Assembly: GCA_001820095.1 (NCBI GenBank)
Contig: MHOO01000003.1
Span: forward strand, 987 to 64,986
DNA length: 64,000 bases
From: Candidatus Staskawiczbacteria bacterium RIFCSPHIGHO2_01_FULL_39_25
GTDB taxonomy: Bacteria; Patescibacteriota; Minisyncoccia; Minisyncoccales; Staskawiczbacteraceae
Reading direction: 5' to 3'
Shown: positions 1 through 64,000 of the stretch, one piece after another
Layout of the letters: every line of letters starts with the position of its first letter
How positions within the stretch are numbered: the stretch's first letter is position 1
The notes under the pieces: model-generated
What the model saw: only the letters and a program-made list of their open reading frames with translations
What the model was told of the DNA's origin: nothing
Databases searched by the model: none
Made by a program: the position numbers and the translations under genes

Positions 1-22
1 CCTATGCGTTGTTATTGGAATC

Positions 23-1852
23 ATGTCCAAAAAATGGTGGAAAATATTATTTATTGCGAATGTAGTATTAATATTTTTTGCACTTATATTAATTAATTAT
101 AATTTTATTTGGTGGGCGACATTGCTGGGGTCCGGGTTAATAATAATTTTTGGAGTATTAAGAAGGGATATCTTTGAAGGCAGATGGATGTTTCTGCCGA
201 TGTTTTTCTTAATAGTATCTTTATTTTTTATTCTCTTCAGCCCTCAAATCAGATGGCTGCCCCAGAAGTCATTAGAGGTATATCTGTCCCAGCAAGCTAA
301 TTTCCAAATTGACTTGAAAGCCTTAAAAGCGTCCCCTATATTGGGTTCGGGGCCTGGAACATTTGCCTATGACTTCGCAAAGTATAGGGATAAAGATTTA
401 AATAAAAATCCTTTATGGAATCTTAACTTTAACGCAGGGGCTTCAAAGGTATTGACGAGCTTGGCTACCACAGGAATCTTAGGATTTATCATGCTTATTA
501 CATTGATAGTGTTTCCTCTGTTCTATGGAATTGAATACCTTATTTCTACTTCAAGCCTACCCCAGGAAGAAGCCCCGCATCCAGAGAAAATTTCATTAAT
601 TTTGGGAATTTTGGGTATTTTGTCGGTGGTAAGCTTAGGATATTTCTTTTACAATTCCAGCGTATCATCAGATTTTGTTTACTTTTTTGCCATTGCGGCG
701 CTCGTAGCATTAATATATAAGAACGATAAAGTATATAGCCTTAAGTCATCTTCTTTGCTTACCCTTGCGGTAACCTTTGTTTTCACCGCCATTTTCATTT
801 TTGGCCTCGGATTCTTAATGTTAGACGGGCAGAGGTATTTGGCTGAAGTAAATTATTACCGCGCTATCCAAGCGTTTCGTAGCGGGCAGAAGGACGCCGC
901 TATAGATTATGTGAAGATAGCTGCCAGGAATAACACTAATTTAGACTTGTATTTCAACCAGCTGGCCCTTTTCTCATTTTCAAAACTGCAGGATCAGATT
1001 GTTGAATCTGGCGCAAATGCCCAAAAAGCAGAGGACAAAAAGAAAATTGAAAAGCTATTTTCAGATTCTATCAATGCGGCAAACATCGCCATTGACCTTA
1101 ATAATAAGAATATTGATAATTGGCTTACTAAGGCCTATGTATGCCAAAACCTCATTGGGGTGGTCAATGATGCCGTAGATTGCGCAATACAGTCGTATGA
1201 TAAAGCGCTGGAATTAAATCCTACTAATCCCTATTTCTTAGTCCAGCAGGGCAATACCTATTTAATCCAAGCAAATACGCTGCCGAAAGATTCAGCGCAA
1301 AATAAAGATGCAATCTTGCTGAAAGCTAAAGAAAAATTTGACCAGGCACTTGTCTTAAAAGAAAATTACTCTCTTGCGTACTTGCAGTTGGCGTTAGTGG
1401 CAAGAGCCCAGGGCGATACTACAGAAAAGGTAGCAGCATTAGAAAATGCAAAAAAATATTCTCCTAATGATGCGGAGTTAGCTTTGCAGATAGGCTTAAT
1501 TTACTACCAAGATAAGAATTGGACTAAGGCCCAAGAAGAATTCCAAAGAGCCTTATCTATTTCTCCTAACTACGCCAATGCATTATACTACTCTGGTTTA
1601 ACCTATGATAAACAAGGGCGAAATTCTGATGCTATTGATGCCTTCGCTAAAATTTTAGAGGCAAATCCCAATAACGAAAATATCAAAAAAATCTTAGATA
1701 ACCTAAGAAGCGGAAGAGCGGCATTGGAGGGATTAGTTGCGCAACCGCCAGCTCCCACTACGCCAACCACAAGCCCGGAACCGACCAACCCGCCTTCGGA
1801 GCCAGGAACAGATAGTTCTGAAACTACTAAAAAAGAAACTGATACAAGGTAA
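23..1852 (+). CDS. Multi-pass membrane protein with C-terminal TPR repeats. The frame is open back to the window start, so the N-terminus may be truncated.
   Basis: 609-aa ORF with N-terminal hydrophobic helices, TPR-like repeats (ALQIGLIYYQDKNW, ALYYSGLTYDKQGR) and a Pro/Thr-rich tail. No in-frame stop between nt 2 and 23. Confidence 0.6.
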   Translation: MSKKWWKILFIANVVLIFFALILINYNFIWWATLLGSGLIIIFGVLRRDIFEGRWMFLPMFFLIVSLFFILFSPQIRWLPQKSLEVYLSQQANFQIDLKALKASPILGSGPGTFAYDFAKYRDKDLNKNPLWNLNFNAGASKVLTSLATTGILGFIMLITLIVFPLFYGIEYLISTSSLPQEEAPHPEKISLILGILGILSVVSLGYFFYNSSVSSDFVYFFAIAALVALIYKNDKVYSLKSSSLLTLAVTFVFTAIFIFGLGFLMLDGQRYLAEVNYYRAIQAFRSGQKDAAIDYVKIAARNNTNLDLYFNQLALFSFSKLQDQIVESGANAQKAEDKKKIEKLFSDSINAANIAIDLNNKNIDNWLTKAYVCQNLIGVVNDAVDCAIQSYDKALELNPTNPYFLVQQGNTYLIQANTLPKDSAQNKDAILLKAKEKFDQALVLKENYSLAYLQLALVARAQGDTTEKVAALENAKKYSPNDAELALQIGLIYYQDKNWTKAQEEFQRALSISPNYANALYYSGLTYDKQGRNSDAIDAFAKILEANPNNENIKKILDNLRSGRAALEGLVAQPPAPTTPTTSPEPTNPPSEPGTDSSETTKKETDTR

Positions 1853-1867
1853 GATATGCTAGGAACA

Positions 1868-1897
1868 AAAAAACAGGCTTTAGCCTGTTTTTTTGTT
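1868..1897 (+). terminator. Rho-independent terminator after the TPR protein
   Basis: aaacaggc-ttta-gcctgttt stem-loop followed by a T-run. Confidence 0.7.
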
Positions 1898-1900
1898 CTT

Positions 1901-1971
1901 TCGGGGTACTGGGAGTTGAACCCAGGTCACACGACCCCCAGCCGTGCATAATGCCGTTATACTATACCCCG
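1901..1971 (-). tRNA. tRNA-Pro (anticodon GGG)
   Basis: Reverse complement folds as a cloverleaf: acceptor CGGGGTA/TACCCCG, anticodon stem CACGG/TCGTG with loop CTGGGGG, T-arm CTGGG-TTCAACT-CCCAG. Confidence 0.85.
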
Positions 1972-1976
1972 TACTC

Positions 1977-2110
1977 TTAAAAATTCGAAATTCGAATAGG
2001 ACCTTACAGGGATGACCTGTGGGTCAAGCGAAATTCGAAACAAGTTTTGAAAATTCGTTAGTTTGGAATTTTGGATTTGTTTTGGATTTCGGATTTCGTG
2101 CTTCGGATTT
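1977..2110. repeat. Heptamer-array hairpin element, family C (CGAAATC/GATTTCG units), copy 1
   Basis: On the minus strand it reads TAA|ATCCGAAGCACGAAATCC directly after the rpmB stop. The same junction follows alaS at 25088. Confidence 0.85.
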
Positions 2111-2297
2111 ATACTTTTGCCATTCTTTTAATGCATTTCGCGCACGCTAGCACTCTTTTGCCGCTGGCTAACCTAGCCCACTGCAAGTTGGGGTATTTTC
2201 TTACCTTTTGAGTCGGATTATATTTTCCTCGTAATTTTACCAACGTCCACGACATTCCTGATTTCTTGCCGCAGATGGTACAGATTTTAGAAGCCAT
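2109..2297 (-). CDS. rpmB: 50S ribosomal protein L28
   Basis: 62 aa; MASKICTICGKK...YPNLQWARL...RVLACAKCIK matches the L28 pattern. Confidence 0.85.
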   Translation of the reverse strand: MASKICTICGKKSGMSWTLVKLRGKYNPTQKVRKYPNLQWARLASGKRVLACAKCIKRMAKV

Positions 2298-2298
2298 A

Positions 2299-2433
2299 AT
2301 TGTGAATTATTCTAATTATACTAATTGTTCTAGTTATTCTAAAGAAATCCTAAATCCTAATTTCTCATTTTGACATTCATCGCTTGGGATTTGATTAGGT
2401 TAATTAGAAATTAGGTCAATTAGAATAATTATA
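2299..2433. repeat. Low-complexity hairpin element, family D (TTCTAAT / ATTAGAA units), copy 1
   Basis: Left arm attattctaattatactaattgttctag... is complementary to right arm ...ggttaattagaaattaggtcaattagaataat. A related copy lies at 41407. Confidence 0.8.
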
Positions 2434-2487
2434 TAGTATCTTATCTTCTCTTTTTTTGCAATGTCTGGTATTATTACATAACATCCT

Positions 2488-3111
2488 ATGGATATCGTAG
2501 TCGCTATATTTTCTTTAATCATTTTACTTTTTTCCGTAATCATCCACGAATTAGCTCATGGCAGTGTTGCGTTTTCTTTGGGCGATCCCACGGCAAAGTA
2601 TGAAAAAAGGTTAACCCTGAATCCCTTAAGGCATTTGGATCCTTTTGGTTCTGTTATCTTGCCACTGCTTTTATTCATCAGCGGCAGCGCCGTATTAGTG
2701 GGATGGGCAAAGCCAGTGCCTATAAACCCCTATAATTTTAGAGACCAAAAATGGGGAGCATTCAAAGTTGCCATTGCGGGGCCGTTATCAAATATTGCCT
2801 TGGCATTATTTTTTGGGCTTGCCATACGGGGCATTCCTTATGATGTTTTTTTGCAGGTTCCCGGACTTTTTTTGATTTTTTCTTTCATTGTAAGGATAAA
2901 TTTAATGCTTGCTATTTTTAACCTGGTGCCAATTCCTCCCCTTGATGGTTCATGGATGCTTTTTAAATTATTGCCTGATAGCCTAGAATGGGTAAAAACA
3001 TTTTTGCAGCAATACGGAATCTATATTTTAATATTCCTGTTGTTTTTTGGAGGATTGTACGGAGTAAACTCTATTGCAGAATACTTTTTCCGCCTATTTA
3101 CAGGAATATAG
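2488..3111 (+). CDS. M50-family (site-2 protease-like) membrane zinc metalloprotease
   Basis: HELAHG zinc motif in the first TM helix, multiple TM helices, NLVPIPPLDG motif. Confidence 0.8.
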   Translation: MDIVVAIFSLIILLFSVIIHELAHGSVAFSLGDPTAKYEKRLTLNPLRHLDPFGSVILPLLLFISGSAVLVGWAKPVPINPYNFRDQKWGAFKVAIAGPLSNIALALFFGLAIRGIPYDVFLQVPGLFLIFSFIVRINLMLAIFNLVPIPPLDGSWMLFKLLPDSLEWVKTFLQQYGIYILIFLLFFGGLYGVNSIAEYFFRLFTGI

Positions 3112-3121
3112 TCGAACCCTG

Positions 3122-3150
3122 TTGACTTGATTTGCAATATTTGTTAAACT
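3122..3150 (+). promoter_or_regulatory. Candidate sigma70-type promoter of the str operon
   Basis: TTGACT (3122-3127), 17-nt spacer, TAAACT (3145-3150). Confidence 0.45.
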
Positions 3151-3188
3151 ATCAATGAGTGCAGATGCACTTTTTGTTTTTCTAGTTT

Positions 3189-3359
3189 CTTTGAATTACG
3201 AAATGCTTAATGAAAAGGCGAGTTTCGAGTCTTTTTTCAAAATCTGGGTCGAAAATTCGCAATAATTCTAAAACGTAGCAAGCTACGTTTTAGAATTCTA
3301 TCAAATTTTCACCTTCCAGATTTTGAAAAAATACCTCGAAAGCATTTCGTAATTCAAAG
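3189..3359. repeat. Near-perfect hairpin of about 170 nt immediately upstream of rpsL
   Basis: Perfect paired blocks: 3189-3208/3340-3359 (20 bp), 3232-3247/3316-3331 (16 bp), 3263-3278/3281-3296 (16 bp). Confidence 0.9.
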
Positions 3360-3377
3360 TAATTTAAAATTCACACC

Positions 3378-3794
3378 GTGCCAACAATACACCAGTTAAT
3401 TAAAAAACCCAGAAAAAGCATACAAGCCAAAAAGAAGGGCGTGGCTTTGCATTACGGTTTTAATGTATTGCAAAACAAGCCTTCGCACTATCCATCTCCG
3501 TTTAAAAGGGGGGTATGCATCAAGGTATTTACCCAAACTCCTAGAAAACCAAACTCTGCGTTAAGAAAAGTAGCCAGGGTTAAATTGTCAAATGGCATGG
3601 AGGTAACCGCCTATATTCCAGGGGAAGGCCATAATTTGCAAGAACACTCAGTGGTATTAATTAGGGGGGGAAGAGTAAAGGACTTGCCCGGAGTCAGATA
3701 CCACATTGTGAGAGGTGTGCTAGATACTACAGGGGTTGAAAACAGGAAGCAGGGAAGGTCAAGGTATGGGTCAAAGATGCCTAAAGCTAAATAA
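3378..3794 (+). CDS. rpsL: 30S ribosomal protein S12
   Basis: GTG start; [11 protein letters not shown]...[18 protein letters not shown]. Confidence 0.97.
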
Positions 3795-3821
3795 TTTTCA
3801 AATTGTAAATTGTAAATTCAC

Positions 3822-4292
3822 ATGCGAAGGGCCTATAAAAAACACAAAGTTGCCCCGGACACCTTATACCAAGACGTACAGGTTGCCCAATTGATCAACA
3901 AGGTGATGACCCAGGGGAAAAAGTCAACCGCACAAAAAATTGTGTACATGGCTTTTGATGCCATAAAACAAAAAACCCAAAAAGAGCCCTTGGAGGTTTT
4001 CAAGCAAGCGGTTGAAAATGCTTCTCCCGTATTAGAGGTAAAGCCAAAGAGGATCGGGGGAGCCACGTATCAGGTACCTATGGAGGTGCGGCAGGAACGG
4101 AGGATCTTTTTATCGTTAAAATGGATTATTGACGGAGCAAGGTCTGGAAAAGGCAAATCAATGGCAGAAAAGCTTAGCCAGGAGATCATGAACGTAGCCA
4201 ACAACGAAGGCATGGCAATGAAACGGAAAAACGATATGCATAGAATGGCAGAGGCAAACAAGGCTTTTGCTCATTTTGCGCGCTCTCGCTAG
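3822..4292 (+). CDS. rpsG: 30S ribosomal protein S7
   Basis: 156 aa; [15 protein letters not shown]...AFAHFAR. Confidence 0.97.
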
Positions 4293-4294
4293 AA

Positions 4295-4402
4295 CGTGAA
4301 TTCAGTATCTTGTATCTAGTAGCTAGAATGGAATTTTGAATACAGAATTCAGGATTCTTTTATTCTATTCTAGCTTCCAGCTGCTAGCTCCTAGATTCAA
4401 AT
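4295..4402. repeat. MITE-like palindromic element, family B, copy 1
   Basis: Starts ACGTGAAT just after the rpsG stop. Arms are 7-nt units (GTATCTT/GTAGCTA versus TAGCTTC/TAGATTC). Confidence 0.85.
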
Positions 4403-4404
4403 TT

Positions 4405-6480
4405 ATGAACAGAAGTCATCCTTTAGAAAAACTACGTAACTTCGGAATTATCGCTCACATTGACGCGGGAAAAACAACGGTTTCCGAGCGCCTTTTGTTT
4501 TATACGGGAGTAAGCCATAAAATCGGGGAAGTGCACGAAGGCGATACCGTCATGGACTGGATGCCTCAGGAACGCGAGCGCGGTATTACGATTACCGCAG
4601 CCGCCATTACTATGCAATGGAAAGGCATTCAAATGAACCTTATTGATACCCCCGGCCACATTGACTTTACGGCCGAGGTACAGCGCTCCCTGCGCGTATT
4701 AGACGGCGCTGTGGTAGTGTTTGACGGCGTAGCCGGAGTTGAGCCTCAATCAGAAACGGTATGGCGCCAGGCTGACAAATATGGCACGCCAAGGATTTGT
4801 TTTATCAATAAGCTGGACAGAATGGGTGGAAGTTTTGAAAAGTCATATCAGTCTATTTTAGATAAATTGACGAAAAACGCCGTGGCTATGACCATTCCCA
4901 TTGGAGAAGAAGAACATTTATCAGCCGTAATTGATTTACTGAAAATGAAAGCCATTTATTTTGAGGGCGAGAAAGGAGAAATAGTGGTAGAAAAAGAAAT
5001 TCCGGCGGATATGGTGGGAAAAGCAAAAGCCTGGAGGGAAAAAATGGTAGACCGTATTGCCGGGGAAGACGATGCCTTAACAAATAAATTACTGGGCGGT
5101 GAAGAAATTTCAAACGAAGAACTTATGGCGGCTATGCGAAAAGCTTGCCTGGCGTTTAAGCTGGTGCCGGTATTTTGCGGTTCGGCTTTAAAAAACAAGG
5201 GTACCCAATTTATTTTAGATGCCGTCATTGACTATTTGCCATCGCCTCTAGATATTGGTTTTGTAAAAGGAACCGACCCCAAAACCGGAGCTGAAATTGA
5301 AAGGAAATTTTCTGACACAGAGCCATTTGCAGCTTTGGTGTTTAAAGTTGCCACGGATCCCTTTGTAGGGCAACTTACTTTTTTCAGGGTATATTCAGGC
5401 GTATTAAATAAAGGAACCTATTTATTGAATTCCGTCACCGGAGAACAGGAAAGAATTGCACGGATTTTAAGGATGAAATCCAACTCGCGGGAAGAATTGG
5501 ATGTGATTTACGCTGGCGAAATTGGAGCTACGGTTGGTTTAAAAAATACCATTACCGGCCACACCTTGTGCGATAAGGAAAACCCGGTGGTGCTGGAAAA
5601 AATTTCATTTCCTGAACCGGTTATTTCTATGCGGGTTGAGCCAAAAACCAAGGCTGACCAGGAGAAGCTTATTATGTCTATTCGGAAATTGACCCAGGAA
5701 GACCCAACCTTCAGGATTAAAGAAGATATTGAAACGGGTGAAACTATTATTTCTGGCATGGGCGAACTACACTTAGATATTATTCAAGATCGGCTCAGGC
5801 GTGAATTTAATGTAGACGCAAACTTCGGCAAGCCGCAAGTGGCGTACCGTGAAACGATTACCGCAGAGTCAGAGGCTGAAGAAAAGTATGTGCGCCAATC
5901 CGGTGGAAAGGGGCAATATGGACATGTACGATTAAGGTTAAAGCCTTTGGAGCGAGGCACGGGTTTCCAATTTGTTGATGAAATTAAAGGAGGGGCTATT
6001 CCAAAAGAGTTTATCAAGCCGACCGAAAAGGGCGTGATTGAAGCGCTTGATAAGGGAATTATAGCCGGGTATCCCATGGTTGACGTTGAAGTTACGCTTT
6101 ACGATGGAAGCTTCCACGAAGTGGACTCTTCTGAATTTGCCTTTAAAATTGCCGGATCCATGGCTGTGCAAGCAGGGGCTAAAAAAGCTAAACCGGTTAT
6201 TTTGGAACCCATTATGAAAACCGAAGTAATTACTCCGGATGCTTTTTTTGGAACGGTTATTTCAGATTTAAGCTCTAGAAGAGGGAAAATTGAAGAAACC
6301 AAAGAACGGATGGGAATGAAAGTATTGGATGCTATGGTGCCGTTGTCCGAGATGTTTGGATATGCAACAGCGTTAAGAAGCTTAACAGAAGGCCGAGCAT
6401 CGTTTACTATGGAATTTAATAAATACGAGATTGTTCCAAATAATGTAGCACAGCAAATTATGGAAGGGAAAGTGAAATAA
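4405..6480 (+). CDS. fusA: Elongation factor G
   Basis: [27 protein letters not shown]. The start is moved to ATG 4405 because the upstream ORF extension lies in repeat B1. Confidence 0.97.
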
Positions 6481-6532
6481 TCATTGACTAATTTTTAGAT
6501 ATATAATACAATTAAAACATTAATAAAAACTT

Positions 6533-6662
6533 AACGTGAATCTGGCAGCTAGAAGCTTGAATCTTGAATAGAATACAGAATTCTGAATAATCGTGGCAAA
6601 GCCTATATTCTGAATTCAATATTCCATTCAAGCTACTAGATACTCTATTCTAGATTCTCACA
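6533..6662. repeat. MITE-like palindromic element, family B, copy 2
   Basis: ACGTGAATCTGG...TAGATTCTCAC; imperfect palindrome between fusA and tuf. Confidence 0.85.
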
Positions 6663-6666
6663 AACT

Positions 6667-7860
6667 ATGGCAGAAAAATTTGAGAGGTCCAAGCCTCACG
6701 TAAATATTGGTACCATCGGCCACGTTGACCATGGAAAAACCACGTTGTCAGCCGCAATTATGAAAGTTTCAGGATTGCGCGGTTTTAAGCATACTGAAGC
6801 TGATGTGGATAAAATTGACGCATCTCCGGAAGAAAAGGCACGAGGGGTGACGATTTCTATTACCCACTTGGAAACCGAAACTGCAAAAAGGCACTATGCC
6901 TTGATTGACTGCCCAGGACACGCTGACTACATTAAAAATATGATTACGGGAGCTGCCCAGATGGACGGCGGAATTTTATTGGTTTCTGCTCCAGATGGCC
7001 CTATGCCTCAAACCAAAGAGCACATTCTTTTAGCAAGACAGGTGGGATTACCATCATTGGTGGTATTTATGAATAAAGTTGATATGGTTGATGATCCTGA
7101 AATTTTAGACTTGGTTGAGTCAGAAGTGAGGGAATTATTGAAAAAATATGGGTTCCCAGGAGATGAAACTCCAATTATTAGAGGTTCTGCCTTAAAAGCA
7201 TTATCGGCATCTTCTGTTGATGATCCAGCCGTCAAGCCAATTGTAGAACTGCTTGACGCCGTAGACAGTTATATCCCTGAACCAGTAAGAGAATTAGAAA
7301 AGCCATTTGCCATGGCTATTGAAGACGTGTTCTCCATTGAAGGAAGGGGAACGGTAGCTACGGGAAGAATTGAAAGAGGCGTTGTGCATCCTAACGATGA
7401 AGTTGAAATTATAGGTATCAGGCCGACCCAAAAAACGGTAGTGGTTTCCGTTGAAATGTTCCAAAAGAGCTTAGACGAAGGAAGGGCGGGAGATAATGTG
7501 GGCATTTTATTGAGAGGCTTGAAGAAAGAAGATATTGAACGAGGCCAGGTGCTGGCAAAGCCGGGTTCTATTACCCCTCATACTGAATTTGATAGCGAAG
7601 TATATGTATTAAGCAAGGATGAAGGCGGAAGGCATACGCCATTTTTCACCGGTTATAAGCCTCAGCTTTACATTAGAACTTCTGACATTACCGGAGACGT
7701 AACCTTGCCAGAAGGAACCGAAATGGTAATGCCCGGAGATACCGCAAACCTGAAAGTTAAATTAATTGTGCCGGTAGCATTGGAAGAAAAAGGAAAGTTT
7801 GCTATTAGGGAAGGTGGAAAGACTGTGGGGGCGGGAGTGGTAACAAAGATCACCAAGTAA
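6667..7860 (+). CDS. tuf: Elongation factor Tu
   Basis: [22 protein letters not shown]. Confidence 0.98.
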
Positions 7861-7868
7861 ATTTTCAC

Positions 7869-8252
7869 GTGATGATGGCTCTTAAAAAAGCAACCATAAA
7901 ACCAAAAAAGGCAAAAGCAGAATCTCCGAAAGAGGAAGCGGTAGTTGTTATGCCCAAGCTTAGGATTAAGCTTAAGGCTTACGACCATAAGATTATAGAT
8001 AGTTCGGTCAGGCAGATTATTGATATTGCCAACCGCAGCGGCGTAGAAGTAGTTGGACCGGTGCCCTTGCCAACCGAAATATTAAAATACACGGTGAACC
8101 GATCTACTTTTGTCCATAAAAATGCCAGAGAGCAGTTTGAAATGAGGGTTCACAAAAGAGTCATTGACATCATAAATCCTAATCCTGAAATTATTGAAGC
8201 ATTGCGGGATTTAAACTTGCCATCCGGGGTTGACATCACCATCAAAATTTAA
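7869..8252 (+). CDS. rpsJ: 30S ribosomal protein S10, with a Lys-rich N-terminal extension if the GTG 7869 / ATG 7872 start is real
   Basis: RIKLKAYDHKIIDSS...VHKRVIDI. An alternative start at M28 (7950) would give a canonical length. Confidence 0.93.
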   Translation: MMMALKKATIKPKKAKAESPKEEAVVVMPKLRIKLKAYDHKIIDSSVRQIIDIANRSGVEVVGPVPLPTEILKYTVNRSTFVHKNAREQFEMRVHKRVIDIINPNPEIIEALRDLNLPSGVDITIKI

Positions 8253-8303
8253 TAGTATAGTTAAAATTAAACAATTGTTAACTTTTCCATGATATTTTTT
8301 GAT

Positions 8304-8363
8304 TCACCCGATCAAATAATTTTGCAAAGCAAAATTAGCGCAAGGCGCTATTTGACCGGGTAA
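8304..8363 (+). ncRNA. Three-helix structured element, family H, copy 1
   Basis: Outer stem acccgatcaaa/tttgaccgggt encloses hairpins attttgc-aaa-gcaaaat and tagcgc-aagg-gcgcta. The second copy at 37105 has the same architecture with different hairpin sequences. Confidence 0.6.
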
Positions 8364-8393
8364 AAATATTATAGAATAACAACATTGCCATTG

Positions 8394-8416
8394 AACTGGG
8401 CAATTGCCCAGTTTTT
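8394..8416 (+). terminator. Terminator-like stem-loop 15 nt upstream of the rplC start
   Basis: aactggg-caattg-cccagtt followed by ttttt. Confidence 0.45.
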
Positions 8417-8430
8417 CATTAGAAACAAAG

Positions 8431-9030
8431 ATGAAATTCATTTTAGGAAAAAAAATTGAAATGTCCCAGATGTTTGATGAAAAGGGAAAAGTAATCCCCG
8501 TAACTTTGATTTCAGCGGGGCCATGCGTAGTATTGCAGAAAAAAACCAAAGAAAAAGAAGGATACAATGCCCTGCAGGTGGGTTTTATAAAAATTGAAAA
8601 AAAGAGTAAGGTTAAGAAAACGATGAAGGGAAAAGAATATAGGTACATAAAAGAATTTTTAGTTATTAATGATCAATTATCCAAAAACGTTGGCGATGCA
8701 ATTAATCTTGCTGAATTTAAAGAAGGAGATAAGGTAAATATAGTGGGAATTTCCAAGGGAAAGGGGTTTCAAGGAGCAGTGAAAAGGCATGGGTTTTCAG
8801 GCAGGAATGCAACCCATGGCGCCAAGCACGAAGCCAGAACTGTCGGATCAATCGGGCAAAGGTTTCCTCAGCATACGATCAAAGGGAGAAGAATGCCAGG
8901 AAGGATGGGATACGAAAGGGTTACCGTAAAAAATTTAATAGTCGCAAAAATTGACGCAGAAAATAATATTTTGGCGTTGAAGGGAGCCGTACCGGGACAT
9001 AGAGGTACGTTGCTAGAGATTAGAGGATAG
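8431..9030 (+). CDS. rplC: 50S ribosomal protein L3
   Basis: MKFILGKKIEMSQMFDEKGKVIPVTLI...GFQGAVKRHGF. Confidence 0.95.
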   Translation: MKFILGKKIEMSQMFDEKGKVIPVTLISAGPCVVLQKKTKEKEGYNALQVGFIKIEKKSKVKKTMKGKEYRYIKEFLVINDQLSKNVGDAINLAEFKEGDKVNIVGISKGKGFQGAVKRHGFSGRNATHGAKHEARTVGSIGQRFPQHTIKGRRMPGRMGYERVTVKNLIVAKIDAENNILALKGAVPGHRGTLLEIRG

Positions 9031-9045
9031 GGCGCTTACGGAAGT

Positions 9046-9185
9046 CTTTTGCAATGATGTTAAAAGTACCGATAGTCGAAATTGCCAGCGCAATTTCGCT
9101 ATCTAAATTCTCGGCAGTTTGCGCCGCCAAAGGCGGCGACCATGCCAAACTGCCTGCGAAATTTACTTTTAACATCACTGCAAAA
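9046..9185 (+). ncRNA. 140-nt multi-helix structured element, family G, copy 1 (rplC-rplD spacer)
   Basis: P1 9046-9068/9163-9185 (23 bp). P2 is gatag/ctatc plus cgaaattgc-cagc-gcaatttcg. P3 is ggcagttt/aaactgcc enclosing cgccgcc-aaa-ggcggcg. Junction sequences are identical to the copy at 16276. Confidence 0.65.
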
Positions 9186-9246
9186 GTGAAAATCTTTTCC
9201 ATGCGCTAAAGTAAAATCTTTTATTAGTAATTAGAAATTTGCAGGC

Positions 9247-9888
9247 ATGAAATATCCAGTCTACAATCAAGAGGGCAAAGAGACGGGAGAAGTAAATCTT
9301 CCTAAGGACATATTTGAGGTTCCCTTGAACGCTGATTTGGTGCACCAAGTGGCAATTTCACAGACAGCCAATAAGAGGCAGGTTTCAGCCCATACGAAAG
9401 ACCGGGGTGCAGTACGCGGCGGAGGCAGGAAGCCTTGGAGGCAAAAAGGAACTGGGAGAGCACGAGTAGGGTCTATTAGGTCTCCATTATGGAGGGGCGG
9501 AGGAGTTACGGGAGGCCCAACCAATGAGAAAGTTTATGAAAAGACTATTCCTACTAAAATGAGAAGGAAGGCATTATTTATGGCGCTTAGCCAGAAAGCG
9601 AAAAATAACTTACTGATAGTATTAGATAAATTAGAGATGGAAAACCCAAAGACAAAAATGATGGTAGAAATCATTAAAAAGCTTCCCGGATCAAAAGAAA
9701 GCAGATTAATAACGGCATTGAACGGAGATAAGAAAGTGTTTTTATCAGCAAGGAATATTACAAAAACAAGGGTGGCAGAAGCAAGAAACTTGAATGTGGC
9801 AGATGTGTTAAATTATAAATATCTTATTGTGTCTAAAGACGGAATTAAGGATATAGAGAAGACTTTTGCAAGGCAAAAGTCTGAATAA
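9247..9888 (+). CDS. rplD: 50S ribosomal protein L4
   Basis: GGGRKPWRQKGTGRARVGSIRSPLWRGGG. Confidence 0.95.
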   Translation: MKYPVYNQEGKETGEVNLPKDIFEVPLNADLVHQVAISQTANKRQVSAHTKDRGAVRGGGRKPWRQKGTGRARVGSIRSPLWRGGGVTGGPTNEKVYEKTIPTKMRRKALFMALSQKAKNNLLIVLDKLEMENPKTKMMVEIIKKLPGSKESRLITALNGDKKVFLSARNITKTRVAEARNLNVADVLNYKYLIVSKDGIKDIEKTFARQKSE

Positions 9889-9966
9889 AGAATCTTGTAT
9901 TTGGAAGCTAGAATAAAAAACGATATAACATATTCAATCTTCAAGATACAAAATTCAAGATTCAAA
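9889..9966. repeat. MITE-like palindromic element, family B, copy 3 (short)
   Basis: agaatcttgtatttggaagctagaat...attcaatcttcaagatacaaaattcaagattc. Confidence 0.8.
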
Positions 9967-9969
9967 CAA

Positions 9970-10407
9970 ATGGCTTTATTTGATTTTTTAAAAAGAAAAA
10001 AGGAAGTAGAGAAAGCGAAAGAAAAAATAAAAAAAGAACCGGAAAAAGGGGCGGATAAGGCTTTGGTTGCAAAGCCAAAGAAAGTCGTGGAATCAGACGC
10101 AGAAAAACACGAGAACAAAAAAAATGTAAAGGGATTTTCCTATAGTATTGTAAAAGAACCTCATATTTCTGAAAAATCAACCTTATTAGCAGAAGGCAAT
10201 AAATATACTTTTAAAGTGGATGGCAATGCCAATAAGCCAGAAATAAAAAGATCAGTTGAAGGAATTTATGGGGTAAATGTCTTGGGGGTAAGTATCATAA
10301 AAATTCCAAAAAAGAAAAGAAGGCTAGGAAAAACCGAAGGGTTCAGAAAGGGGTACAGAAAGGCGGTAGTCACTATTAAGAAAGGGCAAAAGATAGAGGT
10401 ATTTTAA
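9970..10407 (+). CDS. rplW: 50S ribosomal protein L23 with a Lys/Glu-rich N-terminal extension
   Basis: IVKEPHISEKSTLL...YTFKVDGNANKPEIKRSVEGIYGV. ATG 9970 is chosen because the upstream ORF part lies in repeat B3. Confidence 0.9.
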   Translation: MALFDFLKRKKEVEKAKEKIKKEPEKGADKALVAKPKKVVESDAEKHENKKNVKGFSYSIVKEPHISEKSTLLAEGNKYTFKVDGNANKPEIKRSVEGIYGVNVLGVSIIKIPKKKRRLGKTEGFRKGYRKAVVTIKKGQKIEVF

Positions 10408-10425
10408 ATTAGTAATTAGTAATTC

Positions 10426-11274
10426 ATGAAGACGTATAAACCAACTACACCAAGCCGAAGAGGAATGACTGGAATTGACTTTTCTTTGCTTACCAAGAAA
10501 AAAGCAGAAAAGAGCCTTTTGAAATATGTCAGAAGAAGCGTTGGAAGGTCCAAAGCATCAGGAAGAATTACCGTACGACATAAAGGCGGAGGGGTAAAAA
10601 AACTCTATAGGATTATAGAATTCAGCCAGAGCATTATGGATGCGCCCGCGAAGGTGATTGCCTTAGAATATGACCCTAATAGGACCGCATTTATTGCACT
10701 AATAGAATATCCTTCAACAGTTTCGGGAAAAGTCCCAAAAAGACAATATATTATCGCCCCGCAGGATTTAAAAGTTGGCGATAGTATTATTTTTTCAGAT
10801 AAGGCGCTTCTTACGGCTGGAAACAGAATGAAGCTAAAAAATATATCGGTGGGGACTGCAGTGTATAACATTGAATTAGAGCCGGGCAGGGGAGGAATTT
10901 TAGTAAGATCAGCGGGGTCAGCAGCCCAAGTATTAGCGCAAGAGCACAGCTTTACCAACTTGAAAATGCCTTCGGGCGAAGTAAGAAGAGTAAAAGATGA
11001 ATGTTTTGCTTCTATAGGAATGGTTTCAAATCCAGAAAACAGATTTTATACGGTAGGAAAGGCAGGCAAATCAAGGCTAAAGGGAAGAAGGCCGCATGTG
11101 AGGGGAAGTGCCATGAATCCTGTTGACCATCCGCACGGAGGGGGCGAGGGCCGCCAGCCCATTGGATTAAAACATCCAAAAACTCCATGGGGTAAACCAG
11201 CATTAGGAGTGAAAACAAGATATCGAAAAAAGTGGACAAACAAATATATTATCAGCCGCAGGAAAAAGAAGTAA
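10426..11274 (+). CDS. rplB: 50S ribosomal protein L2
   Basis: RGSAMNPVDHPHGGGEGR. Confidence 0.97.
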   Translation: MKTYKPTTPSRRGMTGIDFSLLTKKKAEKSLLKYVRRSVGRSKASGRITVRHKGGGVKKLYRIIEFSQSIMDAPAKVIALEYDPNRTAFIALIEYPSTVSGKVPKRQYIIAPQDLKVGDSIIFSDKALLTAGNRMKLKNISVGTAVYNIELEPGRGGILVRSAGSAAQVLAQEHSFTNLKMPSGEVRRVKDECFASIGMVSNPENRFYTVGKAGKSRLKGRRPHVRGSAMNPVDHPHGGGEGRQPIGLKHPKTPWGKPALGVKTRYRKKWTNKYIISRRKKK

Positions 11275-11276
11275 CG

Positions 11277-11392
11277 TGAATATAGAATCTGGTATCTGGA
11301 AGCTAGAATGGAATAAAGAATAGTGAATGTGTATGAAATTCTAAATTCCAAATTCAATTCAAGCTTCAAGATACTAAATTCAAGATTCAAAA
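11277..11392. repeat. MITE-like palindromic element, family B, copy 4
   Basis: CGTGAATATAGAATCTGGTATCTGG...CAAGATACTAAATTCAAGATTCAAA. Confidence 0.85.
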
Positions 11393-11394
11393 CA

Positions 11395-11727
11395 ATGAGC
11401 AGGAGTTTAAAAAAAGGTCCGTTTGTGGATCAAAAATTAATAGAGAAGGTCTTAAAGGTAAGGAAAGAAGAAAAGGTTATTATTAAGACTTGGGCACGAT
11501 ATTCAACTATTTCTCCTGAAATGGTAGGGTTTACCTTTGGCGTGCATAATGGGAAGGAATTTGTTCCGGTATATGTAGGAGAGGATATGGTGGGGCACAA
11601 GTTAGGAGAATTTGCTCCTTCTACCAAGTTTTCAAGGCATGGAGGACGAATGCAGAAAGAGTTAGAGCAAAGATCTGAACAAGCCACCGCGGTAAAAACA
11701 GAAGCAGTAACAAAACCAGCAAAATAA
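11395..11727 (+). CDS. rpsS: 30S ribosomal protein S19 (with C-terminal extension)
   Basis: [12 protein letters not shown]...[13 protein letters not shown]. Confidence 0.95.
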
Positions 11728-11808
11728 CAATTGACAATTGACAATTGACAATTGACAACGTTTTCTAAAATTCGTTGGTCAAATGTTAAATGTCAAAGGT
11801 CAAATGTA
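11728..11808. repeat. Heptamer-array hairpin, family A, (ACAATTG)n / (GTCAAAT)n, copy 1
   Basis: Begins at the nucleotide after the rpsS TAA. Four ACAATTG units, an acg...cgt loop, then a GTCAAAT-type right arm. Confidence 0.9.
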
Positions 11809-11811
11809 GTA

Positions 11812-12291
11812 ATGGAAGTAAAAGTTTCATTGAACAATTTAAGAACGGCGCCACGAAAGTCACGGGAAGTGGTTGATTTAATACGGAATAAAAATGTGGC
11901 ACAAGCTAGGAGCCTCCTTGAGTTTACGGTTAGAAGATCAGCAGAACCTATACTAAAGCTTTTAAATAGCGCGGCAGCTTCGGCAGTACATGATTTTAAA
12001 TTAGAAGAATCTAATTTATACATTTCTAAAGTAACCGTAGATGAGGGGCCGAAATTAAAAAGATGGCATCCTATGTCCCGAGGCAGAGCATATCCTATTA
12101 TCAAAAGAACGTCGCATATTACTCTGATATTGTCAGAGAAATCCGAAGACGGGAGTTTCGGCAGAGCCGAAAACTCTCGCGTCTCGCAAGCACGAAATCC
12201 GAAATCCGAAACCGCCCCAACATTAAAGATTGTTAAAAAAAGCAAGCCAAATCTAAAATCTAAAACCAAGAAAATTAAAAAAAATAAATAA
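11812..12291 (+). CDS. rplV: 50S ribosomal protein L22 with a C-terminal extension of about 50 aa that reads through a family C repeat arm
   Basis: MEVKVSLNNLRTAPRKSREVVDLIR...RTSHITLILSEK core, then SEDGSFGRAENSRVSQARNPKSE... encoded by repeat sequence. Confidence 0.92.
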   Translation: MEVKVSLNNLRTAPRKSREVVDLIRNKNVAQARSLLEFTVRRSAEPILKLLNSAAASAVHDFKLEESNLYISKVTVDEGPKLKRWHPMSRGRAYPIIKRTSHITLILSEKSEDGSFGRAENSRVSQARNPKSETAPTLKIVKKSKPNLKSKTKKIKKNK

Positions 12292-12352
12292 AATTCAAAA
12301 TATGTTTCGAATTTCGATATTCGGATTTCGAATTTCTTTTGCAAAGCAAAAG
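12137..12352. repeat. Heptamer-array hairpin element, family C, copy 2 (the left arm lies inside the rplV ORF)
   Basis: gcacgaaatccgaaatccgaaac (12189-12211) is complementary to gtttcgaatttcgatattcggatttcgaatttc. It ends in the mini-hairpin cttttgc-aaa-gcaaaag just before the rpsC ATG. Confidence 0.85.
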
Positions 12353-12354
12353 CT

Positions 12355-13029
12355 ATGACTCACAAGGTACATCCAAAAGCATTTAGAATAAAAGGAATGG
12401 AGGATTTCAATATCCGCGGTTTTTATGGCAATAAAATGCCTCAGTATTTAGAGGAAGACTTTTTAATTAAGGATTTTCTAAGGGATAAATTATCGGAAGC
12501 GTCGGTTGCAAATATAGAAATAGAGCATTCTGCAAGTAAATTGAATATTATTATTGAAACAGCAAGGCCAGGGCTGATTATAGGGCGAGGAGGAGAAGGA
12601 GTAGAAATATTAAAGAAAGCCATAGAGCAGAAATTAAAAAATTTGAGAAAAACAAGCATTGGGGCTGCGTTAAAGTCTCAGGTGGGGCAAGTAAAAATAG
12701 ATATTAAAGAAATTAAAAACCCGTGGATTTCTGCGATGCTGGTTGCCCAGATGGCTGCTCAGCAAATTGAAAAAAGGATTCCTTTCAGGCAAGTATTAAA
12801 AAGAAGCATAGAGCGGGTGATGCAGAATAAAGAAGTGAAAGGCATAAAAATGGAGGTCTCAGGAAGATTAAACGGCATTGAAATTGCACGAAAAGAATGG
12901 TTAAAGCAAGGCAGAATGCCCCTGCAAACCATACGGGCAGATATTGATTATGCCCAAACGGAAGCGTATTGCACCTATGGAGCCATTGGGGTAAAAGTAT
13001 GGCTATATAAAGGAGAAAAGTTTGAATAA
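12355..13029 (+). CDS. rpsC: 30S ribosomal protein S3
   Basis: KVHPKAFRI...RPGLIIGRGGEG...SGRLNGIEIAR. Confidence 0.96.
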   Translation: MTHKVHPKAFRIKGMEDFNIRGFYGNKMPQYLEEDFLIKDFLRDKLSEASVANIEIEHSASKLNIIIETARPGLIIGRGGEGVEILKKAIEQKLKNLRKTSIGAALKSQVGQVKIDIKEIKNPWISAMLVAQMAAQQIEKRIPFRQVLKRSIERVMQNKEVKGIKMEVSGRLNGIEIARKEWLKQGRMPLQTIRADIDYAQTEAYCTYGAIGVKVWLYKGEKFE

Positions 13030-13110
13030 CAATTGACAATTGACAATTGACAATTGACAACGGTGCATTTAGCTCGTTGGTCAAATGTTAAATGTTAAAA
13101 GTCAAATGTA
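13030..13110. repeat. Heptamer-array hairpin, family A, copy 2
   Basis: TAA|CAATTGACAATTGACAATTGACAATTGACAACG...GGTCAAATGTTAAATGTTAAAAGTCAAATG. Confidence 0.9.
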
Positions 13111-13124
13111 TAAGCATGAGCTTA

Positions 13125-13532
13125 ATGATGCCGAAAAAAGTAAAACACCGAAAGTGGCATAAGGGAAAGACTAAAGGCGTGGAAACAAGAGCAACGGAAT
13201 TGAATTTTGGTAGTTTTGGCTTAAAGGCAATGGGGACTAAATGGATAACCGCCCGCCAAATTGAATCAGCTCGGCGTTACATTATCAGATACATGAAAAA
13301 GGGAGGCAAGTTATGGGTAAGGATTTTCCCAGACAAGCCGGTAACTTCAAAAGGGGAAGAAGTGCCGTTGGGAGGAGGCAAAGGGGCGGTTCACCATTAT
13401 GTATACCCTATAAAACCAGGAAGAATGATTTTTGAAGTGGATGGATTAAAAGAGGAGGTGGCCAGGGAGGCCTTAGTGGGAGCCAGCATCAAGTTGCCAA
13501 TTAAGACAAAATTTGTTAAAAGAGAGAATTAA
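13125..13532 (+). CDS. rplP: 50S ribosomal protein L16
   Basis: MMPKKVKHRKWHKG...ITARQIESARR. The upstream ATGs lie in the repeat arm. Confidence 0.95.
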   Translation: MMPKKVKHRKWHKGKTKGVETRATELNFGSFGLKAMGTKWITARQIESARRYIIRYMKKGGKLWVRIFPDKPVTSKGEEVPLGGGKGAVHHYVYPIKPGRMIFEVDGLKEEVAREALVGASIKLPIKTKFVKREN

Positions 13533-13613
13533 CAAATTTTGTCCTTAAGACTAATTTGTTAAAAGAGAGAATTAACAAATTTTGTCCTTAAGACTAATTT
13601 GTTAAAAGAGAGC
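13511..13613. repeat. 43-bp tandem repeat, 2.4 copies; the first copy is the 3' end of rplP
   Basis: atttgttaaaagagagaattaacaaattttgtccttaagacta starts at 13511, 13554 and (partial) 13597. Each unit contains the 10-bp hairpin aatttgttaa/ttaacaaatt. Confidence 0.95.
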
Positions 13614-13721
13614 AGTAGGATAGTCTATAAAGCTTCTGCGTAGTTTAGCGTCAGTTTAGCGGAGACTCCGCAAAACCAACGCGAAACATAACGCAAAACA
13701 GACGCGAAAGAATTTACAAAA
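13614..13721. repeat. Imperfect hairpin of GCGT/ACGC-containing short units (rplP-rpmC spacer)
   Basis: tctgcgtagtttagcgtcagtttagcgga opposed to tccgcaaaaccaacgcgaaacataacgcaaaacagacgcga. Confidence 0.7.
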
Positions 13722-13913
13722 ATGAAAATTGACGAATTAAGGAAAAAAGATAAAAAAGAATTAGAAAAATCGGTACAAGACTTACAAAAAAAGTTAAGTG
13801 ATGTTAGGTTTAAATTTTCTTCAAATAAGTTAAAAAATGTAAAAGAAATTGCCCAAACAAAAAAAGAAATCGCAAGGATATTAACTATTATTAACGAGAA
13901 AAATTACCAATGA
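13722..13913 (+). CDS. rpmC: 50S ribosomal protein L29
   Basis: 63 aa; MKIDELRKKDKKELEKSVQDLQKKL..., at the operon position between L16 and S17. Confidence 0.9.
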   Translation: MKIDELRKKDKKELEKSVQDLQKKLSDVRFKFSSNKLKNVKEIAQTKKEIARILTIINEKNYQ

Positions 13914-14146
13914 GCAAGAAGAAATTAACAGGAATTGTGGTCTCTGATAAAATGCAAAAAACTGCTGTGGTTAAGGTAGAAAGAATTAAAGAACACCCTA
14001 AATATAAAAGAAGGTATAAAATCCATACCAAGTATAAGGCCCACGATGAAAATAAAGAATATAAAGTGGGAGATAAAGTGGTGATTGAGGAAACCGCGCC
14101 AATTAGTAAAGATAAAAAGTGGAAAGTAATTTCGAAAAACAATTGA
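13910..14146 (+). CDS. rpsQ: 30S ribosomal protein S17
   Basis: KKLTGIVVSDKMQKTAVVKVER...KYKAHDENKEYKVGDKVVIEE. The TGA stop lies inside the first unit of repeat A3. Confidence 0.93.
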   Translation: MSKKKLTGIVVSDKMQKTAVVKVERIKEHPKYKRRYKIHTKYKAHDENKEYKVGDKVVIEETAPISKDKKWKVISKNN

Positions 14147-14225
14147 CAATTGACAATTGACAATTGACAACGTTTTTAGCAAAAATTCGTTGGTTAAATG
14201 TCAAATGTCACATGTCAAATGTCAG
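14140..14225. repeat. Heptamer-array hairpin, family A, copy 3
   Basis: caattgacaattgacaattgacaattgacaacg...ggttaaatgtcaaatgtcacatgtcaaatgtca. Confidence 0.9.
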
Positions 14226-14228
14226 GTT

Positions 14229-14597
14229 ATGATACAGCCAAGGTCAATGTTAAAAGTTGCAGATAATAGCGGAGCAAAAATAATCCAGTGCATTAACGTG
14301 CCTGGCGGAACAAGGAAACGCTATGCCCAAATAGGAGATATTATTGTGGGGGCTGTGAAAAAAGCAGAGCCAAGAAAATTGGTAAAGAAGCATGAGGTGG
14401 TAAAAGCAGTTATTGTACGGCAAAGGAAAGAAATAAGAAGAATAGATGGTTCTTATATACGATTTGATGATAATGCCGTAGTAGTATTAGGAGAGGGAAA
14501 GTTGCCTAAGGGAGGAAGAGTATTTGGCCCCGTAGCAAAAGAGGTCAAAGATAAAGGTTTTGATAAAATAGCCATGATGGCAAGTGAGTTACTATAA
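14229..14597 (+). CDS. rplN: 50S ribosomal protein L14
   Basis: [17 protein letters not shown]...IRFDDNAVV. Confidence 0.96.
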
Positions 14598-14599
14598 AT

Positions 14600-14917
14600 A
14601 TGAAGGTAAAAAAAGGTGACAATGTATTAATAATTTCAGGCAAGGATAAGGGCAGGACTGCAAAGATCTTAAGATCTCTTCCAAAAGAGAGGATGATTTT
14701 AGTTGAAGGAATAAATTTGAAGAGCAAGCACGTTAGGCCGAAAAAACAGGGAGAAAAAGGGCAGGTAGTTAAGGTTCCCGCCTCAATCGATGTGTCAGAT
14801 GTGAAATTTATCTGTCCGAAATGCGGAAAAGCCGCAAGGCTTGGATATAAGATAGAAAGTTCACAAGACAGTATGAAAAAATTTAGAATTTGCAAAAAGT
14901 GCAATTCAGAAGTGTAA
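14600..14917 (+). CDS. rplX: 50S ribosomal protein L24 with a C-terminal CxxC...CxxC zinc-ribbon segment
   Basis: MKVKKGDNVLIISGKDKG... then CPKCG...CKKC. Confidence 0.92.
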   Translation: MKVKKGDNVLIISGKDKGRTAKILRSLPKERMILVEGINLKSKHVRPKKQGEKGQVVKVPASIDVSDVKFICPKCGKAARLGYKIESSQDSMKKFRICKKCNSEV

Positions 14918-14921
14918 AAAT

Positions 14922-15482
14922 ATGCAGAAATTAAAAGAAAAATATAATAAAGAAGTAGTGCCTTTGATGATGGAGAAATTCGGTTATAAAAATCCGATGG
15001 CGGTTCCTAAAATCACCAAAGTCACCCTTAATACTTCTTTTGGCAAGGAGATTGTAAATAAAACTTCCGGCGAACGTGATAAAATGCATGCTTTAGTATT
15101 GCAGGATATGGGTTTGATTGCAGGACAAAAGCCCCGATTGGTAAAATCAAAGAAATCAATTGCTGGATTCAAACTTCGTGAAAGTTTGGAAATTGCTGCG
15201 ATGGTAACCTTAAGGAAAGGCAGGATGTGGGATTTTTTAGAAAGGTTAATTTACCTTTCTTTGCCAAAGTCGCGAGATTTTAAAGGGCTTGAACCAAGAG
15301 GGGTAGATAATGGCGGCAATCTTAACATTGGATTTCGCGAACACATAAACTTTCCCGAGATTTTTACTGAAAAAGAAAAAACAATTCTTGGGCTGGAAGT
15401 TACGGTTTCTACTAATGCTAAGAAAAGGGAAGAAGGGTTAGAATTATTCAGGTTAATGGGATTCCCAATTAAAGAAAAGTAA
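14922..15482 (+). CDS. rplE: 50S ribosomal protein L5
   Basis: LKEKYNKEVVP...NPMAVPKITKVTLN...GNLNIGFREHINFPE. Confidence 0.96.
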   Translation: MQKLKEKYNKEVVPLMMEKFGYKNPMAVPKITKVTLNTSFGKEIVNKTSGERDKMHALVLQDMGLIAGQKPRLVKSKKSIAGFKLRESLEIAAMVTLRKGRMWDFLERLIYLSLPKSRDFKGLEPRGVDNGGNLNIGFREHINFPEIFTEKEKTILGLEVTVSTNAKKREEGLELFRLMGFPIKEK

Positions 15483-15566
15483 CAATTGACAATTGACAAT
15501 TAACAATTGACAACGTTTCGTAAGATTCATTATGTCAAATGTTAAATGTCACATGTTAAATGTCAG
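15483..15566. repeat. Heptamer-array hairpin, family A, copy 4
   Basis: TAA|CAATTGACAATTGACAATTAACAATTGACAACG...TATGTCAAATGTTAAATGTCACATGTTAAATGTCA. Confidence 0.9.
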
Positions 15567-15571
15567 GTAAC

Positions 15572-15757
15572 GTGGCTAAAACATCACAAATAGCAAGTGC
15601 AAAAAAGAAACCAAAATATTCTTCCAGATTAGTAAGACGCTGTTTTAAGTGCGGAAGGAGAAGGGGATTTATGAGGGCCTTTGGATTGTGCAGAATATGT
15701 TTTCGGGAATTAGCTAACAAAGGGGAGATACCGGGAATTAAGAAATCAAGCTGGTAA
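15572..15757 (+). CDS. rpsN: 30S ribosomal protein S14, zinc-binding type Z (61 aa from GTG 15572; ATG 15560 lies in the repeat arm)
   Basis: (M)[60 protein letters not shown]. Confidence 0.93.
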
Positions 15758-15759
15758 AA

Positions 15760-15870
15760 ACGTGAATCTAGAATCTGGTATCTTGTAGCTGGAATACCTG
15801 TCTGCGCAGGCAGGAAATAAAGGAATAACGAATTCAAGCTTCAAGATTCAAAATTCAAGATTCTCACTAA
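15760..15870. repeat. MITE-like palindromic element, family B, copy 5, with a GC-rich apical palindrome
   Basis: ACGTGAATCTAGAATCTGGTATCTTG...; apex cctgtctgcgcaggcagg at 15797-15814. Confidence 0.85.
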
Positions 15871-15872
15871 AA

Positions 15873-16262
15873 ATGACTGATCCAATCACGGACATGTTAA
15901 ATCAAATAAGGAACGCAGAAGCTGTCCAAAAGACAGAGGTTTTGCTGCCTTTCTCAAAATTAAAGAATGAGATTGCTAATATACTATCCCAGAATGGATT
16001 TATTGGAGAAGCAAAAAAAATTGCAAAAGGAAAGAATAAAACGCTGAAAATACATTTAAAGTATGAAAATGGGGTGCCGGCAATAGAGGGAGCCAAAAGA
16101 GTTTCAAAGCCCGGCCAACGGATTTACGTAAAATCAACTGATATTAAGAAAGTAAGGGGAGGGTTTGGTGTTGCAATTATTTCAACCCCAAAGGGATTAA
16201 TGACCAATAGCCAGGCAAGAAAGGCAAAACTAGGAGGAGAAGTTCTTTTAGAAGTTTGGTAG
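15873..16262 (+). CDS. rpsH: 30S ribosomal protein S8
   Basis: MTDPITDMLNQIRNA...GVAIISTPKGLMT. Confidence 0.96.
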   Translation: MTDPITDMLNQIRNAEAVQKTEVLLPFSKLKNEIANILSQNGFIGEAKKIAKGKNKTLKIHLKYENGVPAIEGAKRVSKPGQRIYVKSTDIKKVRGGFGVAIISTPKGLMTNSQARKAKLGGEVLLEVW

Positions 16263-16275
16263 GGCGCTTATAGGG

Positions 16276-16415
16276 CTTTTGCAGCGATTTTAAAAGTACC
16301 GATAGTCGTCCCGACCAGCGTCGGGACGCTATCTAAATTCTCGGCAGTTTATTCCGCTGAAGCGGAAACCATGCTAAACTGCCTGCGAAATTTACTTTTA
16401 AAATCGTTGCAAAAG
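16276..16415 (+). ncRNA. 140-nt multi-helix structured element, family G, copy 2 (rpsH-rplF spacer)
   Basis: Same helices and junctions as 9046-9185, but the hairpins are replaced with compensation: cgtcccgac-cagc-gtcgggacg and ttccgc-tgaa-gcggaa. Confidence 0.65.
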
Positions 16416-16500
16416 AAAAGATATTTCAGTTGTTAAGAATTTTGTAAAAAAAGAGCGCCGATGGATTTTCGACGGTAGCTAGGAAGAGTAGGTTTGAGAG

Positions 16501-16529
16501 TTGACGAAGCACTAAAAATAATATATAAT
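16501..16529 (+). promoter_or_regulatory. Candidate internal sigma70-type promoter upstream of rplF
   Basis: TTGACG (16501-16506), 17-nt spacer, TATAAT (16524-16529). Confidence 0.5.
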
Positions 16530-16585
16530 AATCAATCTATAAAGTCAATTTTTAAATCATAATTCATAAATCGTAAATCACGCAA

Positions 16586-17137
16586 ATGAGCCGAATCGGT
16601 AAAAAATTAATTGAAATTCCTTCTGCTGTAAAAGTGGAATTTGACGGCCAGAATGTGAAAGTTTCAGGGCCAAAAGGGGAATTAAAAACCATAATCCATC
16701 GCGATATTAAAGCGGAAGCGAAAGATGGCAAGATTTTTGTATCCCCTAAAAGCAAGGATGCATCTAATAAGGTGAGAGGATTATGGGGCCTGTACCGGGC
16801 ATTAATTTTTAATATGATACAAGGGGTGGAAAAAGGCTTTGAAAAGAAACTGGAAATTGAGGGTGTTGGTTATAAAGCGGCAGTGCAGGGAGATGAATTG
16901 GTGTTGAACCTTGGATTTGTGAATCCGGTTAAAATTAAAAAGCCCGAAGGAATTACCTTTGCTGTTGAAAAAAATCTTATTACTATTTCAGGAATTAATA
17001 AAGAAGCTGTTGGACAAATTGCCGCAGAAATACGGGCAACTAAAAAAGCAGAGCCATATAAAGGCAAAGGCATTAAATACCAGGGAGAAAGGATTAGGAG
17101 AAAAGAAGGAAAGAAGGTAGTCGCCGCCAAGAAATAG
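16586..17137 (+). CDS. rplF: 50S ribosomal protein L6
   Basis: MSRIGKKLIEIPSAVKVEFDGQNVKVSGPKGEL. Confidence 0.96.
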   Translation: MSRIGKKLIEIPSAVKVEFDGQNVKVSGPKGELKTIIHRDIKAEAKDGKIFVSPKSKDASNKVRGLWGLYRALIFNMIQGVEKGFEKKLEIEGVGYKAAVQGDELVLNLGFVNPVKIKKPEGITFAVEKNLITISGINKEAVGQIAAEIRATKKAEPYKGKGIKYQGERIRRKEGKKVVAAKK

Positions 17138-17248
17138 GAATCTAGATTCTTGTATCTTGAAGCTAGAATACAAAAAAACAAGAGTAGGATTTAGAAATTC
17201 AATATTCAAAATTCTATTCAAGATACCAGATACAAGACTCAAGATTCA
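17138..17248. repeat. MITE-like palindromic element, family B, copy 6
   Basis: ggaatctagattcttgtatcttgaagctagaat...attcaagataccagatacaagactcaagattc. Confidence 0.85.
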
Positions 17249-17256
17249 TTTTGACT

Positions 17257-17598
17257 ATGTTAAAGAAACAACTAAAAAGACAAAGAATACATACCAGGAT
17301 ACGGGCAAAAATTTCAGGTACCAAAGAGCGTCCAAGGCTTTCTGTCTTTAAGTCGGGTAAGCACATGTATGCCCAATTAATAGATGATGAACATGGCAAG
17401 GTATTGGCGGCAGTTTCAGATATAAAGATTAAGAAAGGTACTAAAGTTGGCCATGCTATTGAAGTGGGAAAATTAATTGCAAAAGAAGGGTTAGCCAAAA
17501 AGATTGAAAAAGTAGTATTTGATAGAGGAGGGTTTGTGTTCCATGGAAGGGTAAAAGCAGTTGCTGAAGGTGCCCGCGAAGGCGGTTTGAAATTTTAA
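17257..17598 (+). CDS. rplR: 50S ribosomal protein L18
   Basis: [31 protein letters not shown]...[14 protein letters not shown]. Confidence 0.94.
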
Positions 17599-17615
17599 TA
17601 AACTTAAAATTTCAA

Positions 17616-17703
17616 AACGAATTTCCACAAAAAAACGAATTTTCACGAATAAACGAATTCGTGATTCGTGTGGATTCGTTAGTAAATTCGTGGTAATTCG
17701 TTA
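17616..17703. repeat. Imperfect hairpin of CGAAT/ATTCG units (rplR-rpsE spacer)
   Basis: aaacgaatttccac...aaacgaatt | cgtgattcgtgtggattcgtt...aattcgtt. Confidence 0.75.
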
Positions 17704-17709
17704 AAACAA

Positions 17710-18252
17710 ATGGCAGAAGATACAACAATAAAAAAACCACAGGAATTAGAAAAAGCTTCTCAAAAAGATGATGGCTTTAGGCCGGTCAGAAAGTTTGGTT
17801 CGCGTCCAGGTGCCCCAAAAGATGATTTTGAAACTAAGCTTTTGGATTTAGCAAGGGTTACCAGAGTTACCGGTGGCGGAAAAAGGATGAGTTTTAGGGC
17901 GGTTGTCGTAGCAGGAGATAAAAAAAGCAAAATTGGCATTGGCATAGATAAGGGGAAAGACGTATCCCAGGCAATAGAAAAAGCAACGAGCAGGGCTAAG
18001 AAAAATTTGATTACGGTGGTTATCGTAAATGGAACGATTCCCCACCAAGTGCAGGCAAAAGTAGGACCTGCGGTAATACTATTAAAACCCCAGAGAAAAG
18101 GCAGGGGCCTGGTGGCCGGGGGAGCTGTAAGGGTTATTTGTGACCTAGCAGGCATAAAAAACGTTTCTTCAAAAATTCTTTCTGGATCAAAAAATAAGCT
18201 TAACAATGCGCGGGCAACCATGGAAGCATTGCGCAAGCTAAAAGCTCGCTAA
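17710..18252 (+). CDS. rpsE: 30S ribosomal protein S5
   Basis: RVTRVTGGGKRMSFRAVVVAGD...GRGLVAGGAVR. Confidence 0.95.
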   Translation: MAEDTTIKKPQELEKASQKDDGFRPVRKFGSRPGAPKDDFETKLLDLARVTRVTGGGKRMSFRAVVVAGDKKSKIGIGIDKGKDVSQAIEKATSRAKKNLITVVIVNGTIPHQVQAKVGPAVILLKPQRKGRGLVAGGAVRVICDLAGIKNVSSKILSGSKNKLNNARATMEALRKLKAR

Positions 18253-18330
18253 CAATTGACCATTAACATGTGACCATTGACTGACGACGTCGCGATTGGT
18301 CAATTGTTAATTGTCAAATGTCAATTGTCA
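18253..18330. repeat. Heptamer-array hairpin, family A variant (CCATTGA units), copy 5; it fills the position where rpmD (L30) normally sits
   Basis: TAA|CAATTGACCATTAACATGTGACCATTGAC...GGTCAATTGTTAATTGTCAAATGTCAATTGTCA. Confidence 0.85.
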
Positions 18331-18334
18331 TATT

Positions 18335-18766
18335 ATGCAGATACATCAATTACAACCTATCCATAGCTCCAAGAACAGGAAACGGGTTGGCCGAGGAGGC
18401 AAGAAAGGCACGTATTCTGGAAAAGGAGGGAAGGGCCAAACCGCAAGAGCTGGCAGAAAACTGGCGCCTATTATCAGGGAGCTTATTAAAAGGTATCCAA
18501 AGCTAAAAGGATATCGCAGGTTTGTTTTGGAAAATAATTCAACGGTAGTAAATCTAGACATGCTTAATAAGCATTTCAAAGATGGAGAAGTTGTAAATCC
18601 AGCAAATTTGATTACAAAGGGAATAGTACATATGATAAAAGGCAAAGTTGGAGAGGTGAAGATTCTTGGAAAGGGCGTGTTGGATAAAAAGCTAACTATT
18701 GAAAACTGCAAGGTTTCAGAAACTGCAAAAAAAGCCATTGAAAAAGCGGGCGGCACCGTGAAATAA
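18335..18766 (+). CDS. rplO: 50S ribosomal protein L15
   Basis: MQIHQLQPIHSSKNRKRVGRGGKKGTYSGKGGKGQ. Confidence 0.94.
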   Translation: MQIHQLQPIHSSKNRKRVGRGGKKGTYSGKGGKGQTARAGRKLAPIIRELIKRYPKLKGYRRFVLENNSTVVNLDMLNKHFKDGEVVNPANLITKGIVHMIKGKVGEVKILGKGVLDKKLTIENCKVSETAKKAIEKAGGTVK

Positions 18767-18843
18767 CAATTTACCATTGACATTTGACCATTGACAGCAA
18801 CTTGCGGTTGGTCAATTGTTAATTGTTAAATGTTAATTGTTAA
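18766..18843. repeat. Heptamer-array hairpin, family A variant, copy 6
   Basis: TAA|CAATTTACCATTGACATTTGACCATTGACAGC...GGTCAATTGTTAATTGTTAAATGTTAATTGTTAA. Confidence 0.85.
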
Positions 18844-18846
18844 ACT

Positions 18847-20124
18847 ATGTGGTACGAAAAGATATTACTATTTTTCAAAAATAAAGAACTAAGGAATAAA
18901 TTTCTTTTTGTTTTTGGTCTTTTTTTAGTTTTTAGGATAGCAGCTAATGTTCCCATCCCGGGAATTGGCGTAGAAAATTTAAGAAAATTCTTTGCTGAAA
19001 ACCAGGTATTCGGCCTTTTGAATATATTCTCTGGCGGGGCGTTAAGCAACTTTTCAATTGTGCTGCTCGGCCTAGGCCCTTACATTACTGCTACTATTAT
19101 TTTGCAATTGCTAACCATGGTTTTCCCTGCGTTGGAAAAAATGTATAAAGAAGAAGGAGAAGCAGGCCGGCAGAAATTCAACCAATACGGCAGGCTCTTA
19201 ACTATTCCTTTGGCAGTATTTGAAGGATATGGGATGTTAACGCTCTTTCAGCGACAAGGGGTTATTAGCGCTTTATCACCGGAAATTCTCGTTAGTTCCA
19301 TTATCACTATTGTAGCTGGATCCATGTTTTTAATGTGGATTGGAGAAATTATCACTGAGCAGGGCATAGGAAACGGAATTTCACTGTTAATTTTCGCCGG
19401 TATCGTAGCAAGGCTGCCAATCAATATTTTCCAAACGTTTGTAAGCTGGGATCCATCTAAAATCCCTTCTTATATTTTGTTCTTTGCCTTATCTATCTTG
19501 ATTATTGCAGGGGTAGTACTAATTACCGAAGCCCGCAGGAATATACCGGTCTCATATGCAAAGCGGGTTAGGGGGTCAAAAATGTATGGCGGAGTTTCTA
19601 CGTATCTTCCTTTAAATGTGAACCCCGCAGGAGTTATCCCTATTATCTTTGCTCTTTCCATTCTTCTGTTTCCTAGCATGGTTGCCGGATTTTTTGGGAC
19701 GGTTCCCGGCATGGTGGGAGATGCAGCAAATGCCGTGGCGGCTTTTTTCAATAACCAATGGGTTAACGGTATATTTTACTTTATATTAGTTATTATGTTC
19801 ACCTATTTTTATACTGCTGTCACCTTTAATCCGCAAACTATTGCTGAAAACTTGCAGAAAATGGGCGGATTTATTCCAGGAGTAAGGCCCGGCAGATCAA
19901 CATCTGAATTTTTAAAACATATTTTAAACAGGGTATTATTTACGGGCGCCTTATCTCTTGGGCTCATTGCTGTGTTGCCAAATATTGTTGCGGGCATTAC
20001 CGAGGTTACTAGTTTTACCTTTTTAATTGGAGGCACGTCACTATTAATTATTGTAAGCGTGGTATTGGAAACCATGAGGCAGATCAACGCGCAATTACAG
20101 ATGCGGGAATACGACACTTTTTAA
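18847..20124 (+). CDS. secY: Preprotein translocase subunit SecY
   Basis: 425 aa, 10 TM helices; GIGNGISLLIFAGI, at the operon position after rplO. Confidence 0.97.
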   Translation: MWYEKILLFFKNKELRNKFLFVFGLFLVFRIAANVPIPGIGVENLRKFFAENQVFGLLNIFSGGALSNFSIVLLGLGPYITATIILQLLTMVFPALEKMYKEEGEAGRQKFNQYGRLLTIPLAVFEGYGMLTLFQRQGVISALSPEILVSSIITIVAGSMFLMWIGEIITEQGIGNGISLLIFAGIVARLPINIFQTFVSWDPSKIPSYILFFALSILIIAGVVLITEARRNIPVSYAKRVRGSKMYGGVSTYLPLNVNPAGVIPIIFALSILLFPSMVAGFFGTVPGMVGDAANAVAAFFNNQWVNGIFYFILVIMFTYFYTAVTFNPQTIAENLQKMGGFIPGVRPGRSTSEFLKHILNRVLFTGALSLGLIAVLPNIVAGITEVTSFTFLIGGTSLLIIVSVVLETMRQINAQLQMREYDTF

Positions 20125-20139
20125 TTTGAATGCAAATTA

Positions 20140-20222
20140 AAAAGTGAATTTTCAATTTTTCCCGCAAGGCGGGATCCCGTTTGCGGGAAAATTTTCAATC
20201 AATTTTCAATTACTTAATTTTC
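20140..20222. repeat. AATTTTC-unit low-complexity element (E-like) with two GC hairpins
   Basis: gaattttcaattttt-cccgcaaggcggg-atcccgtttgcggga-aaattttcaatcaattttcaatt. Confidence 0.75.
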
Positions 20223-20226
20223 AAAC

Positions 20227-20252
20227 AAAAATCCGCCTGAGGCGGATTTTTG
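20227..20252 (+). terminator. Rho-independent terminator after secY
   Basis: aaaaatccgcc-tgag-gcggattttt. Confidence 0.7.
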
Positions 20253-20263
20253 AGTAAGTAAAT

Positions 20264-20291
20264 TTGATAAATTTTATATTTTTGATACAAT
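20264..20291 (+). promoter_or_regulatory. Candidate promoter for adk
   Basis: TTGATA (20264-20269), 16-nt spacer, TGaTACAAT extended -10 (-10 hexamer 20286-20291). Confidence 0.45.
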
Positions 20292-20299
20292 GGTTGAAT

Positions 20300-21013
20300 A
20301 TGTCAAAGCAAGTTATTATTTTATTCGGGCCGCCGGGGGCGGGAAAAGGCACGCAGTCAGAGCTCTTATCTGAAAAGATGGGGCTGTATTTATTTGAGAC
20401 CAGCAAAATTCTAGAAAAGGAGTTTAAAAAAGCAGAAGATATGCCAGGAGATTCCCCTGAACGGTTTGTAGAAATTGAAGGCGAAAAATTTGATGTATTA
20501 AATGAAAAAGAAATTTGGAAAAAAGGGGAATTATGCAGTCCGCCGTGGGTAACCTATCTTACGATGAAAGAGTTTAAACGATTACATGATGATGGCGATA
20601 ATTTAATTATTGCGGGATCTCCAAGAACCGTTTACGAAGCCGAACGGGAGATGCCTCTTTTGGCTGAATTATATGGCAAGGAACATATAAAAATAGTACT
20701 AATAGAAATTTCAGCGGATGTAACGGTATTCAGGAACACGCATAGGAAGATTTGCGAGTTAATGCGCCACTCTATTTTATTTAATAAAGAAACCGAAACG
20801 CTGACGATTTGCCCTTTAGACGGTTCTAAATTAATGAAACGCAAAGATCTAGATGATCCCGAAACCATAAAAACAAGGCTTGAACAATATAAAGCAAGAA
20901 CCCTGCCGTTATTCAATTATTTTAAAGAGAATAATTTTAACGTCCATAAAATCAATGGAGAGGGAAGTGTGGCAAAGGTGCATGAAGAAATACTGCGAAT
21001 AGTGGAAGTGTGA
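20300..21013 (+). CDS. adk: Adenylate kinase (long form)
   Basis: MSKQVIILFGPPGAGKGTQ P-loop. The TGA stop is part of the GTGAAT terminus of repeat B7. Confidence 0.85.
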   Translation: MSKQVIILFGPPGAGKGTQSELLSEKMGLYLFETSKILEKEFKKAEDMPGDSPERFVEIEGEKFDVLNEKEIWKKGELCSPPWVTYLTMKEFKRLHDDGDNLIIAGSPRTVYEAEREMPLLAELYGKEHIKIVLIEISADVTVFRNTHRKICELMRHSILFNKETETLTICPLDGSKLMKRKDLDDPETIKTRLEQYKARTLPLFNYFKENNFNVHKINGEGSVAKVHEEILRIVEV

Positions 21014-21146
21014 ATATAGAATCTCATATCTTGAATCTGGAATACCTGCCTGCGCAGGCAGGGAATAAAAGAATACTGAATGTAAAAATTCACATTCTAA
21101 ATTCATTATTCAATTCAAGCTACAAGATACAAAATTCAAGATTCAA
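21009..21146. repeat. MITE-like palindromic element, family B, copy 7, with a GC-rich apical palindrome
   Basis: GTGTGAATATAGAATCTCATATCTTG...; apex cctgcctgcgcaggcagg at 21045-21062. Confidence 0.85.
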
Positions 21147-21151
21147 TTTAG

Positions 21152-21898
21152 ATGATTCATTTAAAAACCTCCGAGGAAGTTCAAATAATGGCTGAAGGGG
21201 GTAAGATTCTGGCAACTGCCTTAAAAGAAATAGAAAAAATGGCAAAGCCGGGAATTACCACCTTAGAACTGGATAGGGCCGCAGAGGCCCTTATTTTAAA
21301 GCACGGCGCAAAACCGGCATTTAAGGGATATGAGGGGTTTCCCTACTCTTTATGTGCATCGGTGAATGATGTGATAGTACATGGATTTCCCTCAAATTAT
21401 CGGTTGAAAGAAGGCGATATTGTCGGGTTGGATTTGGGCGTGTTGTACAAGGGCTATAATACTGATATGGCAGTCACGGTAGCGATAGGCGAGGTTTCAT
21501 TTGAAGCGAGAAGATTGCTGACGGTTGCAAAAAAAGCATTGCGGCTAGGCATCAAAAAAGCGCGCGCAGGCATCACTACGGGCGATATCGGCAATACCAT
21601 TCAGCGATACATTGAAGATCAAGGATATGGCGTAGTAAGGGATTTATGCGGGCATGGCATTGGCAAAGAGGTGCATGAAGAACCCCAAGTCCCTAATTAT
21701 GGGGACAGGCACAAGGGAACCGTATTAAAGGAGGGCATGGTCATTTGCATAGAACCCATGGTGACGGTAGGCAGCCATATGTTAAAGAGAGCAAAAGACG
21801 GCTATGGCTTTGCCACTAAAGACGGATTGCTGGCAGCCCATTTTGAACATACCGTTGCCATTACTAAAGATGGCTGCAAAGTATTAACAGAAATTTAA
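21152..21898 (+). CDS. map: Type I methionine aminopeptidase
   Basis: HGFPSNYRLKEGDIVGLDLG...GHGIGKEVHEEP...EHTV. Confidence 0.96.
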   Translation: MIHLKTSEEVQIMAEGGKILATALKEIEKMAKPGITTLELDRAAEALILKHGAKPAFKGYEGFPYSLCASVNDVIVHGFPSNYRLKEGDIVGLDLGVLYKGYNTDMAVTVAIGEVSFEARRLLTVAKKALRLGIKKARAGITTGDIGNTIQRYIEDQGYGVVRDLCGHGIGKEVHEEPQVPNYGDRHKGTVLKEGMVICIEPMVTVGSHMLKRAKDGYGFATKDGLLAAHFEHTVAITKDGCKVLTEI

Positions 21899-21902
21899 TG
21901 GG

Positions 21903-21929
21903 ACCACCTTTATTTGAAGGTGGTTTTTT
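21903..21929 (+). terminator. Rho-independent terminator after map
   Basis: accacctt-tatttg-aaggtggt followed by tttttt. Confidence 0.7.
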
Positions 21930-21943
21930 GTTACAATAAAGTC

Positions 21944-22687
21944 ATGAAACTCATTGTCGCAAATTGGAAGATGAATCCGGAAAGCGCTCAAAAGGCAACT
22001 GAGCTTTTTGAAGCTGTGAAAAATGGCGTTATAGATACTAAAAACGTTGAAGTGGTTATCTGTCCTCCGTTTGTATATTTGCCGTTATTTTCCGGATTGA
22101 CGCTGGGCGCGCAGAATGTTTTTTTCAAAGAAAAAGGGGCATTTACCGGAGAAGTTTCTCCTGTCATGCTTAAGGATTTAAAAGTGCAATATGTGATTAT
22201 AGGGCATTCAGAAGCCAGAAAGCATTTGAATGAAACCGATGAAATAATCAATAAGAAAGTTAAAGAATGCCTCTTAGTAGGCTTAACGCCAATTCTGTGC
22301 ATCGGGGAAACAATAGAAGAAAAAGAATCAGGCAGGAAAGAAGAAGTGTTAAAAAAGCAAATAACCGAAGGATTAGCCGGAGTGTCAAATGTTAATGGTC
22401 AAATGTCAAATGTAATTATCGCCTATGAGCCGGTATGGGCTATTGGCACCGGGCATAGTTGTTCTTCGGAAGAAACGCAAGAAATGGTGTCAGCCATAAG
22501 AGAAATTATTACAGATTTATATGAGAAAGAATTATCAGATACGATGAGAATTCTGTATGGGGGAAGCGTGGATAGCAAAAATTCAAATTCATATTTAGCT
22601 ATTTCGGGGCTTAGTGGGCTTTTAATTGGATCAGATTCTTTAGATGCCCAGGATTTTATTAAAATAGTAGCGTCAGCTGGCATTTGA
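21944..22687 (+). CDS. tpiA: Triosephosphate isomerase
   Basis: MKLIVANWKMN...IGHSEAR...IAYEPVWAIGTG. Contains the in-frame repeat-derived segment VSNVNGQMSNV. Confidence 0.93.
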   Translation: MKLIVANWKMNPESAQKATELFEAVKNGVIDTKNVEVVICPPFVYLPLFSGLTLGAQNVFFKEKGAFTGEVSPVMLKDLKVQYVIIGHSEARKHLNETDEIINKKVKECLLVGLTPILCIGETIEEKESGRKEEVLKKQITEGLAGVSNVNGQMSNVIIAYEPVWAIGTGHSCSSEETQEMVSAIREIITDLYEKELSDTMRILYGGSVDSKNSNSYLAISGLSGLLIGSDSLDAQDFIKIVASAGI

Positions 22688-22718
22688 CAAATCTTTAGAT
22701 TGCCGTAGTATTAGTGCA

Positions 22719-23246
22719 ATGAGTGAAGAAATTAAAAACGGGCAATTTTTCAGCCCCAGTAAGGGAAATTTAGCATTTAACGAAGTTATAAAAGAAATTT
22801 ATAATTATATTTCGGCTGAACCGGAATTTTTTTATGATATTATAGTAGGATGCGATTCGCCTTCTTCTGACAAGCCATTTTTTCCTATTGCTATTGTAGT
22901 ATTGAGAACGGGAGCTGGCGGCAGGTTCTTTTTGAAAAAAATGCATTACCCCGATGCTTATTTAAAAAGGTTTATGCACATTAATTGGAAGCAGCGGATT
23001 TTGCAAGAAGTGTATTTATCGTGCGAATTAGCCCTCTTGCTGCGGGAAACTTTGGAAAGGGAATTTGGAAAAGCAACTCCTACATTTAACTATCAATTTC
23101 AGTACATTCATGCTGATGTTGGCGAACAGGGAAAAACCAAAGAAATGGTAAAAGAAGTGGTTGGGTTAATCAAGAGCAACGGATTTGAACCCATGATAAA
23201 GCCACATTCTTTTGCGGCGTCAGTAGTGGCTGATAGATACACGTAA
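22719..23246 (+). CDS. Hypothetical protein, possibly YkuK/DUF458-like (RNase H-like fold)
   Basis: 175 aa; pattern YDIIVGCDSPSS...PIAIVVLRTGAGGRFF resembles DUF458. Assigned from memory only. Confidence 0.45.
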   Translation: MSEEIKNGQFFSPSKGNLAFNEVIKEIYNYISAEPEFFYDIIVGCDSPSSDKPFFPIAIVVLRTGAGGRFFLKKMHYPDAYLKRFMHINWKQRILQEVYLSCELALLLRETLEREFGKATPTFNYQFQYIHADVGEQGKTKEMVKEVVGLIKSNGFEPMIKPHSFAASVVADRYT

Positions 23247-23327
23247 TGAATTTAAAATTTGTACTTGAGCTTGCTCAAGGAGCTTGCGCTCTAATTTACA
23301 ATTTGAAATTACTGAATTTTAAAAAAG

Positions 23328-23351
23328 AAACGCCGGAAAGCCGGCGTTTTA
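23328..23351 (+). terminator. Rho-independent terminator
   Basis: aaacgccgg-aaag-ccggcgtttt. Confidence 0.7.
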
Positions 23352-23383
23352 CGTTAAAGAAAATTGTGATATAATTCCATATT

Positions 23384-25090
23384 ATGCAGTCGTATGAATT
23401 ACGTCAAAAGTTTCTGGGTTTTTTCGAGAAACATGGACATAAAATAGTGCCCAGTTCTTCGCTATTGCCTACCGACCCTTCGGTGCTGTTTACTACTGCC
23501 GGAATGCAACAATTCAAACCATATTACACTGGTGAAGCTGATGCTATGGCAGATTTCGGCTCTTTGAATACTGTTTCAATCCAAAAATCAATGCGCACAT
23601 CTGATATTGATGAAGTGGGCGACGATACGCATGATACGTTTTTTGAAATGCTTGGAAATTTCAGTTTTGGTGGATATTGGAAGAAGGAAGCTATTGAATA
23701 TGCTCATGAGTTTATAACTAAAATCGTAGGCTTAGAAATTTCTTATGTTACAGTTTTTAAGGGATCTGATGTTGTTCCAAAGGATAAAGAATCTAAAGAA
23801 ATCTGGAAATCTTTAGGTATTTCTGATGTACGTGAAGAGGGCATGGAAGACGTTTTCTGGGGTCCAACGGGAAGTAATGGTCCGTGCGGTCCTACTACTG
23901 AAATTTATTGCAAAAATGCCAATGGTAAGGATGTAGAAATTTGGAATATTGTGTTCAATGAATTTTTTTGCGATGGTTCACGTGAACAATTATTAGAAGG
24001 AATTGCAAAGTTTACTCCACTTGGTAAAAAGGGGATTGATACGGGCATGGGCTTGGAGCGTCTTGCCATGATAGCTCAAAAAACATCAAACATTTTTGAT
24101 ACCGATTTATTTTCACCGATTATGCGTACTATTCCCGATGTTGAATTACGAATTAAACGAATTATTGCCGATCATTTTCGTTCGTCAGTCTTTTTAATTT
24201 CTGATGGAGTATTACCTTCTAATAAAGACCAAGGCTATATTTTGCGCCGTCTCCTGCGTCGGGCCATGACATATGCAAAAATCAATGGCTTCCCCAAAGA
24301 GGGACCTGCCGATTTAATTCATGCCATTATTGATGTATATAAGGCACAATATCGGGAGCTTGATTCAAATCGCATGAAGATCATAGATATGGTTTATGAA
24401 GAAAGAGAAAAGTTTGGGGCAACTGTAGAAAAAGGGCTAAAAGAGTTAGAGAAAATGCAAAAAATTGATGCAAAAAATGCTTTCTTTCTCTATCAAACTT
24501 TTGGTGTTCCATTTGATATTATTAAAGAGCTGCGTGCAAAAGATCTTAATCAAGGAGCCTTTGAAGATGAATTAAAAAAGCATCAAGAGCTTTCGCGTAC
24601 GGCATCAGCTGGAATGTTTAAGGGGGGATTAGCCGACCATGATCCAAAAACCATTAAATTACACACAGCGCACCATTTGCTTTTGGCGGTGCTTGGAGAG
24701 TTATTTGGCAAGACAGTAAAGCAAAAAGGGAGTAATATTAACCAAGAACGCTTAAGGATTGATTTTTCTTTTGATAGAAAATTAACCGATGAGGAAAAAA
24801 AGAAAATTGAAGCCAGGGTGAATGAAAAAATACAGGAAGGGCTTTTAGTCGTAAAACGGGAAATGCCTAAAGAAGAAGCCGAAAAAATTGGAGCAGAAAT
24901 GGAATTTGGTGTAAAATACGGTAATACGGTATTAGTGTATTTTATTGAAGATAAAAAAGGAAATGTTTTTAGCAAAGAATTTTGCGGAGGCCCTCATGTG
25001 AGCAACACCTCCGAATTAGGAAAGTTTAAGATTATGAAAGAAGAAGCTGTCAGTGCGGGAGTAAGAAGGATTAAAGCAACCCTAGAATAA
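23384..25090 (+). CDS. alaS: Alanyl-tRNA synthetase, short form (568 aa; ends after the editing core, no C-Ala domain)
   Basis: LFTTAGMQQFKPYY, FEMLGNFSFGGY, GMGLERL, HTAHHLL...CGGPHV. Confidence 0.9.
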   Translation: MQSYELRQKFLGFFEKHGHKIVPSSSLLPTDPSVLFTTAGMQQFKPYYTGEADAMADFGSLNTVSIQKSMRTSDIDEVGDDTHDTFFEMLGNFSFGGYWKKEAIEYAHEFITKIVGLEISYVTVFKGSDVVPKDKESKEIWKSLGISDVREEGMEDVFWGPTGSNGPCGPTTEIYCKNANGKDVEIWNIVFNEFFCDGSREQLLEGIAKFTPLGKKGIDTGMGLERLAMIAQKTSNIFDTDLFSPIMRTIPDVELRIKRIIADHFRSSVFLISDGVLPSNKDQGYILRRLLRRAMTYAKINGFPKEGPADLIHAIIDVYKAQYRELDSNRMKIIDMVYEEREKFGATVEKGLKELEKMQKIDAKNAFFLYQTFGVPFDIIKELRAKDLNQGAFEDELKKHQELSRTASAGMFKGGLADHDPKTIKLHTAHHLLLAVLGELFGKTVKQKGSNINQERLRIDFSFDRKLTDEEKKKIEARVNEKIQEGLLVVKREMPKEEAEKIGAEMEFGVKYGNTVLVYFIEDKKGNVFSKEFCGGPHVSNTSELGKFKIMKEEAVSAGVRRIKATLE

Positions 25091-25205
25091 ATCCGAAGCA
25101 CGAAATCCGAAATCCGAAACAAACCTGAATTTTCAAAACATAAAAATTCAAAACTTGTTTCGAATTTCGAGATTCGGATTTCGAATTTCTTTTACGAAGT
25201 AAAAG
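25088..25205. repeat. Heptamer-array hairpin element, family C, copy 3
   Basis: TAA|ATCCGAAGCACGAAATCCGAAATCCGAAAC...GTTTCGAATTTCGAGATTCGGATTTCGAATTTC, then the mini-hairpin cttttac-gaa-gtaaaag. Confidence 0.85.
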
Positions 25206-25209
25206 CAAT

Positions 25210-26487
25210 ATGGCTAAAAAGATCTACGATATTTTACCGCCCAATAAAGTAAACAAACCGAAAGAAGCGGTCAATATTTTTATTGATCATAAAAAGAAAA
25301 GAACCAGAAAAGCACTTGAGCAGCCCCAACCTATAAAAAAGCGTTTTGCATTGAAGGAAATTTTGGTTGGGGGAGGGATTATTGTTTTCTTATGCGGAAT
25401 TTATCTATATAATGTTTTGCAGAGCGTTCAGGTGGAAATTTTGCCAAAACTAGAAGTATTGGCTTTGTCAGAAAAAGTCATGGCAGACATATCAGTCAAA
25501 GAAGTTGATATTGCTAAAAAAATGATTCCCGCTCAGTATTTTTCAGAAGAAAAGAGCGGTTCGCGGGAATTTGACGCAACGGGAAGCGCCTCAAATGAAG
25601 GCAAGGCTACAGGCACCATAAAAATTTATAATAAAATCAGCCCGTCAACGCCTTTTGTGCTTAAGGCGGGAACCCATTTCTTATCTGATTCGGGCAAATA
25701 TTTTGTTACCTTGGAAAGGCTTACTATTCCTGCCGGACAAAAAAATGCGCCGGGGTCCATAAGCGCCAAGGTGCAAGCCGAAGAATCCGGGAAAGAGTAT
25801 AATATCGGGCCTTCTAAGTTTTCTGTTCCGAAGTTATCTGGCACTGAATACTATTATAGTATCTGGGGTGAATCTACGAGCGCTATGACGGGGGGGTATG
25901 CGGGAACAGTAAAAAAAGTAACCGGCGATGATATTTCCCAGGCAAAAGAAGCCCTTACGAAAGAATTGCTAGCCGAAGCAATCGCATCGCTGAAAAATAA
26001 ACTTTCCGCAGAGGACGTTTTATTGGATAACGCTTTAGTAAGCGAAGTTGTTGAAGCTACTTCTAACGTAAACCAAAATACGGTCGTAGAAAAATTTACT
26101 GAACAGGCAAGAGTAAAAGTTTCAGCGTTGGTTTTCAAAAAGCATGATGTGGAAAAGTTTGTCAAAAGTATTGCGGCAGATAATCTGCCGGAAGAAAAAG
26201 ATTTCTTGGAAAAAACCTTAGATATTGCCTATGAACTAGAGTCAGCGGATATGAAAAAAGGGCTGGAAGTTCTTAATTTACAAGCATCGATTCAAACATA
26301 TTACAGGATAGAAACTACGGACTTAATTGATTTATTTGCTTCTAAATCAGCTGAGCAAATAAAACAAATTGTTGTTTCTAGGTATTCTGATAAAATCTCT
26401 GAAACAAAAGTTAAATTCTGGCCGTTTTGGGTGAATAAGGCCCCTAAGGACAAAGATAAAATTAACATCAATTTAAATTTTCAGTAG
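25210..26487 (+). CDS. Hypothetical membrane-anchored protein
   Basis: 425-aa ORF with one N-terminal TM helix (ILVGGGIIVFLCGIYLY); no recognisable motif. Confidence 0.6.
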   Translation: MAKKIYDILPPNKVNKPKEAVNIFIDHKKKRTRKALEQPQPIKKRFALKEILVGGGIIVFLCGIYLYNVLQSVQVEILPKLEVLALSEKVMADISVKEVDIAKKMIPAQYFSEEKSGSREFDATGSASNEGKATGTIKIYNKISPSTPFVLKAGTHFLSDSGKYFVTLERLTIPAGQKNAPGSISAKVQAEESGKEYNIGPSKFSVPKLSGTEYYYSIWGESTSAMTGGYAGTVKKVTGDDISQAKEALTKELLAEAIASLKNKLSAEDVLLDNALVSEVVEATSNVNQNTVVEKFTEQARVKVSALVFKKHDVEKFVKSIAADNLPEEKDFLEKTLDIAYELESADMKKGLEVLNLQASIQTYYRIETTDLIDLFASKSAEQIKQIVVSRYSDKISETKVKFWPFWVNKAPKDKDKININLNFQ

Positions 26488-26516
26488 ATCGTACCTGCTG
26501 TAACTGTGAACATATG

Positions 26517-26545
26517 CCCGCGCTAATAGGCGCGGGTTCTATTTT
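26517..26545 (+). terminator. Rho-independent terminator
   Basis: cccgcgc-taatag-gcgcggg followed by ttctatttt. Confidence 0.65.
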
Positions 26546-26556
26546 GAAGGGAAGTG

Positions 26557-26585
26557 TTGACTAAAAAAGATATATTTGTTAGTAT
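26557..26585 (+). promoter_or_regulatory. Candidate promoter of the infA-rpmJ-rpsM unit
   Basis: TTGACT (26557-26562), 17-nt spacer, TAGTAT (26580-26585). Confidence 0.45.
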
Positions 26586-26598
26586 TTATATTACATAA

Positions 26599-26847
26599 AT
26601 GAATCAAAACGAAGGTACCAATAGCGACCAAAATAGCAAGAAAATTATAAAATGCGAAGGTGTTGTTATGGAGGCTTTGCCAAACGCCTTTTTTAGGGTA
26701 TTATTAAGCGACGGCAGAGAGATTATAGGATTTTTATCGGGTAAAATGAGGCTTAATAAAATCAAGATTTTAACGGGCGATAAGGTAACCATAGAAATGA
26801 CGCCCTATGACGAGAAGAAAGGAAGGATAGTGTATAGGCTAAAATAG
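26599..26847 (+). CDS. infA: Translation initiation factor IF-1
   Basis: [52 protein letters not shown]. Confidence 0.93.
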
Positions 26848-26850
26848 CCA

Positions 26851-26933
26851 ACAATTGACCATTGACAATTAACCATTGACAACGTTTTTAAAAATTCGTT
26901 ATGTCAAATGTTAAATGTCACATGTCAAATGTT
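26851..26933. repeat. Heptamer-array hairpin, family A, copy 7
   Basis: acaattgaccattgacaattaaccattgacaacg-tttttaaaaatt-cgttatgtcaaatgttaaatgtcacatgtcaaatgtt. Confidence 0.9.
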
Positions 26934-26938
26934 ATATT

Positions 26939-27055
26939 ATGAAGGTCAGGCCATCAATAAAAAAAATTTGCAATGACTGCCAGATTGTAAAAAGAGAGGG
27001 AAATTTATACGTTATTTGCAAAAAAAATCCAAAACATAAACAACGCCAAGGCTAA
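26939..27055 (+). CDS. rpmJ: 50S ribosomal protein L36 (38 aa; below the ORF-track cutoff)
   Basis: Own translation: [38 protein letters not shown]. Confidence 0.9.
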
Positions 27056-27140
27056 CCATTGACCATTGACAATTGACCATTGACAACGTTTTTAAAAATT
27101 CGTTATGTCAAATGTCAAATGTCAAATGTCAAATGTCAAA
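27055..27140. repeat. Heptamer-array hairpin, family A, copy 8
   Basis: TAA|CCATTGACCATTGACAATTGACCATTGACAACG-TTTTTAAAAATT-CGTTATGTCAAATGTCAAATGTCAAATGTCAAATGTCAAA. Confidence 0.9.
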
Positions 27141-27142
27141 CT

Positions 27143-27532
27143 GTGCCACGTATCGCAGGGGTAACCATTCCCGAAAATAAAAGAATTGAAGTAGCCATTA
27201 CCTATATTTACGGTATCGGGAGTTCTTTAGGTAGAAAGATTTTAAGCCAGGCAAATATTGACGCTAATAAAAAAGCTAAAGATTTAACCCCCCAAGAAGT
27301 GAACCACTTAAGGGAAATCATTGAAAAAAGCCATAAAATTGAGGGAGATTTAAGAAGGCAAGTGATGGTAAATATAAAAAGACTAAAAGATATTAGCGCA
27401 TGGAGAGGATTGCGGCATGCCAAGAAATTACCCGTGAGAGGCCAAAGAACAAAGACAAATACCAGAACGGTGCGGGGCAATGTAAGAAAAACAATGGGGT
27501 CGGGAAGAAAGCCGGCAGCATCACCAACATAG
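27143..27532 (+). CDS. rpsM: 30S ribosomal protein S13 (GTG start)
   Basis: (M)PRIAGVTIPENKRIEVAITYIYGIG. Confidence 0.95.
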   Translation: MPRIAGVTIPENKRIEVAITYIYGIGSSLGRKILSQANIDANKKAKDLTPQEVNHLREIIEKSHKIEGDLRRQVMVNIKRLKDISAWRGLRHAKKLPVRGQRTKTNTRTVRGNVRKTMGSGRKPAASPT

Positions 27533-27606
27533 TCGAATTTTCAATTTTCAATTTACAATTTTCAATGAGTAGGTGTCAAAATTTCAACAAAGTGAAATTT
27601 TGACAG
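27533..27606. repeat. Family E element (AATTTTC units plus gtcaaaatttc/gaaattttgac hairpin), copy 2, + orientation
   Basis: tcgaattttcaattttcaatttacaattttcaatgagtaggtgtcaaaatttcaacaaagtgaaattttgacag. Confidence 0.85.
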
Positions 27607-27664
27607 ATTTTATTATTTCAAATTAGATCAATTCAAATTGATTTCAAATTTCAAATTAGATATT
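27607..27664. repeat. Family F element (ATTTGAA/TTCAAAT units), copy 1
   Basis: atttcaaattagatcaattcaaattgatttcaaatttcaaattag. Confidence 0.75.
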
Positions 27665-28117
27665 ATGGGGAAAAAACATATCATAGAAACAAATCAAGAG
27701 GACCTTATTAAGGAAAAAGATAAAGTTGATGCAACTCTGAAAAAAGACGTTCGGGTTAAGAGCGCCGACCGCGTTACCGAAGGCAGGGTATATGTATCGT
27801 CTTCTTATAATAACACCATTATTACCCTTACCAATGCCAAGGGGCAGGTTTTATCTAGCAAATCAGCGGGAGCCGTAGGTTTTAAGGGAACTAAGAAAGC
27901 CACTTCCTTTGCTGCTTCCCGTGTGGCAGAAGCCATTGCTAATGTGTCTAAAAAACTAGCCGTAGAAAGAATTGAAGTTTTCATTAAAGGTATAGGGGCG
28001 GGAAGAGAATCAGCGGTAAGGACCTTGGTTAACCAAGGATTAAATGTAGTTTCTATAAAAGATGTTACGCCCATCCCTCATAATGGGGGAAGGCCAAGAA
28101 AAATAAGAAGGGTATAA
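27665..28117 (+). CDS. rpsK: 30S ribosomal protein S11 (with N-terminal extension)
   Basis: GRVYVSSSYNNTIITLTNAKGQVLS...TPIPHNGGRPRKIRR. Confidence 0.95.
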   Translation: MGKKHIIETNQEDLIKEKDKVDATLKKDVRVKSADRVTEGRVYVSSSYNNTIITLTNAKGQVLSSKSAGAVGFKGTKKATSFAASRVAEAIANVSKKLAVERIEVFIKGIGAGRESAVRTLVNQGLNVVSIKDVTPIPHNGGRPRKIRRV

Positions 28118-28122
28118 ATTAT

Positions 28123-28725
28123 ATGGCAGAATTTAAACCATTATCACCAAAATCACCATCCAATGCAAATGATCCTTTTGCCAGTAAGCCTTCATTTGGC
28201 GGTGGACCAGGCGGAAAAAAGAAAAGAACCAAAGCTGCTTCTGAATATAAAAAATCGCTCCAGGAAAAACAGGCTTTAAAACACCTGTATGGCTTATCAG
28301 AGAGGCAGTTTAAACGGTATGTCAAAGAATCGTTAGAGAAAATGCAGAGGGTAGAAAATGTATCCGATGAGCTTATTAAAGCTTTAGAAAAGAGATTAGA
28401 TAACGTGATATTCAGGTTGGGTTTTGCAAAAACCAGAAGCCAATCCCGCCAGCTGGTTAACCATGCTTACTTTTTGGTAAATGGAAAATCGGTGAACATC
28501 CCTTCATTCCAAGTCAAAAAAGGGGATGTGGTAACCATTAAAGAAACAAAAAAGAAAAAAGAAGTTTTCAAAGATTTAGCAGTTAACGTAAAAAAAATGG
28601 AAGCTCCGGTTTGGCTAGATCTTAATAAAAGTACCTTTGAAGCAAAGACTATCGGAGAGCCAAGTTTGGCAGAAGTTAATCCGCCAGTGGAAATATCATT
28701 GGTATTTGAGTTCTATTCACGCTAA
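28123..28725 (+). CDS. rpsD: 30S ribosomal protein S4
   Basis: YGLSERQFKRY...RLDNVIFRLGFAKTRSQSRQLVNHAYFLVNGK. Confidence 0.95.
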   Translation: MAEFKPLSPKSPSNANDPFASKPSFGGGPGGKKKRTKAASEYKKSLQEKQALKHLYGLSERQFKRYVKESLEKMQRVENVSDELIKALEKRLDNVIFRLGFAKTRSQSRQLVNHAYFLVNGKSVNIPSFQVKKGDVVTIKETKKKKEVFKDLAVNVKKMEAPVWLDLNKSTFEAKTIGEPSLAEVNPPVEISLVFEFYSR

Positions 28726-28833
28726 TTCAATGAATTAGCGTGCGAAATTTTAATTGATTGTAATAATGAACAATAAGCAGTGGCCAATGAAATTTATTTC
28801 TGTTCACTGTTTACTGTTCATAAATAAAATTAT
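28726..28833. repeat. Imperfect hairpin (rpsD-rpoA spacer)
   Basis: aatgaacaataagcagtg opposed to cactgtttactgttcat. Confidence 0.6.
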
Positions 28834-29760
28834 ATGATTTCATTTCCATTACCGCCTAAGGTTATTAAAAAAGATGATAACCAGGCCATTTTTGAAATCC
28901 ATGGGCTGTATCCTGGCTACGGGGTAACTATTGGAAATACGTTGCGAAGGGTGTTACTGTCTTCGTTGGAAGGCGTTGCGGTTACCGAAGTAAAAATCAA
29001 AGGTGTTCCCCATGAGTTTTCCACCATACCCGGAGTTTTGGAAGACACCATTATGATTATTTTAAACCTGAAAAATTTGAGGTTTAAAATCCATGAAGGA
29101 AATTCGCAGAAAGTTGAACTGAAGGTGAGCGGAGAGAAAAAGGTTAAAGGGTCTGATTTCAAGATGTTTCCCCAAATAGAGCTTGCCAATCCTGACCTTC
29201 ATTTAGCTACCATTACTGATAAAAAAACCGAGCTTAATATAGAAATTACCATAGAAAAAGGAATCGGTTATGAACCTAAAGATTACCGGAAAATAAAGAA
29301 ATCAGAAATAGGTTCTATTGCTTTGGATGCTATTTTTACCCCTATTAAAAATGTAAATTTTCATGTTGAAAATATGCGCGTAGGGGAAAGGACTGACTTT
29401 GATAAGTTATCCCTTGAAATCCAAACCGATGGAACTATTACCCCCGAAGAAGCCTTTTATCGGGCATGTGAAATAATACTGAAGCACTTCAATATTATTA
29501 TTGAAGGCAAAACAGCAGAATTACCCAAGGCAGATAAAGAAAGCTCTGGTGGCGATGTTGTCATTACCGCCATTGAAGATTTGAAACTATCAACCAGAAC
29601 TGAAAATGCCTTGCTGGAGAACAGCGTTAAAACTATTGCCGGATTGGTAAAGAAATCTGAAAAATCATTGGCTGAATTAGAAGGAATGGGAGACAAGGCA
29701 ATATCAGAAATCAAGAAAAAATTAAAAAAATTGGGGCTTTCATTAAAGTCTGAAGAGTAA
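28834..29760 (+). CDS. rpoA: DNA-directed RNA polymerase alpha subunit
   Basis: GYGVTIGNTLRRVLLSSLEG...IEDLKLSTRTENALLENSVKTIAGL. Confidence 0.96.
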   Translation: MISFPLPPKVIKKDDNQAIFEIHGLYPGYGVTIGNTLRRVLLSSLEGVAVTEVKIKGVPHEFSTIPGVLEDTIMIILNLKNLRFKIHEGNSQKVELKVSGEKKVKGSDFKMFPQIELANPDLHLATITDKKTELNIEITIEKGIGYEPKDYRKIKKSEIGSIALDAIFTPIKNVNFHVENMRVGERTDFDKLSLEIQTDGTITPEEAFYRACEIILKHFNIIIEGKTAELPKADKESSGGDVVITAIEDLKLSTRTENALLENSVKTIAGLVKKSEKSLAELEGMGDKAISEIKKKLKKLGLSLKSEE

Positions 29761-29766
29761 CATTCT

Positions 29767-30117
29767 ATGCGAAAAAGAAATAAAGGCAGAATATTATCAC
29801 GTCTAAAGAACCAGAGAATAGCGTTGTTAAAATCACTAGCGACGAGCCTTTTTTTGCACGGGAAAATAACTACCACCGAAGCCAAGGCTAAAGAGCTTAG
29901 GAAGGTAGCCGAAAAGTTTATTACAAGAGCCCGGGTTAATTCTGTAGCAAATAGGAGGGTATTATCACAGACCATAACTCCCAGTGTAGTAAAAAAACTG
30001 GTTGATGAAATAGCTCCGAATTACGTCCAACGCCAGGGAGGATATACCAGGATTATAAAAATTGGCCCCCGCAAATCAGATGGGGCGAATATGGTTATCA
30101 TTGAACTGGTAAAATAA
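29767..30117 (+). CDS. rplQ: 50S ribosomal protein L17
   Basis: GRILSRLKNQRIALLKSLATSLFLHGKITTTEAKAKELR. Confidence 0.95.
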   Translation: MRKRNKGRILSRLKNQRIALLKSLATSLFLHGKITTTEAKAKELRKVAEKFITRARVNSVANRRVLSQTITPSVVKKLVDEIAPNYVQRQGGYTRIIKIGPRKSDGANMVIIELVK

Positions 30118-30131
30118 TAATCGCTTATCAT

Positions 30132-30494
30132 ATGGAAATAATAAAAAGAGAAAATCATACTATTGATGCAACTGATAAAGTATTGGGCCGGTTAGCCACC
30201 CAAGTTTCCGTTTTGTTGCGAGGGAAAAATAAGGCGGGGTTTGCTCCTTATAAAGATATTGGGGATTTTGTTACCATAAAGCATGTTGATAAATTAAAGT
30301 TCACTGGGAAAAAATTTGATAATAAAATATATTACCATCACTCGTTGTATCTGGGAGGGTTAAAAAAGGCCACTATGAAAGAGCTTTCCATTAAAAAGGG
30401 CCATTCGGAAATATTCAGAAAAGCGGTCATGGGAATGCTGACCAAGAATAAATTGAGGGCCAGGCAAATTAAACGGTTAATATTTGAAAAGTAA
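30132..30494 (+). CDS. rplM: 50S ribosomal protein L13
   Basis: IDATDKVLGRLATQVSVLLRGKNK...YYHHSLYLGGLK. Confidence 0.93.
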   Translation: MEIIKRENHTIDATDKVLGRLATQVSVLLRGKNKAGFAPYKDIGDFVTIKHVDKLKFTGKKFDNKIYYHHSLYLGGLKKATMKELSIKKGHSEIFRKAVMGMLTKNKLRARQIKRLIFEK

Positions 30495-30514
30495 CATTAT
30501 TACAAGCATATACT

Positions 30515-31048
30515 ATGCCAAGAACTAAAAAAACAACTCCAATAGAAAAAGAAATTGAAGCTCCCAAAGAAGCGGTAATGCCGGTTATTTCCGAAGAACA
30601 GGCAGAAAATGGGATGCCCGAAGATTTTCCCATAGAAAAAGAGCTGGCATCAAAGCCAGACCGCTATTTTGAAGCAGTAGGAAGAAGAAAGACTGCCGTA
30701 GCCCGCGTACGTCTTTTTACCAGGGGAGAAAAGCAGTTTTTGATTAACGGAAAACCTTACCAGACGTATTTTACTCTTGAGGAGGACCAGCAAAAATCTA
30801 CCGCTTCTATGAGAAAAATGAAATGCTTGGATAAATTTAAAGTAACTGTCGTGGTAAAAGGTGGAGGGCACAGCGCCCAAGCAGAGGCAGTAAGGCATGG
30901 CACTGCTAGGGTGTTAGTTGATTTTAATAATAATTTTAAGAAACGCTTAAGGAAGGTAGGATATTTAACCCGAGACCCCAGAATGCGAGAGCGAAAAAAG
31001 TTTGGATTAAAACGTGCTAGAAAAGCCCCTCAGTGGGCGAAGAGGTAA
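30515..31048 (+). CDS. rpsI: 30S ribosomal protein S9 (with N-terminal extension)
   Basis: GRRKTAVARVRL...GGGHSAQAEAVRHGTARVL...RDPRMRERKKFGLKRARKAPQWAKR. Confidence 0.93.
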   Translation: MPRTKKTTPIEKEIEAPKEAVMPVISEEQAENGMPEDFPIEKELASKPDRYFEAVGRRKTAVARVRLFTRGEKQFLINGKPYQTYFTLEEDQQKSTASMRKMKCLDKFKVTVVVKGGGHSAQAEAVRHGTARVLVDFNNNFKKRLRKVGYLTRDPRMRERKKFGLKRARKAPQWAKR

Positions 31049-31083
31049 GGGAGGACGTTTGAAACAGTTTACTATTTCTAAAC

Positions 31084-31110
31084 AAAAAGCCACATCATGT
31101 GGCTTTTTGT
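31084..31110. terminator. Bidirectional terminator between convergent rpsI and the PEGA-domain gene
   Basis: aaaaagccac-atcat-gtggcttttt. Confidence 0.75.
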
Positions 31111-31111
31111 T

Positions 31112-32500
31112 TTAGGGAATCAATCTTTCAGAAGCCAGCATATTTTTCTTAGTTAACAAATAGAGCTGCTTATCTGCCTGGCTAAAATATATTTTGAGTG
31201 GATTATTAGTGTTATTTCTCTCAATTTCTATAGTCTTATCATCTCCCAAAGACAGTTTTTCAGGTAATACAACGGTATTAATGTTGCCCCGGGTGTCAGT
31301 TTCAGAAATAGCTACTTTGTCTCCAAGGTTGAAAATTAGGTACTCATTGTTAAGCCAATAGCAATTGCTGATTTTTTCTGAAAATCTGTTTAATAGCATT
31401 TTTTCTGCTGTGGTTGATGGTATGGAAGAAAATAAGATTTCATGGTCGTTGCAGTAAAGTATTTTCTGCCCATCAGGGGAAATTTTAAAGTCTTTTACGG
31501 AACTATAAAAACTTTCCACTATTTTTAAGCTTGGGTTTACCCATAAGAGAAGCTCGTCTTCCTGTAAAAATACTATTCCTGAAATAATTTTTATCTTATA
31601 AGCGCCATTCTTTTTGATATTCAACGGTTGGAGGTTTATTTTACTCTGCAGATTGCCGGCAACATTAGAAGCATACATAAACCCATCATACGAAAACCAG
31701 GTAATAGTTTGGTTTGCTAATTGATAAACAATAACATTTTTCAAGACCGGCAGGCTTTTCTTGCTTGAATAAAGGTTTTTATCTTTAACGAAGAATATTT
31801 CTTGGTTATCCTGGGGGTTGAAAGAAATTTCTTTTGCATTGGTTAATAGGGGGATAACAGTAATGCTAAATTTCGGTAAAATAAGTTTTATGAGAAAATA
31901 ACTGCCTGAAATGTTTATTAGAGCCCGGCTTGAGTCGCCAGACCACTGCAAATCTAAAACTTGTGGCGCTGTGGTGGGCAAATTTATGCCTGCCAACAAA
32001 GACAGGTTTTGCGCCTGCTGGGTTTTAAGGTTGATAATTTTAAAGTCAACTTTCTTATCTGATATAGCCGCCAGCAATAGGTTATTTTCATTAGGCGACA
32101 GGGAAAAGTAATCAACATTGTTATCTAGCAGTTTAAATGTATTATTCTGTTTTATCAAAATGACGTGTTCTAATTTTGTTACCTCATTTTCTTTTACCGC
32201 CAGGTTTTTCTGGTAATCATAGTAACCTTCTTTCTTTATCGCCACCGAATGGGTCTTTGCCGAAAGGTTTTGCACAAACGCAGAATTTGATAGGATGCCG
32301 GTTTTTGTTTTTATTTTAGAGTCAATAATTACCTCGGCTGATGAGGGCAAGGCTTTCACATAAATTCCGCCCGTAGCCACGATTTTTCTTTTTTCAAAAT
32401 CAATCCTATACCCAAGAGAATAAAGCACAATGTAGGGGGTTATAATAAAAAACAGCGCCGCGCAAATTAGCAGTATGATTAGTCTTGTCTTTTTTGTCAT
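31112..32500 (-). CDS. Membrane-anchored protein with a PEGA-like domain and a repeat-rich (beta-propeller-like) region
   Basis: N-terminal TM helix, then SSAEVIIDSK...HSVAIKKEGYYDYQKNLAV (PEGA-type motif). Confidence 0.65.
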   Translation of the reverse strand: MTKKTRLIILLICAALFFIITPYIVLYSLGYRIDFEKRKIVATGGIYVKALPSSAEVIIDSKIKTKTGILSNSAFVQNLSAKTHSVAIKKEGYYDYQKNLAVKENEVTKLEHVILIKQNNTFKLLDNNVDYFSLSPNENNLLLAAISDKKVDFKIINLKTQQAQNLSLLAGINLPTTAPQVLDLQWSGDSSRALINISGSYFLIKLILPKFSITVIPLLTNAKEISFNPQDNQEIFFVKDKNLYSSKKSLPVLKNVIVYQLANQTITWFSYDGFMYASNVAGNLQSKINLQPLNIKKNGAYKIKIISGIVFLQEDELLLWVNPSLKIVESFYSSVKDFKISPDGQKILYCNDHEILFSSIPSTTAEKMLLNRFSEKISNCYWLNNEYLIFNLGDKVAISETDTRGNINTVVLPEKLSLGDDKTIEIERNNTNNPLKIYFSQADKQLYLLTKKNMLASERLIP

Positions 32501-32537
32501 TGAATAATCCTACCAAAAATAGAGCTTAAATTCACTA

Positions 32538-32566
32538 TTGACATACAGATGTATGGGTGATATAAT
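32538..32566 (+). promoter_or_regulatory. Consensus sigma70 promoter with extended -10
   Basis: TTGACA (32538-32543), 17-nt spacer ending TGa, TATAAT (32561-32566). Confidence 0.65.
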
Positions 32567-32596
32567 TAAAGATAGTACCTTACTTTAGCTGAAAGG

Positions 32597-32806
32597 ATGC
32601 CTTCTATGTGGTGGTACGTCTATCATCGGCCATCGGTGCAGAATGGTATGGATGCAAGAATAAGAGAGATTGTACAAGCAAGAACCGCAAAAGAAGCGGG
32701 TGAAAAATTAAGAGAAATTGCAAAAAGAGATGGCAAGGTATTCTGTGCTACATTGCATGGTCCTTACCATAGCATGGAAGAGGCCCAAACCGTGCACAAG
32801 TTGTAA
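32597..32806 (+). CDS. Small hypothetical protein (69 aa) with its own consensus promoter and terminator
   Basis: ORF preceded by gaaagga and flanked by the promoter at 32538 and the terminator at 32816; no recognisable motif. Confidence 0.5.
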   Translation: MPSMWWYVYHRPSVQNGMDARIREIVQARTAKEAGEKLREIAKRDGKVFCATLHGPYHSMEEAQTVHKL

Positions 32807-32815
32807 ATAAAAAAG

Positions 32816-32847
32816 CCTGGTTCTTCATTGAATCAGGTTATTTTTTT
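32816..32847 (+). terminator. Rho-independent terminator
   Basis: cctggtt-cttcattg-aatcagg followed by ttattttttt. Confidence 0.6.
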
Positions 32848-32900
32848 GCAAATTTTTTTGGGTTGACAGCAAAATAAAAAAAGCATAATATAAGCCTACT

Positions 32901-34220
32901 ATGGAACCGGAAATTAAAATCACCAAAGAGTTGCAGGTGGTAACTCTGAAAACAAAAACCGCGGATAAATTCATTATCAGCGGCAATAAAGAATTGGCAG
33001 GAGAGATTGAAGTACGCGGATCTAAAAACGCGGCAGGCCCTGCGCTTGTTGCTTGTTTGCTTACCCAAGAAGAGTGCATCATTGATAACCTGCCTCTTAT
33101 TGAAGATATTTCCATTACCCTTGAAATTTTAAAGGATTTAGGGGCAGAGGTAGAATTTTTGTCGGAGAGAAAAGTAAGAATTAAATGCCAGGACATTAAT
33201 CCTGAAAAAATGGATTTTGTAAAATTTGCAAAGACCAGGATTTCAGTATTATTTTTAGGTCCCTTGTTTGCCCGGTTTAATCAATTTAAATTTCCTTCTC
33301 CCGGCGGAGATAAAATAGGATTGCGGCCGATTACCGTACAACTGAACGCATTAAGAAAACTGGGCGCGCGAATTGAAAAAGAGGGGGAAGCCTATTCGGT
33401 TGAGCGCAACGGGGTTACCGGGAAGGAAATTGTACTGCAGGAATTTTCAGTAACCGCTACCGAAATTATCATGATGGCTTCAGTTTTTGCACAAGGAAAA
33501 ACGGTCATTAAGGGGGCTGCTACCGAGCCACATGTGGAAGATTTGGGAAACATTCTTTTGAAAATGGGGGCGAACATAAAAGGCCACGGTACTCATACTA
33601 TTGAAATTGAGGGTGTTGTATCGCTTCATGGATATGAACATTCGGTGATTGCCGACTACTTAGAGGCGGGAACATTCATGGTGATAGCGGCACTAACTCC
33701 GGGAAGAGTGAAAGTAAAAAACGTTGATTTTAGCCACTTGGATTTATTCTTGTCCAAGCTTGAAGAAATGGGGGTTAACTTTGACAAGGGAGAAAACTCG
33801 GTAACCGTTTTTTATTCCCCGTTTATAAAGCCGGTAAAAGTGCAGGTGCTGCCTCATCCTGGCATTGCTACTGATCTATTGCCTATAATGGTTCCTTTGT
33901 TAACCCGCGCGCAGGGCAAAAGCGTTATCCATGACCCTTTATACGGGGGCAGGTTTGGCTATGTTGATGAGTTAAGAAAAATGGGGGCCGATATAGAAAT
34001 TGTTGACCCGCACCGGTCTTTTGTATTCGGGCCTAACATCTTGAGGGGAATAACCATTGAATCTTCAGACATCAGGGCGGGAGCCGGATTGATTATTGCA
34101 GCCTTGATGGCGGAAGGAAAAACCACGATTAATAATATCTTTCAAATTGACCGCGGATATGAGAGAATAGAAGAACGATTGCAGAAGCTGGGAGCAGACA
34201 TCAGGCGAATTTCAAACTAG
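32901..34220 (+). CDS. murA: UDP-N-acetylglucosamine 1-carboxyvinyltransferase
   Basis: IEVRGSKNAAGPALVACLL...CIIDNLP...DIRAGAGLIIAAL. Confidence 0.95.
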   Translation: MEPEIKITKELQVVTLKTKTADKFIISGNKELAGEIEVRGSKNAAGPALVACLLTQEECIIDNLPLIEDISITLEILKDLGAEVEFLSERKVRIKCQDINPEKMDFVKFAKTRISVLFLGPLFARFNQFKFPSPGGDKIGLRPITVQLNALRKLGARIEKEGEAYSVERNGVTGKEIVLQEFSVTATEIIMMASVFAQGKTVIKGAATEPHVEDLGNILLKMGANIKGHGTHTIEIEGVVSLHGYEHSVIADYLEAGTFMVIAALTPGRVKVKNVDFSHLDLFLSKLEEMGVNFDKGENSVTVFYSPFIKPVKVQVLPHPGIATDLLPIMVPLLTRAQGKSVIHDPLYGGRFGYVDELRKMGADIEIVDPHRSFVFGPNILRGITIESSDIRAGAGLIIAALMAEGKTTINNIFQIDRGYERIEERLQKLGADIRRISN

Positions 34221-34255
34221 CTTGAAATTCGCCCCAATTTAAAATAATATAAATC

Positions 34256-34368
34256 GTCAAAATTTTCCTAGGTCGGGATTTTCCGCTAAAGCGGATAAAT
34301 CTCGCGACCCTATTGTGAAAATTTTGACACCTACTCATTGAAAATTGAAAATTGTAAATTGAAAATTC
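34256..34368. repeat. Family E element, copy 3, inverted relative to copies 2 and 4, with an enlarged hairpin loop
   Basis: The reverse complement reads cgaattttcaatttacaattttcaattttcaatgagtaggtgtcaaaatttt..., matching 27535-27583. Confidence 0.85.
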
Positions 34369-34374
34369 GTTGAT

Positions 34375-35382
34375 ATGTTTAACAATAAAATAGCTATTGA
34401 CCTTGGAACTTGCAACTCCTTAGTATACTTGCGTGGCAAGGGAGTAGTATTAAGCGAACCTTCTGTGGTGGCAATTTCCTTGTCTGATAATAGGATTCTG
34501 GCGGTAGGGGAAGCAGCAAAAGAAATGATAGGCCGGACTCCGGCTGATATTAAGGTATACCGGCCACTTAAAGACGGCGTCATTGCTGATTACAAAGTAA
34601 CTCAGGCAATGATGCGCCATTTCATTGCCAAGGCAACTCCTAACTTTAACTTTTTTAAGCCTGAACTGGTTATTTCGGTTCCTGCCGGCATTACCAGCAC
34701 CGAGAGGAGAGCGGTCATTGAAGCAGCTCTTTCGGCAGGGGCCAGGCAGGCATTTGTAGCCAAAGAGCCAATTTTAGCAGCCATTGGAGCAGGCATACCG
34801 ATTAACTCGTGCTCCGGCCATATGATTATTGATATTGGAGGGGGAACCTCTGAAGTGGCAGTCATTTCTTTGGGCGGTATTGTGACGGCCCATTCGGTAC
34901 GGGTAGCAGGGGATAAAATAGATCTTGCCATTACCGACTACATAAAAAAGAAATACAATTTAGCCATTGGCACCCAATCGGCAGAAGAAATAAAAATAAA
35001 GGTGGGGACAGCGCTCCCGCAGAAAGAACCCAGGTTTATGGAAATCCAGGGACGCGACTTGATTTTAGGTTTGCCAAGAAATATTAAAATATCAAATAAT
35101 GAGGTGTGCGAAGCAATTTCCGATGTATTGGCTGAAATTATCCAGGCGGCGAAACAGGTCTTATCTGAAACTCCGCCAGAGCTTTCCGCTGATATTATGA
35201 ATAAGGGAATTATTATGGCTGGCGGAGGATCATTGCTTCCTAAAATAAATGAGTTAGTTGCTCAAAGCACCGGGGTCCCCTGTTTTATTGCTGAAGAACC
35301 CTTGTTTTGCGTTATCAAGGGCACCGGCACAGTTTTAGAGCATTTAGAGGAATATAAAAAAGTGGTAATGTCAAAAAAATAG
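34375..35382 (+). CDS. mreB: Rod shape-determining protein MreB (paralog 1)
   Basis: IAIDLGTCNSLVY...IIDIGGGTSEVAVISLGGIV...MAGGGSLL. Confidence 0.95.
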   Translation: MFNNKIAIDLGTCNSLVYLRGKGVVLSEPSVVAISLSDNRILAVGEAAKEMIGRTPADIKVYRPLKDGVIADYKVTQAMMRHFIAKATPNFNFFKPELVISVPAGITSTERRAVIEAALSAGARQAFVAKEPILAAIGAGIPINSCSGHMIIDIGGGTSEVAVISLGGIVTAHSVRVAGDKIDLAITDYIKKKYNLAIGTQSAEEIKIKVGTALPQKEPRFMEIQGRDLILGLPRNIKISNNEVCEAISDVLAEIIQAAKQVLSETPPELSADIMNKGIIMAGGGSLLPKINELVAQSTGVPCFIAEEPLFCVIKGTGTVLEHLEEYKKVVMSKK

Positions 35383-35384
35383 AA

Positions 35385-35500
35385 TCTTGAATTTAGTATC
35401 TTGAAGCTTGAATTGAATTTTGAATTTGGAATGTGATGTTTTACATTCAGTATTCTCTTATTCTATTCTAGATTCAAGATACCAGATTCTAGATTCATAG
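35385..35500. repeat. MITE-like palindromic element, family B, copy 8, inverted relative to copies 4 and 9
   Basis: Its reverse complement (tgaatctagaatctggtatcttgaatctagaatagaat...caagatactaaattcaagattc) aligns with 11279-11392. Confidence 0.85.
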
Positions 35501-35504
35501 TGCT

Positions 35505-36458
35505 GTGCACCAAAAACAGTGGGAATTTTTAAAAAATAAATTTGATAACGACCAGCTTTCCCATGCTTATATCTTTGAAGGCCCCGACCAATTAGGCAAG
35601 CAATTTTTAGCTAAGGAATTTATAAAATATATCCACTGCATCGATTCGCTAAAACCCTGCCAAAATTGCGTTAACTGCAAGCTTATAGAAAAGGAAAATT
35701 TTCCGGATTTATTAGTGGTAAGGTCTAATGCCAGCACTACTTCCCTGAAAGAGCAGGTTGATAACATGGAAATTGATATTTCACAGATAAGGAGCGCGCA
35801 GAATTTTTTAAGCTATAAATCGTACTATGGTTCTTTTAAATCAATGATCATAGATAATGCTGATCGGATGAATGTAGAAGCCCAAAGCTGTTTTTTAAAG
35901 CAGCTTGAGGAGCCAAAGGGCAAAACCATCATGATATTGGTTACCGCAAAGCCGCAGATGCTTTTGCCTACCATTTTTTCACGATGCCAAGCTGTTAAGT
36001 TTTTTTTGGCAAGCGCCGGCGAAATTAAAAAATATTTAGAAAGCAAAAATGTTACGGAAAAAAAAGCAGAATACTTAGCGGAATTGAGCGAGGGAAAGCC
36101 AGGAAGGGCGCTGCAATTTTTGGAAAACTCCGCAGCATTAGAGCACGAGCAAAAAACTCTTCAAGATTTATTGCAGGTTATCAATTCAGATTTGGCAACT
36201 AAGTTCCAGTACGTAAAAAAGTTAAACTTGGAAGAAGGCGGCTTTAACCGCATCATGGAAATCTTGCAGCGATATTTCAGGTATTTGCTCTTGCAAAAAA
36301 ACGGTATTCTTTTAAAAAACCCTGCAGTAGAGACTAAAGCATTTACCATGGGGCAGATTAAGAAAATTATTACGCTGATTGAGGACCTTATCCTTCAGGC
36401 ATCGGTTACCAATACCAGCCCCAAGTTGGCGCTGGAAATACTATTAATGGAAATATAA
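35505..36458 (+). CDS. holB: DNA polymerase III delta-prime subunit
   Basis: LSHAYIFEGPDQLGK...CQNCVNC...SRCQAVKF. Confidence 0.8.
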   Translation: MHQKQWEFLKNKFDNDQLSHAYIFEGPDQLGKQFLAKEFIKYIHCIDSLKPCQNCVNCKLIEKENFPDLLVVRSNASTTSLKEQVDNMEIDISQIRSAQNFLSYKSYYGSFKSMIIDNADRMNVEAQSCFLKQLEEPKGKTIMILVTAKPQMLLPTIFSRCQAVKFFLASAGEIKKYLESKNVTEKKAEYLAELSEGKPGRALQFLENSAALEHEQKTLQDLLQVINSDLATKFQYVKKLNLEEGGFNRIMEILQRYFRYLLLQKNGILLKNPAVETKAFTMGQIKKIITLIEDLILQASVTNTSPKLALEILLMEI

Positions 36459-36537
36459 ATCACATAACCCATAACATAGAACGCGTAACAAAAAAAACGG
36501 CGTCGTAATTTGTTCCATGTTCCATGTTTCATGTTCC
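36459..36537. repeat. Heptamer array (GTTCCAT)n preceding frr
   Basis: tgttccatgttccatgtttcatgttccatg, with ATG every 7 nt; the ORF-track start 36517 lies inside it. Confidence 0.8.
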
Positions 36538-37095
36538 ATGAATTATAAGGAATTCATTGACAAAGTAAAACCGGAATTTGAAAAAGCCTTTAAGTTTTTA
36601 GAAGGCGAGATTGCCAAAATAAGGACGTCGCGGGCTTCTCCTGCCTTGGTTGAGGATATTCAGGTAAATTGTTTTGGCAATACCTTTGCGTTAAAGCAGT
36701 TGGCGGCTATTTCCTCTCCCCAGCCAAACCAAATTGCCATACAGCCATGGGATGTTTCTTATATTGAACCGATAGAAAAAGCTATTTTACAATCGGGGCT
36801 GGGCATGTCTTCGGCAGTTGATAAGAATATCATAAGGTTAAGCTTGCCATTGCTTACGGAAGAATATCGGCGTAGTTTAATCAAGGTGTTGAATGAAAAA
36901 TCTGAAGATGCGCGCCAAACCATGCGCCATTGGCGGGAAGATGCTTGGAATAAAATTCAAGCTGCCCAAAAAGAAAAGAAAGTTACCGAAGACGATAAAT
37001 TTAAAGCAAAAGATGAATTGCAGAAAATGATTGATGAATACGGCAAAAAGATCAAGGATCTGATTTCAAAAAAGGAAATGGATATAACTGGATAA
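36538..37095 (+). CDS. frr: Ribosome recycling factor
   Basis: EIAKIRTSRASPALVEDIQV...LSLPLLTEEYRRSL. Confidence 0.95.
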   Translation: MNYKEFIDKVKPEFEKAFKFLEGEIAKIRTSRASPALVEDIQVNCFGNTFALKQLAAISSPQPNQIAIQPWDVSYIEPIEKAILQSGLGMSSAVDKNIIRLSLPLLTEEYRRSLIKVLNEKSEDARQTMRHWREDAWNKIQAAQKEKKVTEDDKFKAKDELQKMIDEYGKKIKDLISKKEMDITG

Positions 37096-37104
37096 ATAAA
37101 AAAG

Positions 37105-37174
37105 TTCACCCGGTCAAATAATTTTTGCTTTTGCAAAAATTAAAATCCTAAGGGATTTTATTTGATCGGGTAAA
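37105..37174 (+). ncRNA. Three-helix structured element, family H, copy 2
   Basis: Outer stem acccggtcaaa/tttgatcgggt encloses atttttgc-tttt-gcaaaaat and aaaatcc-taa-gggatttt. Confidence 0.6.
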
Positions 37175-37212
37175 GAATTAATTGAGAGAAAAGAAAAAGA
37201 ATTATTATAACA

Positions 37213-37291
37213 ACAATTGACAATTAACCATTGACAATTGACAGGAGTAAGAACGCTCGGTCAAATGTCAAATGTCAAATGTCAAATGTCA
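37213..37291. repeat. Heptamer-array hairpin, family A, copy 9
   Basis: acaattgacaattaaccattgacaattgacagg...cggtcaaatgtcaaatgtcaaatgtcaaatgtca. Confidence 0.9.
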
Positions 37292-38417
37292 CGTTGTGTT
37301 TTTAACTTTACTCATTGCTTTCTTGAGCCTCATAGCCTTAATGATTATCCATGAGTTTGGCCATTTTATCATTGCCAAAAAATTCGGCGTTAAGGTGGAA
37401 GAATTCGGCATAGGGTATCCGCCAAGGATTTTTGGCAAAAAATTCGGGGAAACTATATACTCTATCAATCTGGTGCCGCTGGGGGCCTTTGTGAAAATTT
37501 ATGGAGAAGAAGGCGGGATAGATGATTACCGAAGTTTTGCCAACCTTGCCATTTGGAAACGGATTTTAATTGTCTTGGGCGGCGTCATTGCGTTTTGGGT
37601 GGCGTCAGCCATTATTTTTTCTATTGCGTTTACGATAGGGGCTTTTGTTCCCATTGGAGACCAGGATATCCAAGGGTTTGCTAAAACCCATATTGCCATT
37701 GTGGCAATTGAAAAGGCATCTCCCGCTGATATTGCAGGGTTAAAAACGGGCGATAGGGTGATTAACCTTATTAATGCCAGCCAGAACATAGAGGTTAATA
37801 AAATTGCCGATTTCCAAAAATTTATCCAAGACAATAAAGGGAAATCCATTGCCCTAATTATCAGCAGGGATGGCAAGTATATTCCTTTTACTCTTACTCC
37901 GCGGGCGCAACACGGACCAAATGAAGGTCCTCTGGGCGTTGCGGTGGAAAGAATGGCAGAGGTGATTGAAAAACATCCCTGGTATGAGGCTCCGGTGCGG
38001 GGGACTATTTACTGTGTAACGGCTACGGGCAACGCCGTCAAAAGCATTGTTGACGTTCTGACAAGCATGTTTACAGGAAAAGGAGTTCCTGCGGGAGCGG
38101 AATTTGCCGGTCCTGTTGGCATTACGATCTTTTTGGCGCGGGCGGCTGACTACGGCCTTGGTTTTTTCTTGTATTTCATCGGCTCAATTTCTGTGCTGGT
38201 GGCTTTGTTTAACCTGTTTCCTATTCCTGCTTTAGACGGGGGAAAGCTTTTGTTTTTGATCATTGAAAAAATAAAAGGCAGGCCGGTTTCCGTGAAAATA
38301 GAACAAACATTAACGGTTATATTTTTTATTTTATTAATTTCCATGTCAATTTTTATAACTATTAAGTTTGATATCCCTCGCCTTTCAGATTTTTTTCGGG
38401 CAGGCGTTGGCAAATGA
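37272..38417 (+). CDS. rseP: RseP-type M50 site-2 protease with a PDZ domain. The start is uncertain: ATG 37272 lies in the repeat arm, and in-frame GTG 37296 is an alternative.
   Basis: HEFGHF zinc motif, PDZ-like AGLKTGDRVINL, NLFPIPALDGG. Confidence 0.88.
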   Translation: MSNVKCHVVFLTLLIAFLSLIALMIIHEFGHFIIAKKFGVKVEEFGIGYPPRIFGKKFGETIYSINLVPLGAFVKIYGEEGGIDDYRSFANLAIWKRILIVLGGVIAFWVASAIIFSIAFTIGAFVPIGDQDIQGFAKTHIAIVAIEKASPADIAGLKTGDRVINLINASQNIEVNKIADFQKFIQDNKGKSIALIISRDGKYIPFTLTPRAQHGPNEGPLGVAVERMAEVIEKHPWYEAPVRGTIYCVTATGNAVKSIVDVLTSMFTGKGVPAGAEFAGPVGITIFLARAADYGLGFFLYFIGSISVLVALFNLFPIPALDGGKLLFLIIEKIKGRPVSVKIEQTLTVIFFILLISMSIFITIKFDIPRLSDFFRAGVGK

Positions 38418-38531
38418 TTTTTAATTCAAAATTCAAAAACAATTTAAAAGCACTAATTTAAAAACACGTTTTAATATTTTACATTTATCATTGTTTTTAA
38501 ATTTATCATTTTAAATTTGAAATTATACAAT

Positions 38532-39773
38532 ATGCTCCAGTCTAAATTATTCTACAAGACCAATAAAAATAAATCGGCTAATGCAGATTCTGTTTCCCAT
38601 GACCTGTTAATCAGGGCGGGGTACATAGACCAGCTTATGGCTGGCGTATACACCTTTTTGCCACTAGGCTTTAAAGTGTTTAAAAATGTGGAACACATCA
38701 TCAGGGATCATATGGAGCAGATTGGCGGGCAAGAGCTATTAATGCCCGTCTTGCACCCCAAAGAAAATTGGGTGAAAACCGGAAGGATTGAAAAGGAAAA
38801 GGAAATTTTATTTGTGGTAAAAGGCAATGGAGAAAAAGAATACGTGCTTGGCCCAACCCATGAAGAGATAGTGTCGCCATTGGCGCGGAAAATCATCTTT
38901 TCGTATAAAGATTTGCCCTTGTATGTCTTTCAGATACAGGAAAAATTCAGGGATGAGCTGCGGCCCAAGTCAGGGCTGTTAAGGACCCGTGAGTTTGCTA
39001 TGAAAGATTTTTACTCATTCCATGCAAACCAAGCTGACCTTGATTCTTATTATGCGACAGTTGCCAAAGCGTATAAAAATATTTTTTCAGAATGCGGCAT
39101 CGGGAAAATAACCTACCGGACGCTGGCATCGGGCGGAAGCTTTTCAAAATATTCTGATGAATTCCAGATGCTGACCGAGGCCGGCGAAGACACTGTTTTT
39201 ATCTGCAAAAAATGCAAGCTGGCAATTAACAAAGAAATAAAGGCGGAAAATCCATCGTGCCCGGAATGCAAGAATAGCGATTTTGAAGAGAAAAAATCAA
39301 TTGAGGTGGGCAATATTTTTAAGATGGGTACGCGGTACTCATTGCCGTTTGAATTGAAGTTTACCGATAAAGACGGCCACGACAAACCGGTGATTATGGG
39401 TTGCTATGGCATTGGCTTGGGCAGGCTTATGGGGGCAGTAGTGGAGGCATCGCATGACGAGAAGGGAATTATATGGCCAAAAACCATCGCGCCATTCTCG
39501 GTACATTTGCTGCAGCTTGACGGCAAGCCAAAAATACAGGCTGCCGCCAAGAAAATATATGCGCAGTTGCAAAAAGAAAATATTGAAGTATTATACGATG
39601 ATAGGCAGAACAAGGCTGCCGGAGAAAAATTCGCCGATGCTGATTTGCTGGGAATTCCTTATAGGATTGTAGTTTCAGAAAAAACATTTGCAAAAAATTC
39701 TGTGGAATTCAAAGAAAGGGGCAAAGCGGCAATAAAATTGGTAAAAATCAACCAGCTTTCCAAATTATTTTAA
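38532..39773 (+). CDS. proS: Prolyl-tRNA synthetase, short form (no editing insertion) with a CxxC...CxxC segment
   Basis: LIRAGYIDQLMAGVYTFLPLG...REFAMKDFYSF...GCYGIGLGRL. Confidence 0.92.
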   Translation: MLQSKLFYKTNKNKSANADSVSHDLLIRAGYIDQLMAGVYTFLPLGFKVFKNVEHIIRDHMEQIGGQELLMPVLHPKENWVKTGRIEKEKEILFVVKGNGEKEYVLGPTHEEIVSPLARKIIFSYKDLPLYVFQIQEKFRDELRPKSGLLRTREFAMKDFYSFHANQADLDSYYATVAKAYKNIFSECGIGKITYRTLASGGSFSKYSDEFQMLTEAGEDTVFICKKCKLAINKEIKAENPSCPECKNSDFEEKKSIEVGNIFKMGTRYSLPFELKFTDKDGHDKPVIMGCYGIGLGRLMGAVVEASHDEKGIIWPKTIAPFSVHLLQLDGKPKIQAAAKKIYAQLQKENIEVLYDDRQNKAAGEKFADADLLGIPYRIVVSEKTFAKNSVEFKERGKAAIKLVKINQLSKLF

Positions 39774-39782
39774 TTATATTGT

Positions 39783-40844
39783 ATGCTTAATAAACTTTTC
39801 TCATTTTTATCGCTGGATATGGCCATTGATCTTGGAACGGCCAATTCTTTGGTATACGTTAAAGATAGGGGAATCATTATCAATGAACCGTCCGTGGTGG
39901 CCGTCAATAATAAAACGGGCCAGATTTTGTCTATTGGCGAAGAGGCAAAAAAAATGGTGGGGCGCACTCCTTCCTACATTACTGCCACCAGGCCTCTGGT
40001 CAATGGCGTCATATCAGACTTTGAGGTTACCGAGCAGATGCTCAAATACTTTATTGAAAAAGCGGTAGCCGGCAGCAAGAAAATGTTCCGGTTCGGCTAT
40101 ATGCCGAGGGTCATTATTGGAATTCCCTGCGGAGTCACCGAAGTGGAACGGAAAGCCGTGCGAGACGCCGCCAAGAATGCGGGCGCCAGGACGGTTTTTT
40201 TAATTGAGGAGCCGGTGGCTTCAGCCATTGGGGCAAAGCTTCCCATCCAGGAAGCAGGCGGGAATTTCATTGTTGATATTGGCGGGGGGACTACAGAAGT
40301 AGCGGTAATTTCGTTAGGTGGCATTGTGGCATTCCGTAGCTTGCGGGTGGCCGGAGACAAGCTGAATGATGATATTGTCCAGTTTGCCCAAAAGGAATAC
40401 AAGCTTTTAATTGGTGAAAGGACGGCTGAACATATTAAGATAAACATCGGGTCAGCCATGCCCTTAAAAGATAAAAAAGAGATGCCTATGCGCGGGCGTA
40501 ATTTGGTTACGGGGCTTCCAGAAGAGGTGGTTATTTTCAATGATGATGTGCAGAGGGCATTAGAGCGGTCAGTACGCCAGATTGTAGCTGCCATTAAAAC
40601 CACTATTGAAGAAACCCCGCCAGAACTTCTGGCCGACGTGATGACCAATGGCATTTATCTGGCCGGCGGGGGATCGTTGCTTAAGGGTCTTGATGCGCTT
40701 ATTGCCAGAGAAACAAAAATGCCATGCAAAATTATTGATGACCCGTTGACTTCCGTAGTTCGCGGATCGGGCATGGCGTTAGAAAATATAGAAACGCTGA
40801 TAGGATTGGTGCAGAAGGATGAAGAGTGGGCAGGGCCAATCTAA
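39783..40844 (+). CDS. mreB: Rod shape-determining protein MreB (paralog 2)
   Basis: MAIDLGTANSLVY...IVDIGGGTTEVAVISLGGIV...LAGGGSLLKGLD. Confidence 0.93.
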   Translation: MLNKLFSFLSLDMAIDLGTANSLVYVKDRGIIINEPSVVAVNNKTGQILSIGEEAKKMVGRTPSYITATRPLVNGVISDFEVTEQMLKYFIEKAVAGSKKMFRFGYMPRVIIGIPCGVTEVERKAVRDAAKNAGARTVFLIEEPVASAIGAKLPIQEAGGNFIVDIGGGTTEVAVISLGGIVAFRSLRVAGDKLNDDIVQFAQKEYKLLIGERTAEHIKINIGSAMPLKDKKEMPMRGRNLVTGLPEEVVIFNDDVQRALERSVRQIVAAIKTTIEETPPELLADVMTNGIYLAGGGSLLKGLDALIARETKMPCKIIDDPLTSVVRGSGMALENIETLIGLVQKDEEWAGPI

Positions 40845-40912
40845 TTTTCAATTTTCAATTTTAAATTTTCAATAAGTAGGTATCAAAATTTCGACAAAGC
40901 GAAATTTTGATG
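40845..40912. repeat. Family E element, copy 4, + orientation
   Basis: ttttcaattttcaattttaaattttcaataagtaggtatcaaaatttcgacaaagcgaaattttgatgag. Confidence 0.85.
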
Positions 40913-40937
40913 AGTTTAAAATTTATATAAAAAAAGA

Positions 40938-40970
40938 GGCCCCGGGCGCGTAATGCGTCGGGGGCTTTTG
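40938..40970 (+). terminator. GC-rich terminator after mreB paralog 2
   Basis: ggccccgggcgcg-taat-gcgtcgggggc followed by tttt. Confidence 0.6.
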
Positions 40971-41121
40971 GTTTCCAGGGTGCAAAATACGATATTTGAC
41001 TTCATAACTTCATTATAGCATAGGCAAGGGTATATGTCAATAGTTGTGAGAATTTGTCAAGTTTGATAGAATAAATCAACAATATTCGTAATTCGCTTAG
41101 ATTTGTAATTCGTAAGAAGAG

Positions 41122-41409
41122 ATGATTTCTAAAGACCAAGTAAAACATATCGCAAAATTGGCGCGGCTGGAATTAACGGAAAAAGAAACGGAAAAAATGC
41201 AGCATGATTTGTCTGCTATTTTGGATTATTTTAATGTCTTAAAAAAGGTAAAGTCCCAAAAAATTAAAACTACTGAAAAGACCGTAGAGTTGGAGAAAGT
41301 AACACGAGAGGACAAGGTGGGTGAGAAACATCCTGGTGAGGCCGGCGACCTGCTTAGATTAGCTCCCAGCACGAAAGATGGATACATTAAAGTGAAGAAC
41401 ATTTTCTAA
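41122..41409 (+). CDS. gatC: Glu/Asp-tRNA amidotransferase subunit C
   Basis: ISKDQVKHIAKLARLELTEKE...ILDYFNVL. Confidence 0.9.
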   Translation: MISKDQVKHIAKLARLELTEKETEKMQHDLSAILDYFNVLKKVKSQKIKTTEKTVELEKVTREDKVGEKHPGEAGDLLRLAPSTKDGYIKVKNIF

Positions 41410-41546
41410 TTTCTAATTATTCTAATTGTTTCTAATTGACCTAAAGAATTCCTAATCTACGAAATCCCAACGCGTCCAGATAATTAGGCATTTTAGAATT
41501 AGGATTTGATTAGAATAATTAGGTTAATTAGTATAATTAGGTTAAT
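41407..41546. repeat. Low-complexity hairpin element, family D, copy 2
   Basis: taatttctaattattctaattgtttctaattgacc...aattaggatttgattagaataattaggttaattagtataattagg. Confidence 0.8.
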
Positions 41547-41548
41547 TC

Positions 41549-42970
41549 ATGGAAAGTTTACTCGATCTCACCATCTCCCAAGCGCATAACGGTTTGAAAA
41601 ACAAGGATTTTTCTAGTACGGAAATTACCAAAGCCTACTTAGACCAGATAAAAAAAACCGACGGCGCGCTGAATTCTTACCTATCAATAACGGAAGAGCT
41701 GGCAGTAGAACAGGCGGAGGCGGCTGATAAGATTATTGCCACCCAGAAAGAATTTTCTCCTTTACTGGGCGTACCCTGTTCTATAAAAGATGCTATTTTG
41801 GTGCAGGGGGCTCCGTGTACTGCGGCCTCAAAAGTATTGGAAAATTATGTTGCTCCTTATGATGCAACAGTAATTAAAAAATTGAAAAAAGACGGCGCCG
41901 TAATATTAGGCAAAACAAACTTGGATGAATTTGCCATGGGAGTTTCTACAGAAAACTCGGCGTTTCAAGTTACAAAAAATCCGCATGACCAAGCCCATGT
42001 TCCGGGGGGAAGTTCGGGAGGGTCTGCGGCATCGGTAGCTGGCAAGCAAGCCTGCTATTCTTTGGGTTCTGATACGGGAGGGTCTATTAGGCTGCCGGCT
42101 TCTTTCTGCGGGGTAGTGGGGTTAAATCCTACCTATGGAGCGGTTTCTCGCTATGGGTTGATTGCGCTGGCTTCATCATTAGACCAGATAGGGCCTATGG
42201 CAAAAACGGTTGAGGACACGAAAATAGTATTTAACGCCATTTCAGGGAAGGATGCGCTTGATGCCACTTCGGTTGAATATCAATTTGAAGAATCTGAAAT
42301 TTCTTTAAAAGGGCTTACCATTGGCGTTCCCAAAGAGTATTTTGAAAAGGGCATGGATAAAGAGGTAGAGGCCATTATAAAAAATGCCATTAAGAAAGCT
42401 CAAGAACAGGGCGCTAAAATCCAGGAAATCAGCTTGCCTCATACCAAATATGCTATTGCCTGTTACTATATCATTGTGCCTTCGGAAGCTTCCGCCAATT
42501 TAGCAAGATATGATGGTATAAAGTATGGGTTAAGCAAACAAGAATCAAAAGATTTGCTGTCAGTATATGTGCAGTCGCGCGGCGAAGGATTTGGAGCGGA
42601 GCCAAAGCGCAGGATTTTGGTGGGAACCCATGCGCTTTCCAGCGGGTACTACGACGCTTATTATAAAAAAGCCCAAGAGGTGCGGGGATTAATCAGGCAA
42701 GATTTTATTAATGCTTTTAAGAAGGTAGATGTCATTTTTAGCCCGGTCTCTCCATTTCCCGCTTTTAAAGTAGCAGAAAAGGTAGATGACCCGCTTTCTA
42801 TGTATTTGGTGGATGTGTATACTGGGTCGGTAAAGTTGGCGGGGTTGCCTGCTTTATCATTGCCGGCGGGAAAGGCGGGCAAATTACCGGTTGGGCTTCA
42901 GATTATTGGGAACTATTTTGAAGAAAATAAGATATTATCAATTGCCCAGCAGATGGAAAAATTGGTATAA
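41549..42970 (+). CDS. gatA: Glu/Asp-tRNA amidotransferase subunit A
   Basis: GKTNLDEFAMG...GGSSGGSAASVA...GSDTGGSIRLPA. Confidence 0.96.
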   Translation: MESLLDLTISQAHNGLKNKDFSSTEITKAYLDQIKKTDGALNSYLSITEELAVEQAEAADKIIATQKEFSPLLGVPCSIKDAILVQGAPCTAASKVLENYVAPYDATVIKKLKKDGAVILGKTNLDEFAMGVSTENSAFQVTKNPHDQAHVPGGSSGGSAASVAGKQACYSLGSDTGGSIRLPASFCGVVGLNPTYGAVSRYGLIALASSLDQIGPMAKTVEDTKIVFNAISGKDALDATSVEYQFEESEISLKGLTIGVPKEYFEKGMDKEVEAIIKNAIKKAQEQGAKIQEISLPHTKYAIACYYIIVPSEASANLARYDGIKYGLSKQESKDLLSVYVQSRGEGFGAEPKRRILVGTHALSSGYYDAYYKKAQEVRGLIRQDFINAFKKVDVIFSPVSPFPAFKVAEKVDDPLSMYLVDVYTGSVKLAGLPALSLPAGKAGKLPVGLQIIGNYFEENKILSIAQQMEKLV

Positions 42971-42993
42971 TAATTAAACGTTGTAACTTACAT

Positions 42994-43539
42994 ATGACAT
43001 ATTGGGAACAGTGGTATAGTTTATTTGGAATAACCGATTTTATTTACTTTATTTCTTCTCCAAAAATCCAAGAAGAGCTTTTTCCCATAAAGCTGGTGTT
43101 TATCTTTTTTACCATATTTTTCTTGGGCGCCGTCATTTGGTTTTATATGAATAGCAGTTATCTGACCTATAAATTTTCGCAAGATGTGACAGAATTCTTA
43201 TCATGGCAGGCATACGGTTTAAAAGAAGTGAATAAACGTTGGAAAAAAATTATGAAACGGATGGAAACTGATTTAGAGCCGGAATATAAAATAGCAGTGA
43301 TAGAGGCAGATGATTTATTGTATCAAATGCTAGATGAGCGAGGATATGAAGGAGAAACCTTTGAGGAACTGGCTAAGAATGCCAGTAAAAAGATGTCAGT
43401 TAATGTGGAAGACATTTTAGAAGCCCATACGGTAAGGAACTCAATAGTGTACAACCCTGACTTTAAACTGGATGCAGAAACCGCCAGAAAGATGTTATTA
43501 AATTATGAAAACGCCATAAAAAATATCGCCGTTGCTTAG
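42994..43539 (+). CDS. Hypothetical membrane protein
   Basis: 181-aa ORF with one or two N-terminal TM helices; no recognisable motif. Confidence 0.55.
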   Translation: MTYWEQWYSLFGITDFIYFISSPKIQEELFPIKLVFIFFTIFFLGAVIWFYMNSSYLTYKFSQDVTEFLSWQAYGLKEVNKRWKKIMKRMETDLEPEYKIAVIEADDLLYQMLDERGYEGETFEELAKNASKKMSVNVEDILEAHTVRNSIVYNPDFKLDAETARKMLLNYENAIKNIAVA

Positions 43540-43544
43540 CGAAA

Positions 43545-43571
43545 AACTAGCCTTTAGGGGCTAGTTTTTTG
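43545..43571 (+). terminator. Rho-independent terminator
   Basis: ctagcc-tttagg-ggctag followed by tttttt. Confidence 0.65.
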
Positions 43572-43746
43572 TTGCAAAAGTTGTAGAATGAAATCAGCAG
43601 AATTTACTGGTATAGATTAAGACCGGCAGACCACAAAATGGTGCTTAATCCCACTAGGATAATGAGAATAGTCCAGATAATCCTAAAAACTTTTTTCGAT
43701 TTAAATTTCATTTTTTATATTATTTTATTTATATTAGTGAGTATTC

Positions 43747-44175
43747 GTGTTTATTGCCATGATAGCAGATTTTAAAAATAAACAAAAGAAGGGCCCGTGG
43801 AGCAAACTTTTATTTGCTTTGGGGGGCGTGTTAATTTTATTGGTGTTTGTTGTTTTAGTTATTGCAAATATCAAGGTATACAACAAAAGGAAGGAGCTTG
43901 CTACGCAGGTTGATAATTTAAAAAACAAGATAGAAGCTATCCAGCAGAAAAATGAAGATTTAAAAAAGGGCATATCAAAATCAAACGATGATGCCTATAT
44001 AGAAAAGGTGGCGCGAGAGGATCTGGATTTGCAGAAAGAGGGCGAAACAGTAATTTCTTTTATAAAAGCGCCAAACCAGCAGTCATCCAATAATAGAGAA
44101 AAGAGGAATATTCTGCAGGCGTGGCTGGGGTGGGCGAGCAGCGGCTGGGACTGGCTGAAAAATAGTTTTAAATAA
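43747..44175 (+). CDS. Septum formation initiator (FtsB/DivIC-like)
   Basis: Single TM helix, coiled coil (LATQVDNLKNKIEAIQQKNEDLKK) and the IEKVAREDLDLQKEGETVI motif. Confidence 0.7.
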   Translation: MFIAMIADFKNKQKKGPWSKLLFALGGVLILLVFVVLVIANIKVYNKRKELATQVDNLKNKIEAIQQKNEDLKKGISKSNDDAYIEKVAREDLDLQKEGETVISFIKAPNQQSSNNREKRNILQAWLGWASSGWDWLKNSFK

Positions 44176-44179
44176 GTTT

Positions 44180-44253
44180 GCGGGCATCGTATAGTGGCAG
44201 TACGTAACCTTCCCAAGGTTAAAGTGTGAGTTCGATTCTCATTGCCCGCTCCA
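44180..44253 (+). tRNA. tRNA-Gly (anticodon CCC) with encoded CCA
   Basis: Acceptor GCGGGCA/TGCCCGC, anticodon arm TAACC-TTCCCAA-GGTTA, T-arm GTGAG-TTCGATT-CTCAT, then T-CCA. Confidence 0.9.
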
Positions 44254-44357
44254 CTAGAAAACTAATCGGCTTTTTATCGAGGATTTTGACGGCCACGCGA
44301 AGCGCGGCCCACGGTTTTTGTAAGGGGAGAACCGTTCCGTCTGTTCCGAAAAGTCGC

Positions 44358-44385
44358 GCCTCGCGGTTTTGCAAAATGAGGTTCG
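44358..44385. repeat. Left copy of a 28-bp inverted repeat, the core of a diverged GC-rich element of about 130 bp
   Basis: gcctcgcggttttgcaaaatgaggttcg is the exact reverse complement of 45288-45315. Confidence 0.9.
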
Positions 44386-44416
44386 AGCCGACGATTTCTT
44401 TGATTGCAATAACGAA

Positions 44417-44447
44417 TAAAAAAATCCCCAACTTTGGTAAGTTGGGG
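44417..44447 (-). terminator. Terminator of the minus-strand membrane-protein operon
   Basis: ccccaactt-tggt-aagttgggg, with a T-run on the minus strand. Confidence 0.7.
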
Positions 44448-44470
44448 TCTGTTGTTTTTCGACTGCTCTA

Positions 44471-44740
44471 TTAGTGAGTAGCAGTCAATTCCTCGTGTTT
44501 CTGATCTTGAGAATTGTCGGGACTGTATTGCCCCTCTGTTTTCTCAAGTAGGTATTGAATGAATCCTCCGATGCCAGCGCCGATTAATCCAACGCCGAGA
44601 GCAATGACAGGGGTGGGATCCCCCAGTTTTTCGTTTTCATGGTGGATCGCAACCACAATCAGTGCGACCACCCCCAAAACGAAGGGGAATACGTAGAGCA
44701 GAATTAATCCCCACGTCATTTCTCTGATCTTGGTCATCAT
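44471..44740 (-). CDS. Small two-TM membrane protein
   Basis: 89 aa with two hydrophobic helices (one Gly-rich, GVGLIGAGIGGF). The codon region is GC-richer than its surroundings. Confidence 0.55.
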   Translation of the reverse strand: MMTKIREMTWGLILLYVFPFVLGVVALIVVAIHHENEKLGDPTPVIALGVGLIGAGIGGFIQYLLEKTEGQYSPDNSQDQKHEELTATH

Positions 44741-44752
44741 GGCTTGCCTCCT

Positions 44753-45169
44753 TTAGAGTTTGGTGAACGAAACGCAGAACACAACGATCCATACGAGAAT
44801 AAATCCAGCTGGTAAAAAACTAAGGAGCCTATGGAATGTTGGCCCTCTATTGATTCTGTCCCATTCGGGGCCAATGAACACGTTGACTGTATCTGGTTCT
44901 TCCGCGTGCTTCATTTGTGCAAGCCGCGTCTGCCAGTATTCAACCCACTGTTGACTCTTCATGTTGATTAGAAACCATATCACTCCAATGATCATGCCAA
45001 ACAACCCTATGCTGAAAAACAACCCAAACCCTGCATCTCTCGTGAAAAGAACCGAGAGCATCGCCGAATTGATGATCATGAACATCTGGCTCCTTGACCA
45101 TCGTAACGTGACTTCCGTGTTACGCGACATTGCCATGCCAGTGTACATTGCTTTTTCGTCGTTTGTCAT
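44753..45169 (-). CDS. Three-TM membrane protein of unknown function
   Basis: 138 aa. RBS gggaga lies upstream and a consensus-like promoter lies at 45220-45248. Confidence 0.6.
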   Translation of the reverse strand: MTNDEKAMYTGMAMSRNTEVTLRWSRSQMFMIINSAMLSVLFTRDAGFGLFFSIGLFGMIIGVIWFLINMKSQQWVEYWQTRLAQMKHAEEPDTVNVFIGPEWDRINRGPTFHRLLSFLPAGFILVWIVVFCVSFTKL

Positions 45170-45219
45170 GCAAGTTTCTCCCTTCTGGGGATCGAGATTT
45201 GAATGTGCTACACTATCCT

Positions 45220-45248
45220 CTTATACCAAACTAAATACTAAATGTCAA
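45220..45248 (-). promoter_or_regulatory. Candidate promoter of the minus-strand membrane-protein operon
   Basis: On the minus strand: TTGACA (45248-45243), 17-nt spacer, TATAAG (45225-45220). Confidence 0.55.
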
Positions 45249-45287
45249 TTTTTTTTAAATCCAGGGCGAAGCAAAAACGAACGACGG

Positions 45288-45315
45288 CGAACCTCATTTT
45301 GCAAAACCGCGAGGC
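45288..45315. repeat. Right copy of the 28-bp inverted repeat
   Basis: cgaacctcattttgcaaaaccgcgaggc. Confidence 0.9.
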
Positions 45316-45420
45316 GGCCATCAGGCTACCGAGCGGAACGGAAATCTCGTTCAAAACGCACTGGGGAGCCGTTCGCGACGTCCGCCGGTTCGTCGGCCAA
45401 AAATCAAAATGTTTTATTGT

Positions 45421-45588
45421 GGAGTATATATACAACCACGCTAAAACCTATTTTGTGGAAAATTGACGAACGAACCGACGACGAACAAGACCGTATGCCC
45501 GCGGGCACACGGGGCGAAACAAACGACGAGCAAAAATTTTCTGGGCTGGGGGGAGAAAATTTTTGCCGTTAAGGCGAGTAAATTTTAA
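45421..45588. repeat. Left arm of a perfect 168-bp inverted repeat
   Basis: I reverse-complemented it by hand; it is identical at 168/168 positions to 47079-47246. Confidence 0.95.
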
Positions 45589-45633
45589 ATATTGAGAATT
45601 TAGATAAAAGATGATAATATATATGTAAATATT

Positions 45634-46548
45634 ATGAATCAAAAAGGTTTTATTCAAATACCTGTACTCGTCTCAATTATTGTGGGTGTTTTAATTTTGG
45701 GTAGTGGAGGATATTTTGGAGTAAAACAATATAGAAACTATCAATTAGAAAGAATTGAAAAAGAAAAAATTTATCAAACAGAAAAAGAAACTCAACAGCA
45801 AAAAGATTTGGAAGTTGAAAAGTTGAAAAAAGAGGTAGAGGAATTAAAAAATAAGAAACCAGAGGTTGTACAACAAACCATAGTTAAAGAAGTTATTGTG
45901 CCAAAAACAGAAATGGATCTTCCATCTATAATTAAACAATGGAGACCCAGAATAGTCTATATTGTTTGTGAATGGAGGTATTCTGATACTGGAGAAGTTT
46001 ATGCTCAAGGCAGCGGCTCAGGATTACTTTTTGCAAAATCTAAAGACAATTTAGCTTTACTTGTAATGACAAACAAACATGTTTTAGCGGATGGTCAATA
46101 TGTGGCAAGTTCGTGCGATATTTCTTTTCCTAGTTTAAATGAAACATTTAAGGTGAGTACAAATTCTTTGATGGAATCTGTTTCGGGACTTGACTGGGGA
46201 TTAATTCGTTTCCAATCTTCCAACGGATACTTGAATTCTCTTGTTGTATCTGGTCCCATTGAATCATATCCCTCTGTTTGTAAAAAACCTGCGTTAGTAG
46301 GAGATGAAATAGTTATTTTAGGTTATCCTGGAATTGGTTCTCAATCTGATATAACAGCGACAGAAGGAATAATCTCAGGGCGTGATGGAGATTATTACAT
46401 TACCTCTGCTAAAATCGATCGTGGTAATTCTGGTGGAGCTGCTATATCTTTAAAAGACAATTGCTATCTAGGTATTCCAAGTTTTGCACAAGTTGGTCAA
46501 ATAGAATCCTTGGGAAGGATTTTAGACATAGAAGCAGTGTATAAATAA
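45634..46548 (+). CDS. Membrane-anchored trypsin-like (S1/HtrA-type) serine protease with a coiled-coil linker
   Basis: N-terminal TM helix, EKEKIYQTEKETQQQKDLEVEKLKKEVEELK, then TNKHV (His) and DRGNSGGAA (Ser) motifs. Confidence 0.8.
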   Translation: MNQKGFIQIPVLVSIIVGVLILGSGGYFGVKQYRNYQLERIEKEKIYQTEKETQQQKDLEVEKLKKEVEELKNKKPEVVQQTIVKEVIVPKTEMDLPSIIKQWRPRIVYIVCEWRYSDTGEVYAQGSGSGLLFAKSKDNLALLVMTNKHVLADGQYVASSCDISFPSLNETFKVSTNSLMESVSGLDWGLIRFQSSNGYLNSLVVSGPIESYPSVCKKPALVGDEIVILGYPGIGSQSDITATEGIISGRDGDYYITSAKIDRGNSGGAAISLKDNCYLGIPSFAQVGQIESLGRILDIEAVYK

Positions 46549-46561
46549 TCACAGTATTATA

Positions 46562-47068
46562 ATGACAAATGAACTAAAAACATGTAGCGATTGCGGTCAA
46601 GAACTTAGGAGGTGTTTGAAATGCAAACAAGTGATAAAAATTGGTGATGATAAAAGAAAAAGTATTGGATTTAAACTTCTTATTATCTTTATAGTTTTAT
46701 TTTTTGTTTCGATTGTTTTGCTGAATTTTAAATTTGATATATTCTATAAATTGATAGCAGAAAATCAAAGTTTTTTTGGGCAAATAATTTTTATCTTTGC
46801 ATTTTGCATATTAGGAATTTCTTCTAGGGCATTTAGTTTTTATTATAGAGCGAAAAGAGAAGGTTTTGCATGGAGGACATCTAACCCCCAGCAGGTATAT
46901 TTTGTTGAATATTTGATTATTAGTTTTGTAGCTTCGGTTTTTATATTCTCTATTCTAATAATCATGTCGTCGCTGCCAACTTATATTTTTTATCTATTGG
47001 GCGGTTCAGTTGGTATTGTGGCCGGATATAGAGGATATGCATTTTTAGACAATATGAGGATTGGATAG
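46562..47068 (+). CDS. Zinc-ribbon (CxxC-x6-CxxC) protein with four TM helices
   Basis: CSDCGQELRRCLKCKQ followed by hydrophobic helices. Confidence 0.6.
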   Translation: MTNELKTCSDCGQELRRCLKCKQVIKIGDDKRKSIGFKLLIIFIVLFFVSIVLLNFKFDIFYKLIAENQSFFGQIIFIFAFCILGISSRAFSFYYRAKREGFAWRTSNPQQVYFVEYLIISFVASVFIFSILIIMSSLPTYIFYLLGGSVGIVAGYRGYAFLDNMRIG

Positions 47069-47078
47069 TAAAACATAT

Positions 47079-47246
47079 TTTAAAATTTACTCGCCTTAAC
47101 GGCAAAAATTTTCTCCCCCCAGCCCAGAAAATTTTTGCTCGTCGTTTGTTTCGCCCCGTGTGCCCGCGGGCATACGGTCTTGTTCGTCGTCGGTTCGTTC
47201 GTCAATTTTCCACAAAATAGGTTTTAGCGTGGTTGTATATATACTC
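47079..47246. repeat. Right arm of the perfect 168-bp inverted repeat
   Basis: See 45421-45588. It contains the internal palindrome tgcccgcgggca. Confidence 0.95.
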
Positions 47247-47339
47247 TGGTTTAAATAGGGGTAATGGAAGAAAAAATAGAGTAGTAAGCAAAAGAGCCAG
47301 GGATGGGCGTTTATTTATGGAGCAAAATAAAGAAATTGT

Positions 47340-47410
47340 GCCGCTTTAGCTTAGTGGCAAAGCAATGCTTTCGTAAAGCATGGACGCAAGTTCGATTCTT
47401 GCAAGCGGCT
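47340..47410 (+). tRNA. tRNA-Thr (anticodon CGT)
   Basis: Acceptor GCCGCTT/AAGCGGC, anticodon arm ATGCT-TTCGTAA-AGCAT, T-arm GCAAG-TTCGATT-CTTGC. Confidence 0.9.
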
Positions 47411-47446
47411 CTTGATATAACCTTCTCAATATGGTATTAGCTAGAT

Positions 47447-47712
47447 AGCACCAATTTTTAGGGCAGGGTCGGGGGACCTCTGCCTAGCACGACGGCTGAT
47501 GAGACGGTTTGAGTTACCTTGCCAAGGTTGAAACTGCGGCAATGTTTCTCCCTCAACAAGCGGAAGCTTGTTTTATACTGTGACAAGGGCAGGCATTTTT
47601 AGGTTCCGGGCCTGAACCCGCAGCGTATGCTGCTTAGCAGTATATGTTGAGGCCAAAACCTTGGCTCTTAGTCGTCAGGGGCTGTGTGGAATATTACACA
47701 CAGCCCTTTTTT
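47447..47712 (+). ncRNA. Candidate structured RNA or leader of unknown class, ending in a strong terminator upstream of cfa
   Basis: Helices: aacaagc-GGAA-gcttgtt (47555-47572), tatactg/cagtata (47574-80/47638-44), cctcaac/gttgagg (47551-57/47646-52), gcagc-gtat-gctgc (47620-33), gccaaggtt/aaccttggc (47521-29/47657-65). Terminator at 47678-47712. Confidence 0.4.
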
Positions 47713-47743
47713 CTTTATAAAAAATATATTACATTTAAAGAAA

Positions 47744-48856
47744 ATGCCTTACGCCAAACAGTATATTCAATCTCTCTTAGACAGTGCGGGGATTCAAATT
47801 AACGGCCCCAATGCTTTTGATATCCAGGTCTATAATGATCAGTTGTATCGCCGTATGTTAAGGGGTAATTCTTTGGCGCTGGGAGAATCCTATATGGAAG
47901 GATGGTGGGATGCAAAAGAGTTGGATGTATTTTTCTTTAAAATTTTTCAAGCCCGCCTTCATGAAAAAATGGCATGGTCCTGGTCGGAAATTATATCTTT
48001 TTTGCATGCAGTAATTTTTAACCTTGAAACCAAGTCCCGTTCTTTTATTGTCGGCAGGCAGCATTATGATATTGGAAATGATATTTATGCCGCCATGCTT
48101 GGCAAAACGCTTACCTACAGTTGCGGCTACTGGAAAGATGCCCAAAATCTTGACCAAGCGCAAGAGGCAAAACATAACCTTATATGCCAAAAGATAGGGT
48201 TAAAAAAGGGTGATAGAGTGCTGGATATTGGGTGCGGATGGGGGAGTTTCTTGAAATTTGCGGCAAAGGCCTATGGCGCGAAAGGCACGGGCATTACTGT
48301 TTCAAAAGAGCAAGCGGCATTGGCAAAAAATCTTTGCACAGGTTTACCTATAGAAATTCTCTTGCAAGATTATCGCGATACTACGGGAAAATTTGACCAT
48401 ATTGTTTCTGTGGGAATGTTTGAGCATGTAGGAGTGAAAAATTACCGTACCTACATGGAAGATGTGAACAATCTTTTAAAAGACGACGGTTTGTTTCTTC
48501 TTCATACCATTGGTTCAAGCCGTGGCATATCCATTGACCCTTGGATAGAAAAATATATTTTTCCTAATAGCATGCTTCCTTCTGCTGCGCATATTAGCAA
48601 GGCCATAGAGGGTATTTTTGTCATGGAGGATTGGCATAACTTCGGAGCATATTACGATAAAACGCTCATGGCATGGTTTGAAAATTTCAACGCGCATTGG
48701 CTCCAACTGCAATCAAAATACTCTGAAACGTTTTATAGGATGTGGAAGTATTACTTGCTTAGCTGCGCGGCCAGTTTTAGGGCGCGCCATAACCAACTAT
48801 GGCAAATTATCCTTTCAAAAAGGGGAGTAAAAGGAGGATATGTATCGGTAAGATAA
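47744..48856 (+). CDS. cfa: Cyclopropane-fatty-acyl-phospholipid synthase
   Basis: HYDIGNDIY...VLDIGCGWGSF...VSVGMFEHVG. The start is moved to ATG 47744 because the ORF-track start lies inside the terminator hairpin. Confidence 0.92.
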   Translation: MPYAKQYIQSLLDSAGIQINGPNAFDIQVYNDQLYRRMLRGNSLALGESYMEGWWDAKELDVFFFKIFQARLHEKMAWSWSEIISFLHAVIFNLETKSRSFIVGRQHYDIGNDIYAAMLGKTLTYSCGYWKDAQNLDQAQEAKHNLICQKIGLKKGDRVLDIGCGWGSFLKFAAKAYGAKGTGITVSKEQAALAKNLCTGLPIEILLQDYRDTTGKFDHIVSVGMFEHVGVKNYRTYMEDVNNLLKDDGLFLLHTIGSSRGISIDPWIEKYIFPNSMLPSAAHISKAIEGIFVMEDWHNFGAYYDKTLMAWFENFNAHWLQLQSKYSETFYRMWKYYLLSCAASFRARHNQLWQIILSKRGVKGGYVSVR

Positions 48857-48913
48857 CTATCTTTAATTGTTTTTTAAAATATGCTACATTTAAAATACTA
48901 AATCCACTACAAT

Positions 48914-50015
48914 ATGGTCCAAATAACTCAAAATATAGAGGGATTAGAGGAGAAAGTCCATTATTTAGTGGACCGCCTTTGATGTAAATGGAAAGCAAAA
49001 AGAGTTAAAGAAGCTGGAAGCAGAAACACAGGCCCCTGAATTTTGGAAAGACCAGGAAAGGGCAACTGCCGCAAGCCAAAAGATCGCTTTTTTAAAAGAG
49101 GAAATAGAAACAATAGAATCACTGAAAAAAGAATTAATTGACCTAAAAGAGCTGGAGTATTTGACAAAAAGCGATGAAAACCTTAAGAAAGAACTAGAAA
49201 AAAAGTGGAGCGTATTGAAAGAAAAAATTGCCAAAGAAGAATTTAGAATTTTCTTATCTGGCAAATACGACCGCAATAATGCGATTATAGAAATATTTTC
49301 GGGGGCAGGGGGTGTGGATGCCCAGGATTGGGCCACGATGCTTTTGAGGATGTATGAGAGGTATTGCGCACAAAAAAGGTTTTCAGTCCAGGTGTTGCAC
49401 CAGTCGTTTGGGGAGGCAGGCGGGCCGGATGGAAGAATTGGCACAAAATCAGCTACCTTGGAAATAAAAGGGAAGTATGCTTACGGCCTTTTAAAAAAAG
49501 AGACGGGAGTCCATAGATTGGTGCGCATTTCTCCGTTTAGTGCCCAAAAATTGCGCCATACATCTTTTGCGTTGGTTGAGGTTTTGCCGGAAATAGAGCA
49601 GCAAGATACAGAAATTGAAATAAAGCCTGAAGAGTTAAAAATAGATACATTCAGGGCATCAGGGCCTGGGGGGCAGTACGTCAACAAAACGGAATCAGCC
49701 ATACGAATTACCCATATACCAACAGGTCTGGTAGTTTCTTCGCAGTCAGAACGGCTGCAAGGCAAGAATAAGGAACACGCCATGAAAATCCTGTATGCCA
49801 AACTGCATCAGTTGCAAGCAGTAGAACATAAAAAAGAGCTGAAGGAAATTAAGGGCGAATCAATTTCTGCGTCTTGGGGGAACCAGATACGGTCATATGT
49901 CCTGCACCCTTATAGGATGGTAAAAGATTTAAGAACGCAGTATGAAACATCGGACACGGAAGGAGTATTGGATGGGGAATTAGATGAATTTATACAGGCC
50001 GAAATAAGAATCTAG
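48914..50015 (+). CDS. prfB: Peptide chain release factor 2, requiring a programmed +1 frameshift at CTT TGA T (48977-48983)
   Basis: Frame 1 is MVQITQNIEGLEEKVHYLVDRL, then TGA. The +1 frame continues DVNGKQKELKKLEAETQAPEFWKDQERA...SGPGGQYVNKTESAIRITHIPTG. Confidence 0.9.
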
Positions 50016-50121
50016 AATCTGGAATCTTGAATCTGGAATAGAATGCTGAATATGGGGCTTCGTATTCTAAATTCCAAATTCAATTCAAGCTACCAGATAC
50101 TAAATTCAAGATTCAAGTTAT
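50016..50121. repeat. MITE-like palindromic element, family B, copy 9
   Basis: tctagaatctggaatcttgaatctggaatagaat...attcaagctaccagatactaaattcaagattcaag. Confidence 0.85.
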
Positions 50122-50124
50122 AAA

Positions 50125-50805
50125 ATGATAAAATTTCAAAACGTTACAAAAATATATCCTCCAGATACTACCGTGTTGCACGACATTTGTTTTGAAGTAA
50201 AAGAAGGCGAGTTTGTTTCTATTGTAGGCAAGTCGGGTGCCGGAAAGACTACGTTAGTAAAATTGATTCTAGGGTTAGAAGAACCAACTTCTGGCAGTGT
50301 GTTTTTTGCGGGCAAAAATATCAGCGAAGCTTACGGCGCAGATCTCCAGGAAATACGGAGAAAAATAGGCGGTATTTACCAGGATTATAAGCTTCTGCCC
50401 GCAAAAACCGTTTATGAAAATGTAGCTTATGTCATGGCTGTAGAGGGTAAAGAAAACGAAGAAATCATTTCCCAAGTGCCTAAAGTATTAGAGGTTATAG
50501 GCCTTGCGGAAAAAAGCAATAACTTTCCAAAAGAGCTTTCGGGCGGGGAGCAGCAAAGGCTGGCCATTGCAAGGGCTTTGGTAAACCACCCCGATGTGGT
50601 TATTGCCGACGAGCCAACGGGAAACTTGGATCCCTATAACACCTATGAAGTCATAAGGCTTTTGCAGAAAATCCATCAGTCAGGCAAAACGGTTATTTTA
50701 TCAACTCACGATCGGGAAATTGTGAATAAATTAGGCAAGAGGGTCATTACCATAGAAAACGGCAGGGTTGTCCGCGACGAAGAAAAAGGAAGATTCATTA
50801 TCTAA
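50125..50805 (+). CDS. ftsE: Cell division ATP-binding protein FtsE
   Basis: GKSGAGKTT Walker A, LSGGEQQR signature, VVIADEPTGNLD Walker B. Confidence 0.95.
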   Translation: MIKFQNVTKIYPPDTTVLHDICFEVKEGEFVSIVGKSGAGKTTLVKLILGLEEPTSGSVFFAGKNISEAYGADLQEIRRKIGGIYQDYKLLPAKTVYENVAYVMAVEGKENEEIISQVPKVLEVIGLAEKSNNFPKELSGGEQQRLAIARALVNHPDVVIADEPTGNLDPYNTYEVIRLLQKIHQSGKTVILSTHDREIVNKLGKRVITIENGRVVRDEEKGRFII

Positions 50806-50947
50806 TTTGAAATTTGAAATTTGAAATTTGAATTCAATATTTCAATGATTAAATATTGCAATTTGAAAACACGACGTCGGCTTTTAATCATTTCAAATTC
50901 AATTAATTCAAATTGATTTCAAATTGTAAATTGTAAATTTCAAATTC
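50806..50947. repeat. Family F element (ATTTGAA)n / (TTCAAAT)n hairpin, copy 2
   Basis: TAA|TTTGAAATTTGAAATTTGAAATTTGAATTC...CATTTCAAATTCAATTAATTCAAATTGATTTCAAATTGTAAATTGTAAATTTCAAATTC. Confidence 0.85.
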
Positions 50948-51868
50948 GTGAATATGCTTACTAATCTAAAACGGGTTTTTCATTTTGCTTTTATTGATTT
51001 TTATCGCAACAAAGGAATGTCCGTTGCCGCAATTTTTGTATTGACTATTACCATGTTACTGGTAACCGGCCTTTTCTTTATGCGAGGCGTTAGCAATTTT
51101 TTAGTTGAAACCATACAAAATAAAATTGATATTGCCGCGTACTTTAAAGCAGATACTGAAGAAAAAGATATTTTAACCGTTAAAGAAGAAATTTTAAAAG
51201 ATTCTCCTGATATTAAAAGCATCAAATATGTATCACGAGAAGAAGCGTTGAATGATTTTATTGAAAAGCATAAAGATAATAATACTTTTTTAAAATCGTT
51301 AACCGAGGTAGGAGAGAACCCATTTTTAGCTTCTTTGAATATTATTACCAATGGAAGTACTGCCCAATATGAGCAAGTTAGTAATACCCTGCAAAAAGAT
51401 GAGTACGATACATTCATTGAGAAGGTTGATTTTTCTGAAAAAAAAGGTACTATTGAGAAGATTTTCTCAATCACGTCAAATATCAATAAATTTGGGTTAA
51501 TCTTGGGAGCTGTGTTGGTATTGGTAGCGGTATCAGTGGTTTTTAATACCATAAAGCTGATTATTGAATCATCAAAAGACGAAATTGCTACTATGAAAAT
51601 TGTGGGGGCTTCTACCTGGCTGATTAAGGCGCCCTTTATCATTCAGGGAGCAATTTTTGGAGCTATAGCGTTTACTACCTGTCTTTTAGTAACTCTAGCG
51701 GTTACGTACTTTTTATCGCCAGGGTTATCGGTTATTATGCCTGGATTCATCCTGTTTGAATATTTTATACTGAATCTCTGGATGATTATATTAATCCAAT
51801 TAGGTTTCGGGGTTGGATTAGGAATCGCTTCAAGCTTTATTGTGGTAAGAAAGTACCTTAAAGTCTAA
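50948..51868 (+). CDS. ftsX: Cell division permease FtsX
   Basis: Four-TM topology with a large periplasmic loop; IATMKIVGAS motif; adjacent to ftsE. Confidence 0.9.
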   Translation: MNMLTNLKRVFHFAFIDFYRNKGMSVAAIFVLTITMLLVTGLFFMRGVSNFLVETIQNKIDIAAYFKADTEEKDILTVKEEILKDSPDIKSIKYVSREEALNDFIEKHKDNNTFLKSLTEVGENPFLASLNIITNGSTAQYEQVSNTLQKDEYDTFIEKVDFSEKKGTIEKIFSITSNINKFGLILGAVLVLVAVSVVFNTIKLIIESSKDEIATMKIVGASTWLIKAPFIIQGAIFGAIAFTTCLLVTLAVTYFLSPGLSVIMPGFILFEYFILNLWMIILIQLGFGVGLGIASSFIVVRKYLKV

Positions 51869-51912
51869 TTTGAAATTTGAAATTTACAATTTGAAATCAA
51901 TTTGAAATATTA
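51868..51912. repeat. Family F heptamer array, copy 3 (single arm)
   Basis: aatttgaaatttgaaatttacaatttgaaatcaatttgaaat. Confidence 0.75.
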
Positions 51913-51942
51913 GAGTAGAGAAATCAAGAAAAAAATTCAAAA

Positions 51943-52014
51943 TTGCGGGATCGTCTAATGGTAGGACAACAGATTCTGGATCTGTTTATCTTGGTTCGAA
52001 TCCAAGTCCCGCAG
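51943..52014 (+). tRNA. tRNA-Gln (anticodon CTG)
   Basis: Acceptor TGCGGGA/TCCCGCA, anticodon arm ACAGA-TTCTGGA-TCTGT, T-arm CTTGG-TTCGAAT-CCAAG. Confidence 0.9.
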
Positions 52015-52066
52015 CACGCATGGGCTAAGTCGGGTGACCGAGTTGCATATGTAAATTTAAATAAAT

Positions 52067-52390
52067 ATGGGCGAAATTATTACTTACAAATCTAGTCCTA
52101 TCTCTAAGTACTGCCAAATGAAGTTTGGTGATGGAGATAGAATATTAATTTCTGTGGCGCGATCTGGGATTAAAATTGTTAAATTAAAATGGGCAGGTTT
52201 AGTTCCTTCAGAAACTATTTTTCAAATTTCAACAGCTGATCTCTTTTCCGATAATTACAAATTTGCACGAGGTCGACTTACAGAAAGATCGTTTGCGCTT
52301 GATATGTTGGATGTTTTTAAAGAAATATTTTTAAAACTGGATTCGCTTAATGAAGTTAAAGAGGAGCTAAATTTAATCTTCGTGAAATAA
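52067..52390 (+). CDS. Hypothetical protein
   Basis: 107-aa ORF; no recognisable motif. Confidence 0.45.
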   Translation: MGEIITYKSSPISKYCQMKFGDGDRILISVARSGIKIVKLKWAGLVPSETIFQISTADLFSDNYKFARGRLTERSFALDMLDVFKEIFLKLDSLNEVKEELNLIFVK

Positions 52391-52592
52391 AATTTAATCG
52401 TGTTTAAAAAATAATTAACTCAAGAGGAATTTGAATCAATAGCTCGTATAGGAATTTACCAAAAGATGGTTATATCATAAAATCCCTTTTAGGATTTAAG
52501 ACGGAGGGTGAAATAAAAGAAGAAACAAGAATAAATGGTTTTACTGCGAGTGAGGGTTATATTATTGAATCAAACTCATAAATAATAAAATT

Positions 52593-52850
52593 ATGATTCT
52601 TCATCAATGTCCAGAGTGCGATAAATCATTTAATAGTGGGTTAGACCTGTTTAACCACATAGAAAATTATCATCGCCAAATTGGAGCTATAACAAAAGAA
52701 AGCAAATGTCCTTACTGCAATAGTGAAAAAATTATGCCATTAGGCATAGAAAAGAATGGCGATGTTAATATTCAAACAGGGGGACTACAAGGAAAAGAAT
52801 ATCAAATTTATCGTTGCGAAAACTGCACACATCTTTGCAAGGGCAATTGA
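52593..52850 (+). CDS. Small zinc-finger protein (C2H2-type spacing plus a second Cys4 ribbon)
   Basis: CPEC-x12-H-x4-H (CPECDKSFNSGLDLFNHIENYH), then CPYC...CENC. Confidence 0.5.
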   Translation: MILHQCPECDKSFNSGLDLFNHIENYHRQIGAITKESKCPYCNSEKIMPLGIEKNGDVNIQTGGLQGKEYQIYRCENCTHLCKGN

Positions 52851-52879
52851 TTGTATATTTATGAGATTTATGCTATAAT
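52851..52879 (+). promoter_or_regulatory. Candidate promoter of the HD-hydrolase leader
   Basis: TTGTAT (52851-52856), 17-nt spacer ending TGc, TATAAT (52874-52879). Confidence 0.5.
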
Positions 52880-52885
52880 GAAAAT

Positions 52886-53051
52886 GTAGATGTAGATCGA
52901 AAAAAGAAAAACGCTTATTTTTCCCTTTTAGGGTAGGCAATCTGGGAAATCTGCGGAAAGCCAGATGAAATAAGCGACTAATCGTTCAAAGGCGGTTGGG
53001 AGATTTCATTCAGTGTAGTCAGCTGGATTAAATCTCTTAACCGCTTTTTTT
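52886..53051 (+). promoter_or_regulatory. Structured 5' leader (riboswitch- or attenuator-like, class unknown) with an intrinsic terminator
   Basis: Closing helix cgcttattt/aaataagcg (52912-20/52968-76) encloses ccc-tttta-ggg and atctgg-...-ccagat. Terminator gcggttgggag/ctcttaaccgc (52992-53044) plus T7. Confidence 0.4.
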
Positions 53052-53100
53052 GTTGGTCGGCTCAAAGTTAGTAGTTAGGAGTAAGTAAAAAGTAAAAATT

Positions 53101-53718
53101 ATGAATAATATAAATAACAATTTAGTAGAAAAAGCTCTTATTAAAGCTATTGAGCTTCATAAAGGTCAGGTAAGAAAGGGTGATGGTAAAATTCCTTATG
53201 TAGTCCATCCGATTGAAGTGGGCATTATAGTTGCCAGATACACAAACAACCCAGAACTTGTTGCTTCTGCTATTCTCCACGACACAGTAGAGGACTGCAA
53301 TTACTCATTAGAGAAAGTTGAAGAAGAATTTGGCGATGAGGTGAAAAACTTGGTTTCTGCTTTGACCGAAGACAAAACAATACCCGCTTGGATAGACAGA
53401 AAAGTAGAAAATTTACAGAGGTTAAAACTTAACCAAGACGCTTATTTCATTAAAACGGCTGATATTTTGGCAAATATGCGTTCACTGATTTCCGCACTCA
53501 AAGAAGAAGGAGATGTGGTATGGTCTCGGTTTAATACACATAAAGAGATGAAAATGGAATACTTTAAGGCGATTCTACAAGATACAGAAAACTTTCTGCC
53601 AGTGAAATTTCTTGAAGAATATGTTTCTGCTCTCAAAGACCTTGAATACTCTGAATTTTTAGAGAAAAAATCGGCACTCGGCTTTGTGGTTGAGAAATTA
53701 GGACTTGGTAAAAAATAA
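53101..53718 (+). CDS. HD-domain protein of the RelA/SpoT hydrolase type (small alarmone hydrolase-like)
   Basis: AIELHKGQVRKGDGKIPYVVHPIEV...AILHDTVEDC...FGDEVKNLVSALTE. Confidence 0.8.
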   Translation: MNNINNNLVEKALIKAIELHKGQVRKGDGKIPYVVHPIEVGIIVARYTNNPELVASAILHDTVEDCNYSLEKVEEEFGDEVKNLVSALTEDKTIPAWIDRKVENLQRLKLNQDAYFIKTADILANMRSLISALKEEGDVVWSRFNTHKEMKMEYFKAILQDTENFLPVKFLEEYVSALKDLEYSEFLEKKSALGFVVEKLGLGKK

Positions 53719-53920
53719 AAAACTTGAAATTCTTTTGCAGAAACTGCTATACTCTAATTGGAGTAGTGAGAGTTGATATTTTTCAGCATTTGGCTGGAAA
53801 CATTAATGTGTAATAAGTCCGTCATCTGCCTTTGTGCAGTGGATTTGCAAAGTTTGCAAAAGGTGCGGTTAAAAACAGTGGTGGCTTACGGGTCTATCAA
53901 GAGTGCTACTCCAATAAAAA

Positions 53921-53941
53921 ACTCCCAAAAGGAGATTTTTT
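53921..53941. terminator. Short bidirectional stem-loop; probable terminator of the minus-strand R-M operon
   Basis: ctcc-caaaa-ggag flanked by an A-run and a T-run. Confidence 0.45.
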
Positions 53942-53984
53942 ATTTGTAAAAACAAATTTTCTATTATACAGTTATGTTAAAGTT

Positions 53985-54212
53985 TTAAATGAGTGCGTCT
54001 AATTCTAAACGCATTGCTCTCCAATCAAAGGTTCGCAGTTCGTCCAAAAGGGGGAGATTAGAATCAGAACTGTTCAAAACTGGCGTAAAATCGCCAGTTT
54101 TGTTCGTAAAATCGGCTGTTTTGGTCGGTTCGAATTTTTTAAAATCAATAATATCAATGAGCCGCTGATATGGGCTCTCTGGAATATTCATTGTAATTTT
54201 AATAGCTAACAA
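53985..54212 (-). CDS. Small hypothetical ORF downstream of the endonuclease gene
   Basis: 75-aa ORF (possibly starting at the internal MNIPES); no motif. Confidence 0.3.
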   Translation of the reverse strand: MLAIKITMNIPESPYQRLIDIIDFKKFEPTKTADFTNKTGDFTPVLNSSDSNLPLLDELRTFDWRAMRLELDALI

Positions 54213-54225
54213 TTACCTTATCTAC

Positions 54226-55929
54226 CTAAGCCGGTGTCATAGAGAAAGCGGAGGTAATTTTACTAGAAATACCTTGATACCATTCAGCTTCATTGGAGGC
54301 TTTTAGTGCTAAGCTTGCCATTTCGCTCAGGAGTACTTTTATATCCTGAGAATTTGGTTTATTTTGAGCGTTTTTTGCATTTTCAAGCAATCTTCTAAAG
54401 TCATCCAGGGCTAATGGTATAATCGTTGAGCGACCACCGTAATATTGAACATCGGTACGCGAAAGGACAAAGTAATGGGCAAGAGTAGCAGGATTTATTT
54501 GTGGTGCTATAAAAATTGCAAAAACTGGCTTTGTAGTATTCTTCCGATGATTACCATAATGCCGCGATACCGGCTCTCCCTCCATTTCATATTGTCGTTG
54601 CCCTGATGACAAAGTTACCTCAACTATGGCTTCAAAATCAGCATATTTACATACAATATCTGGCGTATTACCTGGTGCTGCGTAAAGTGGCGCACCGTGA
54701 TTATCAACTCGAAAGTTTCCTTCTATTGTTCCGTCATCAAGCATTTCCATAGCTCTCCACGTATTCCATTCAAGAAATAGAGCAGGGTCAGCTATGTCAG
54801 AATTACGAATCCGGTCAAAAGTATCTTGGATATCACTGTATTCCTCATAAGTACGAAGCTTACTTCTTTCTTGGCCAAGTATACGTTCGAGGTTTTTACT
54901 TAGCAATGCAGAGAAAATATCTTTAAGCTCCTCAATCGTCTTTGTGTGTAATGTTTCAATCGGATATTCACTGCTTTGCAAGGCAATATTCTGTATTAAA
55001 CCATCCATATTATCTGTGAGAAGTATCGGAGTTGTTGCTGGAAATAAATAATTTACATATTCTTCTTTTGAATCAAAATCTTGTGATTTTCTTGAAACTG
55101 TCTCAAGGATATAGTCTACATCTTTAGCTCGCTCCGGCATAACAAAAACCCGTAATGATTTTGCATTAAAAGTAAAAAGGCCTGTTGCTCTTAGATATCT
55201 TATCGAAGCATCGGCATAATCAGTATGATTGCGTTGCTTGATTCTAATAAATGATTTTAGCGAAGAGTCGTCTGATTCCCTTGTTGAGATTTCACCGCTT
55301 CTTATTTCTTCTGCAAATAGCGAAGTGAGCTCCTGTTCAAAATATTGTGCAATAAATTCTCTATAATTCACTTGCCGTCGCTCTCTGTTTTTTCGAGCCG
55401 CTTTTCGAAAGTTCTCAATTTTACGCTGGATGGTTTTATAATTTTTATAATTCGTAAGCTTAATAACAAATAAAGCAATTTCCGTTTTACTAAGACCTTC
55501 AAGGTCGCGGACCAGCCGCATTAATTCGAGGTAAGGTTTAACTGCAAATTTTCTATTTTCATCGATATGGTAGGGTGATGGCAATTGAAATTTTAACATC
55601 TGTCTAAGCAGAGTTTCCTCCGGACGGTTACCGTAAATAAAACTATGACCAGCTGGTGTCAACGCTATGACTGGTTTAAGATCAACAAAGCCAAGTGATT
55701 TTGGTCCACGAGTTATGCGATCTCTGGCACTAAAAGCTGGATCAGAAGATTGACTGCCTTCAAAAAATGGCTGGTGTACCAATGCTTCATAATATTCGCG
55801 CTGCGTTTCTGCAGTCCATTTTTTACCTGAAAAGTTTTCGATGAGAAAACGTATCTCATCTTTCATTTTGAAAGGTGATCTTGGAGAAGTTACAAAGAAA
55901 ATAGTCTTTTTGCCTGTAATGATGGCCAT
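54226..55929 (-). CDS. AlwI/BstNBI-family type II (IIS or nicking-type) restriction endonuclease
   Basis: Blocks match my recollection of N.BstNBI/PleI/MlyI: SPRSP, AFSARDR, GLSKTEIALF, DYADASIRYLRATGLF, PGNTPDIVCKYADFEAIVEVTLSSGQRQYEMEGEPVSRHY, IFIAPQIN. Confidence 0.78.
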   Translation of the reverse strand: MAIITGKKTIFFVTSPRSPFKMKDEIRFLIENFSGKKWTAETQREYYEALVHQPFFEGSQSSDPAFSARDRITRGPKSLGFVDLKPVIALTPAGHSFIYGNRPEETLLRQMLKFQLPSPYHIDENRKFAVKPYLELMRLVRDLEGLSKTEIALFVIKLTNYKNYKTIQRKIENFRKAARKNRERRQVNYREFIAQYFEQELTSLFAEEIRSGEISTRESDDSSLKSFIRIKQRNHTDYADASIRYLRATGLFTFNAKSLRVFVMPERAKDVDYILETVSRKSQDFDSKEEYVNYLFPATTPILLTDNMDGLIQNIALQSSEYPIETLHTKTIEELKDIFSALLSKNLERILGQERSKLRTYEEYSDIQDTFDRIRNSDIADPALFLEWNTWRAMEMLDDGTIEGNFRVDNHGAPLYAAPGNTPDIVCKYADFEAIVEVTLSSGQRQYEMEGEPVSRHYGNHRKNTTKPVFAIFIAPQINPATLAHYFVLSRTDVQYYGGRSTIIPLALDDFRRLLENAKNAQNKPNSQDIKVLLSEMASLALKASNEAEWYQGISSKITSAFSMTPA

Positions 55930-57380
55930 GTTATTTCTTTTTTATTCACCGATTTACCATTTGCCTGAAGCGGGTCATTGCCGATAGATAAAAATGTCTT
56001 AATACGATTTTCTGAAACATCAAATGCTTTATTAGATATATCGCAGCCGATGAAATTACATTTTGCTTTAATAGCCGCTATTGCTGAAGAACCACTGCCG
56101 AGAAAAGGGTCGCAAATAGTGTAATTATCACCAGCACTTGCCTTAATCATCATATCAAATACTTCTACTGGTTTCTGGGTTGGATATTGAGCATTGTGTA
56201 TTCTCTTTATTTTCCAAACGTCAGGTATTGATTTACTGCTTAATTTTCTCTTATTACTATTTGTAGCAAACATAATAAATTCGTGCTGTCTCCTAAAGTA
56301 GTGTCCCATGCCTACATTTACTTTATCCCACACAATTACATTTTTAACATCAAAATATTTACGCATTAAAGGCGCTAGCGAAAGTAGGGAAAATGAATCA
56401 AACATGATGTACAAATGTCCGGTATCTTTTTTAAGAACTCTTTTACATTCAGCTAGAAATTCTTTGTAATTTTCTTCAGTATCCTGAAATTCAGCAAACC
56501 ATCGACCATTCTCTTTTCCCTTATCGGCATATTTACCAACTATTCTTCCGCTATGTAGCATCAAATGATTATTCATGCCAGAGTATGCCGGATCAGTGGT
56601 TATCAAATCTATACTGTGATCATCTAACTTTTTAAGGAATCTAATACAGTCGTCTTGAACAATTCTGACGGTTTTGCCTGATGTATAATCTTGTTCATAT
56701 TTCCTGATCGGCGCATCAGATTTCAATGTTTCTGAATTTTGTTTTTTCTCGGTAATGATTTCCGGAATATCTACCCCAGTTTCTTGGATTACATCAATCA
56801 CTATTCCTTGTATTGCAACGTCGCGGCCACTTCTAAAAATCAGAGGTTCCATGCTTTTATTTGCTGGCTGTAAACGTATTTGTCCTTTTTCTTTATAAAA
56901 TTTCTTAAGTGTTGCTTCGTGGTTGTCGATTAGTGCTACCACTTTTTGTCCATTGTTGGCGGTCGTCTGCTGCCGAACCAAAACAATGTCTCCGTTATTA
57001 ATATTTTCATCAATCATACTATCACCAACAACGCGAAGCGCATAGACCTCTGATGAAGCTGGAATTTTACTTTTTGGTACTGCAATTATCTCCTTATTTT
57101 CAATCGCTTCTATGGGTTGGCCGGCAGCAATAGTTCCCAGTAAGGGAACCTTAATCATCGGCTCAGATTCATAGATATCAATCGCGCGAGCATTATTACC
57201 AGCCTTTTTCAAGTATCCCTTTTTAGCAAGAGTTTTTATGTGTTGATGAACAGTAGAAACGGCGGAAAGTTTGAGTCCAGCACAAATTTCCTCAAGTGTG
57301 GGGGGATATTTTTTCTTGCTGATAAACTTCTTAATGAAGTCCAATACCTCTTTTTGTCTTTTCGTAATTGGTAATGGCAT
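55890..57380 (-). CDS. Fusion protein: full-length LexA (wHTH plus S24 autopeptidase) joined to a beta-class N6A/N4C DNA methyltransferase
   Basis: aa 1-200 are LexA-like: TKRQKEVLDFI, cleavage site IAAG (A86-G87), GDSM (S121), TLKKF (K159). aa ~235-496 are the MTase: TDPAY (263-266), YPTQKP, DPFLGSGSS. The 3' end overlaps the endonuclease start by 40 nt. Confidence 0.85.
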   Translation of the reverse strand: MPLPITKRQKEVLDFIKKFISKKKYPPTLEEICAGLKLSAVSTVHQHIKTLAKKGYLKKAGNNARAIDIYESEPMIKVPLLGTIAAGQPIEAIENKEIIAVPKSKIPASSEVYALRVVGDSMIDENINNGDIVLVRQQTTANNGQKVVALIDNHEATLKKFYKEKGQIRLQPANKSMEPLIFRSGRDVAIQGIVIDVIQETGVDIPEIITEKKQNSETLKSDAPIRKYEQDYTSGKTVRIVQDDCIRFLKKLDDHSIDLITTDPAYSGMNNHLMLHSGRIVGKYADKGKENGRWFAEFQDTEENYKEFLAECKRVLKKDTGHLYIMFDSFSLLSLAPLMRKYFDVKNVIVWDKVNVGMGHYFRRQHEFIMFATNSNKRKLSSKSIPDVWKIKRIHNAQYPTQKPVEVFDMMIKASAGDNYTICDPFLGSGSSAIAAIKAKCNFIGCDISNKAFDVSENRIKTFLSIGNDPLQANGKSVNKKEITWPSLQAKRLFSL

Positions 57381-57498
57381 AAAGTTTATTGATGAGGTTA
57401 AATTTAAGTGCTATATTATCATTGTACCGAAAATTTTACGAAAATAGGATAGGGCAGTTTATCCACATATTGTTTACTTTTTTATAGCAACGTTAGTA

Positions 57499-57527
57499 TT
57501 GACATATAAATATCTATAAACTAAAAT
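57499..57527 (+). promoter_or_regulatory. Candidate promoter of the XRE/ImmA operon, with an 8-bp palindrome at the predicted start site
   Basis: TTGACA (57499-57504), 17-nt spacer, TAAAAT (57522-57527); TACATGTA at 57529-57536. Confidence 0.55.
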
Positions 57528-57555
57528 ATACATGTACTAATTAAAATTCAAAATC

Positions 57556-57903
57556 ATGAACAATGAATTTGGCGTAAAACTTAAAAATTTGAGGGAGAAA
57601 CATTTCCCGGGCCATAGTATGCGCAAGGTTGCCGATCTTGTAGCGCCCCAGATTCAGTCCGGTGATTATTTTTTTACCCAGCTAAACAAAATGGAATCTG
57701 GTGTCTTGATCCCCTCCGCAAATTTACTACTAAAAATATTGGATGCCTATAGTGCTGACGCAGAAGAAAGAAAAGAAGTGCTTATCGCATATGCCACCGC
57801 GGCAGCTTTGAAAAAGGTTGATGAAGTGGGACAGGCCTCAAAGCAAAATATCCATCGCGAGGTAGTTGAGAGTTTGCACAGGAAACTTAAAAAGAAAAAT
57901 TAA
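57556..57903 (+). CDS. XRE-family helix-turn-helix regulator (ImmR-like)
   Basis: FGVKLKNLREKHFPGHSMRKVADLV...LNKMESGVLIPSANLLLKILDAY. Confidence 0.8.
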   Translation: MNNEFGVKLKNLREKHFPGHSMRKVADLVAPQIQSGDYFFTQLNKMESGVLIPSANLLLKILDAYSADAEERKEVLIAYATAAALKKVDEVGQASKQNIHREVVESLHRKLKKKN

Positions 57904-58547
57904 TGGGACTAAAAATTACAAAAAAGGGTATTCCTATAGCCAAGCTTTATATTTCCGATGAAGACATTGAGTGGCAGGCCATGGCTGATTTGATTACCTA
58001 CCGAAAAAAGTGGCTTGCTGCTTATGGCAAACCACTAACTGGGCCTCTCGATGTAGATAATTTTATAAAAGAACTTTGGGGTATGGAAGTTACATATGAA
58101 GAATTGCCGCAATCTGCAGACGAGGAATCACTGGGCGTCTTTAAACCGGAAACCCAGGAAGTAATCATTGATCCGGTAGCCTGTAATCACCCTAAAAGAA
58201 TTTCGTTCACTGTCGCCCATGAAGCTGGCCATTTATCACTACACGTATTTCTTTTCGTGGTTAAAGAAGGAAAGTTTGTTGGTTGGAAAAAAGACCACGC
58301 TTCTTGTGACAAAAACTTGGAATATCAAGCAAACCTATATGCTGGCTCGTTATTGGCTCCTGAGCAAGAGATCTGCGGCCTGTTAAAGGAAAAAGGGTTG
58401 TCTATAAATAATTTGATAGCTAATCCAATTGACCTGTCCGCACATCTTGCGTCCTTCCAGGAAAAATTTGGGCTATCTAGGCACGCTTTAGAAATTAGAC
58501 TTAACCGGCTCGGAGTTCCTATGGCAGATGCAAAATATTTGAATTGA
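57903..58547 (+). CDS. ImmA/IrrE-family (COG2856) zinc metallopeptidase
   Basis: HEAGHLSLH (HExxH) motif; TAATG overlap with the XRE gene. Confidence 0.85.
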   Translation: MGLKITKKGIPIAKLYISDEDIEWQAMADLITYRKKWLAAYGKPLTGPLDVDNFIKELWGMEVTYEELPQSADEESLGVFKPETQEVIIDPVACNHPKRISFTVAHEAGHLSLHVFLFVVKEGKFVGWKKDHASCDKNLEYQANLYAGSLLAPEQEICGLLKEKGLSINNLIANPIDLSAHLASFQEKFGLSRHALEIRLNRLGVPMADAKYLN

Positions 58548-58554
58548 GTTATCT

Positions 58555-58584
58555 AAAAAACCGCTTTTTTGAGCGGTTCTTTAG
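58555..58584 (+). terminator. Possible terminator after the ImmA-like gene
   Basis: aaccgc-ttttttga-gcggtt followed by cttt. Confidence 0.45.
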
Positions 58585-58738
58585 GGCACTGAATTTGTCC
58601 TGACAGGATCATCAATGGATTATATGAGTCATAGTTTGATGGCTTAACTCATAAATCCGGTCGACTGATTTTTCTTGTTCTGTATCCATCATAACAGGTT
58701 CGGTGCCCGATAGCAAACCTAACGAAGTTCTTACTAAA

Positions 58739-59020
58739 ATGAGTATATCAGACCAATTGGTAAGGCTAGTCTGGACAAAGGCTATTATTGTTCCCGGGCG
58801 CGACTCAAGCAAAATGCGTAAAGATGCTTGTGGTGCATGGATTCATTGGGAGCAATACGGAAACCGAAACAGTCAATTTGGTTGGGAAGTTGATCACATC
58901 ATCGCTACTACAAGAGGTGGAAGTGATTTAATTTTCAATCTCCGCCCACTACACTGGCAAAACAATGCCAGAAAGTCAGATGGAAGAAGTCTCGTTTGTC
59001 CAGTTACGGCCTCAGCCTAA
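58739..59020 (+). CDS. Small HNH endonuclease (ATG 58739 preferred over GTG 58703)
   Basis: GWEVDHIIATTRGGSDLIFNLRPLHWQNNARKSD. Confidence 0.8.
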   Translation: MSISDQLVRLVWTKAIIVPGRDSSKMRKDACGAWIHWEQYGNRNSQFGWEVDHIIATTRGGSDLIFNLRPLHWQNNARKSDGRSLVCPVTASA

Positions 59021-59059
59021 CCGAAAGCGTTGAAATTCGCTCCGGCCGGAGCATTGTGC

Positions 59060-59092
59060 GTCGCCTTGTTGCAACAGGGCGACTTTTATTTT
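59060..59092 (+). terminator. Rho-independent terminator closing the island
   Basis: gtcgccttg-ttgcaa-cagggcgac followed by ttttatttt. Confidence 0.7.
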
Positions 59093-59280
59093 ATCTTATT
59101 CTTCTCCGGCCAGAAGCTTCTCCATTTGCATAATATCGGCATCCGGGAAGCGCAGCAGTTCTTCCCATTTGGTGTTTATGAACTCGTTCCACTTGGGGAG
59201 CTTTGAAGGGAAGTATCGAGTGACCAGAGAGGGTCGCAAAAAATCGCCAAAGGGGCGATTTTTTGTTACTATAAACGAAT

Positions 59281-61953
59281 ATGCAGACAAGTAGCTGGTA
59301 TTCAAAAAAAGTTTCAGATATCCTCAATGAACTGCAGTCAAACGAGGAGGGATTGAGCGTCAAGGAAGCAGACAGCAGGTTGCAACAATACGGGAAAAAT
59401 AAGTTGCCGGAGGCCAAGCCTGACGGACTTTTGATTATATTCCTTCGTCAATTCAAAAGTCCTTTGATTTACATTCTTTTGGCTGCAGCAATTGTAGTCT
59501 TGGCGATGGGGGAGACAGTAGATTTTCTGATTATCATAGCAGTGCTTACATTTAATGCGATTGTGGGGGCCGTTCAGGAAGGAAGGGCCCAAAACACTCT
59601 GATGGCGTTGAAAAAATATACTACTGCAAAAACCGTTGTATTGAGAGGCGGCATGGAAATAATGGTAAAGGACGAGGATGTGGTTCCAGGAGACGTTATT
59701 ATCCTGCAGGAGGGAAACAAAGTACCGTCTGATGCCCGGGTAATGGTGTCAAACAGCCTTACCCTAGACGAATCCGCTTTTACCGGCGAATCAACGCCAG
59801 TGCATAAAGTCTCTGAAGAATTACATAGAGAGTATTCATCGATTGCAGAACAGAAAAATATTATTTTTAAGGGAACCAATATCGTTTCAGGCAGTGGCAG
59901 GGCAGTGGTTATTGCTACTGGAATCAACACAGAAATAGGTAAAATCGCTAAGCAAATTTCAGCCATAGATACTGAAATTCCCCTTAAAGCAAACATCCGT
60001 TATTTATCGCGGGCTATTATTGTCACCGTGGTGGTTATCGATGTGATGTTACTTATTACGGGACTATTTTCTGGGAAGGGCATCAAAGAAATGTTTACCA
60101 CCGTAGTGTCTCTTTCTGTTTCCGTCATTCCCGAAGGGTTGCCCATTGTCATGACACTAATTCTGGCAACCGGAGTATGGAGGATGTCAAAACGTAATGC
60201 CCTGGTAAAAAGACTTCAGGCAGTTGAAGCATTGGGCCAGGCCCAGGTCATTGCTTTAGATAAGACTGGCACCATTACCAGAAATGAAATGGTGGTGCAG
60301 AAAATCTTCGTTGGTAATACGCTCTATGATGTCGGCGGGACAGGGTATGAGCCAAAGGGAGAAATTAGAATGGGCAAAGAAATGATAGAACCGCTCAACC
60401 ATCCTGATTTGGTTTTTGCCATCAAACACTCAGCTTTGTGTACGGACGCAAGGATTATGTTGTCAGAAGAAGGTAAATGGGTAGCCATGGGAGATCCCAC
60501 GGAAGCGGCATTGCTGGCGGTGTCGCAAAAAATAGGGTTCCATAAAGATTTGCTTGAAAATGAGTTTACAGTAATCAGAGAATTTCCCTTTGACTACCGT
60601 CTTAAATATAGAGTCTCTTTAAGGAAAGACGAAAATCATACTACGTTAATTGTATCGGGCGCGCCGGAAAATATTCTTAATATTTCAAAAAAAGTATGGC
60701 GTAATGGCGAAAGTCATCCGTTATCAGCTGGTGAAAAAGAAGCGCTAAAAAACACATTTGAGAAAATATCAGCGCAAGGATTCCGGGTGGTTGCGCTGGG
60801 AGTGCACAGCAACCCTGCAAAAAACATAACGCCAGGAAAAATATCAAATCTGACATTTGTCGGATTCTTTGCCATGAAAGACCCCCTTAGGGCTGAAATT
60901 TATGATGCCGTTCAAAAAGCATCTAAAGCCGGCATGCGGATTATTATGATTACTGGCGACCACAGAATAACTGCCATGGCAATTGCCAGGGAAGCCGGCA
61001 TTTATAGGGAGGGAGACAGAGTTATGGGCGGGGATGAGTTGGATAAAATGACTGATTTGGAACTTGTCCAAAGGGTCAATGGTGTTTCGGTGTTTGCCAG
61101 AGTTTCTCCAGAGCATAAGTTAAAAATAATCAATGCGTTCAAGGCTAACAAGAAAATAATTGCTATGACGGGAGACGGAGTAAACGATGCGCCATCACTG
61201 GTGGCGGCTGATTTGGGAATTGCCATGGGTCGTATAGGCACCGAAGTAGCAAAAGAGGCGTCGGATATTATACTGTTGGATGATAACTTTACCAGTATTG
61301 TAGCTGCCATAGAAGAAGGGAGGAGTATTTACAAAACCATTAAAAAGGTAATTCTCTACCTTTTCTCTACCAGTTTGGGCGAAGTGTTAACGATTACGGG
61401 AGCCATTTTATTGGGATACCCGCTCCCTATTCTTCCGGCGCAAATAATCTGGCTTAACTTTGTGACTGATGGATTTTTAGATGTTGCCATAGCTATGGAA
61501 CCCAGAGAAGAGAATTTGATCAAGGAAAAATTCAAAAAACCTAATAAATTCTTGGTTGATTCGTTAATGCTGCAAAGGATGTTCCTTATGGCTGTTGTCA
61601 TGATGGCAGGAACATTATTTATTTTTAGCGGATTATTCAAAATGGATTTGATAAAAGCGCAAACTATGTCACTGGTGGTGCTGGCAATCTTCCAGTGGTT
61701 TAACGCATGGAACTGCCGATCGGAAAACAAATCAATTTTCCAGATAAATCCATTTTCAAACCCATTTTTAGTGAGCGCTACGGTTATTGTAATAGTGTTG
61801 CAGTTGCTGGCCGTTTATAGTCCTTTTTTGCAAAAGATATTGCATACGATGCCATTAGCGGCGCATGAGTGGCTCTTAGCTGTTACCGTTGCCTTTTCTA
61901 TAGTCGTCGTAGAAGAATTAAGAAAGTTACTTTATCGAAAATTTAAAAAATGA
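59281..61953 (+). CDS. P-type cation-transporting ATPase (P2, Ca2+/Mg2+-type)
   Basis: TGESTPV, PEGLP, DKTGTIT, TGDHRITA, GDGVNDAPS. Confidence 0.95.
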   Translation: MQTSSWYSKKVSDILNELQSNEEGLSVKEADSRLQQYGKNKLPEAKPDGLLIIFLRQFKSPLIYILLAAAIVVLAMGETVDFLIIIAVLTFNAIVGAVQEGRAQNTLMALKKYTTAKTVVLRGGMEIMVKDEDVVPGDVIILQEGNKVPSDARVMVSNSLTLDESAFTGESTPVHKVSEELHREYSSIAEQKNIIFKGTNIVSGSGRAVVIATGINTEIGKIAKQISAIDTEIPLKANIRYLSRAIIVTVVVIDVMLLITGLFSGKGIKEMFTTVVSLSVSVIPEGLPIVMTLILATGVWRMSKRNALVKRLQAVEALGQAQVIALDKTGTITRNEMVVQKIFVGNTLYDVGGTGYEPKGEIRMGKEMIEPLNHPDLVFAIKHSALCTDARIMLSEEGKWVAMGDPTEAALLAVSQKIGFHKDLLENEFTVIREFPFDYRLKYRVSLRKDENHTTLIVSGAPENILNISKKVWRNGESHPLSAGEKEALKNTFEKISAQGFRVVALGVHSNPAKNITPGKISNLTFVGFFAMKDPLRAEIYDAVQKASKAGMRIIMITGDHRITAMAIAREAGIYREGDRVMGGDELDKMTDLELVQRVNGVSVFARVSPEHKLKIINAFKANKKIIAMTGDGVNDAPSLVAADLGIAMGRIGTEVAKEASDIILLDDNFTSIVAAIEEGRSIYKTIKKVILYLFSTSLGEVLTITGAILLGYPLPILPAQIIWLNFVTDGFLDVAIAMEPREENLIKEKFKKPNKFLVDSLMLQRMFLMAVVMMAGTLFIFSGLFKMDLIKAQTMSLVVLAIFQWFNAWNCRSENKSIFQINPFSNPFLVSATVIVIVLQLLAVYSPFLQKILHTMPLAAHEWLLAVTVAFSIVVVEELRKLLYRKFKK

Positions 61954-62537
61954 AGACGATTTTTGTTATTGCGCTTCTTATAGTAGCTGTCGGACTTATT
62001 AGCAGTATAGGTTATCTTTTGTTTAAAGATAAAACAATTCCTGTTGAGCTATCGGATCAGGCCCAAGAAATAGATAAGGTCGTAAAATTAATAGATTTTT
62101 CTGAAATTAATTCAGAATTTCCATTTTCAGCAAAGATTCCCAAAGAATTTGAAGCGGAGTATATTTCTGAATTGAAGGCGATAAATATATATAATCCAGC
62201 TTTAAGGGGAAGTAATAATATAGAAAAATCCCAGTTGTATATTAGTTTTTTTAAAGCGAGCAGATTTTTAACTTTAAGCACTGTAGACATTACCAAACAA
62301 GATAACATGATTATAAAAGGACACGAAGCTATTTTATATGAAATTACAAAGAAAGATGGAGTGCCTAATTTTGCAGGGCAGCCAGGTTGGAGAAACTTTA
62401 AACACCAAGCGCTAGATATTCGTTTAACAAAAGATAGCCCCAGTTACTTTTACTCATTCGCCTATGTGCCTGATTTAGGAGAAAAAACATTTAATAGCAT
62501 TATTGATTCTCTAGTATTTATGAACCAAGATAACTAA
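61950..62537 (+). CDS. Hypothetical exported/membrane-anchored protein
   Basis: 195-aa ORF; N-terminal TM/signal helix; ATGA overlap with the ATPase stop. Confidence 0.55.
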   Translation: MKTIFVIALLIVAVGLISSIGYLLFKDKTIPVELSDQAQEIDKVVKLIDFSEINSEFPFSAKIPKEFEAEYISELKAINIYNPALRGSNNIEKSQLYISFFKASRFLTLSTVDITKQDNMIIKGHEAILYEITKKDGVPNFAGQPGWRNFKHQALDIRLTKDSPSYFYSFAYVPDLGEKTFNSIIDSLVFMNQDN

Positions 62538-62671
62538 ATGCATCCTAAGCTAGTAATTCCGGGCTGGGATTAAAAGCGTTTACTTTTACATTTGGCAGGG
62601 ACTGTCCTCTTTACGAGAATAGTCCTTTTTTATTACCCCAAGTTTGATATAATAAGAGCGACTGAAATACA

Positions 62672-63550
62672 ATGCGCTCTAAAATATTTTTAATCTTAAT
62701 TGTTTCTTTAGGATTTTTTTCATACAATCCCATCTTAATTGATGCTGCTAACCAGACGAGTGTTATTGAATTGCAGCAGAAAATACAAGCTCTCCAAAAA
62801 GAAATCAAGCGCCTCCAATTACTACTGGTTGACATGAGGCTGAAAAAGGAGCTGGTGTCCGGCTCGTATTTAGTAATGGATGTTTCTGATAATGCCGTCA
62901 TTTCAGAAAAGAATACTCATCAGCGCTACCCCATAGCTTCTCTCACGAAGTTAATGAACGCAGTTATCGCTCTAGAACATATTGATGCCGATAGGACAAT
63001 AACCCTCAACGAGGACATGCTCAAACCCTTAGGATATAGCCCGTCTCTTTTTCTATCTTCAACGGTTAGCGCAAAAAACCTCCTTAAGGCAAGCCTTATC
63101 CAGTCAACCAATGATGCTTCAGAGTCGTTAGCCTACTTTATAGGGACTGCAAAATTTGTAAGCTTAATGAATCAGAAGGCAAAAGAGCTTGGCATGCAAG
63201 ATACCTATTTTTATGACGCTCATGGGTTAAGCCTGTCTAACCAATCTACGGCTTCCGATCTTGCCAAGCTGGTAACGTATATTCAAAAAAACCATCCGGA
63301 AATCTTAGAGATTACCAAGGATAATAACTTTTGGCTTCCTGACCCATCGGGAAAAATGCTGAAATTTAAAAACTTAAATGATTTTTATCGGTTACCCGAA
63401 TTTCTCGGCGGTAAAACCGGTTACTTGCCAGAAGCCAAGGAATCACTGGCTTCGGTGTTTAACCTGGAGGGCAAGTCTGTCATTGTAGTATTGCTCTATT
63501 CTAAAAACCGCCAAGCTGATGTTGCCAAGATTATGAGGAACCTTAAATAA
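62672..63550 (+). CDS. D-alanyl-D-alanine carboxypeptidase (S11 penicillin-binding protein family)
   Basis: SLTKLM (SxxK), QSTND (SxN-like), GKTGY (KTG). Confidence 0.88.
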   Translation: MRSKIFLILIVSLGFFSYNPILIDAANQTSVIELQQKIQALQKEIKRLQLLLVDMRLKKELVSGSYLVMDVSDNAVISEKNTHQRYPIASLTKLMNAVIALEHIDADRTITLNEDMLKPLGYSPSLFLSSTVSAKNLLKASLIQSTNDASESLAYFIGTAKFVSLMNQKAKELGMQDTYFYDAHGLSLSNQSTASDLAKLVTYIQKNHPEILEITKDNNFWLPDPSGKMLKFKNLNDFYRLPEFLGGKTGYLPEAKESLASVFNLEGKSVIVVLLYSKNRQADVAKIMRNLK

Positions 63551-63559
63551 GCAAAAGAC

Positions 63560-63595
63560 GCATGCAAAATCGCCCATATGGGCGATTTTGCATGC
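63560..63595. other. Perfect 16-bp stem-loop after the carboxypeptidase gene (no T-run)
   Basis: gcatgcaaaatcgccc-atat-gggcgattttgcatgc. Confidence 0.8.
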
Positions 63596-63667
63596 GCCCA
63601 ATTGATAATAAAATTTAAATTTAGTAACATGAAGAAATTCTGTAAATTAAAATAAAAAATATTTTTT

Positions 63668-64000
63668 ATGAAAATAGCTATTAATTTAACCAGGGAAAAG
63701 GTGGGAGGGATTACTTCTTCAAACATTAACCTCATCAATTATTTGTATAAGCTTAATTATGAGTTTACAGGTATTGAATTAGTAGGCCGGATGCATATGG
63801 AAGGCCCCGCGCTTTTCAGGTCTTTTGCCCCGGAAATATTTGACCATCATATTATTAGTACCCATCATTTGCCATTACAGAATATTTTAAGACGCAGCAA
63901 TTCTCTGCAAGAAGTGAAAAAAGCCTACCGAGAACCTATAAAAATCATCAGGAAAATTTTACGCCAAACACGGCCGGATGTAGTTTTGTTAAGCGGAACG
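63668..64000 (+). CDS. Glycosyltransferase-like protein, 5' partial (runs off the window)
   Basis: Own translation: MKIAINLTREKVGGITSSNINLINYL...RPDVVLLSGT, an N-terminal pattern typical of GT4-type enzymes; no stop before nt 64000. Confidence 0.55.
   Translation, partial: MKIAINLTREKVGGITSSNINLINYLYKLNYEFTGIELVGRMHMEGPALFRSFAPEIFDHHIISTHHLPLQNILRRSNSLQEVKKAYREPIKIIRKILRQTRPDVVLLSGT

Follow-up and report, generated by a model that had tools for sequence, protein, structure and literature searches.

Hairpins whose arms are arrays of tandem 7-nt units occupy many gene junctions of the str-S10-spc-alpha region of a tiny groundwater bacterium, Candidatus Staskawiczbacteria (CPR). At about even odds (probability roughly 0.5), the arrays represent families of small (75–140 nt), non-coding, dispersed palindromic elements of the REP/REPIN/MITE kind with slippage-prone heptamer arms. 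Such elements would have colonised the short gaps between stop and start codons in co-directional housekeeping operons of some lineages of Candidatus Staskawiczbacteria. The window referred to below is the whole analysed stretch of 64 kb.

Detection of the period-7 arrays

The 14-nt sliding test, with 12 or more matches required at lag k, identified 36 arrays of period 7 in the window, where first-order-Markov shuffles yielded 0.5; each of the other periods from 4 to 12 gave 0–5 arrays. With a stricter threshold 17 period-7 arrays remained against none in the shuffles, and every other period gave zero. A lag-7 periodicity no higher than in shuffled controls had been set beforehand as grounds for refutation; with 36 arrays against 0.5 that refutation therefore fails. 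The first array (1976–1997) and the last (51866–51912) lie where the earlier note had placed them. Its statement that nearly every spacer is filled held for the existence of the arrays but overstated their extent: 31 of the 65 junctions between positions 23 and 52015, about half, include a period-7 array, and two further short spacers include mini-arrays. Altogether 50 junctions are at least 45 nt long, while the remaining 15 are tight (<45 nt, mostly <25 nt).

The other doubt raised at the outset was that assembly or polishing had created the arrays. Repeat-rich spacers lie near the ends of several contigs of the same population, which shows that the repeats trouble assemblers. However, 10 contigs, stemming from different samples and three assemblers, contain the same arrays base for base (99.4–100% identity), dozens of other genomes hold homologous families, and arrays of ~30 nt are shorter than one read. 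Because the 10 independent assemblies agree, the arrays are not artefacts, and this explanation, with practically no probability left, is already refuted by the cross-assembly agreement together with the homologous families elsewhere.

Hairpin structure and unit families

Each element is a hairpin of 75–140 nt with arms of about four degenerate 7-nt units, a unit consisting of a conserved core helix of 4–6 bp and one or two variable or mismatched positions; arms with unequal unit numbers also occur. Sixteen folded spacers gave −25 to −44.5 kcal/mol, with z-scores from −2.3 to −7.3 against 200 dinucleotide shuffles. In family A the stem is divided into helices of 5–6 bp by 1x1 or 2x2 internal loops, in agreement with the A-opposite-A mismatch claimed earlier, and in-register pairing covered 91% of the cells in 18 copies against 19–36% when the partner was slid. 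The structural description of many sequence families sharing one design, complementary arms of about four heptamers with one interruption per unit, thus holds. The periodic interruption may save the stem from pairing perfectly over its length, since a long perfect palindrome would be deleted as DNA and such a duplex cut as dsRNA.

Family A hairpins (all elements on the plus strand unless stated) are present in S19–L22 (11725–11809, TAA followed by (CAATTGA)4 and (GTCAAAT)4), S3–L16 (13027–13112, where assembly L001 lacks one ACAATTG unit), S17–L14 (14137–14227, the left arm containing the S17 stop codon TGA), L5–S14 (15480–15567), infA–rpmJ (26850–26937), rpmJ–rpsM (27054–27143, with a perfect (ATGTCAA)5 right arm) and frr–rseP (37206–37298), and those of subtype 2 in S5–L15 (18250–18331) and L15–secY (18764–18845). 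Family B hairpins were found in S7–fusA (4293–4402, minus strand, the best match inverted), immediately 5' of tuf (6534–6662), and in L4–L23 (9879–9966), L2–S19 (11274–11391), S14–S8 (15760–15868), L6–L18 (17136–17253), adk–map (21008–21149), mreB–holB (35378–35499, inverted on the minus strand; −44.5 kcal/mol, z −7.3) and prfB–ftsE (50006–50119). Of the family C elements, one (1976–2108, minus strand, CGAAATC/GATTTCG-type arms) lies between rpmB (L28, minus strand, 2109–2297) and tRNA-Pro, in sense relative to the minus-strand genes, its orientation being set by its reverse complement in comparison to the copies at 12190 and 25088. In the second (12190–12340) the left arm and loop code for the last ~30 residues of L22 while the right arm is in the L22–S3 spacer, and the third (25088–25190) lies 3' of alaS.

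The families A–F and GTTCCAT of the earlier note all exist, but the 7-nt period fails for D, whose TTCTAAT/ATTAGAA hairpin in gatC–gatA (41407–41548) shows a 9/18-nt super-period. A D-like hairpin with TTCTAAT/ATTAGAA and AAATCCT units separates the divergent rpmB and M50 peptidase genes (2299–2437, no strand assigned), and also the ACGAATT-core hairpin in L18–S5 (17614–17703) has a spacing of 9/18 nt, not 7 nt. Family E elements are located in rpsM–rpsK (27532–27665, (AATTTTC)4, an inner hairpin and an AATTTCA array), in murA–mreB (34235–34369, inverted on the minus strand, with an insertion in the inner hairpin) and 3' of mreB2 (40842–40920); in secY–adk (20146–20236) AATTTTC-type arrays flank a GC-rich inner hairpin. 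Family F includes a hairpin in ftsE–ftsX (50803–50947, (AATTTGA)4 and AAATTGT/TTCAAAT) and a single arm between ftsX and tRNA-Gln (51866–51912). The family H hairpin in holB–frr (36459–36541) has ACATAAC and (GTTCCAT)4 arms, and the family is also present at L15–secY in genomes L014, L027, L036 and L038. A degenerate AATTCAA/TTTAAAT hairpin in rseP–proS (38417–38530) is weak (−13 kcal/mol). Among the single arrays, AAATTGT x2.7 (3793–3822) fills the 27-nt S12–S7 spacer as one arm with no hairpin, TAAATTAG-TAATTAG-TAATTCA (10401–10429) lies in the 18-nt L23–L2 spacer and repeats a stop codon plus 4 nt, ATAAATC x4 (16552–16580) is shortly 5' of L6, and CTGTTCA x3 (28797–28821) is 5' of rpoA. Altogether 115 different unit sequences were counted at the constant 7-nt period, for which the mobile-element reading does not account.

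Placement at stop and start codons

The elements abut the stop codon, often supplying it, and leave about nine A-rich nucleotides before the next start intact: hairpins begin at a median of 1 nt past the stop codon, touching or overlapping it in 48%, and end at a median of 9 nt ahead of the next start, with a linker of 45% A. The left arms are stop-codon arrays in 7-nt register, the density of stop triplets at +7/+14/+21/+28 of the true stop being 0.176 against 0.06 out of register, at lag 7 only. The 7-nt unit can be read as a slippage preference, as selection for stops in all three frames, or as both, as the two are not exclusive. Essential operons would tolerate the elements thanks to this placement and to folding: with the hairpin folded away from the rest of the mRNA, the stop would stay close to the next start and the coding sequence untouched. 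Also the spurious ORFs and repeat peptides attributed to the elements were recovered. Public gene calls disagree by ~190 nt on where L23 starts (168 aa versus 106 aa); the longer call spans the L4–L23 element, which thus lies within a false N-terminal extension. As terminators, promoters or known RNAs (Rfam) the elements were rejected.

Possible, if somewhat unlikely, is that the hairpins are selected cis-acting mRNA elements. They would be processed or would protect transcript ends, comparable to REP stabilisers or to the RNase III sites separating genes of phage T7, or serve as platforms on which a protein with a footprint of ~7 nt (S1 or a cold-shock-domain protein) would organise re-initiation in a lineage without Shine-Dalgarno sequences. 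Binding of S1/Csp/CsrA has been proposed for TAACTGA heptamers (PMC4679880), while 115 unrelated units speak against one sequence-specific binder. In favour of this explanation, the elements are confined to transcribed junctions, where they flank start codons, in co-directional operons with high expression, and no Shine-Dalgarno motifs were visible. Orientation is biased by ~80:20 and the copy behind minus-strand rpmB follows the strand of that gene, but the same context tolerates inverted copies. Family A includes 15 changes from G-C to G-U versus five to A.C, yet its covariation was not above shuffles. Antisense even folds slightly better than sense among 277 spacers (−27.7 versus −26.1 kcal/mol; 174 versus 101). 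A late operon with the same design counts in favour of selected mRNA elements and of dispersed palindromic elements alike: in a phage contig (L105, 58% GC), the nearest database relative of which is a human-gut phage, the structural-operon junctions are filled by the same hairpin architecture.

The folding symmetry is compatible with a DNA-level feature as well, and the arrays could in principle be dsDNA binding arrays in which a nucleoid or ribbon-helix-helix protein recognises heptad iterons to organise the chromosome or regulate transcription; the model is the omega repressor of plasmid pSM19035, which binds 7-bp heptads. Heptad arrays bound by ribbon-helix-helix proteins exist, and the constant period, the varying sequences and the units both direct and inverted agree with this. 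It is nevertheless highly improbable: a genome of roughly 1 Mb would have to encode many proteins to serve more than 100 heptamers, the elements sit strictly at stop–start junctions and not at promoters, and no candidate regulator was found adjacent in the 64 kb window.

Filled and empty junctions in relatives

The comparison of orthologous spacers called for by the earlier note showed both states among relatives: across 80 loci from genomes and 80 from metagenomes, a given r-protein junction measures either 1–15 nt or 70–140 nt. L135, the closest relative (S3 85% identical), lacks elements at four of the junctions that contain one in the window and has them at two that are tight there, so that the differences run in both directions. 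One junction includes different families in different genomes and one family is present at different junctions. The elements have been gained or lost site by site, and the emptiness of the same junctions in close relatives argues against selected mRNA elements. In the sister genomes L036 and L031, 18 and 2 of 18 junctions are filled, respectively. Operons that are filled or empty throughout resemble the outcome of a genome-wide switch, perhaps a factor present or lost, more than that of independent insertions, which speaks against mobile elements.

Similarity, nesting and drift of the copies

Family A copies at non-orthologous junctions are 79–87% identical between genomes whose flanking genes agree at 44–59% of third codon positions (synonymous sites saturated). 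Several genomes have subfamilies in common, and the similarity of near-identical elements extends to the order of variant units and the loop-proximal sequence. Families and subfamilies recur at different junctions of different species, which shows that entire elements have either been copied into new junctions or passed between genomes. The elements can also nest within one another: B copies include GC-rich mini-hairpins (CCTGTCTGCGCAGGCAGG in S14–S8, CCTGCCTGCGCAGGCAGG in adk–map), and I and E copies include other elements. The family B element upstream of tuf is 85–94% identical to those of L029 and L038, against 53–58% for tuf third positions and 49–55% for the DNA just upstream. By these comparisons, element sequence is conserved beyond neutrality. 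As a counterpoint to mobile elements, what keeps the copies alike between genomes could be function and not mobility, and the tuf-upstream position, kept in three divergent genomes, favours selected mRNA elements.

Two assemblies differ over 20.7 kb at only two sites, each within a family A array, one by an indel of an entire ACAATTG unit and the other by a substitution; unit number drifts through replication slippage. Purely local slippage and template switching might also have built the hairpins, a junction heptamer, the favoured slippage unit, being duplicated and its fold-back copy giving the second arm with no transposition. The polymorphic whole-unit indel and the stops in 7-nt register with the true stop are in line with this, and heptamers are the over-represented class of long SSRs in many bacteria, for which a polymerase-footprint hypothesis exists (PMC4692102). 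Single-arm mini-arrays resemble duplicated 'stop + 4 nt' junctions, and those at 10401–10429 and in S19–L22 of L014 (TAACCAG TAACGAG TAATAAG TAATATG) show, as a further point against mobile elements, that some arrays can arise in place. Local slippage is nonetheless quite unlikely as the general explanation. Near-identical whole elements at different junctions in different species, subfamilies shared by genomes and nested elements contradict it, and it cannot explain element conservation far above synonymous sites; as the only mechanism it is largely refuted by the families shared among non-orthologous sites.

For dispersed palindromic elements, the mobilising activity would act in trans and be encoded elsewhere in the genome. 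Against this reading, the 64 kb window encodes no transposase, RAYT or reverse transcriptase, the parent element was not found, and neither target-site duplication nor a conserved terminal tag was seen, GTAG being present at only 7.6% of the 3' feet.

Relation to known heptamer repeats

The construction principle had been thought undescribed, which does not apply to intergenic heptamer tandem repeats as such. These are known from cyanobacteria (STRR, Calothrix, Nostoc) and Xanthomonas (PMC4692102), including the recF/recO upstream regions of Nostoc (bioRxiv 10.1101/2022.06.06.494920), and TAACTGA repeats from Beggiatoaceae, cyanobacteria and Bacteroidetes, also within ribosomal-protein operons and beside start codons (PMC4679880). 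The claim may hold for the systematic hairpin form, the saturation of operon junctions and the occurrence in CPR, of which no account was found in the literature and Rfam. Set beside the heptamer repeats known from other bacteria, which are poorly understood, the elements are a striking variant: inverted pairs are only sometimes mentioned for the latter (PMC4692102, PMC4679880, bioRxiv 10.1101/2022.06.06.494920), whereas the Staskawiczbacteria form is a systematic hairpin.

Heptamer arrays and hairpins in the window

The window covers the str–S10–spc–alpha ribosomal-protein region and more housekeeping operons (with infA, rpmJ, rpsM/K/D, rpoA, alaS, murA, two mreB, holB, frr, rseP, proS, gatCA, prfB and ftsEX), nearly all genes lying on the plus strand. 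Contigs of GCA_001822005.1 and of a Rifle aquifer metagenome matched it with 100% identity, and the closest named genomes were those of Candidatus Staskawiczbacteria, of the candidate-phyla-radiation (CPR; Patescibacteria) lineage. Tandem Repeats Finder located dozens of period-7 arrays between 1981 and 51908. The lag-7 periodicity proposed in an earlier note held against shuffled sequences: the sliding test detected 36 period-7 arrays in comparison to 0.5 in the shuffles, and zero to five arrays for each of the other periods from 4 to 12, while a stricter threshold gave 17 period-7 arrays and none in the shuffles. Head-to-tail 7-nt repeats of at least three copies thus occur beyond chance, with a median of 3.9 units. 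The Staskawicz-type loci included altogether 407 arrays with 115 distinct units (median 3.9 units per array, units 20% G+C), and no motif common to the 115 canonical units was found apart from their AT-richness.

The arrays were base-for-base the same in ten contigs that came from separate samples and were built with different assemblers, and they are therefore not artefacts. Sixteen spacers each fold as a single long hairpin, as had been described, with energies from -25 to -44.5 kcal/mol and z-scores from -2.3 to -7.3. Also the described stem of family A (units ACAATTG/GTCAAAT) was recovered, consisting of helices of 5–6 bp with one mismatch per unit between them, A opposite A. Among 18 family A copies, pairing in register covered 91% of the positions, in comparison to 19–36% with the partner shifted. 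The peptides that the note had regarded as spurious were array translations.

The statement that nearly every spacer is filled proved too strong. A period-7 array was present in 31 of the 65 junctions; 50 junctions were at least 45 nt long, 15 were tight, and mini-arrays were present in two short spacers. Neither did the 7-nt period apply to two of the named elements, at 41.4 kb and 17.6 kb, which had periods of 9/18 nt. The density was about 36 elements per 50 kb and the median hairpin span 81 nt.

Filled and empty junctions in related genomes

The S3-centred operon was compared in 80 species-representative genomes and 80 metagenome contigs, in each of which 27 genes were located by tblastn. 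The orthologous junctions occurred in two states, either empty (TAA, 1–15 nt and ATG, or an overlap) or filled by a hairpin of 70–140 nt. No hairpins were present in the Chloroflexi outgroups and few in other Parcubacteria. The neighbour-joining tree of 12 proteins included two clades of filled genomes, the window joining the comparison loci L011 and L024. The same tree contained sister pairs of unequal state: L031 (CALRCB01, Baikal-1350m-357) had 2 of 18 junctions filled and L036 (JAHFKU01, nzgw417) all 18, and L018 had 6 of 18 and L017 16 of 18.

Elements have been both gained and lost. In L135, the nearest relative detected (85% identity in S3), four junctions filled in the window are empty (S19–L22, L22–S3, S17–L14 and S14–S8), and two that are tight in the window are filled (L23–L2 and L14–L24). 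One junction may carry different families in different genomes, S19–L22 being occupied by CAATTGA, ACGAATA, AAATCCT or CGAAATC types, and one family is also found at different junctions.

A small palindromic element not built of heptamers (…GCTCGGTCGGAATGAAAATAAATTTTCACTCCTCCCTC…) was observed at junctions of L031, L035, L040, L048, L050, L135 and L139, genomes otherwise mostly empty, and one copy was nested in the L22–S3 junction of L033.

Copying, nesting and slippage

Family A copies at non-orthologous junctions of the window, L033, L036 and L064 were 79–87% identical over their full length, and the likeness extended to the succession of variant units along the right arm; between the same genomes, the flanking ribosomal genes were only 44–59% identical in their third codon positions. 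Two family A subfamilies were detected, each common to several genomes. Directly 5' of tuf, a family B element (units GAATCTn/ATTCAAG) was 85–94% identical among the window, L029 and L038, for which the corresponding values were 53–58% in tuf third positions and 49–55% in the DNA just upstream. Several copies contained nested small GC-rich hairpins or other elements. Whole elements are thus copied, and the conservation, the shared subfamilies and the nesting agree with elements that are dispersed, mobile or exchanged and constrained in sequence, not with independent local slippage. The whole 80–120 nt elements common to different junctions and genomes speak against arrays that arose only locally and were never copied as larger units.

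Slippage is active as well, and copy number varies by whole units. The assembly L001 differed from the window at only two places in 20.7 kb, an entire ACAATTG unit and a substitution, both inside family A arrays. Some copies had arms of unequal length, and single-arm mini-arrays resembled a duplicated "stop codon + 4 nt".

Placement at stop and start codons

Over about 265 hairpin-bearing junctions, the hairpin started a median of 1 nt past the stop codon, touching or overlapping it in 48%, and ended a median of 9 nt short of the start codon, leaving a linker with 45% A. In several cases the element itself contributes the stop codon or the C-terminal end of the protein before it. A family C element (units CGAAATC/GATTTCG; window 12190–12291) codes for the final ~30 residues of L22, and the S17 stop is a TGA inside a family A arm (14137–14146), as is that of S14 in L036 and L064; the TAG or TGA of the first units of family B also supplies stops.

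At +7, +14, +21 and +28 from the true stop codon, stop triplets reached a density of 0.176, in comparison to 0.06 out of register, and no enrichment was seen at any other lag. All three frames were closed within 28 nt in 25% of left arms and in 8% of shuffled arms. Such phasing is automatic where heptamer arrays with stop codons run over the ends of genes; it does show that these arrays are the preferred occupants. Between the right arms and the true start codon, ATG phasing gave no clear signal.

In the best-supported reading, to which we give a probability of about one half, these are families of dispersed small palindromic elements with slippage-prone heptamer arms, which colonise stop–start junctions and are tolerated by virtue of placement and folding. 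Tolerance would follow from a starting point at the stop codon or a stop supplied by the element, from an initiation region left intact and from folding out of the mRNA. Besides such tolerance at the RNA level, the mode of mobilisation and a role of the periodic mismatch are what we infer from the patterns described.

Strand, orientation and known functions

The main rival explanation, a selected role of the hairpins in mRNA processing, stability or re-initiation, seems to us unlikely. Over 277 spacers a folding advantage of the sense strand was absent, the antisense strand being slightly more stable. The pairs of family A included 15 G-U and 5 A.C, an asymmetry unusable as evidence because the antisense strand folds slightly better overall. 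About 80% of the copies shared one orientation in nhmmer searches, a figure that is partly circular since sense copies served to train the models and each element is nearly a palindrome. The copy that follows rpmB, a minus-strand gene, keeps the strand of that gene, and inverted copies in the same transcriptional context were found in family B (4293–4402 and 35378–35499) and family E (unit AATTTTC; 34235–34369). Covariation in family A was not above that of shuffles, which reflects too little variation.

In Rfam searches with gathering and permissive thresholds only tRNAs passed, the hairpins giving chance-level matches to miRNA precursors (E about 0.7–0.9). Consensus scans for promoters showed no enrichment. 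Terminator-like sites numbered 20 against 18.4 expected, and none was a heptamer hairpin; the hairpins have no T runs, and ordinary terminators with a GC stem and T run are present elsewhere in the window, e.g. at 31.08 kb and 43.54 kb.

TIGR arrays consist of guide units of about 36 nt with box C/D-like motifs, located beside a tas (Nop-domain) gene. TIGR-Tas arrays are excluded here by the 7-nt period and by the dispersal of the elements singly between housekeeping genes, and no Nop-domain protein was present among the proteins scanned. The sole paper found to join Staskawiczbacteria, repeats and intergenic DNA is about TIGR-Tas, which has a different period and context.

Other features of the spacers

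A long-stem repeat of ~170–195 nt (GGGCGCTTA...) lies directly 3' of the L3 and S8 stops (9031–9207 and 16263–16459; -83 and -105 kcal/mol). It had no Rfam match, and a 60-aa minus-strand ORF was called over the first copy. Analogous long hairpins (GGGGCGCTTCAG...) were present at the L3 and S8 junctions in L011, L017, L033 and L038. In filled relatives the L3–L4 spacers (L011, L017, L033, L038 and L064) and the S8–L6 spacers (the same five, L024 and L036) were 340–840 nt long, most of them with small antisense ORFs of 49–85 aa. Some of these ORFs start with MEKWEYK or MQKWEYK and might, as a guess, be DUF4177-like; several are followed by a terminator-like hairpin (AAAAAAAGAGCGCC...GGCGC). 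The S8–L6 spacers of the relatives also contained a TTGAC-N17-TATAAT-like promoter 5' of L6, and in the window TTGACG-17-TATAAT at 16501–16529, 5' of L6 (spacer part 16494–16529), was the best promoter match of the region.

The S10–L3 spacer (8253–8460) is conserved and structured (-52 kcal/mol), with a sequence recognisable in at least 13 genomes, empty ones included, and is probably a regulatory leader, not a mobile element. A tandem repeat of 43 nt in 2.6 copies covers the L16 stop codon (13501–13612), with one copy fewer in five other assemblies of the same population. On the minus strand, a 62-aa ORF (2109–2297) reads by eye as ribosomal protein L28 (MASKICTICGKKSGM...), with a family C element and then tRNA-Pro after it. 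The coding-looking sequence inside the 304-nt gap 5' of the RF2 (PCRF/RF-1 domain) ORF (48857–49160) suggests the usual programmed frameshift of prfB or a mis-called start.

Phages, plasmids and a possible dedicated machinery

An exact 19-nt (CAATTGA)n probe matched 42 viral stretches in IMG/VR, with 28–65% G+C, many of which contained 6–14 period-7 arrays. In one phage contig of 58% G+C (L105; IMG/VR 3300018475_000788), encoding portal, capsid and tape-measure-like proteins, the structural operon had a hairpin at nearly every junction, of the form (GGACAAT)4 ... (ATTGTCA)4 or of AATTTTC or ACGCAAA types, each with one mismatch per unit. Its nearest GenBank relative, a human-gut phage, did not have such hairpins. 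AT-rich heptamer hairpins were likewise observed in the phage contigs L096, L113 and L132 (57–58% G+C range), and the units CAATTGA, AATTTTC and ACGCAAA of the phage contigs also occur in the CPR window. Plasmids of Planktothrix and Annamia carried direct CAATTRA arrays. Searches of GenBank phages and PLSDB plasmids found no annotated homologues; the only matches were human-gut phage contigs without annotation and cyanobacterial plasmids carrying direct arrays.

A further explanation, which we hold to be quite improbable, is that a dedicated transferable machinery writes the hairpins, rather than slippage and an ordinary transposase. It would act by ssDNA- or RNA-templated insertion at transcribed stop–start junctions, or through a nucleic-acid-binding protein with a 7-nt footprint that both selects for and uses arms phased in heptamers. 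Sister genomes wholly filled or wholly empty would be explained by whether it is present or lost, and it would explain why more than 100 unrelated units all have a 7-nt period and about four units per arm, as well as the one design in CPR bacteria and a phage contig, with cyanobacterial direct arrays of the same units. No transposase or other candidate mobilising gene was detected among the window proteins scanned or in the long L3–L4 and S8–L6 spacers of the relatives. No origin or function has been agreed on for intergenic heptamer repeats, on which reports date back to 1990, and such a machinery, if real, would finally explain this 35-year-old puzzle.

Sister genomes whose essential and universally conserved operons are filled in one and empty in the other form an unusually clean natural experiment. 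Owing to these sisters, the dozens of families, the precise placement at stops and starts and the parallel in a phage late operon, the question can be tested by gene-content comparison and metatranscriptomics. In practice, the elements inflate the intergenic DNA of CPR genomes, break assemblies and mislead gene callers into false N-terminal extensions and spurious ORFs, and they alter the C-termini of L22, S17 and S14.

Comparison with known repeat systems

The Correia/NEMIS elements of Neisseria are MITEs, foldbacks of 100–150 nt inserted beside genes and co-transcribed with them, the hairpins of which can be RNase III substrates, and they add or take away the ends of genes; the Correia elements end in defined inverted repeats and duplicate a TA target. 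The present elements are similar foldbacks beside genes, but a terminal consensus was not found in them, nor a duplicated flank when filled and empty junctions were compared. Elhai and colleagues are said to have described in 2008, in Nostoc punctiforme, small dispersed repeats (SDR) lying within tandem heptamers. By that account these are alike in being very small mobile elements with heptamer arrays, in nested insertions and in sharing structure, not sequence, among families.

The window contains many extragenic imperfect-palindrome hairpins of ~70–110 nt. In this they resemble REP/REPIN/BIME elements (mobilised by RAYT, Y1 transposases), which are imperfect extragenic palindromes, many between co-directional genes, non-autonomous and variably present among strains, REPINs being hairpins of ~70–110 nt with two inverted halves (PMC3116915, PMC2817692, PMC3733652). 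Unlike REPs, they have no conserved GTAG/CGTC head: GTAG was present at 7.6% of 3' feet against a background of 2.6% and CGTC at ~1%, so that neither tetranucleotide forms a general tag. Their arms are internally periodic, which REP arms are not, the families per genome are many instead of one to three, and no RAYT (Y1 transposase), the gene of which usually has REPs on its flanks, was found among the window proteins scanned.

TAACTGA direct repeats occur just 5' of start codons, also within ribosomal-protein operons, in marine Beggiatoaceae, cyanobacteria and Bacteroidetes, and S1, Csp and CsrA have been suggested to bind them (MacGregor 2015, PMC4679880). Shared features are 7-nt units with stop codons in all frames, a position just 5' of starts or over the end of the upstream ORF and inside ribosomal-protein operons, SD-poor contexts and a suspected horizontal spread (PMC4679880), and the family A unit CAATTGA is similar to TAACTGA. 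However, the TAACTGA sets of BOGUAY are direct in 169 of 170 cases, with a single unit sequence and no predicted structure (PMC4679880), whereas the present arrays have at least 115 units and form hairpins.

No report of such elements in Patescibacteria was found in the literature. Heptamers are the over-represented class of long SSRs in bacteria, abundant in Nostoc and Xanthomonas (PMC4692102), and those of Nostoc have regulatory effects, although no mechanism was found (bioRxiv 10.1101/2022.06.06.494920). Like the cyanobacterial and Xanthomonas heptamers (STRR of Calothrix/Nostoc; GGGAATC, GGGGAYT), the present arrays are tandem 7-nt units repeated a few times; one genome holds many unit sequences, and the arrays lie in intergenic DNA, often within operons, and differ among close relatives; some of those heptamers too form inverted pairs, and polymerase slippage has been put forward for them (PMC4692102). 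The differences are that here two complementary arrays of about four units systematically form one regularly interrupted hairpin, the units are AT-rich instead of G-rich, and whole hairpins constitute conserved dispersed families in a CPR host.

Follow-up and report, generated by a model that had tools for sequence, protein, structure and literature searches.

Heptad-periodic hairpin elements in the operon spacers of Candidatus Staskawiczbacteria

The window, the whole stretch of 64 kb analysed here, is 100% identical to GCA_001822005.1 and carries nine copies of a multi-copy, non-coding palindromic repeat, designated Family B, in the spacers of its operons. Homologues of its adk gene bear the name Candidatus Staskawiczbacteria, which likewise identifies the organism. 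A search with nhmmer, using a profile made from the copies, retrieved exactly these nine elements with E-values of 1e-12 to 1e-29, the next-best match having an E-value of 0.18, and so bore out the original prediction of nine copies at these places. Family B elements are 85-141 nt in length, with an AT-rich consensus of approximately 112 nt that begins (AC)GTGAATCT, and a total of 71 distinct clear full copies were retrieved from all data. The nine copies and two nested palindromes are given below, each copy with the z-score of its predicted hairpin.

4293-4401, plus strand: Family B copy in the rpsG-fusA spacer, the most diverged copy (z = -2.67)
6533-6661, plus strand: Family B copy upstream of tuf (z = -4.70)
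9879-9966, plus strand: short Family B copy in the rplD-rplW spacer (z = -4.61)
11274-11390, plus strand: Family B copy in the rplB-rpsS spacer (z = -5.85)
15760-15867, plus strand: Family B copy with an apical GC palindrome, in the rpsN-rpsH spacer (z = -4.27)
15797-15814, unstranded: 18-nt GC-rich palindrome CCTGTCTGCGCAGGCAGG, nested after GGAATA in the copy at 15760
17135-17250, plus strand: Family B copy in the rplF-rplR spacer (z = -5.38)
21008-21148, plus strand: Family B copy with an apical GC palindrome, in the adk-map spacer (z = -4.98)
21045-21062, unstranded: perfect 18-nt GC-rich palindrome CCTGCCTGCGCAGGCAGG, nested in the copy at 21008 at the same site as in the copy at 15760
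35379-35499, minus strand: inverted Family B copy in the spacer between mreB and the next gene (z = -6.91)
50005-50118, plus strand: Family B copy in the spacer between prfB and an ABC-ATPase gene (ftsE-like) (z = -4.73)

Several copies reach into the end of the upstream gene. The rplD stop codon TAA (9886-9888) lies inside the first units of its copy, and the rplF stop TAG (17135-17137) and the prfB stop TAA each overlap the first unit of theirs. The adk stop TGA (21011-21013) is likewise found in the first unit, inside GTGTGAATATAG, with the map ATG following at 21152. The element had been thought to supply this stop codon; however, relatives without the element have a stop at the same codon position, so the element abuts or overlaps the ancestral adk stop and does not provide a new one. 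At the copy upstream of tuf, the fusA stop is 52 nt before the element and the tuf ATG 9 nt after it (5 nt by the model envelope), and a promoter-like site is present directly upstream, at 6484-6512.

Orientation was ambiguous for the copy at 4293-4401 (74.5 vs 72.8 bits), whilst for the copy at 35379-35499 the minus-strand score (105 bits) clearly exceeded the plus-strand score (61 bits); this copy is complementary to the copies at 21008 (90%), 50005 (81%) and 11274 (93%). Both mreB and the gene that follows it are on the plus strand, hence this copy is inverted relative to its flanking genes, as predicted, and Family B is indeed a dispersed family of imperfect palindromes present in both orientations. 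The copies at 11274, 21008 and 35379 are mutual nearest relatives, the last being 87-88% identical to the other two, which points to copying within the genome. More generally, stretches of 56-87 nt, the non-repetitive centre included, are 80-93% identical from site to site. Similarity between genomes (79.1%) is close to that within genomes (79.5%), and the family does not, therefore, have the appearance of recent bursts.

Each arm of Family B is a tandem run of 7-nt units, of the form GAAT-NNN in the 5' arm and NNN-ATTC in the 3' arm; units such as GAATCTN, GTATCTN and GAAGCTN form two facing, complementary arrays around a common centre. Length differences between copies are mostly whole 7-nt units. 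The outermost 33 nt or so of one arm can pair with those of the other (87% of cells paired), and the inverted repeat is the whole periodic arm, with no distinct terminus. Both terminal motifs described in the original prediction are present (12 and 15 matches with up to 3 mismatches, vs 0.00 expected from 100 shuffles), but they are the outer heptamer units and not special ends. The right arms continue into A-rich sequence and then the start codon. When the window was examined for periodicity, 995 nt passed at lag 7, against 0-31 nt at the other lags of 3-12 and 0 in shuffles; only lag 7 was enriched, and all heptamer arrays were intergenic. At least six other heptamer families of the same design occur in the window, namely CAATTGA/TCAAATG, TTTCGAA, AATTTTC, TAATTAG, AATTTGA and ACGAATT.

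All nine copies are predicted to fold as long rod hairpins of 4-6-bp helices, in which mismatches are conserved at 7-nt intervals, and the other heptamer families fold likewise (z-scores for both together, -2.7 to -6.9); none of 200 shuffles folded as well as the Family B copies. The mismatch positions themselves are conserved in 22-27 of approximately 31 copies. Compensatory base-pair changes were not found amongst 31 copies and 40 pairs (covariation 0.025, vs 0.036 in shuffles, with 497 of 500 shuffles scoring at least as high), and the antisense RNA is, on average, the more stable of the two strands by 2 kcal/mol; selection on RNA pairing as such is thus not shown. At the gathering score, Rfam matched four tRNAs only and no Family B copy, and permissive filters added only sub-threshold, generic miRNA-precursor hairpins (E-values of 0.1-0.75). 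Intrinsic terminators, in which a U tract follows a GC-rich stem, were rejected as an identity for the elements, as none of the seven copies within the scanned region (4000-22000) was flagged and the site total equalled that of shuffles.

The two GC-rich palindromes predicted in the copies at 15760 and 21008 are present, where 0.02 would be expected by chance. Palindromes of this kind occupy one apex site (GGAATA|...) in the Family B copies of the window and of loci L008 and L083, and also stand alone outside Family B; of the two options originally offered, nested insertion is consequently better than a protein-binding site. The apical palindrome is a separate small dispersed repeat of 18-21 nt, CCTG(Y)CTGC(C)G(G)CAGGCAGG, of which approximately eight instances were seen, and it may be mobile. 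Other Family B copies harbour nested TA-flanked elements with GACCTG...CAGGTC ends, and insertions at the apex range from 18 to 190 nt.

Orientation could be resolved in 63 distinct copies, 56 (89%) of which are co-oriented with transcription and seven inverted. In 52 of the 56 co-oriented copies the right end lies 2-13 nt before a start codon, and this anchoring is kept in 14 of the 17 copies situated at least 18 nt from the upstream stop. The inverted copy had been taken as an argument against a strand-specific role, but the bias in orientation and the anchoring before start codons demonstrate that a strand- and position-specific constraint exists. Only one of 56 genes is preceded by a Shine-Dalgarno (SD)-like core, vs 13.7% of random sites. 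The plus strand of the window carries both the genes and the positive GC skew, and the directions of transcription and replication are accordingly confounded there.

Further copies were found in at least seven Staskawiczbacteria-type MAGs and approximately 55 metagenome contigs, in agreement with the expectation of additional copies elsewhere, and the consensus persists between species with core-protein identities of only 75-87%. Spacer by spacer, four relatives had either no element, a Family B copy or a member of another heptamer family. Family B occupies the adk-map spacer both in the window and in L049, two genomes that do not group as sisters in a neighbour-joining tree (1597 aa), and L048 and L050 have other heptad hairpins there; in L001, L003, L005 and L006 the two genes overlap or are 0-14 nt apart. 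Between rplB and rpsS, Family B is found in the window, 32 nt in L006 and an empty spacer in L050 and L147. In the rpsN-rpsH spacer, the MHOT01 genome (L019) has Family B as the window does, L003 has Family A, and L001 and L006 have a short sequence. Between rplF and rplR, L003 shares Family B with the window, and the spacer is empty in both L005 and L048. Family B is also present between prfB and ftsE in the window, L010, L089 and L080. Its occurrence in several species at the prfB-ftsE, rplF-rplR and rpsN-rpsH spacers, together with the constraints on orientation and position, would also fit a conserved function. The presence/absence differences anticipated by the original prediction are therefore real between species; amongst same-species contigs (identity of 98.7% or more, in most cases 99.7% or more) none was seen, and recent mobility is not demonstrated.

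The elements had been described as MITE-like, and in part this description is apt. Family B resembles MITEs, which are about 50-500 bp long, in being small, non-coding, multi-copy and intergenic, with an inverted-repeat structure, nesting of one element in another and occupancy of orthologous sites that differs between species. It differs in having no target-site duplication, identified parent insertion sequence or strain-level polymorphism, and in being a wholly periodic palindrome, where a MITE has an unrelated core between two terminal inverted repeats. The search for target-site duplications that the original prediction called for revealed no common direct repeat in the flanks of 32 copies, and the TGAAT/TGATT pair at adk-map is indistinguishable from the element's own end. 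Stop codons aside, no conserved 4-5-nt target was found beside one end. The 64-kb window encodes no transposase, RAYT or reverse transcriptase and contains no parent insertion sequence, and the loci yielded no long element with Family B arms on either side.

Family B is one family of what we name here heptad-periodic hairpin elements, a class that is specific to Candidatus Staskawiczbacteria and apparently undescribed before. The account that we favour, though with no more than moderate confidence, is that Family B elements are non-autonomous copy-and-paste palindromes, tolerated or selected beside start codons, where they probably enforce translational coupling. Copies are gained, lost and replaced in short operon spacers, presumably by a copying process, and other small palindromic elements insert into their apices; those that persist are nearly always in one orientation, ending about 6-9 nt before the downstream start codon. 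The elements would be co-transcribed with the operon and act at the RNA level, folding out of the mRNA as a rod hairpin that brings the upstream stop and the downstream start to the base of one helix. In this genome, which is without SD sites, it is then likely that initiation at the downstream cistron mostly depends on a ribosome that terminates upstream and opens the base of the helix, which would amount to enforced coupling; effects on mRNA processing or stability are also possible.

A less probable account, which we nonetheless take seriously, is that these are functional cis-acting RNA elements and not selfish DNA, selected as leader or intercistronic signals in an SD-less genome. They could couple cistrons, be processed by RNase III or offer a platform for standby or S1/Csp-type binding, and selection or gene conversion would keep the copies alike. 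The predominance of co-oriented copies, the very tight distance to the start codon even where the upstream stop is far off, the conserved mismatch positions, the consensus kept across diverged species and the absence of SD sites all favour it, and there is a precedent in the TAACTGA heptamer arrays before SD-less starts in Beggiatoaceae (PMC4679880). However, in close relatives the spacers in question contain no element or the adjoining genes overlap, hence no Family B copy is required; one spacer may hold different families in different genomes, covariation is absent, seven inverted copies persist, and nested apex insertions of 18-190 nt are tolerated. A broader conjecture, which we consider improbable, is that the architecture itself (4-6-bp helices, a mismatch every 7 nt and an end 6-9 nt before the start) defines an intercistronic or leader class that SD-less CPR bacteria use for ribosome handover between cistrons or start-codon loading. 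On this view the numerous sequence families, disseminated by copying, would be able to stand in for one another, all being recognised by a single factor that senses the periodicity, for example S1 or a cold-shock-type protein that binds approximately 7 nt per domain.

It is distinctly unlikely that the elements are instead mobilised as single-stranded DNA hairpins by a Y1 enzyme (IS200/IS605 or RAYT-type) encoded elsewhere in the genome, with the orientation bias reflecting the direction of replication and not of transcription. REPIN/RAYT systems are a known precedent for such mobilisation, and imperfect hairpins with conserved mismatches, the lack of target-site duplications, the strong orientation bias and the coincidence of gene direction with positive GC skew are all as it would have them. 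Against this, the window has no such gene, the elements are 3-5 times the length of REPs and without a GTAG/CGTC head, no conserved 4-5-nt target other than stop codons adjoins one end, and the anchoring to start codons is left unexplained.

We give very little weight to an origin in place, whereby slippage lengthens simple heptamer repeats separately in every spacer and each array turns palindromic on its own, nothing being copied from site to site. In its favour, a 7-nt period with many different unit sequences is widespread in the spacers, length differences mostly involve whole units, and heptamer arrays occur also in unrelated phyla; yet the identity between sites extends through the non-repetitive centre, and copies agree in their mismatch positions and in the nested palindrome and its site. 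Independent origin cannot yield these shared features, and the common centre already contradicts it. Finally, although stem-loop TIGR arrays and a TasR protein have been described from Candidatus Staskawiczbacteria (bioRxiv 10.64898/2026.09.09.750476) and tigRNAs, like Family B, are hairpins with internal mismatches, it is scarcely credible that the copies are guide-RNA units of a TIGR-Tas system, a candidate that was rejected as every defining feature tested failed: the consensus lacks both box C (RUGAUGA) and box D (CUGA), neither a Nop-domain nor a Tas gene is present in the window, the copies occur singly, scattered amongst housekeeping operons and not arrayed beside a tas gene, and no spacer-like variable pair lies between conserved stems.

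Amongst known repeats, Family B resembles several systems in part. It has some likeness to the small dispersed repeats of Nostoc, which Elhai et al. reportedly described in 2008 as 21-27 nt long, in that its 18-21-nt GC palindrome behaves as such a repeat and sits inside heptamer arrays, though the palindrome differs in sequence and host, numbers only about eight instances here and is no more than presumed to be mobile. The ERIC/IRU elements of enterobacteria, the Correia/NEMIS elements of Neisseria and the pneumococcal RUP and BOX elements are non-coding imperfect palindromes of approximately 100-130 bp in transcribed operon spacers; they can lie in both orientations, are present in some related genomes and absent from others, and form long mRNA hairpins that can affect stability or processing. 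Family B is similar in size, non-coding palindromy, location in operon spacers, occurrence in both orientations, variable presence and hairpin fold. It has, however, no sequence relationship to them, its arms are 7-nt units with mismatches at 7-nt intervals, it has no TA or other target duplication, and it lies 2-13 nt before starts, 89% co-oriented, in a CPR bacterium without SD sites.

REPs are 20-40 nt long and GC-rich, with a GTAG/CGTC head. Family B shares with REP/REPIN-RAYT systems (PMC3733652) its extragenic, hairpin-forming palindromes, dispersed at high copy number without target-site duplication, and could likewise move as single-stranded DNA; it differs in being AT-rich, 85-141 nt long and heptad-periodic, with no RAYT gene in the window. 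The TAACTGA repeats of Beggiatoaceae, cyanobacteria and Bacteroidetes are direct arrays located a few nt before SD-less starts, and their presence varies between strains, with indels in 7-nt steps (PMC4679880). In these repeats and in cyanobacterial STRRs a single heptamer is directly arrayed, whereas Family B comprises two facing complementary arrays that form a hairpin, with units of GAATCTN and others, and the whole element, including its non-repeat centre, is copied between sites. The 7-nt unit and intergenic location are nevertheless common to all of these, and Family B, like the TAACTGA arrays, ends immediately before SD-less starts.

Repeat finding, profile search and pattern searches recovered exactly the nine Family B copies (imperfect palindromes of about 85-140 nt) originally predicted in the window, with profile E-values of 1e-12 to 1e-29 and no matches expected in shuffled sequence. 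The copy at 35379-35499 was indeed inverted: its complementarity to other copies reached 93%, it scored 105 bits on the minus strand versus 61 on the plus strand, and it is flanked on both sides by plus-strand genes. Two 18-nt GC palindromes, at 15797-15814 and 21045-21062, were likewise present. Whilst the observation was confirmed, the interpretation that had accompanied it was only partly supported. A scan of species-representative genomes with a 20-nt right-arm pattern returned 19 loci in seven Staskawiczbacteria-type MAGs, some of which are recorded as Saccharibacteria, yet share the operon. Eight further matches in Bacteroidota and other phyla were roughly at chance level, and eight exact-pattern matches in viral contigs are also regarded as chance, since none was a Family B element by profile. 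Full-text literature searches turned up no account of such elements in CPR bacteria.

The window encodes the str, S10, spc and alpha ribosomal-protein operons, nearly all genes lying on the plus strand in the order rpsG, fusA, tuf, rplD, rplB, Z-type rpsN, rplF, a divergent adk and map, and then mreB, prfB and further genes. Candidatus Staskawiczbacteria is the source name of several adk homologues, and a contig of GCA_001822005.1 matched the window with 100% identity across 5.6 kb. The L30 gene was absent between rpsE and rplO, a common CPR trait. To our knowledge, the expression signals and mobile DNA of the tiny, tightly packed CPR/Patescibacteria genomes are almost wholly uncharted. Shine-Dalgarno-like cores were depleted in the window, being found upstream of one of 56 gene starts versus 13.7% of random sites, and the 20 nt preceding these 56 start codons were 75% A+T. 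Strong sigma-70-like promoter matches were present at 6484-6512 (TTGACT-17-TACAAT) in the fusA-tuf spacer, just upstream of Family B copy 6533, and at 16501-16529 (TTGACG-17-TATAAT) inside the long rpsH-rplF spacer, which in relatives contains small minus-strand ORFs. The prfB gene contains a programmed +1 frameshift site, CTT TGA (48977-48982), after which the frame reads DVNGKQKE... and matches RF2.

The consensus of 31 Family B copies reads nGTGAAT CTnGAAT CTTGTAT CTTGAAG CTGGAAT AGAATAnnGAATAnnGAA ... AATTCnAAATTCAAnATTCnATTCAAGCTACnAGATACTAAATTCAAGATTC; what had been described as shared termini belong to arms of tandem heptamers and are not unique ends. Each copy folds as a rod in which 1x1 or 3x3 loops recur every 7 nt between helices of 4-6 bp, with folding z-scores of -2.7 to -6.9. 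In a strict self-similarity test, 995 nt of the window passed at lag 7, against 0-31 nt for lags 3-12 and none in shuffles. The same architecture was found with other units (CAATTGA/TCAAATG, TTTCGAA, AATTTTC, TAATTAG, AATTTGA and ACGAATT) in other spacers of the window, and Family B thus belongs to a class whose defining trait is its architecture. Such a class of heptad-periodic, start-anchored hairpins, saturating the operon spacers of a CPR lineage, is more interesting than a single MITE family.

Heptad-periodic elements of the window other than Family B
11720-11815, 13023-13115, 14133-14231, 15474-15566, 18253-18335: Family A hairpins, one common orientation
18767-18846, 26848-26941, 27044-27145, 37202-37298: Family A hairpins, one common orientation
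12292-12354, 25088-25200, 2055-2115; 27533-27600, 34313-34369, 40845-40910: heptad arrays or hairpins with units from the set TTTCGAA/ATCCGAA, AATTTTC, TAATTAG, AATTTGA, ACGAATT
2303-2440, 41410-41548; 50806-50947, 51869-51914; 17599-17709: further arrays or hairpins, same unit set

Family A has a 5' arm of (ACAATTG)n and a 3' arm of (GTCAAAT)n with one A.A mismatch per unit, and all its window copies end 4-9 nt upstream of start codons. It was also found in the relative L003, between rpsS and rplV and between rpsN and rpsH. Small, GC-rich mini-hairpins, their loops of GCAA or GAAG type, occur in several of the arrays belonging to neither family. Three Acidobacteriota contigs contain, within GC-rich flanks, long AT-rich runs of (NNATTCA)n heptamers resembling the Family B right arm, hence arrays of this type extend beyond the CPR.

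Acidobacteriota heptamer arrays
L025, 1040-1400
L013, 4990-5070 and 6085-6125
L026, 1280-1310

The matches listed across all data, those of a metagenome scan included, comprise 71 distinct, clearly oriented full Family B copies. Of these, 56 lie between genes of their own strand and are co-oriented with them, 7 are inverted and 8 could be assigned to neither group; 89% of the 63 assignable copies are thus co-oriented. In 52 of the 56 co-oriented copies, 2-13 nt (most commonly 6, 7 or 9 nt) lay between the right end, GATTC, and the start codon, and the distance from the upstream stop codon ranged from -8 to 215 nt. Where that distance was at least 18 nt, 14 of 17 copies still ended 6-11 nt before the start; the fusA stop, for instance, lies 52 nt before the start of copy 6533, and the tuf ATG only 9 nt past its end (5 nt if the model envelope is used). 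The upstream stop codon adjoins or overlaps the first heptamer in six of the nine copies of the window. The distances to the start codon and the co-orientation counts indicate that the elements are anchored to start codons and that their orientation is not neutral. The inverted copy, formerly taken as an argument against a strand-specific role, loses that force beside 56 co-oriented copies and this anchoring.

The adk stop codon (TGA, 21011-21013) does lie within the first unit of copy 21008, as had been noted, but the claim that the element supplied it was not supported. The adk proteins of the window (ending VAKVHEEILRIVEV before the stop) and of the relative L001 (ending VAKVHEEILKILEK) terminate at the same alignment position, and the ancestral adk-map junction, ATGAAT, already holds TGAAT, the end of the Family B element, thus the stop is better read as ancestral. 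The start codon of map had to be re-created and is now at 21152, 7 nt beyond the right end of the copy (GATTC, 21140-21144).

Spacers from rplB to rplQ were each compared with four relatives, and later with seven, and both occupancy and resident family were found to vary by genome. Between rpsN and rpsH, Family B is present in the window and the MHOT01 genome and Family A in L003, whilst the spacer is short in the relatives L001 and L006. The rplV-rpsC spacer holds Family B in L003 and another family in the window, and that between rplO and secY holds Family B in L001 and an A-like element in the window. At adk-map, the genes overlap (ATGA) or are at most 14 nt apart in L001, L003, L005 and L006; the slot is filled by Family B in the window and L049, and by other heptad hairpins in L048 and L050. 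The window and L049 were not sisters in a neighbour-joining tree of seven proteins (1597 columns), which therefore implies either repeated colonisation or several precise removals. The inverted copy 35379 and copies 11274 and 21008 are most closely related to one another (87-88% identity), a similarity that points to copying inside the window's genome, and mean identities of 79.5% within genomes versus 79.1% between genomes speak against recent bursts. Presence/absence polymorphism, a check proposed with the original prediction, was apparent between species as differing spacer occupancy but was not found among strains: 13 same-species contigs all retained their copies and an all-against-all flank search yielded no contig pair of 90-99% identity with different Family B occupancy. 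The only length polymorphism found among strains was a 44-nt tandem duplication in the rplP-rpmC spacer (window 13533-13620), of which same-species L043 and L047 have one copy fewer. Heptad hairpins are plentiful in the window, L003 and L049 and few in L005 and L006. In L006, several ribosomal-operon spacers hold a different GC-rich palindromic element (..ACCCCGCCCTCTATGCTAAATGA...GCTTAGAGGGCGGGGTG..), for example at 6456-6556 and 17557-17624.

With 40 pairs assessed over 31 copies, pairing was found in 81% of cells. No covariation was detected in Family B, the score being 0.025 versus 0.036 for shuffles, with 497 of 500 shuffles equal to or above the observed value. Of the four heptad junctions, three have the seventh-position pair unpaired in 25-27 of about 31 copies and one in 17 of 31; a C.A and an A.A mismatch were additionally kept in 22-25 copies. 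Selection on the sense-strand RNA was rejected, as the sense strand was no stabler than the antisense (mean difference +2.1 kcal/mol); G-U pairs numbered 49 in the sense RNA versus 86 in the antisense. Taken together, the lack of covariation, the lack of any extra stability in the sense RNA and the conserved mismatches indicate that both arms, mismatches included, are conserved as sequence. Such a pattern would be expected of copies of a master sequence, not of an RNA maintained by compensatory change.

The suggestion that the apical palindrome is a nested insertion was supported. A small palindrome, CCTG(Y)CTGC(C)G(G)CAGGCAGG, occupies one and the same site, between GGAATA and GAATA, in two Family B copies of the window and in copies from L008 and L083; beyond Family B it was found twice in L008 and also in L011 and L034. 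Larger palindromic elements of 48-190 nt are nested near the apex of copies in other genomes.

Family B copies with larger nested elements
L029, 5706-5970
L049, 10726-10898 (= L123)
L059, 1941-2213
L130, 2681-2978

Three of these (L029, L049/L123 and L059) have nested GACCTG...CAGGTC ends with TA on both sides, resembling an IS630/mariner-type target duplication; further types were present in L130, L076, L104 and L128. The nested insertions show that the apex tolerates added sequence whilst the hairpin base is held in place. Split profile matches that might have been longer parent elements proved to be Family B copies with nested elements. At L034 6035-6140 the small palindrome is flanked by the real fusA start and by a truncated duplicate of that gene's 5' end, an arrangement that suggests a duplication associated with palindrome insertion.

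Searches for hallmarks of transposition found no target-site duplications in 32 flanks, the adk-map junction being ambiguous owing to the likeness between the ancestral ATGAAT and the end of the element, and neither a transposase that could serve as autonomous partner nor a reverse transcriptase in the window. In one relative, L050, a reverse-transcriptase (RVT_1) gene lies between an RNaseH-like gene and alaS (14817-15896). The data best fit non-autonomous copy-and-paste palindromes, copies of which would survive where they are least harmful or somewhat useful, directly upstream of start codons and in the 89%-majority orientation. In the mRNA, the rod would bring the stop codon of the upstream gene and the start codon of the downstream gene to the base of a single helix, and a terminating ribosome unwinding the first 10-15 bp would free the start region; without Shine-Dalgarno sites, downstream initiation would then depend on upstream translation. 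We infer this coupling step from the geometry and from general knowledge of structure-mediated translational coupling, which operates in ribosomal-protein operons. By analogy with ERIC, Correia and REP elements, the hairpins may plausibly also be processed by RNase III and protect 3' ends. A mechanism acting on single-stranded DNA hairpins would likewise account for the bias in orientation, since genes and GC skew run in the same direction in the window.

Family B elements work like the transcribed intergenic palindromes ERIC/IRU and Correia, and they have a 7-nt unit and a start-proximal position in common with the TAACTGA heptamer repeats of Beggiatoaceae (PMC4679880). They do not qualify as classical MITEs, since no target-site duplication was detected and no parent element was found in the window. 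TIGR-Tas arrays were considered because stem-loop TIGR arrays have been described in Staskawiczbacteria (bioRxiv 10.64898/2026.09.09.750476), and were ruled out on box C/D, array form and the lack of a tas gene in the window. REP/REPIN elements were ruled out on size, composition and head motif, a terminator scan of positions 4000-22000 flagged none of the seven Family B copies there as an intrinsic terminator, and Rfam families gave only tRNAs at gathering score and generic hairpin noise under permissive filters.

One CPR lineage packs the spacers of its most essential operons with 100-nt hairpins, in genomes that are also without Shine-Dalgarno sites. If selfish, the elements would reveal which insertions a streamlined genome can tolerate and would provide a marker variable between species, though no strain differences were found; if they act in translation, they would point to an initiation or coupling mechanism new to description. 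The over-representation of heptamer repeats in bacteria is an old, unexplained observation, on which the recurrence of a 7-nt unit in unrelated families and in cyanobacteria, Beggiatoaceae and Acidobacteriota bears.

Other repeats and genes of the window were also recorded. A two-copy palindromic element of about 150 nt (9046-9197 and 16276-16426, in the rplC-rplD and rpsH-rplF spacers; 77-88% identity) has terminal inverted repeats CTTTTGCA..GTTAAAAGTA ... TACTTTTAA..TGCAAAAG, and is a different family, more MITE-like than Family B. Between the arms of a perfect 168-nt inverted repeat (45422-45589 and 47079-47246) lie a gene for a trypsin-like peptidase (45634-46548) and an unknown ORF (46562-47068); the segment could be invertible or composite, or an assembly artefact. 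On the minus strand at 54226-57380, an AlwI-family restriction endonuclease gene overlaps a gene encoding a LexA DNA-binding domain, an S24 peptidase and an N6/N4 DNA methylase in a single protein, which is an unusual fusion.

Follow-up and report, generated by a model that had tools for sequence, protein, structure and literature searches.

Two intergenic spacers in the window, by which we mean the whole 64,000-nucleotide stretch of DNA analysed here, carry a small three-helix element that we call family H. The copy between rpsJ and rplC raises the question of whether such an element is a regulatory RNA kept in place for its fold, or a repeat that has been copied into this and other sites. 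An earlier note on this DNA had placed two copies in the window, with shared termini forming an outer stem, and both were confirmed by sequence comparison and RNAfold. The genes it named were also correct: S10 and L3 flank copy 1, and RRF and an M50 peptidase flank copy 2. The two copies share 16-nt termini, TTCACCCGRTCAAATA ... TATTTGAYCGGGTAAA, which pair around two inner hairpins. Across the 64-kb window a 14-mer arm with 0-1 mismatch occurs at these four arm positions only, and a covariance model of the family gave no third copy in the window (next match 18 bits, E 0.04).

Copy 1 lies on the + strand and its whole conserved span, running from TTCA and a 13-nt arm to a second 13-nt arm and AAA, covers 8303..8364 in the rpsJ-rplC spacer (covariance model 84.8 bits, E 1.5e-19). 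The 5' terminal arm, TTCACCCGATCAAATA, occupies 8303..8318 and includes C8305, the conserved C of a C.A opposition, and A8311, the A of an A.C opposition; the 3' terminal arm, TATTTGACCGGGTAAA, at 8349..8364 includes C8356 and A8362. Enclosed by these arms are inner hairpin 1 (ATTTTGC / AAA / GCAAAAT, 8319..8335), which is seen in the sequence, in RNAfold and in covariation, and inner hairpin 2 (GCGC / AAG / GCGC, 8338..8348), in place of which the orthologous copy at locus L041 has AAAATCC/GGATTTT. Copy 2, again on the + strand, spans 37105..37174 (83.3 bits, E 3.8e-19), starting 10 nt past the frr stop codon and upstream of the M50 peptidase (rseP-like) gene. Its 5' arm, TTCACCCGGTCAAATA (37105..37120, with C37107 and G37113), and 3' arm, TATTTGATCGGGTAAA (37159..37174, with T37166 and A37172), flank hairpin 1 (ATTTTTGC / TTTT / GCAAAAAT, 37121..37140) and hairpin 2 (AAAATCC / TAA / GGGATTTT, 37142..37159), both from sequence and RNAfold.

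Whichever strand was folded, RNAfold returned the same architecture of an outer stem and two hairpins for each copy; z was -4.3 (copy 1) and -6.4 (copy 2) for the + strand and -7.2 and -7.8, respectively, for the - strand. The outer stem had been described as 11 bp long; the stem itself stands, but in both copies it comprises 13 bp (ACCCGRTCAAATA/TATTTGAYCGGGT) and it reaches 17 positions when TTCA is paired with TAAA, which it matches apart from the conserved C.A opposition. The inner hairpins had been said to differ completely between the copies, which is true of hairpin 2, where one hairpin has been replaced by another, but not of hairpin 1, where ATTTTGC and ATTTTTGC differ by a single base.

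A covariance search in relatives, proposed as a check of the original observation, found further copies, almost all with three helices. Scans with the exact two-arm pattern, in which the variable position was left free, returned 13 loci among GTDB species genomes. Nine of these are true members, from three Staskawiczbacteria MAGs and one Paceibacterota MAG; the remaining four, from unrelated organisms, are no more than perfect simple hairpins. The same pattern gave 66 loci in metagenomes, 62 of them true members, and 63-64 distinct copies were left once duplicates had been removed. The covariance model, run over all fetched DNA (short loci, 2-14 kb each, in which gene calls are ORF-based), added about ten more, diverged copies, several of which belong to a GTTAAATA/TATTTAAC subfamily whose outer stem is altered on both sides. 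Taking pattern scans and model together, family H numbers about 75 copies, spread over 4 GTDB MAGs and some 60 metagenome contigs, and its hosts are Candidatus Staskawiczbacteria and related Paceibacteria, represented by MAGs and metagenomes. A viral collection contained no H copy, and Rfam at gathering and permissive thresholds gave no family match, only tRNAs and noise. The literature we searched holds no description of H, nor of small palindromic repeats in the Candidate Phyla Radiation. The element is sparse, at 2 copies per 64 kb, and every copy in a given genome differs from the others, which gives no hint of a recent burst.

The element is 55-80 nt long. Its conserved span can be written (AAR)TTCACCCGRTCAAATA ... 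TATTTGAYCGGGTAAA(AA), and there is no conservation beyond it. The 16-nt terminal inverted repeats, which are imperfect, are invariant or nearly so among 63 copies, with TTCA at the 5' foot in 95-100% of copies and TAAA(AA) as the downstream flank, but because the exact-pattern scans fixed 22 outer-stem positions these figures overstate outer-stem conservation, and only the diverged copies found by the model are informative on how this stem evolves. Three complete diverged copies carry compensatory changes in the outer stem, C-G to U-A and U-A to C-G. No target-site duplication was found: the TTCA and TAAA flanks are not direct repeats, and positions further out are unmatched. In 667 kb of fetched DNA, 89 of 91 arm pairs have 20-54 nt between them, the rest being a nested copy and a chance pair, and neither solo arms nor long elements with H ends were convincingly seen.

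The interior, a core of 30-45 nt, is always built from two short hairpins of a few recurring and interchangeable types, which fall into one group with ATTTTGC, ATTTCGC and ATCCGCC and another with AAAATCC, AAATTCT, GCGC, GCC and CCGC; the order of the types relative to the asymmetry of the flanks is not fixed. When 37 copies were aligned with MAFFT, 98-99% of the cells in the inner helices were paired, and both partners had changed in 9 of the 11 inner pairs; a covariation score as high as the observed one was reached in 0 of 500 shuffles. The spacing of the arms and the pairing of the inner helices make the three-helix architecture a conserved property of the family, as had been suggested from the two window copies. 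Copies lacking it, which had been named as evidence to the contrary, come down to one interior-less remnant. Covariation of this kind also means that screens for RNA motifs will take H for a riboregulator.

Which strand the fold serves can be asked of the mismatches. Read in the direction that puts TTCA at the left, which is the sense strand, 59 of 63 copies have C.A as the outermost variable pair. The position singled out in the earlier note does show the oppositions described, A8311.C8356 in copy 1 and, at the same place in the outer stem, G37113.T37166 in copy 2; over the 63 copies it reads, in gene sense, A.C in 42, G-C in 11, G.U in 8 and A-U in 1. The argument drawn from it, that A.C had been exchanged for an isosteric G.U, fails, since A.C is the usual state and a mismatch rather than a compensated pair. 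Nor does the comparison give any strand information, because the complementary strand of the same copies reads G.U and C.A. Across the family the complementary strand has U.G and G.U at the two asymmetric positions; it folds better in 54 of the 63 copies, by 4.5 kcal/mol on average. The inner stems contain 920 Watson-Crick pairs, 13 G.U and 18 A.C on the sense strand (97% Watson-Crick). G.U is not commoner than A.C there, and the strand-specific pairing that would mark a cis-regulatory RNA is thus not seen. A palindrome at the DNA level is expected to have few wobble pairs and to treat both strands alike, as the inner stems do; an RNA under selection on one strand would leave a different signature. 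Adding two asymmetric positions, inherited or selected, to such a palindrome would account for the whole pattern.

The stronger fold of the opposite strand could also be read as an orientation-specific intrinsic terminator of antisense transcription, with a fully paired 17-bp stem (U.G and G.U replacing the mismatches) and a T-rich flank. The A-rich upstream flank of the sense strand would indeed become U-rich after the stem, and copy 2 of the window gives GGGUGAACUUUUUUAUUU. However, this flank is only about 50% U over its first 8 nt, near background, and begins with C in 40% of cases; copy 1 of the window has no U run, and of the two copies only copy 1 has a hit in the terminator scan, namely its inner hairpin. 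Branched stems are moreover atypical of terminators, and the intragenic, nested and rRNA copies described below would be left unexplained, so that we regard antisense termination as very improbable. An intrinsic terminator on the sense strand was likewise rejected: there is no U tract, the downstream flank is TAAA(AA), and the terminator scans report none at either window copy.

The kept asymmetry (C/T, A/G), which persists across genera in half-sites that are both conserved in sequence, might instead point to a DNA site for a protein, either the operator of a global regulator or an attC/dif-like recombination site read as folded single-stranded DNA. Strand asymmetry with maintained mismatches recalls the extrahelical bases of attC. 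A fixed double-stranded operator is nevertheless excluded by the variable inter-arm distance (30-53 nt), and intragenic and nested copies are unfit for a regulatory site. As for recombination, H ends in TTCACCC/GGGTAAA and has none of the RYYYAAC...GTTRRRY core sites of integron attC, and its neighbours are housekeeping genes, with no integrase or cassette-like genes. We therefore give a protein site very little credence. A reading as tRNA-like punctuation, with the C.A opposition as position -1 and discriminator, was also set aside; the 13-bp stem and the missing arms do not fit.

We then compared the orientation of H with that of its neighbours, a further check that had been suggested. The TTCA-to-TAAA direction is that of the adjacent gene or rRNA in 58 of 64 distinct copies, opposite in four (L007, L010, L035, L068) and ambiguous in two, and so the two orientations are far from equal. 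At L022 and L023 the adjacent gene lies on the local minority strand, and H follows the gene. Local GC skew was tried as a means of separating replication from transcription orientation and was dropped, as skew in these 2-14 kb loci simply tracks the coding strand. A sense ATG opening an ORF lies 60 nt or less away in 28 of 64 copies, and in 17 copies it lies 7-11 nt after CGGG, for example at tuf, dnaK (in two species) and rplV. Six copies end the upstream ORF at a TAA within their 5' arm. The neighbours themselves are unrelated, including tuf, dnaK, rplV, rplC, rpmE, rseP, 16S, 23S-5S and ackA, and no single gene family or pathway stands out. At one rRNA locus just 2 nt separate the end of H from position 1 of the downstream 16S model, and H also occurs in the 23S-5S spacer, ahead of 23S and beside a group I intron. 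A promoter in or just upstream of H was rejected for want of a -10 box at a fixed distance, and one using the TTGACC of the 3' arm was rejected because its -10 would fall inside the coding region.

The window covers the str/S10/spc ribosomal-protein region and downstream genes, has 39% G+C and carries almost all of its genes on the + strand. Nearly all of its spacers hold hairpin-forming repeats, which belong to several families; the 33 spacers of 35-400 nt have a median fold z of -3.9, and their last paired base lies at a median of 7 nt before the ATG. Orthologous spacers in relatives have other hairpin families in the place of H. No Shine-Dalgarno motif was found at the window gene starts, and the 16S of a related contig ends GGAUCAUUUUUUUA, not GGAUCACCUCCUUA. 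Loss of the anti-Shine-Dalgarno motif has been published for part of the Parcubacteria (PMC9297842). We considered the GGGU of the 3' arm as a Shine-Dalgarno sequence and rejected it, given that the related 16S has no CCUCC and the window genes have no Shine-Dalgarno motif. The gene-sense orientation of H and its fixed distance from starts, in hosts without an anti-Shine-Dalgarno, provide a handle on how starts are defined there.

The copies upstream of dnaK in two species (L074 and L076) were compared in the same light. They are 95% identical, with 3 of ~66 positions differing, all in loops or at a loop edge and including one closing pair, whereas the third codon positions of the two dnaK genes are only 52% identical. 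Such conservation reflects either purifying selection or the re-insertion or concerted evolution of a conserved subtype. Unless re-insertion or concerted evolution is at work, it looks like selection for a host function and thereby counts against a mobile element.

Several of these data speak for H being primarily a functional cis-acting RNA, that is, a Y-shaped leader or intercistronic stem-loop that would insulate or stabilise the mRNA, or mark a processing site, and would offer a single-stranded UAAAA tract and the start codon to ribosomes, with spread being rare and secondary. The 58:4 bias towards gene orientation, minority-strand genes included, and the tight spacing of 7-11 nt fit a role at the RNA level at least as well as they fit a target preference. 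The copies next to 16S and between 23S and 5S, the strong covariation of the inner stems, the dnaK-upstream orthologues conserved far beyond synonymous sites, the folding of the window spacers up to a few nucleotides before the ATG, the other hairpin families in orthologous spacers and the missing anti-Shine-Dalgarno all point the same way. Against it stand the two mismatches that the sense-strand outer stem usually carries (C.A in 59/63, A.C in 42/63), the better fold of the opposite strand and the absence of a sense-strand G.U excess in the inner stems. Close relatives also lack H in orthologous spacers, and an RNA of this kind would be pointless at some of the sites: the reading frame of ackA, a 5S pseudogene, the inside of another H and the loop of a different leader hairpin. 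On balance we consider a primary RNA function unlikely, though clearly more credible than a terminator or a protein site, and H does not look like a dedicated cis-regulatory RNA.

The rpsJ-rplC spacer itself supplies evidence that H is inserted. This spacer contains a conserved attenuator-like leader in which a stem and a hairpin precede a terminator, ACTGGGCAATTGCCCAG, with a run of T after it. In the window the 5' arm of the rplC-leader hairpin, ATGATATTTTT, lies at 8289..8299 and the 3' arm, AAAAATATTAT, at 8362-8372, both on the + strand, and the apical loop of this pre-existing hairpin holds copy 1. In orthologous hairpins this loop holds H at L041 and is plain at L084, L087, L088, L091, L092 and L093. 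The covariance model detected no H in the plain-loop loci, nor in the rpsJ-rplC spacers of L085 and L086, which are unalignable. L087 and L093 have TTCA-C-TAAA in their empty loops, against TTCA[CCCG...CGGG]TAAA in the filled form, and the same loop of L089 holds the interior-less, H-like remnant. Empty loops could in principle be products of excision or deletion rather than ancestral. Between the window and L041 the flanks, the arms and hairpin 1 are shared and hairpin 2 is completely different; a swap of this kind at an orthologous site implies exchange, by recombination, between copies.

Other copies likewise speak for insertion. At L054 (8519-8646) a complete H is nested in the hairpin-2 loop of another H, and at L006 a truncated 5S pseudogene is interrupted by H at loop C. 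In two species (L062 and L070) H lies in frame within the acetate kinase gene, ackA, with the ORF continuous; the usual TAA triplets of H are changed in these copies, and the insert encodes about 20 extra residues (VHPVKYRKAVISTKPKLFER) that have no counterpart in solved PDB AckA structures. Some interiors that are 88-97% identical are found at loci whose flanks are unrelated. Both filled/empty polymorphism and the occurrence of the same variant at unrelated loci are thus present. The earlier view, which set a selected fold against a simple repeat, is accordingly only partly borne out: the fold is maintained, but the choice between the two is not a real one, H being a dispersed repeat with insertion-type behaviour that also keeps its fold. 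For annotators, H is best masked, as it extends or interrupts ORFs, through the stop codons in the 5' arm of six copies and through the ackA insertion.

We therefore favour, with somewhat better than even confidence, the explanation that H belongs, like REP, RPE and MITE elements, to the miniature palindromes that are mobile or dispersed and non-autonomous. Small palindromic repeats of these classes are known from proteobacteria, firmicutes and cyanobacteria, and the sub-megabase genomes of the Candidate Phyla Radiation are usually seen as streamlined; here an element that keeps a Y fold has spread, across many species, into operons of housekeeping genes and of rRNA and into the gene of a metabolic enzyme. 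As the insertions show, H is copied as DNA to new sites without target-site duplication, and it lands in the loops of hairpins that were already there, in A-rich leaders shortly ahead of start codons, in rRNA spacers and, at least once, in frame in a protein gene; single-stranded loops and A-rich leaders would be its preferred sites. The copying machinery may recognise a folded single strand, with the 17-position outer stem and the Y-shaped core as its features, and recognition of the fold would keep the stems Watson-Crick on both strands while the loops drift. Insertion, or later retention, would be oriented with the adjacent gene, so that the mRNA would carry the version with two A.C/C.A mismatches, followed by UAAAA. 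H is probably co-transcribed, judging from its position inside operons, which would place a stable Y-shaped stem-loop 7-11 nt before many start codons. With no target duplication and no recognisable transposase, H offers a small model in which to ask how hairpin elements get copied and what keeps their stems paired.

A mobile origin leaves room for a later function. H is at least tolerated upstream of start codons, and the gene-sense orientation, the fixed start-codon spacing and the presence of other hairpin families at the same spacer positions allow that it may have been exapted as a leader or as an interchangeable intercistronic hairpin in a lineage without Shine-Dalgarno pairing. A bolder proposal is that starts in Parcubacteria lacking the anti-Shine-Dalgarno are marked by structure, namely a stable hairpin, ~7 unpaired A-rich nt and AUG. 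H would then be a mobile, portable leader in which the C.A opposition keeps UAAA single-stranded, possibly for pairing with the U-rich 3' tail of 16S. We regard this as speculative and rather doubtful; if true, it would mean that selfish palindromic elements have been taken over, across the genome, to punctuate translation and processing.

Phage T7-type intercistronic RNase III hairpins are irregular, stable stem-loops with mismatches in the lower stem that end a few nt before the next start. H resembles them functionally only, as an intercistronic stem-loop with lower-stem mismatches near the next start. Cleavage of H would be an analogy alone, and, unlike the T7 hairpins, H is dispersed over cellular genomes and also occupies sites that are not intercistronic.

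Among mobile repeats, H shares features with several classes and matches none of them in full. The RPEs, like H, are short palindromic repeats without a transposase of their own that occur at unrelated loci, in RNA genes and spacers (PMC10969869). They too insert in frame into protein genes, as H does in ackA at L062 and L070, and in other classes the Correia and ERIC elements are co-transcribed and processed by RNases (PMC10969869). RPEs, however, are about 100-150 bp long, belong to Rickettsia and encode a conserved peptide, whereas H is shorter (54-77 bp), comes from another phylum, has no match in Rfam or elsewhere, has one intragenic site (in two species) and combines a two-hairpin core with a 58:4 orientation bias. 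The REP/BIME (REPIN) repeats are short, imperfect, extragenic palindromes that make no target duplication, as in H, and they are co-transcribed in operons, as H probably is. In both the fold outweighs the core sequence. A conserved tetranucleotide at the 5' foot is a partial likeness, since that of H is TTCA and not the GTAG of REP. In contrast to REP, H copies are solitary and few, form no inverted doublets and fold into a branched Y instead of a single hairpin.

MITEs such as Correia of Neisseria, ERIC, RUP and BOX resemble H in having terminal inverted repeats around a variable core and in showing filled/empty polymorphism, and BOX elements are modular, as H is. Co-transcription into long stem-loops that RNases can process (PMC10969869) would be a further likeness. 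H differs from them in that it has no target duplication and no parent IS with the same ends, is much shorter, and has a core of two covarying hairpins. The IS200/IS605 elements come close to H in mechanism-related features: no duplication, a conserved 5' tetranucleotide (TTCA in H), hairpins that bear mismatches, strand-specific orientation and insertion into single-stranded loops. Yet H is one compound palindrome rather than separate left-end and right-end hairpins, a cognate TnpA was not found in the fetched loci, and in the two informative cases the orientation of H follows the gene and not the majority strand.

Finally, we searched for a protein that might mobilise H. No transposase is present among the window ORFs, and no parent or autonomous IS with H ends, and no linked transposase, was found in the 667 kb. 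IS200 and IS608 TnpA sequences were used as queries and weakly match one ORF, at L053, 770 nt from an H copy; the fetched loci contained no other IS200/IS608-like ORF. The product scores 33 bits against Pfam Y1_Tnp, and its best NCBIfam match is REP_Tyr_transpos at 36 bits, under the cutoff of 80. This Y1/RAYT-like gene has about 1,500 homologues, many of them in Patescibacteria, and at L053 and L094-L097 it sits in a syntenic PolX-Y1-NUDIX-MGMT neighbourhood. RAYT-like Y1 genes do exist in these genomes, a likeness to REP systems, but the gene is flanked by inverted GGTGTCGGAGACC hairpins, found nowhere else in the fetched DNA, and not by H. H is absent beside the orthologous genes of L094-L097. 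Given its own, different hairpin, its synteny and its orthologous loci devoid of H, a link between the RAYT-like protein and H is not supported, although the protein may act on H in trans. Two observations on the window itself may be added. The L3 protein that it encodes at 8431-9027 is identical to L3 of a RIFCSPLOWO2-series Candidatus Staskawiczbacteria MAG, and its ORFs include a trypsin-like peptidase, a CMAS methyltransferase, an AlwI-type endonuclease and a LexA-methylase fusion.

The rpsJ-rplC spacer of the window carries an attenuator-like conserved leader (8270-8421), which is also found in eight fetched loci of relatives (L041, L084, L085, L087, L088 and L091-L093; positions in L-numbered loci are their own). 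In this leader CAATTGTTAAC pairs with TAACAACATTG to form a stem that encloses a variable hairpin, and the stem is followed by a terminator consisting of ACTGGGCAATTGCCCAGT and a T run (8395-8416). An alternative pairing is available between CATTGCC and the 5' half of the terminator ACTGGGCAATTGCCCAGT. The leader is kept among relatives with or without the H element, a Y-shaped palindromic repeat of 54-77 bp, and it may be an r-protein autoregulatory leader. In one relative, L089, the same spacer contains a GIY-YIG nuclease ORF (961-1206) bordered by repeated GGGTGAAGAGTTGAC-type sequences, which may represent a homing-endonuclease-type insertion.

H copies also occur at other sites. In L062 (205-260) and L070 (148-203) the element lies inside the acetate kinase gene and is translated in frame. 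The roughly 20 extra residues fall between two stretches of the protein, one matching Thermotoga AckA (2iir) at residues 139-197 and the other at residues 197-354. In L006 (1-720, minus strand) a truncated second copy of 5S rRNA lies in the spacer that separates the 23S rRNA from the intact 5S rRNA; the H element breaks loop C of this truncated copy, which is degenerate beyond the insertion. Tandem arrangements were seen in L039 (3795-3860) and L021 (about 840-900), where a degenerate second H adjoins the 3' end of a canonical one and begins inside its TAAA.

Folding of the 33 window spacers of 35-400 nt is much stronger than that of their shuffles (median z -3.9), and in these spacers the last paired base lies a median of 7 nt 5' of the ATG. 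None of the window genes is preceded by a visible Shine-Dalgarno motif. The 16S rRNA 3' end in L026 (4630-4650) reads GGATCATTTTTTTA, with a U run in place of the anti-Shine-Dalgarno CCUCC; this motif has been lost in part of the Parcubacteria (PMC9297842). The U run might conceivably base-pair to A-rich leaders.

Other hairpin families were noted in the window spacers. Long heptamer-repeat hairpins, with (CAATTGA)n in one arm and (TCAAATG)n in the other, were observed in 11 of them (for example 11719-11816, 13025-13118, 18241-18337, 26847-26941, 27051-27145 and 37202-37298); they occupy many ribosomal-protein operon spacers and reach or enter the start codon (ATGTCAAATGTC...). Another large family, built from GAATCT/AGATTC-type units, is present in both orientations (4289-4404, 6525-6663, 11265-11394, 17129-17253, 21003-21150, 35369-35504 and 49995-50120), and its members stop a few nucleotides 5' of start codons. 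A nested-hairpin repeat of 152 nt has two copies (9046-9197 and 16276-16426) in which the inner hairpin is wholly rewritten with complementarity kept, GAAATTGC/GCAATTTC versus GTCCCGAC/GTCGGGAC.

A RAYT-like (REP-associated tyrosine transposase-like) Y1 gene of the IS200 type is syntenic in L053 (2496-3301), L094 (6001-6795) and L097 (3855-4767), within a conserved PolX-Y1-NUDIX-MGMT neighbourhood. The gene is bracketed by inverted hairpin copies with the core GGTGTCGGAGACC, and no hairpin with this core was found away from it in the 667 kb of fetched DNA.

Elsewhere in the window, a segment of 1.5 kb lies between the arms of a perfect 168-nt inverted repeat (45422-45589 and 47079-47246). It carries the genes for a trypsin-like peptidase (45634-46548) and for a protein of 168 aa that matches nothing in Pfam, and it could be invertible or duplicated. 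On the minus strand, 54226-57380 encodes an AlwI-family restriction endonuclease and an adjoining protein in which a LexA DNA-binding domain and an S24 peptidase domain are fused to an N6/N4 DNA methylase.
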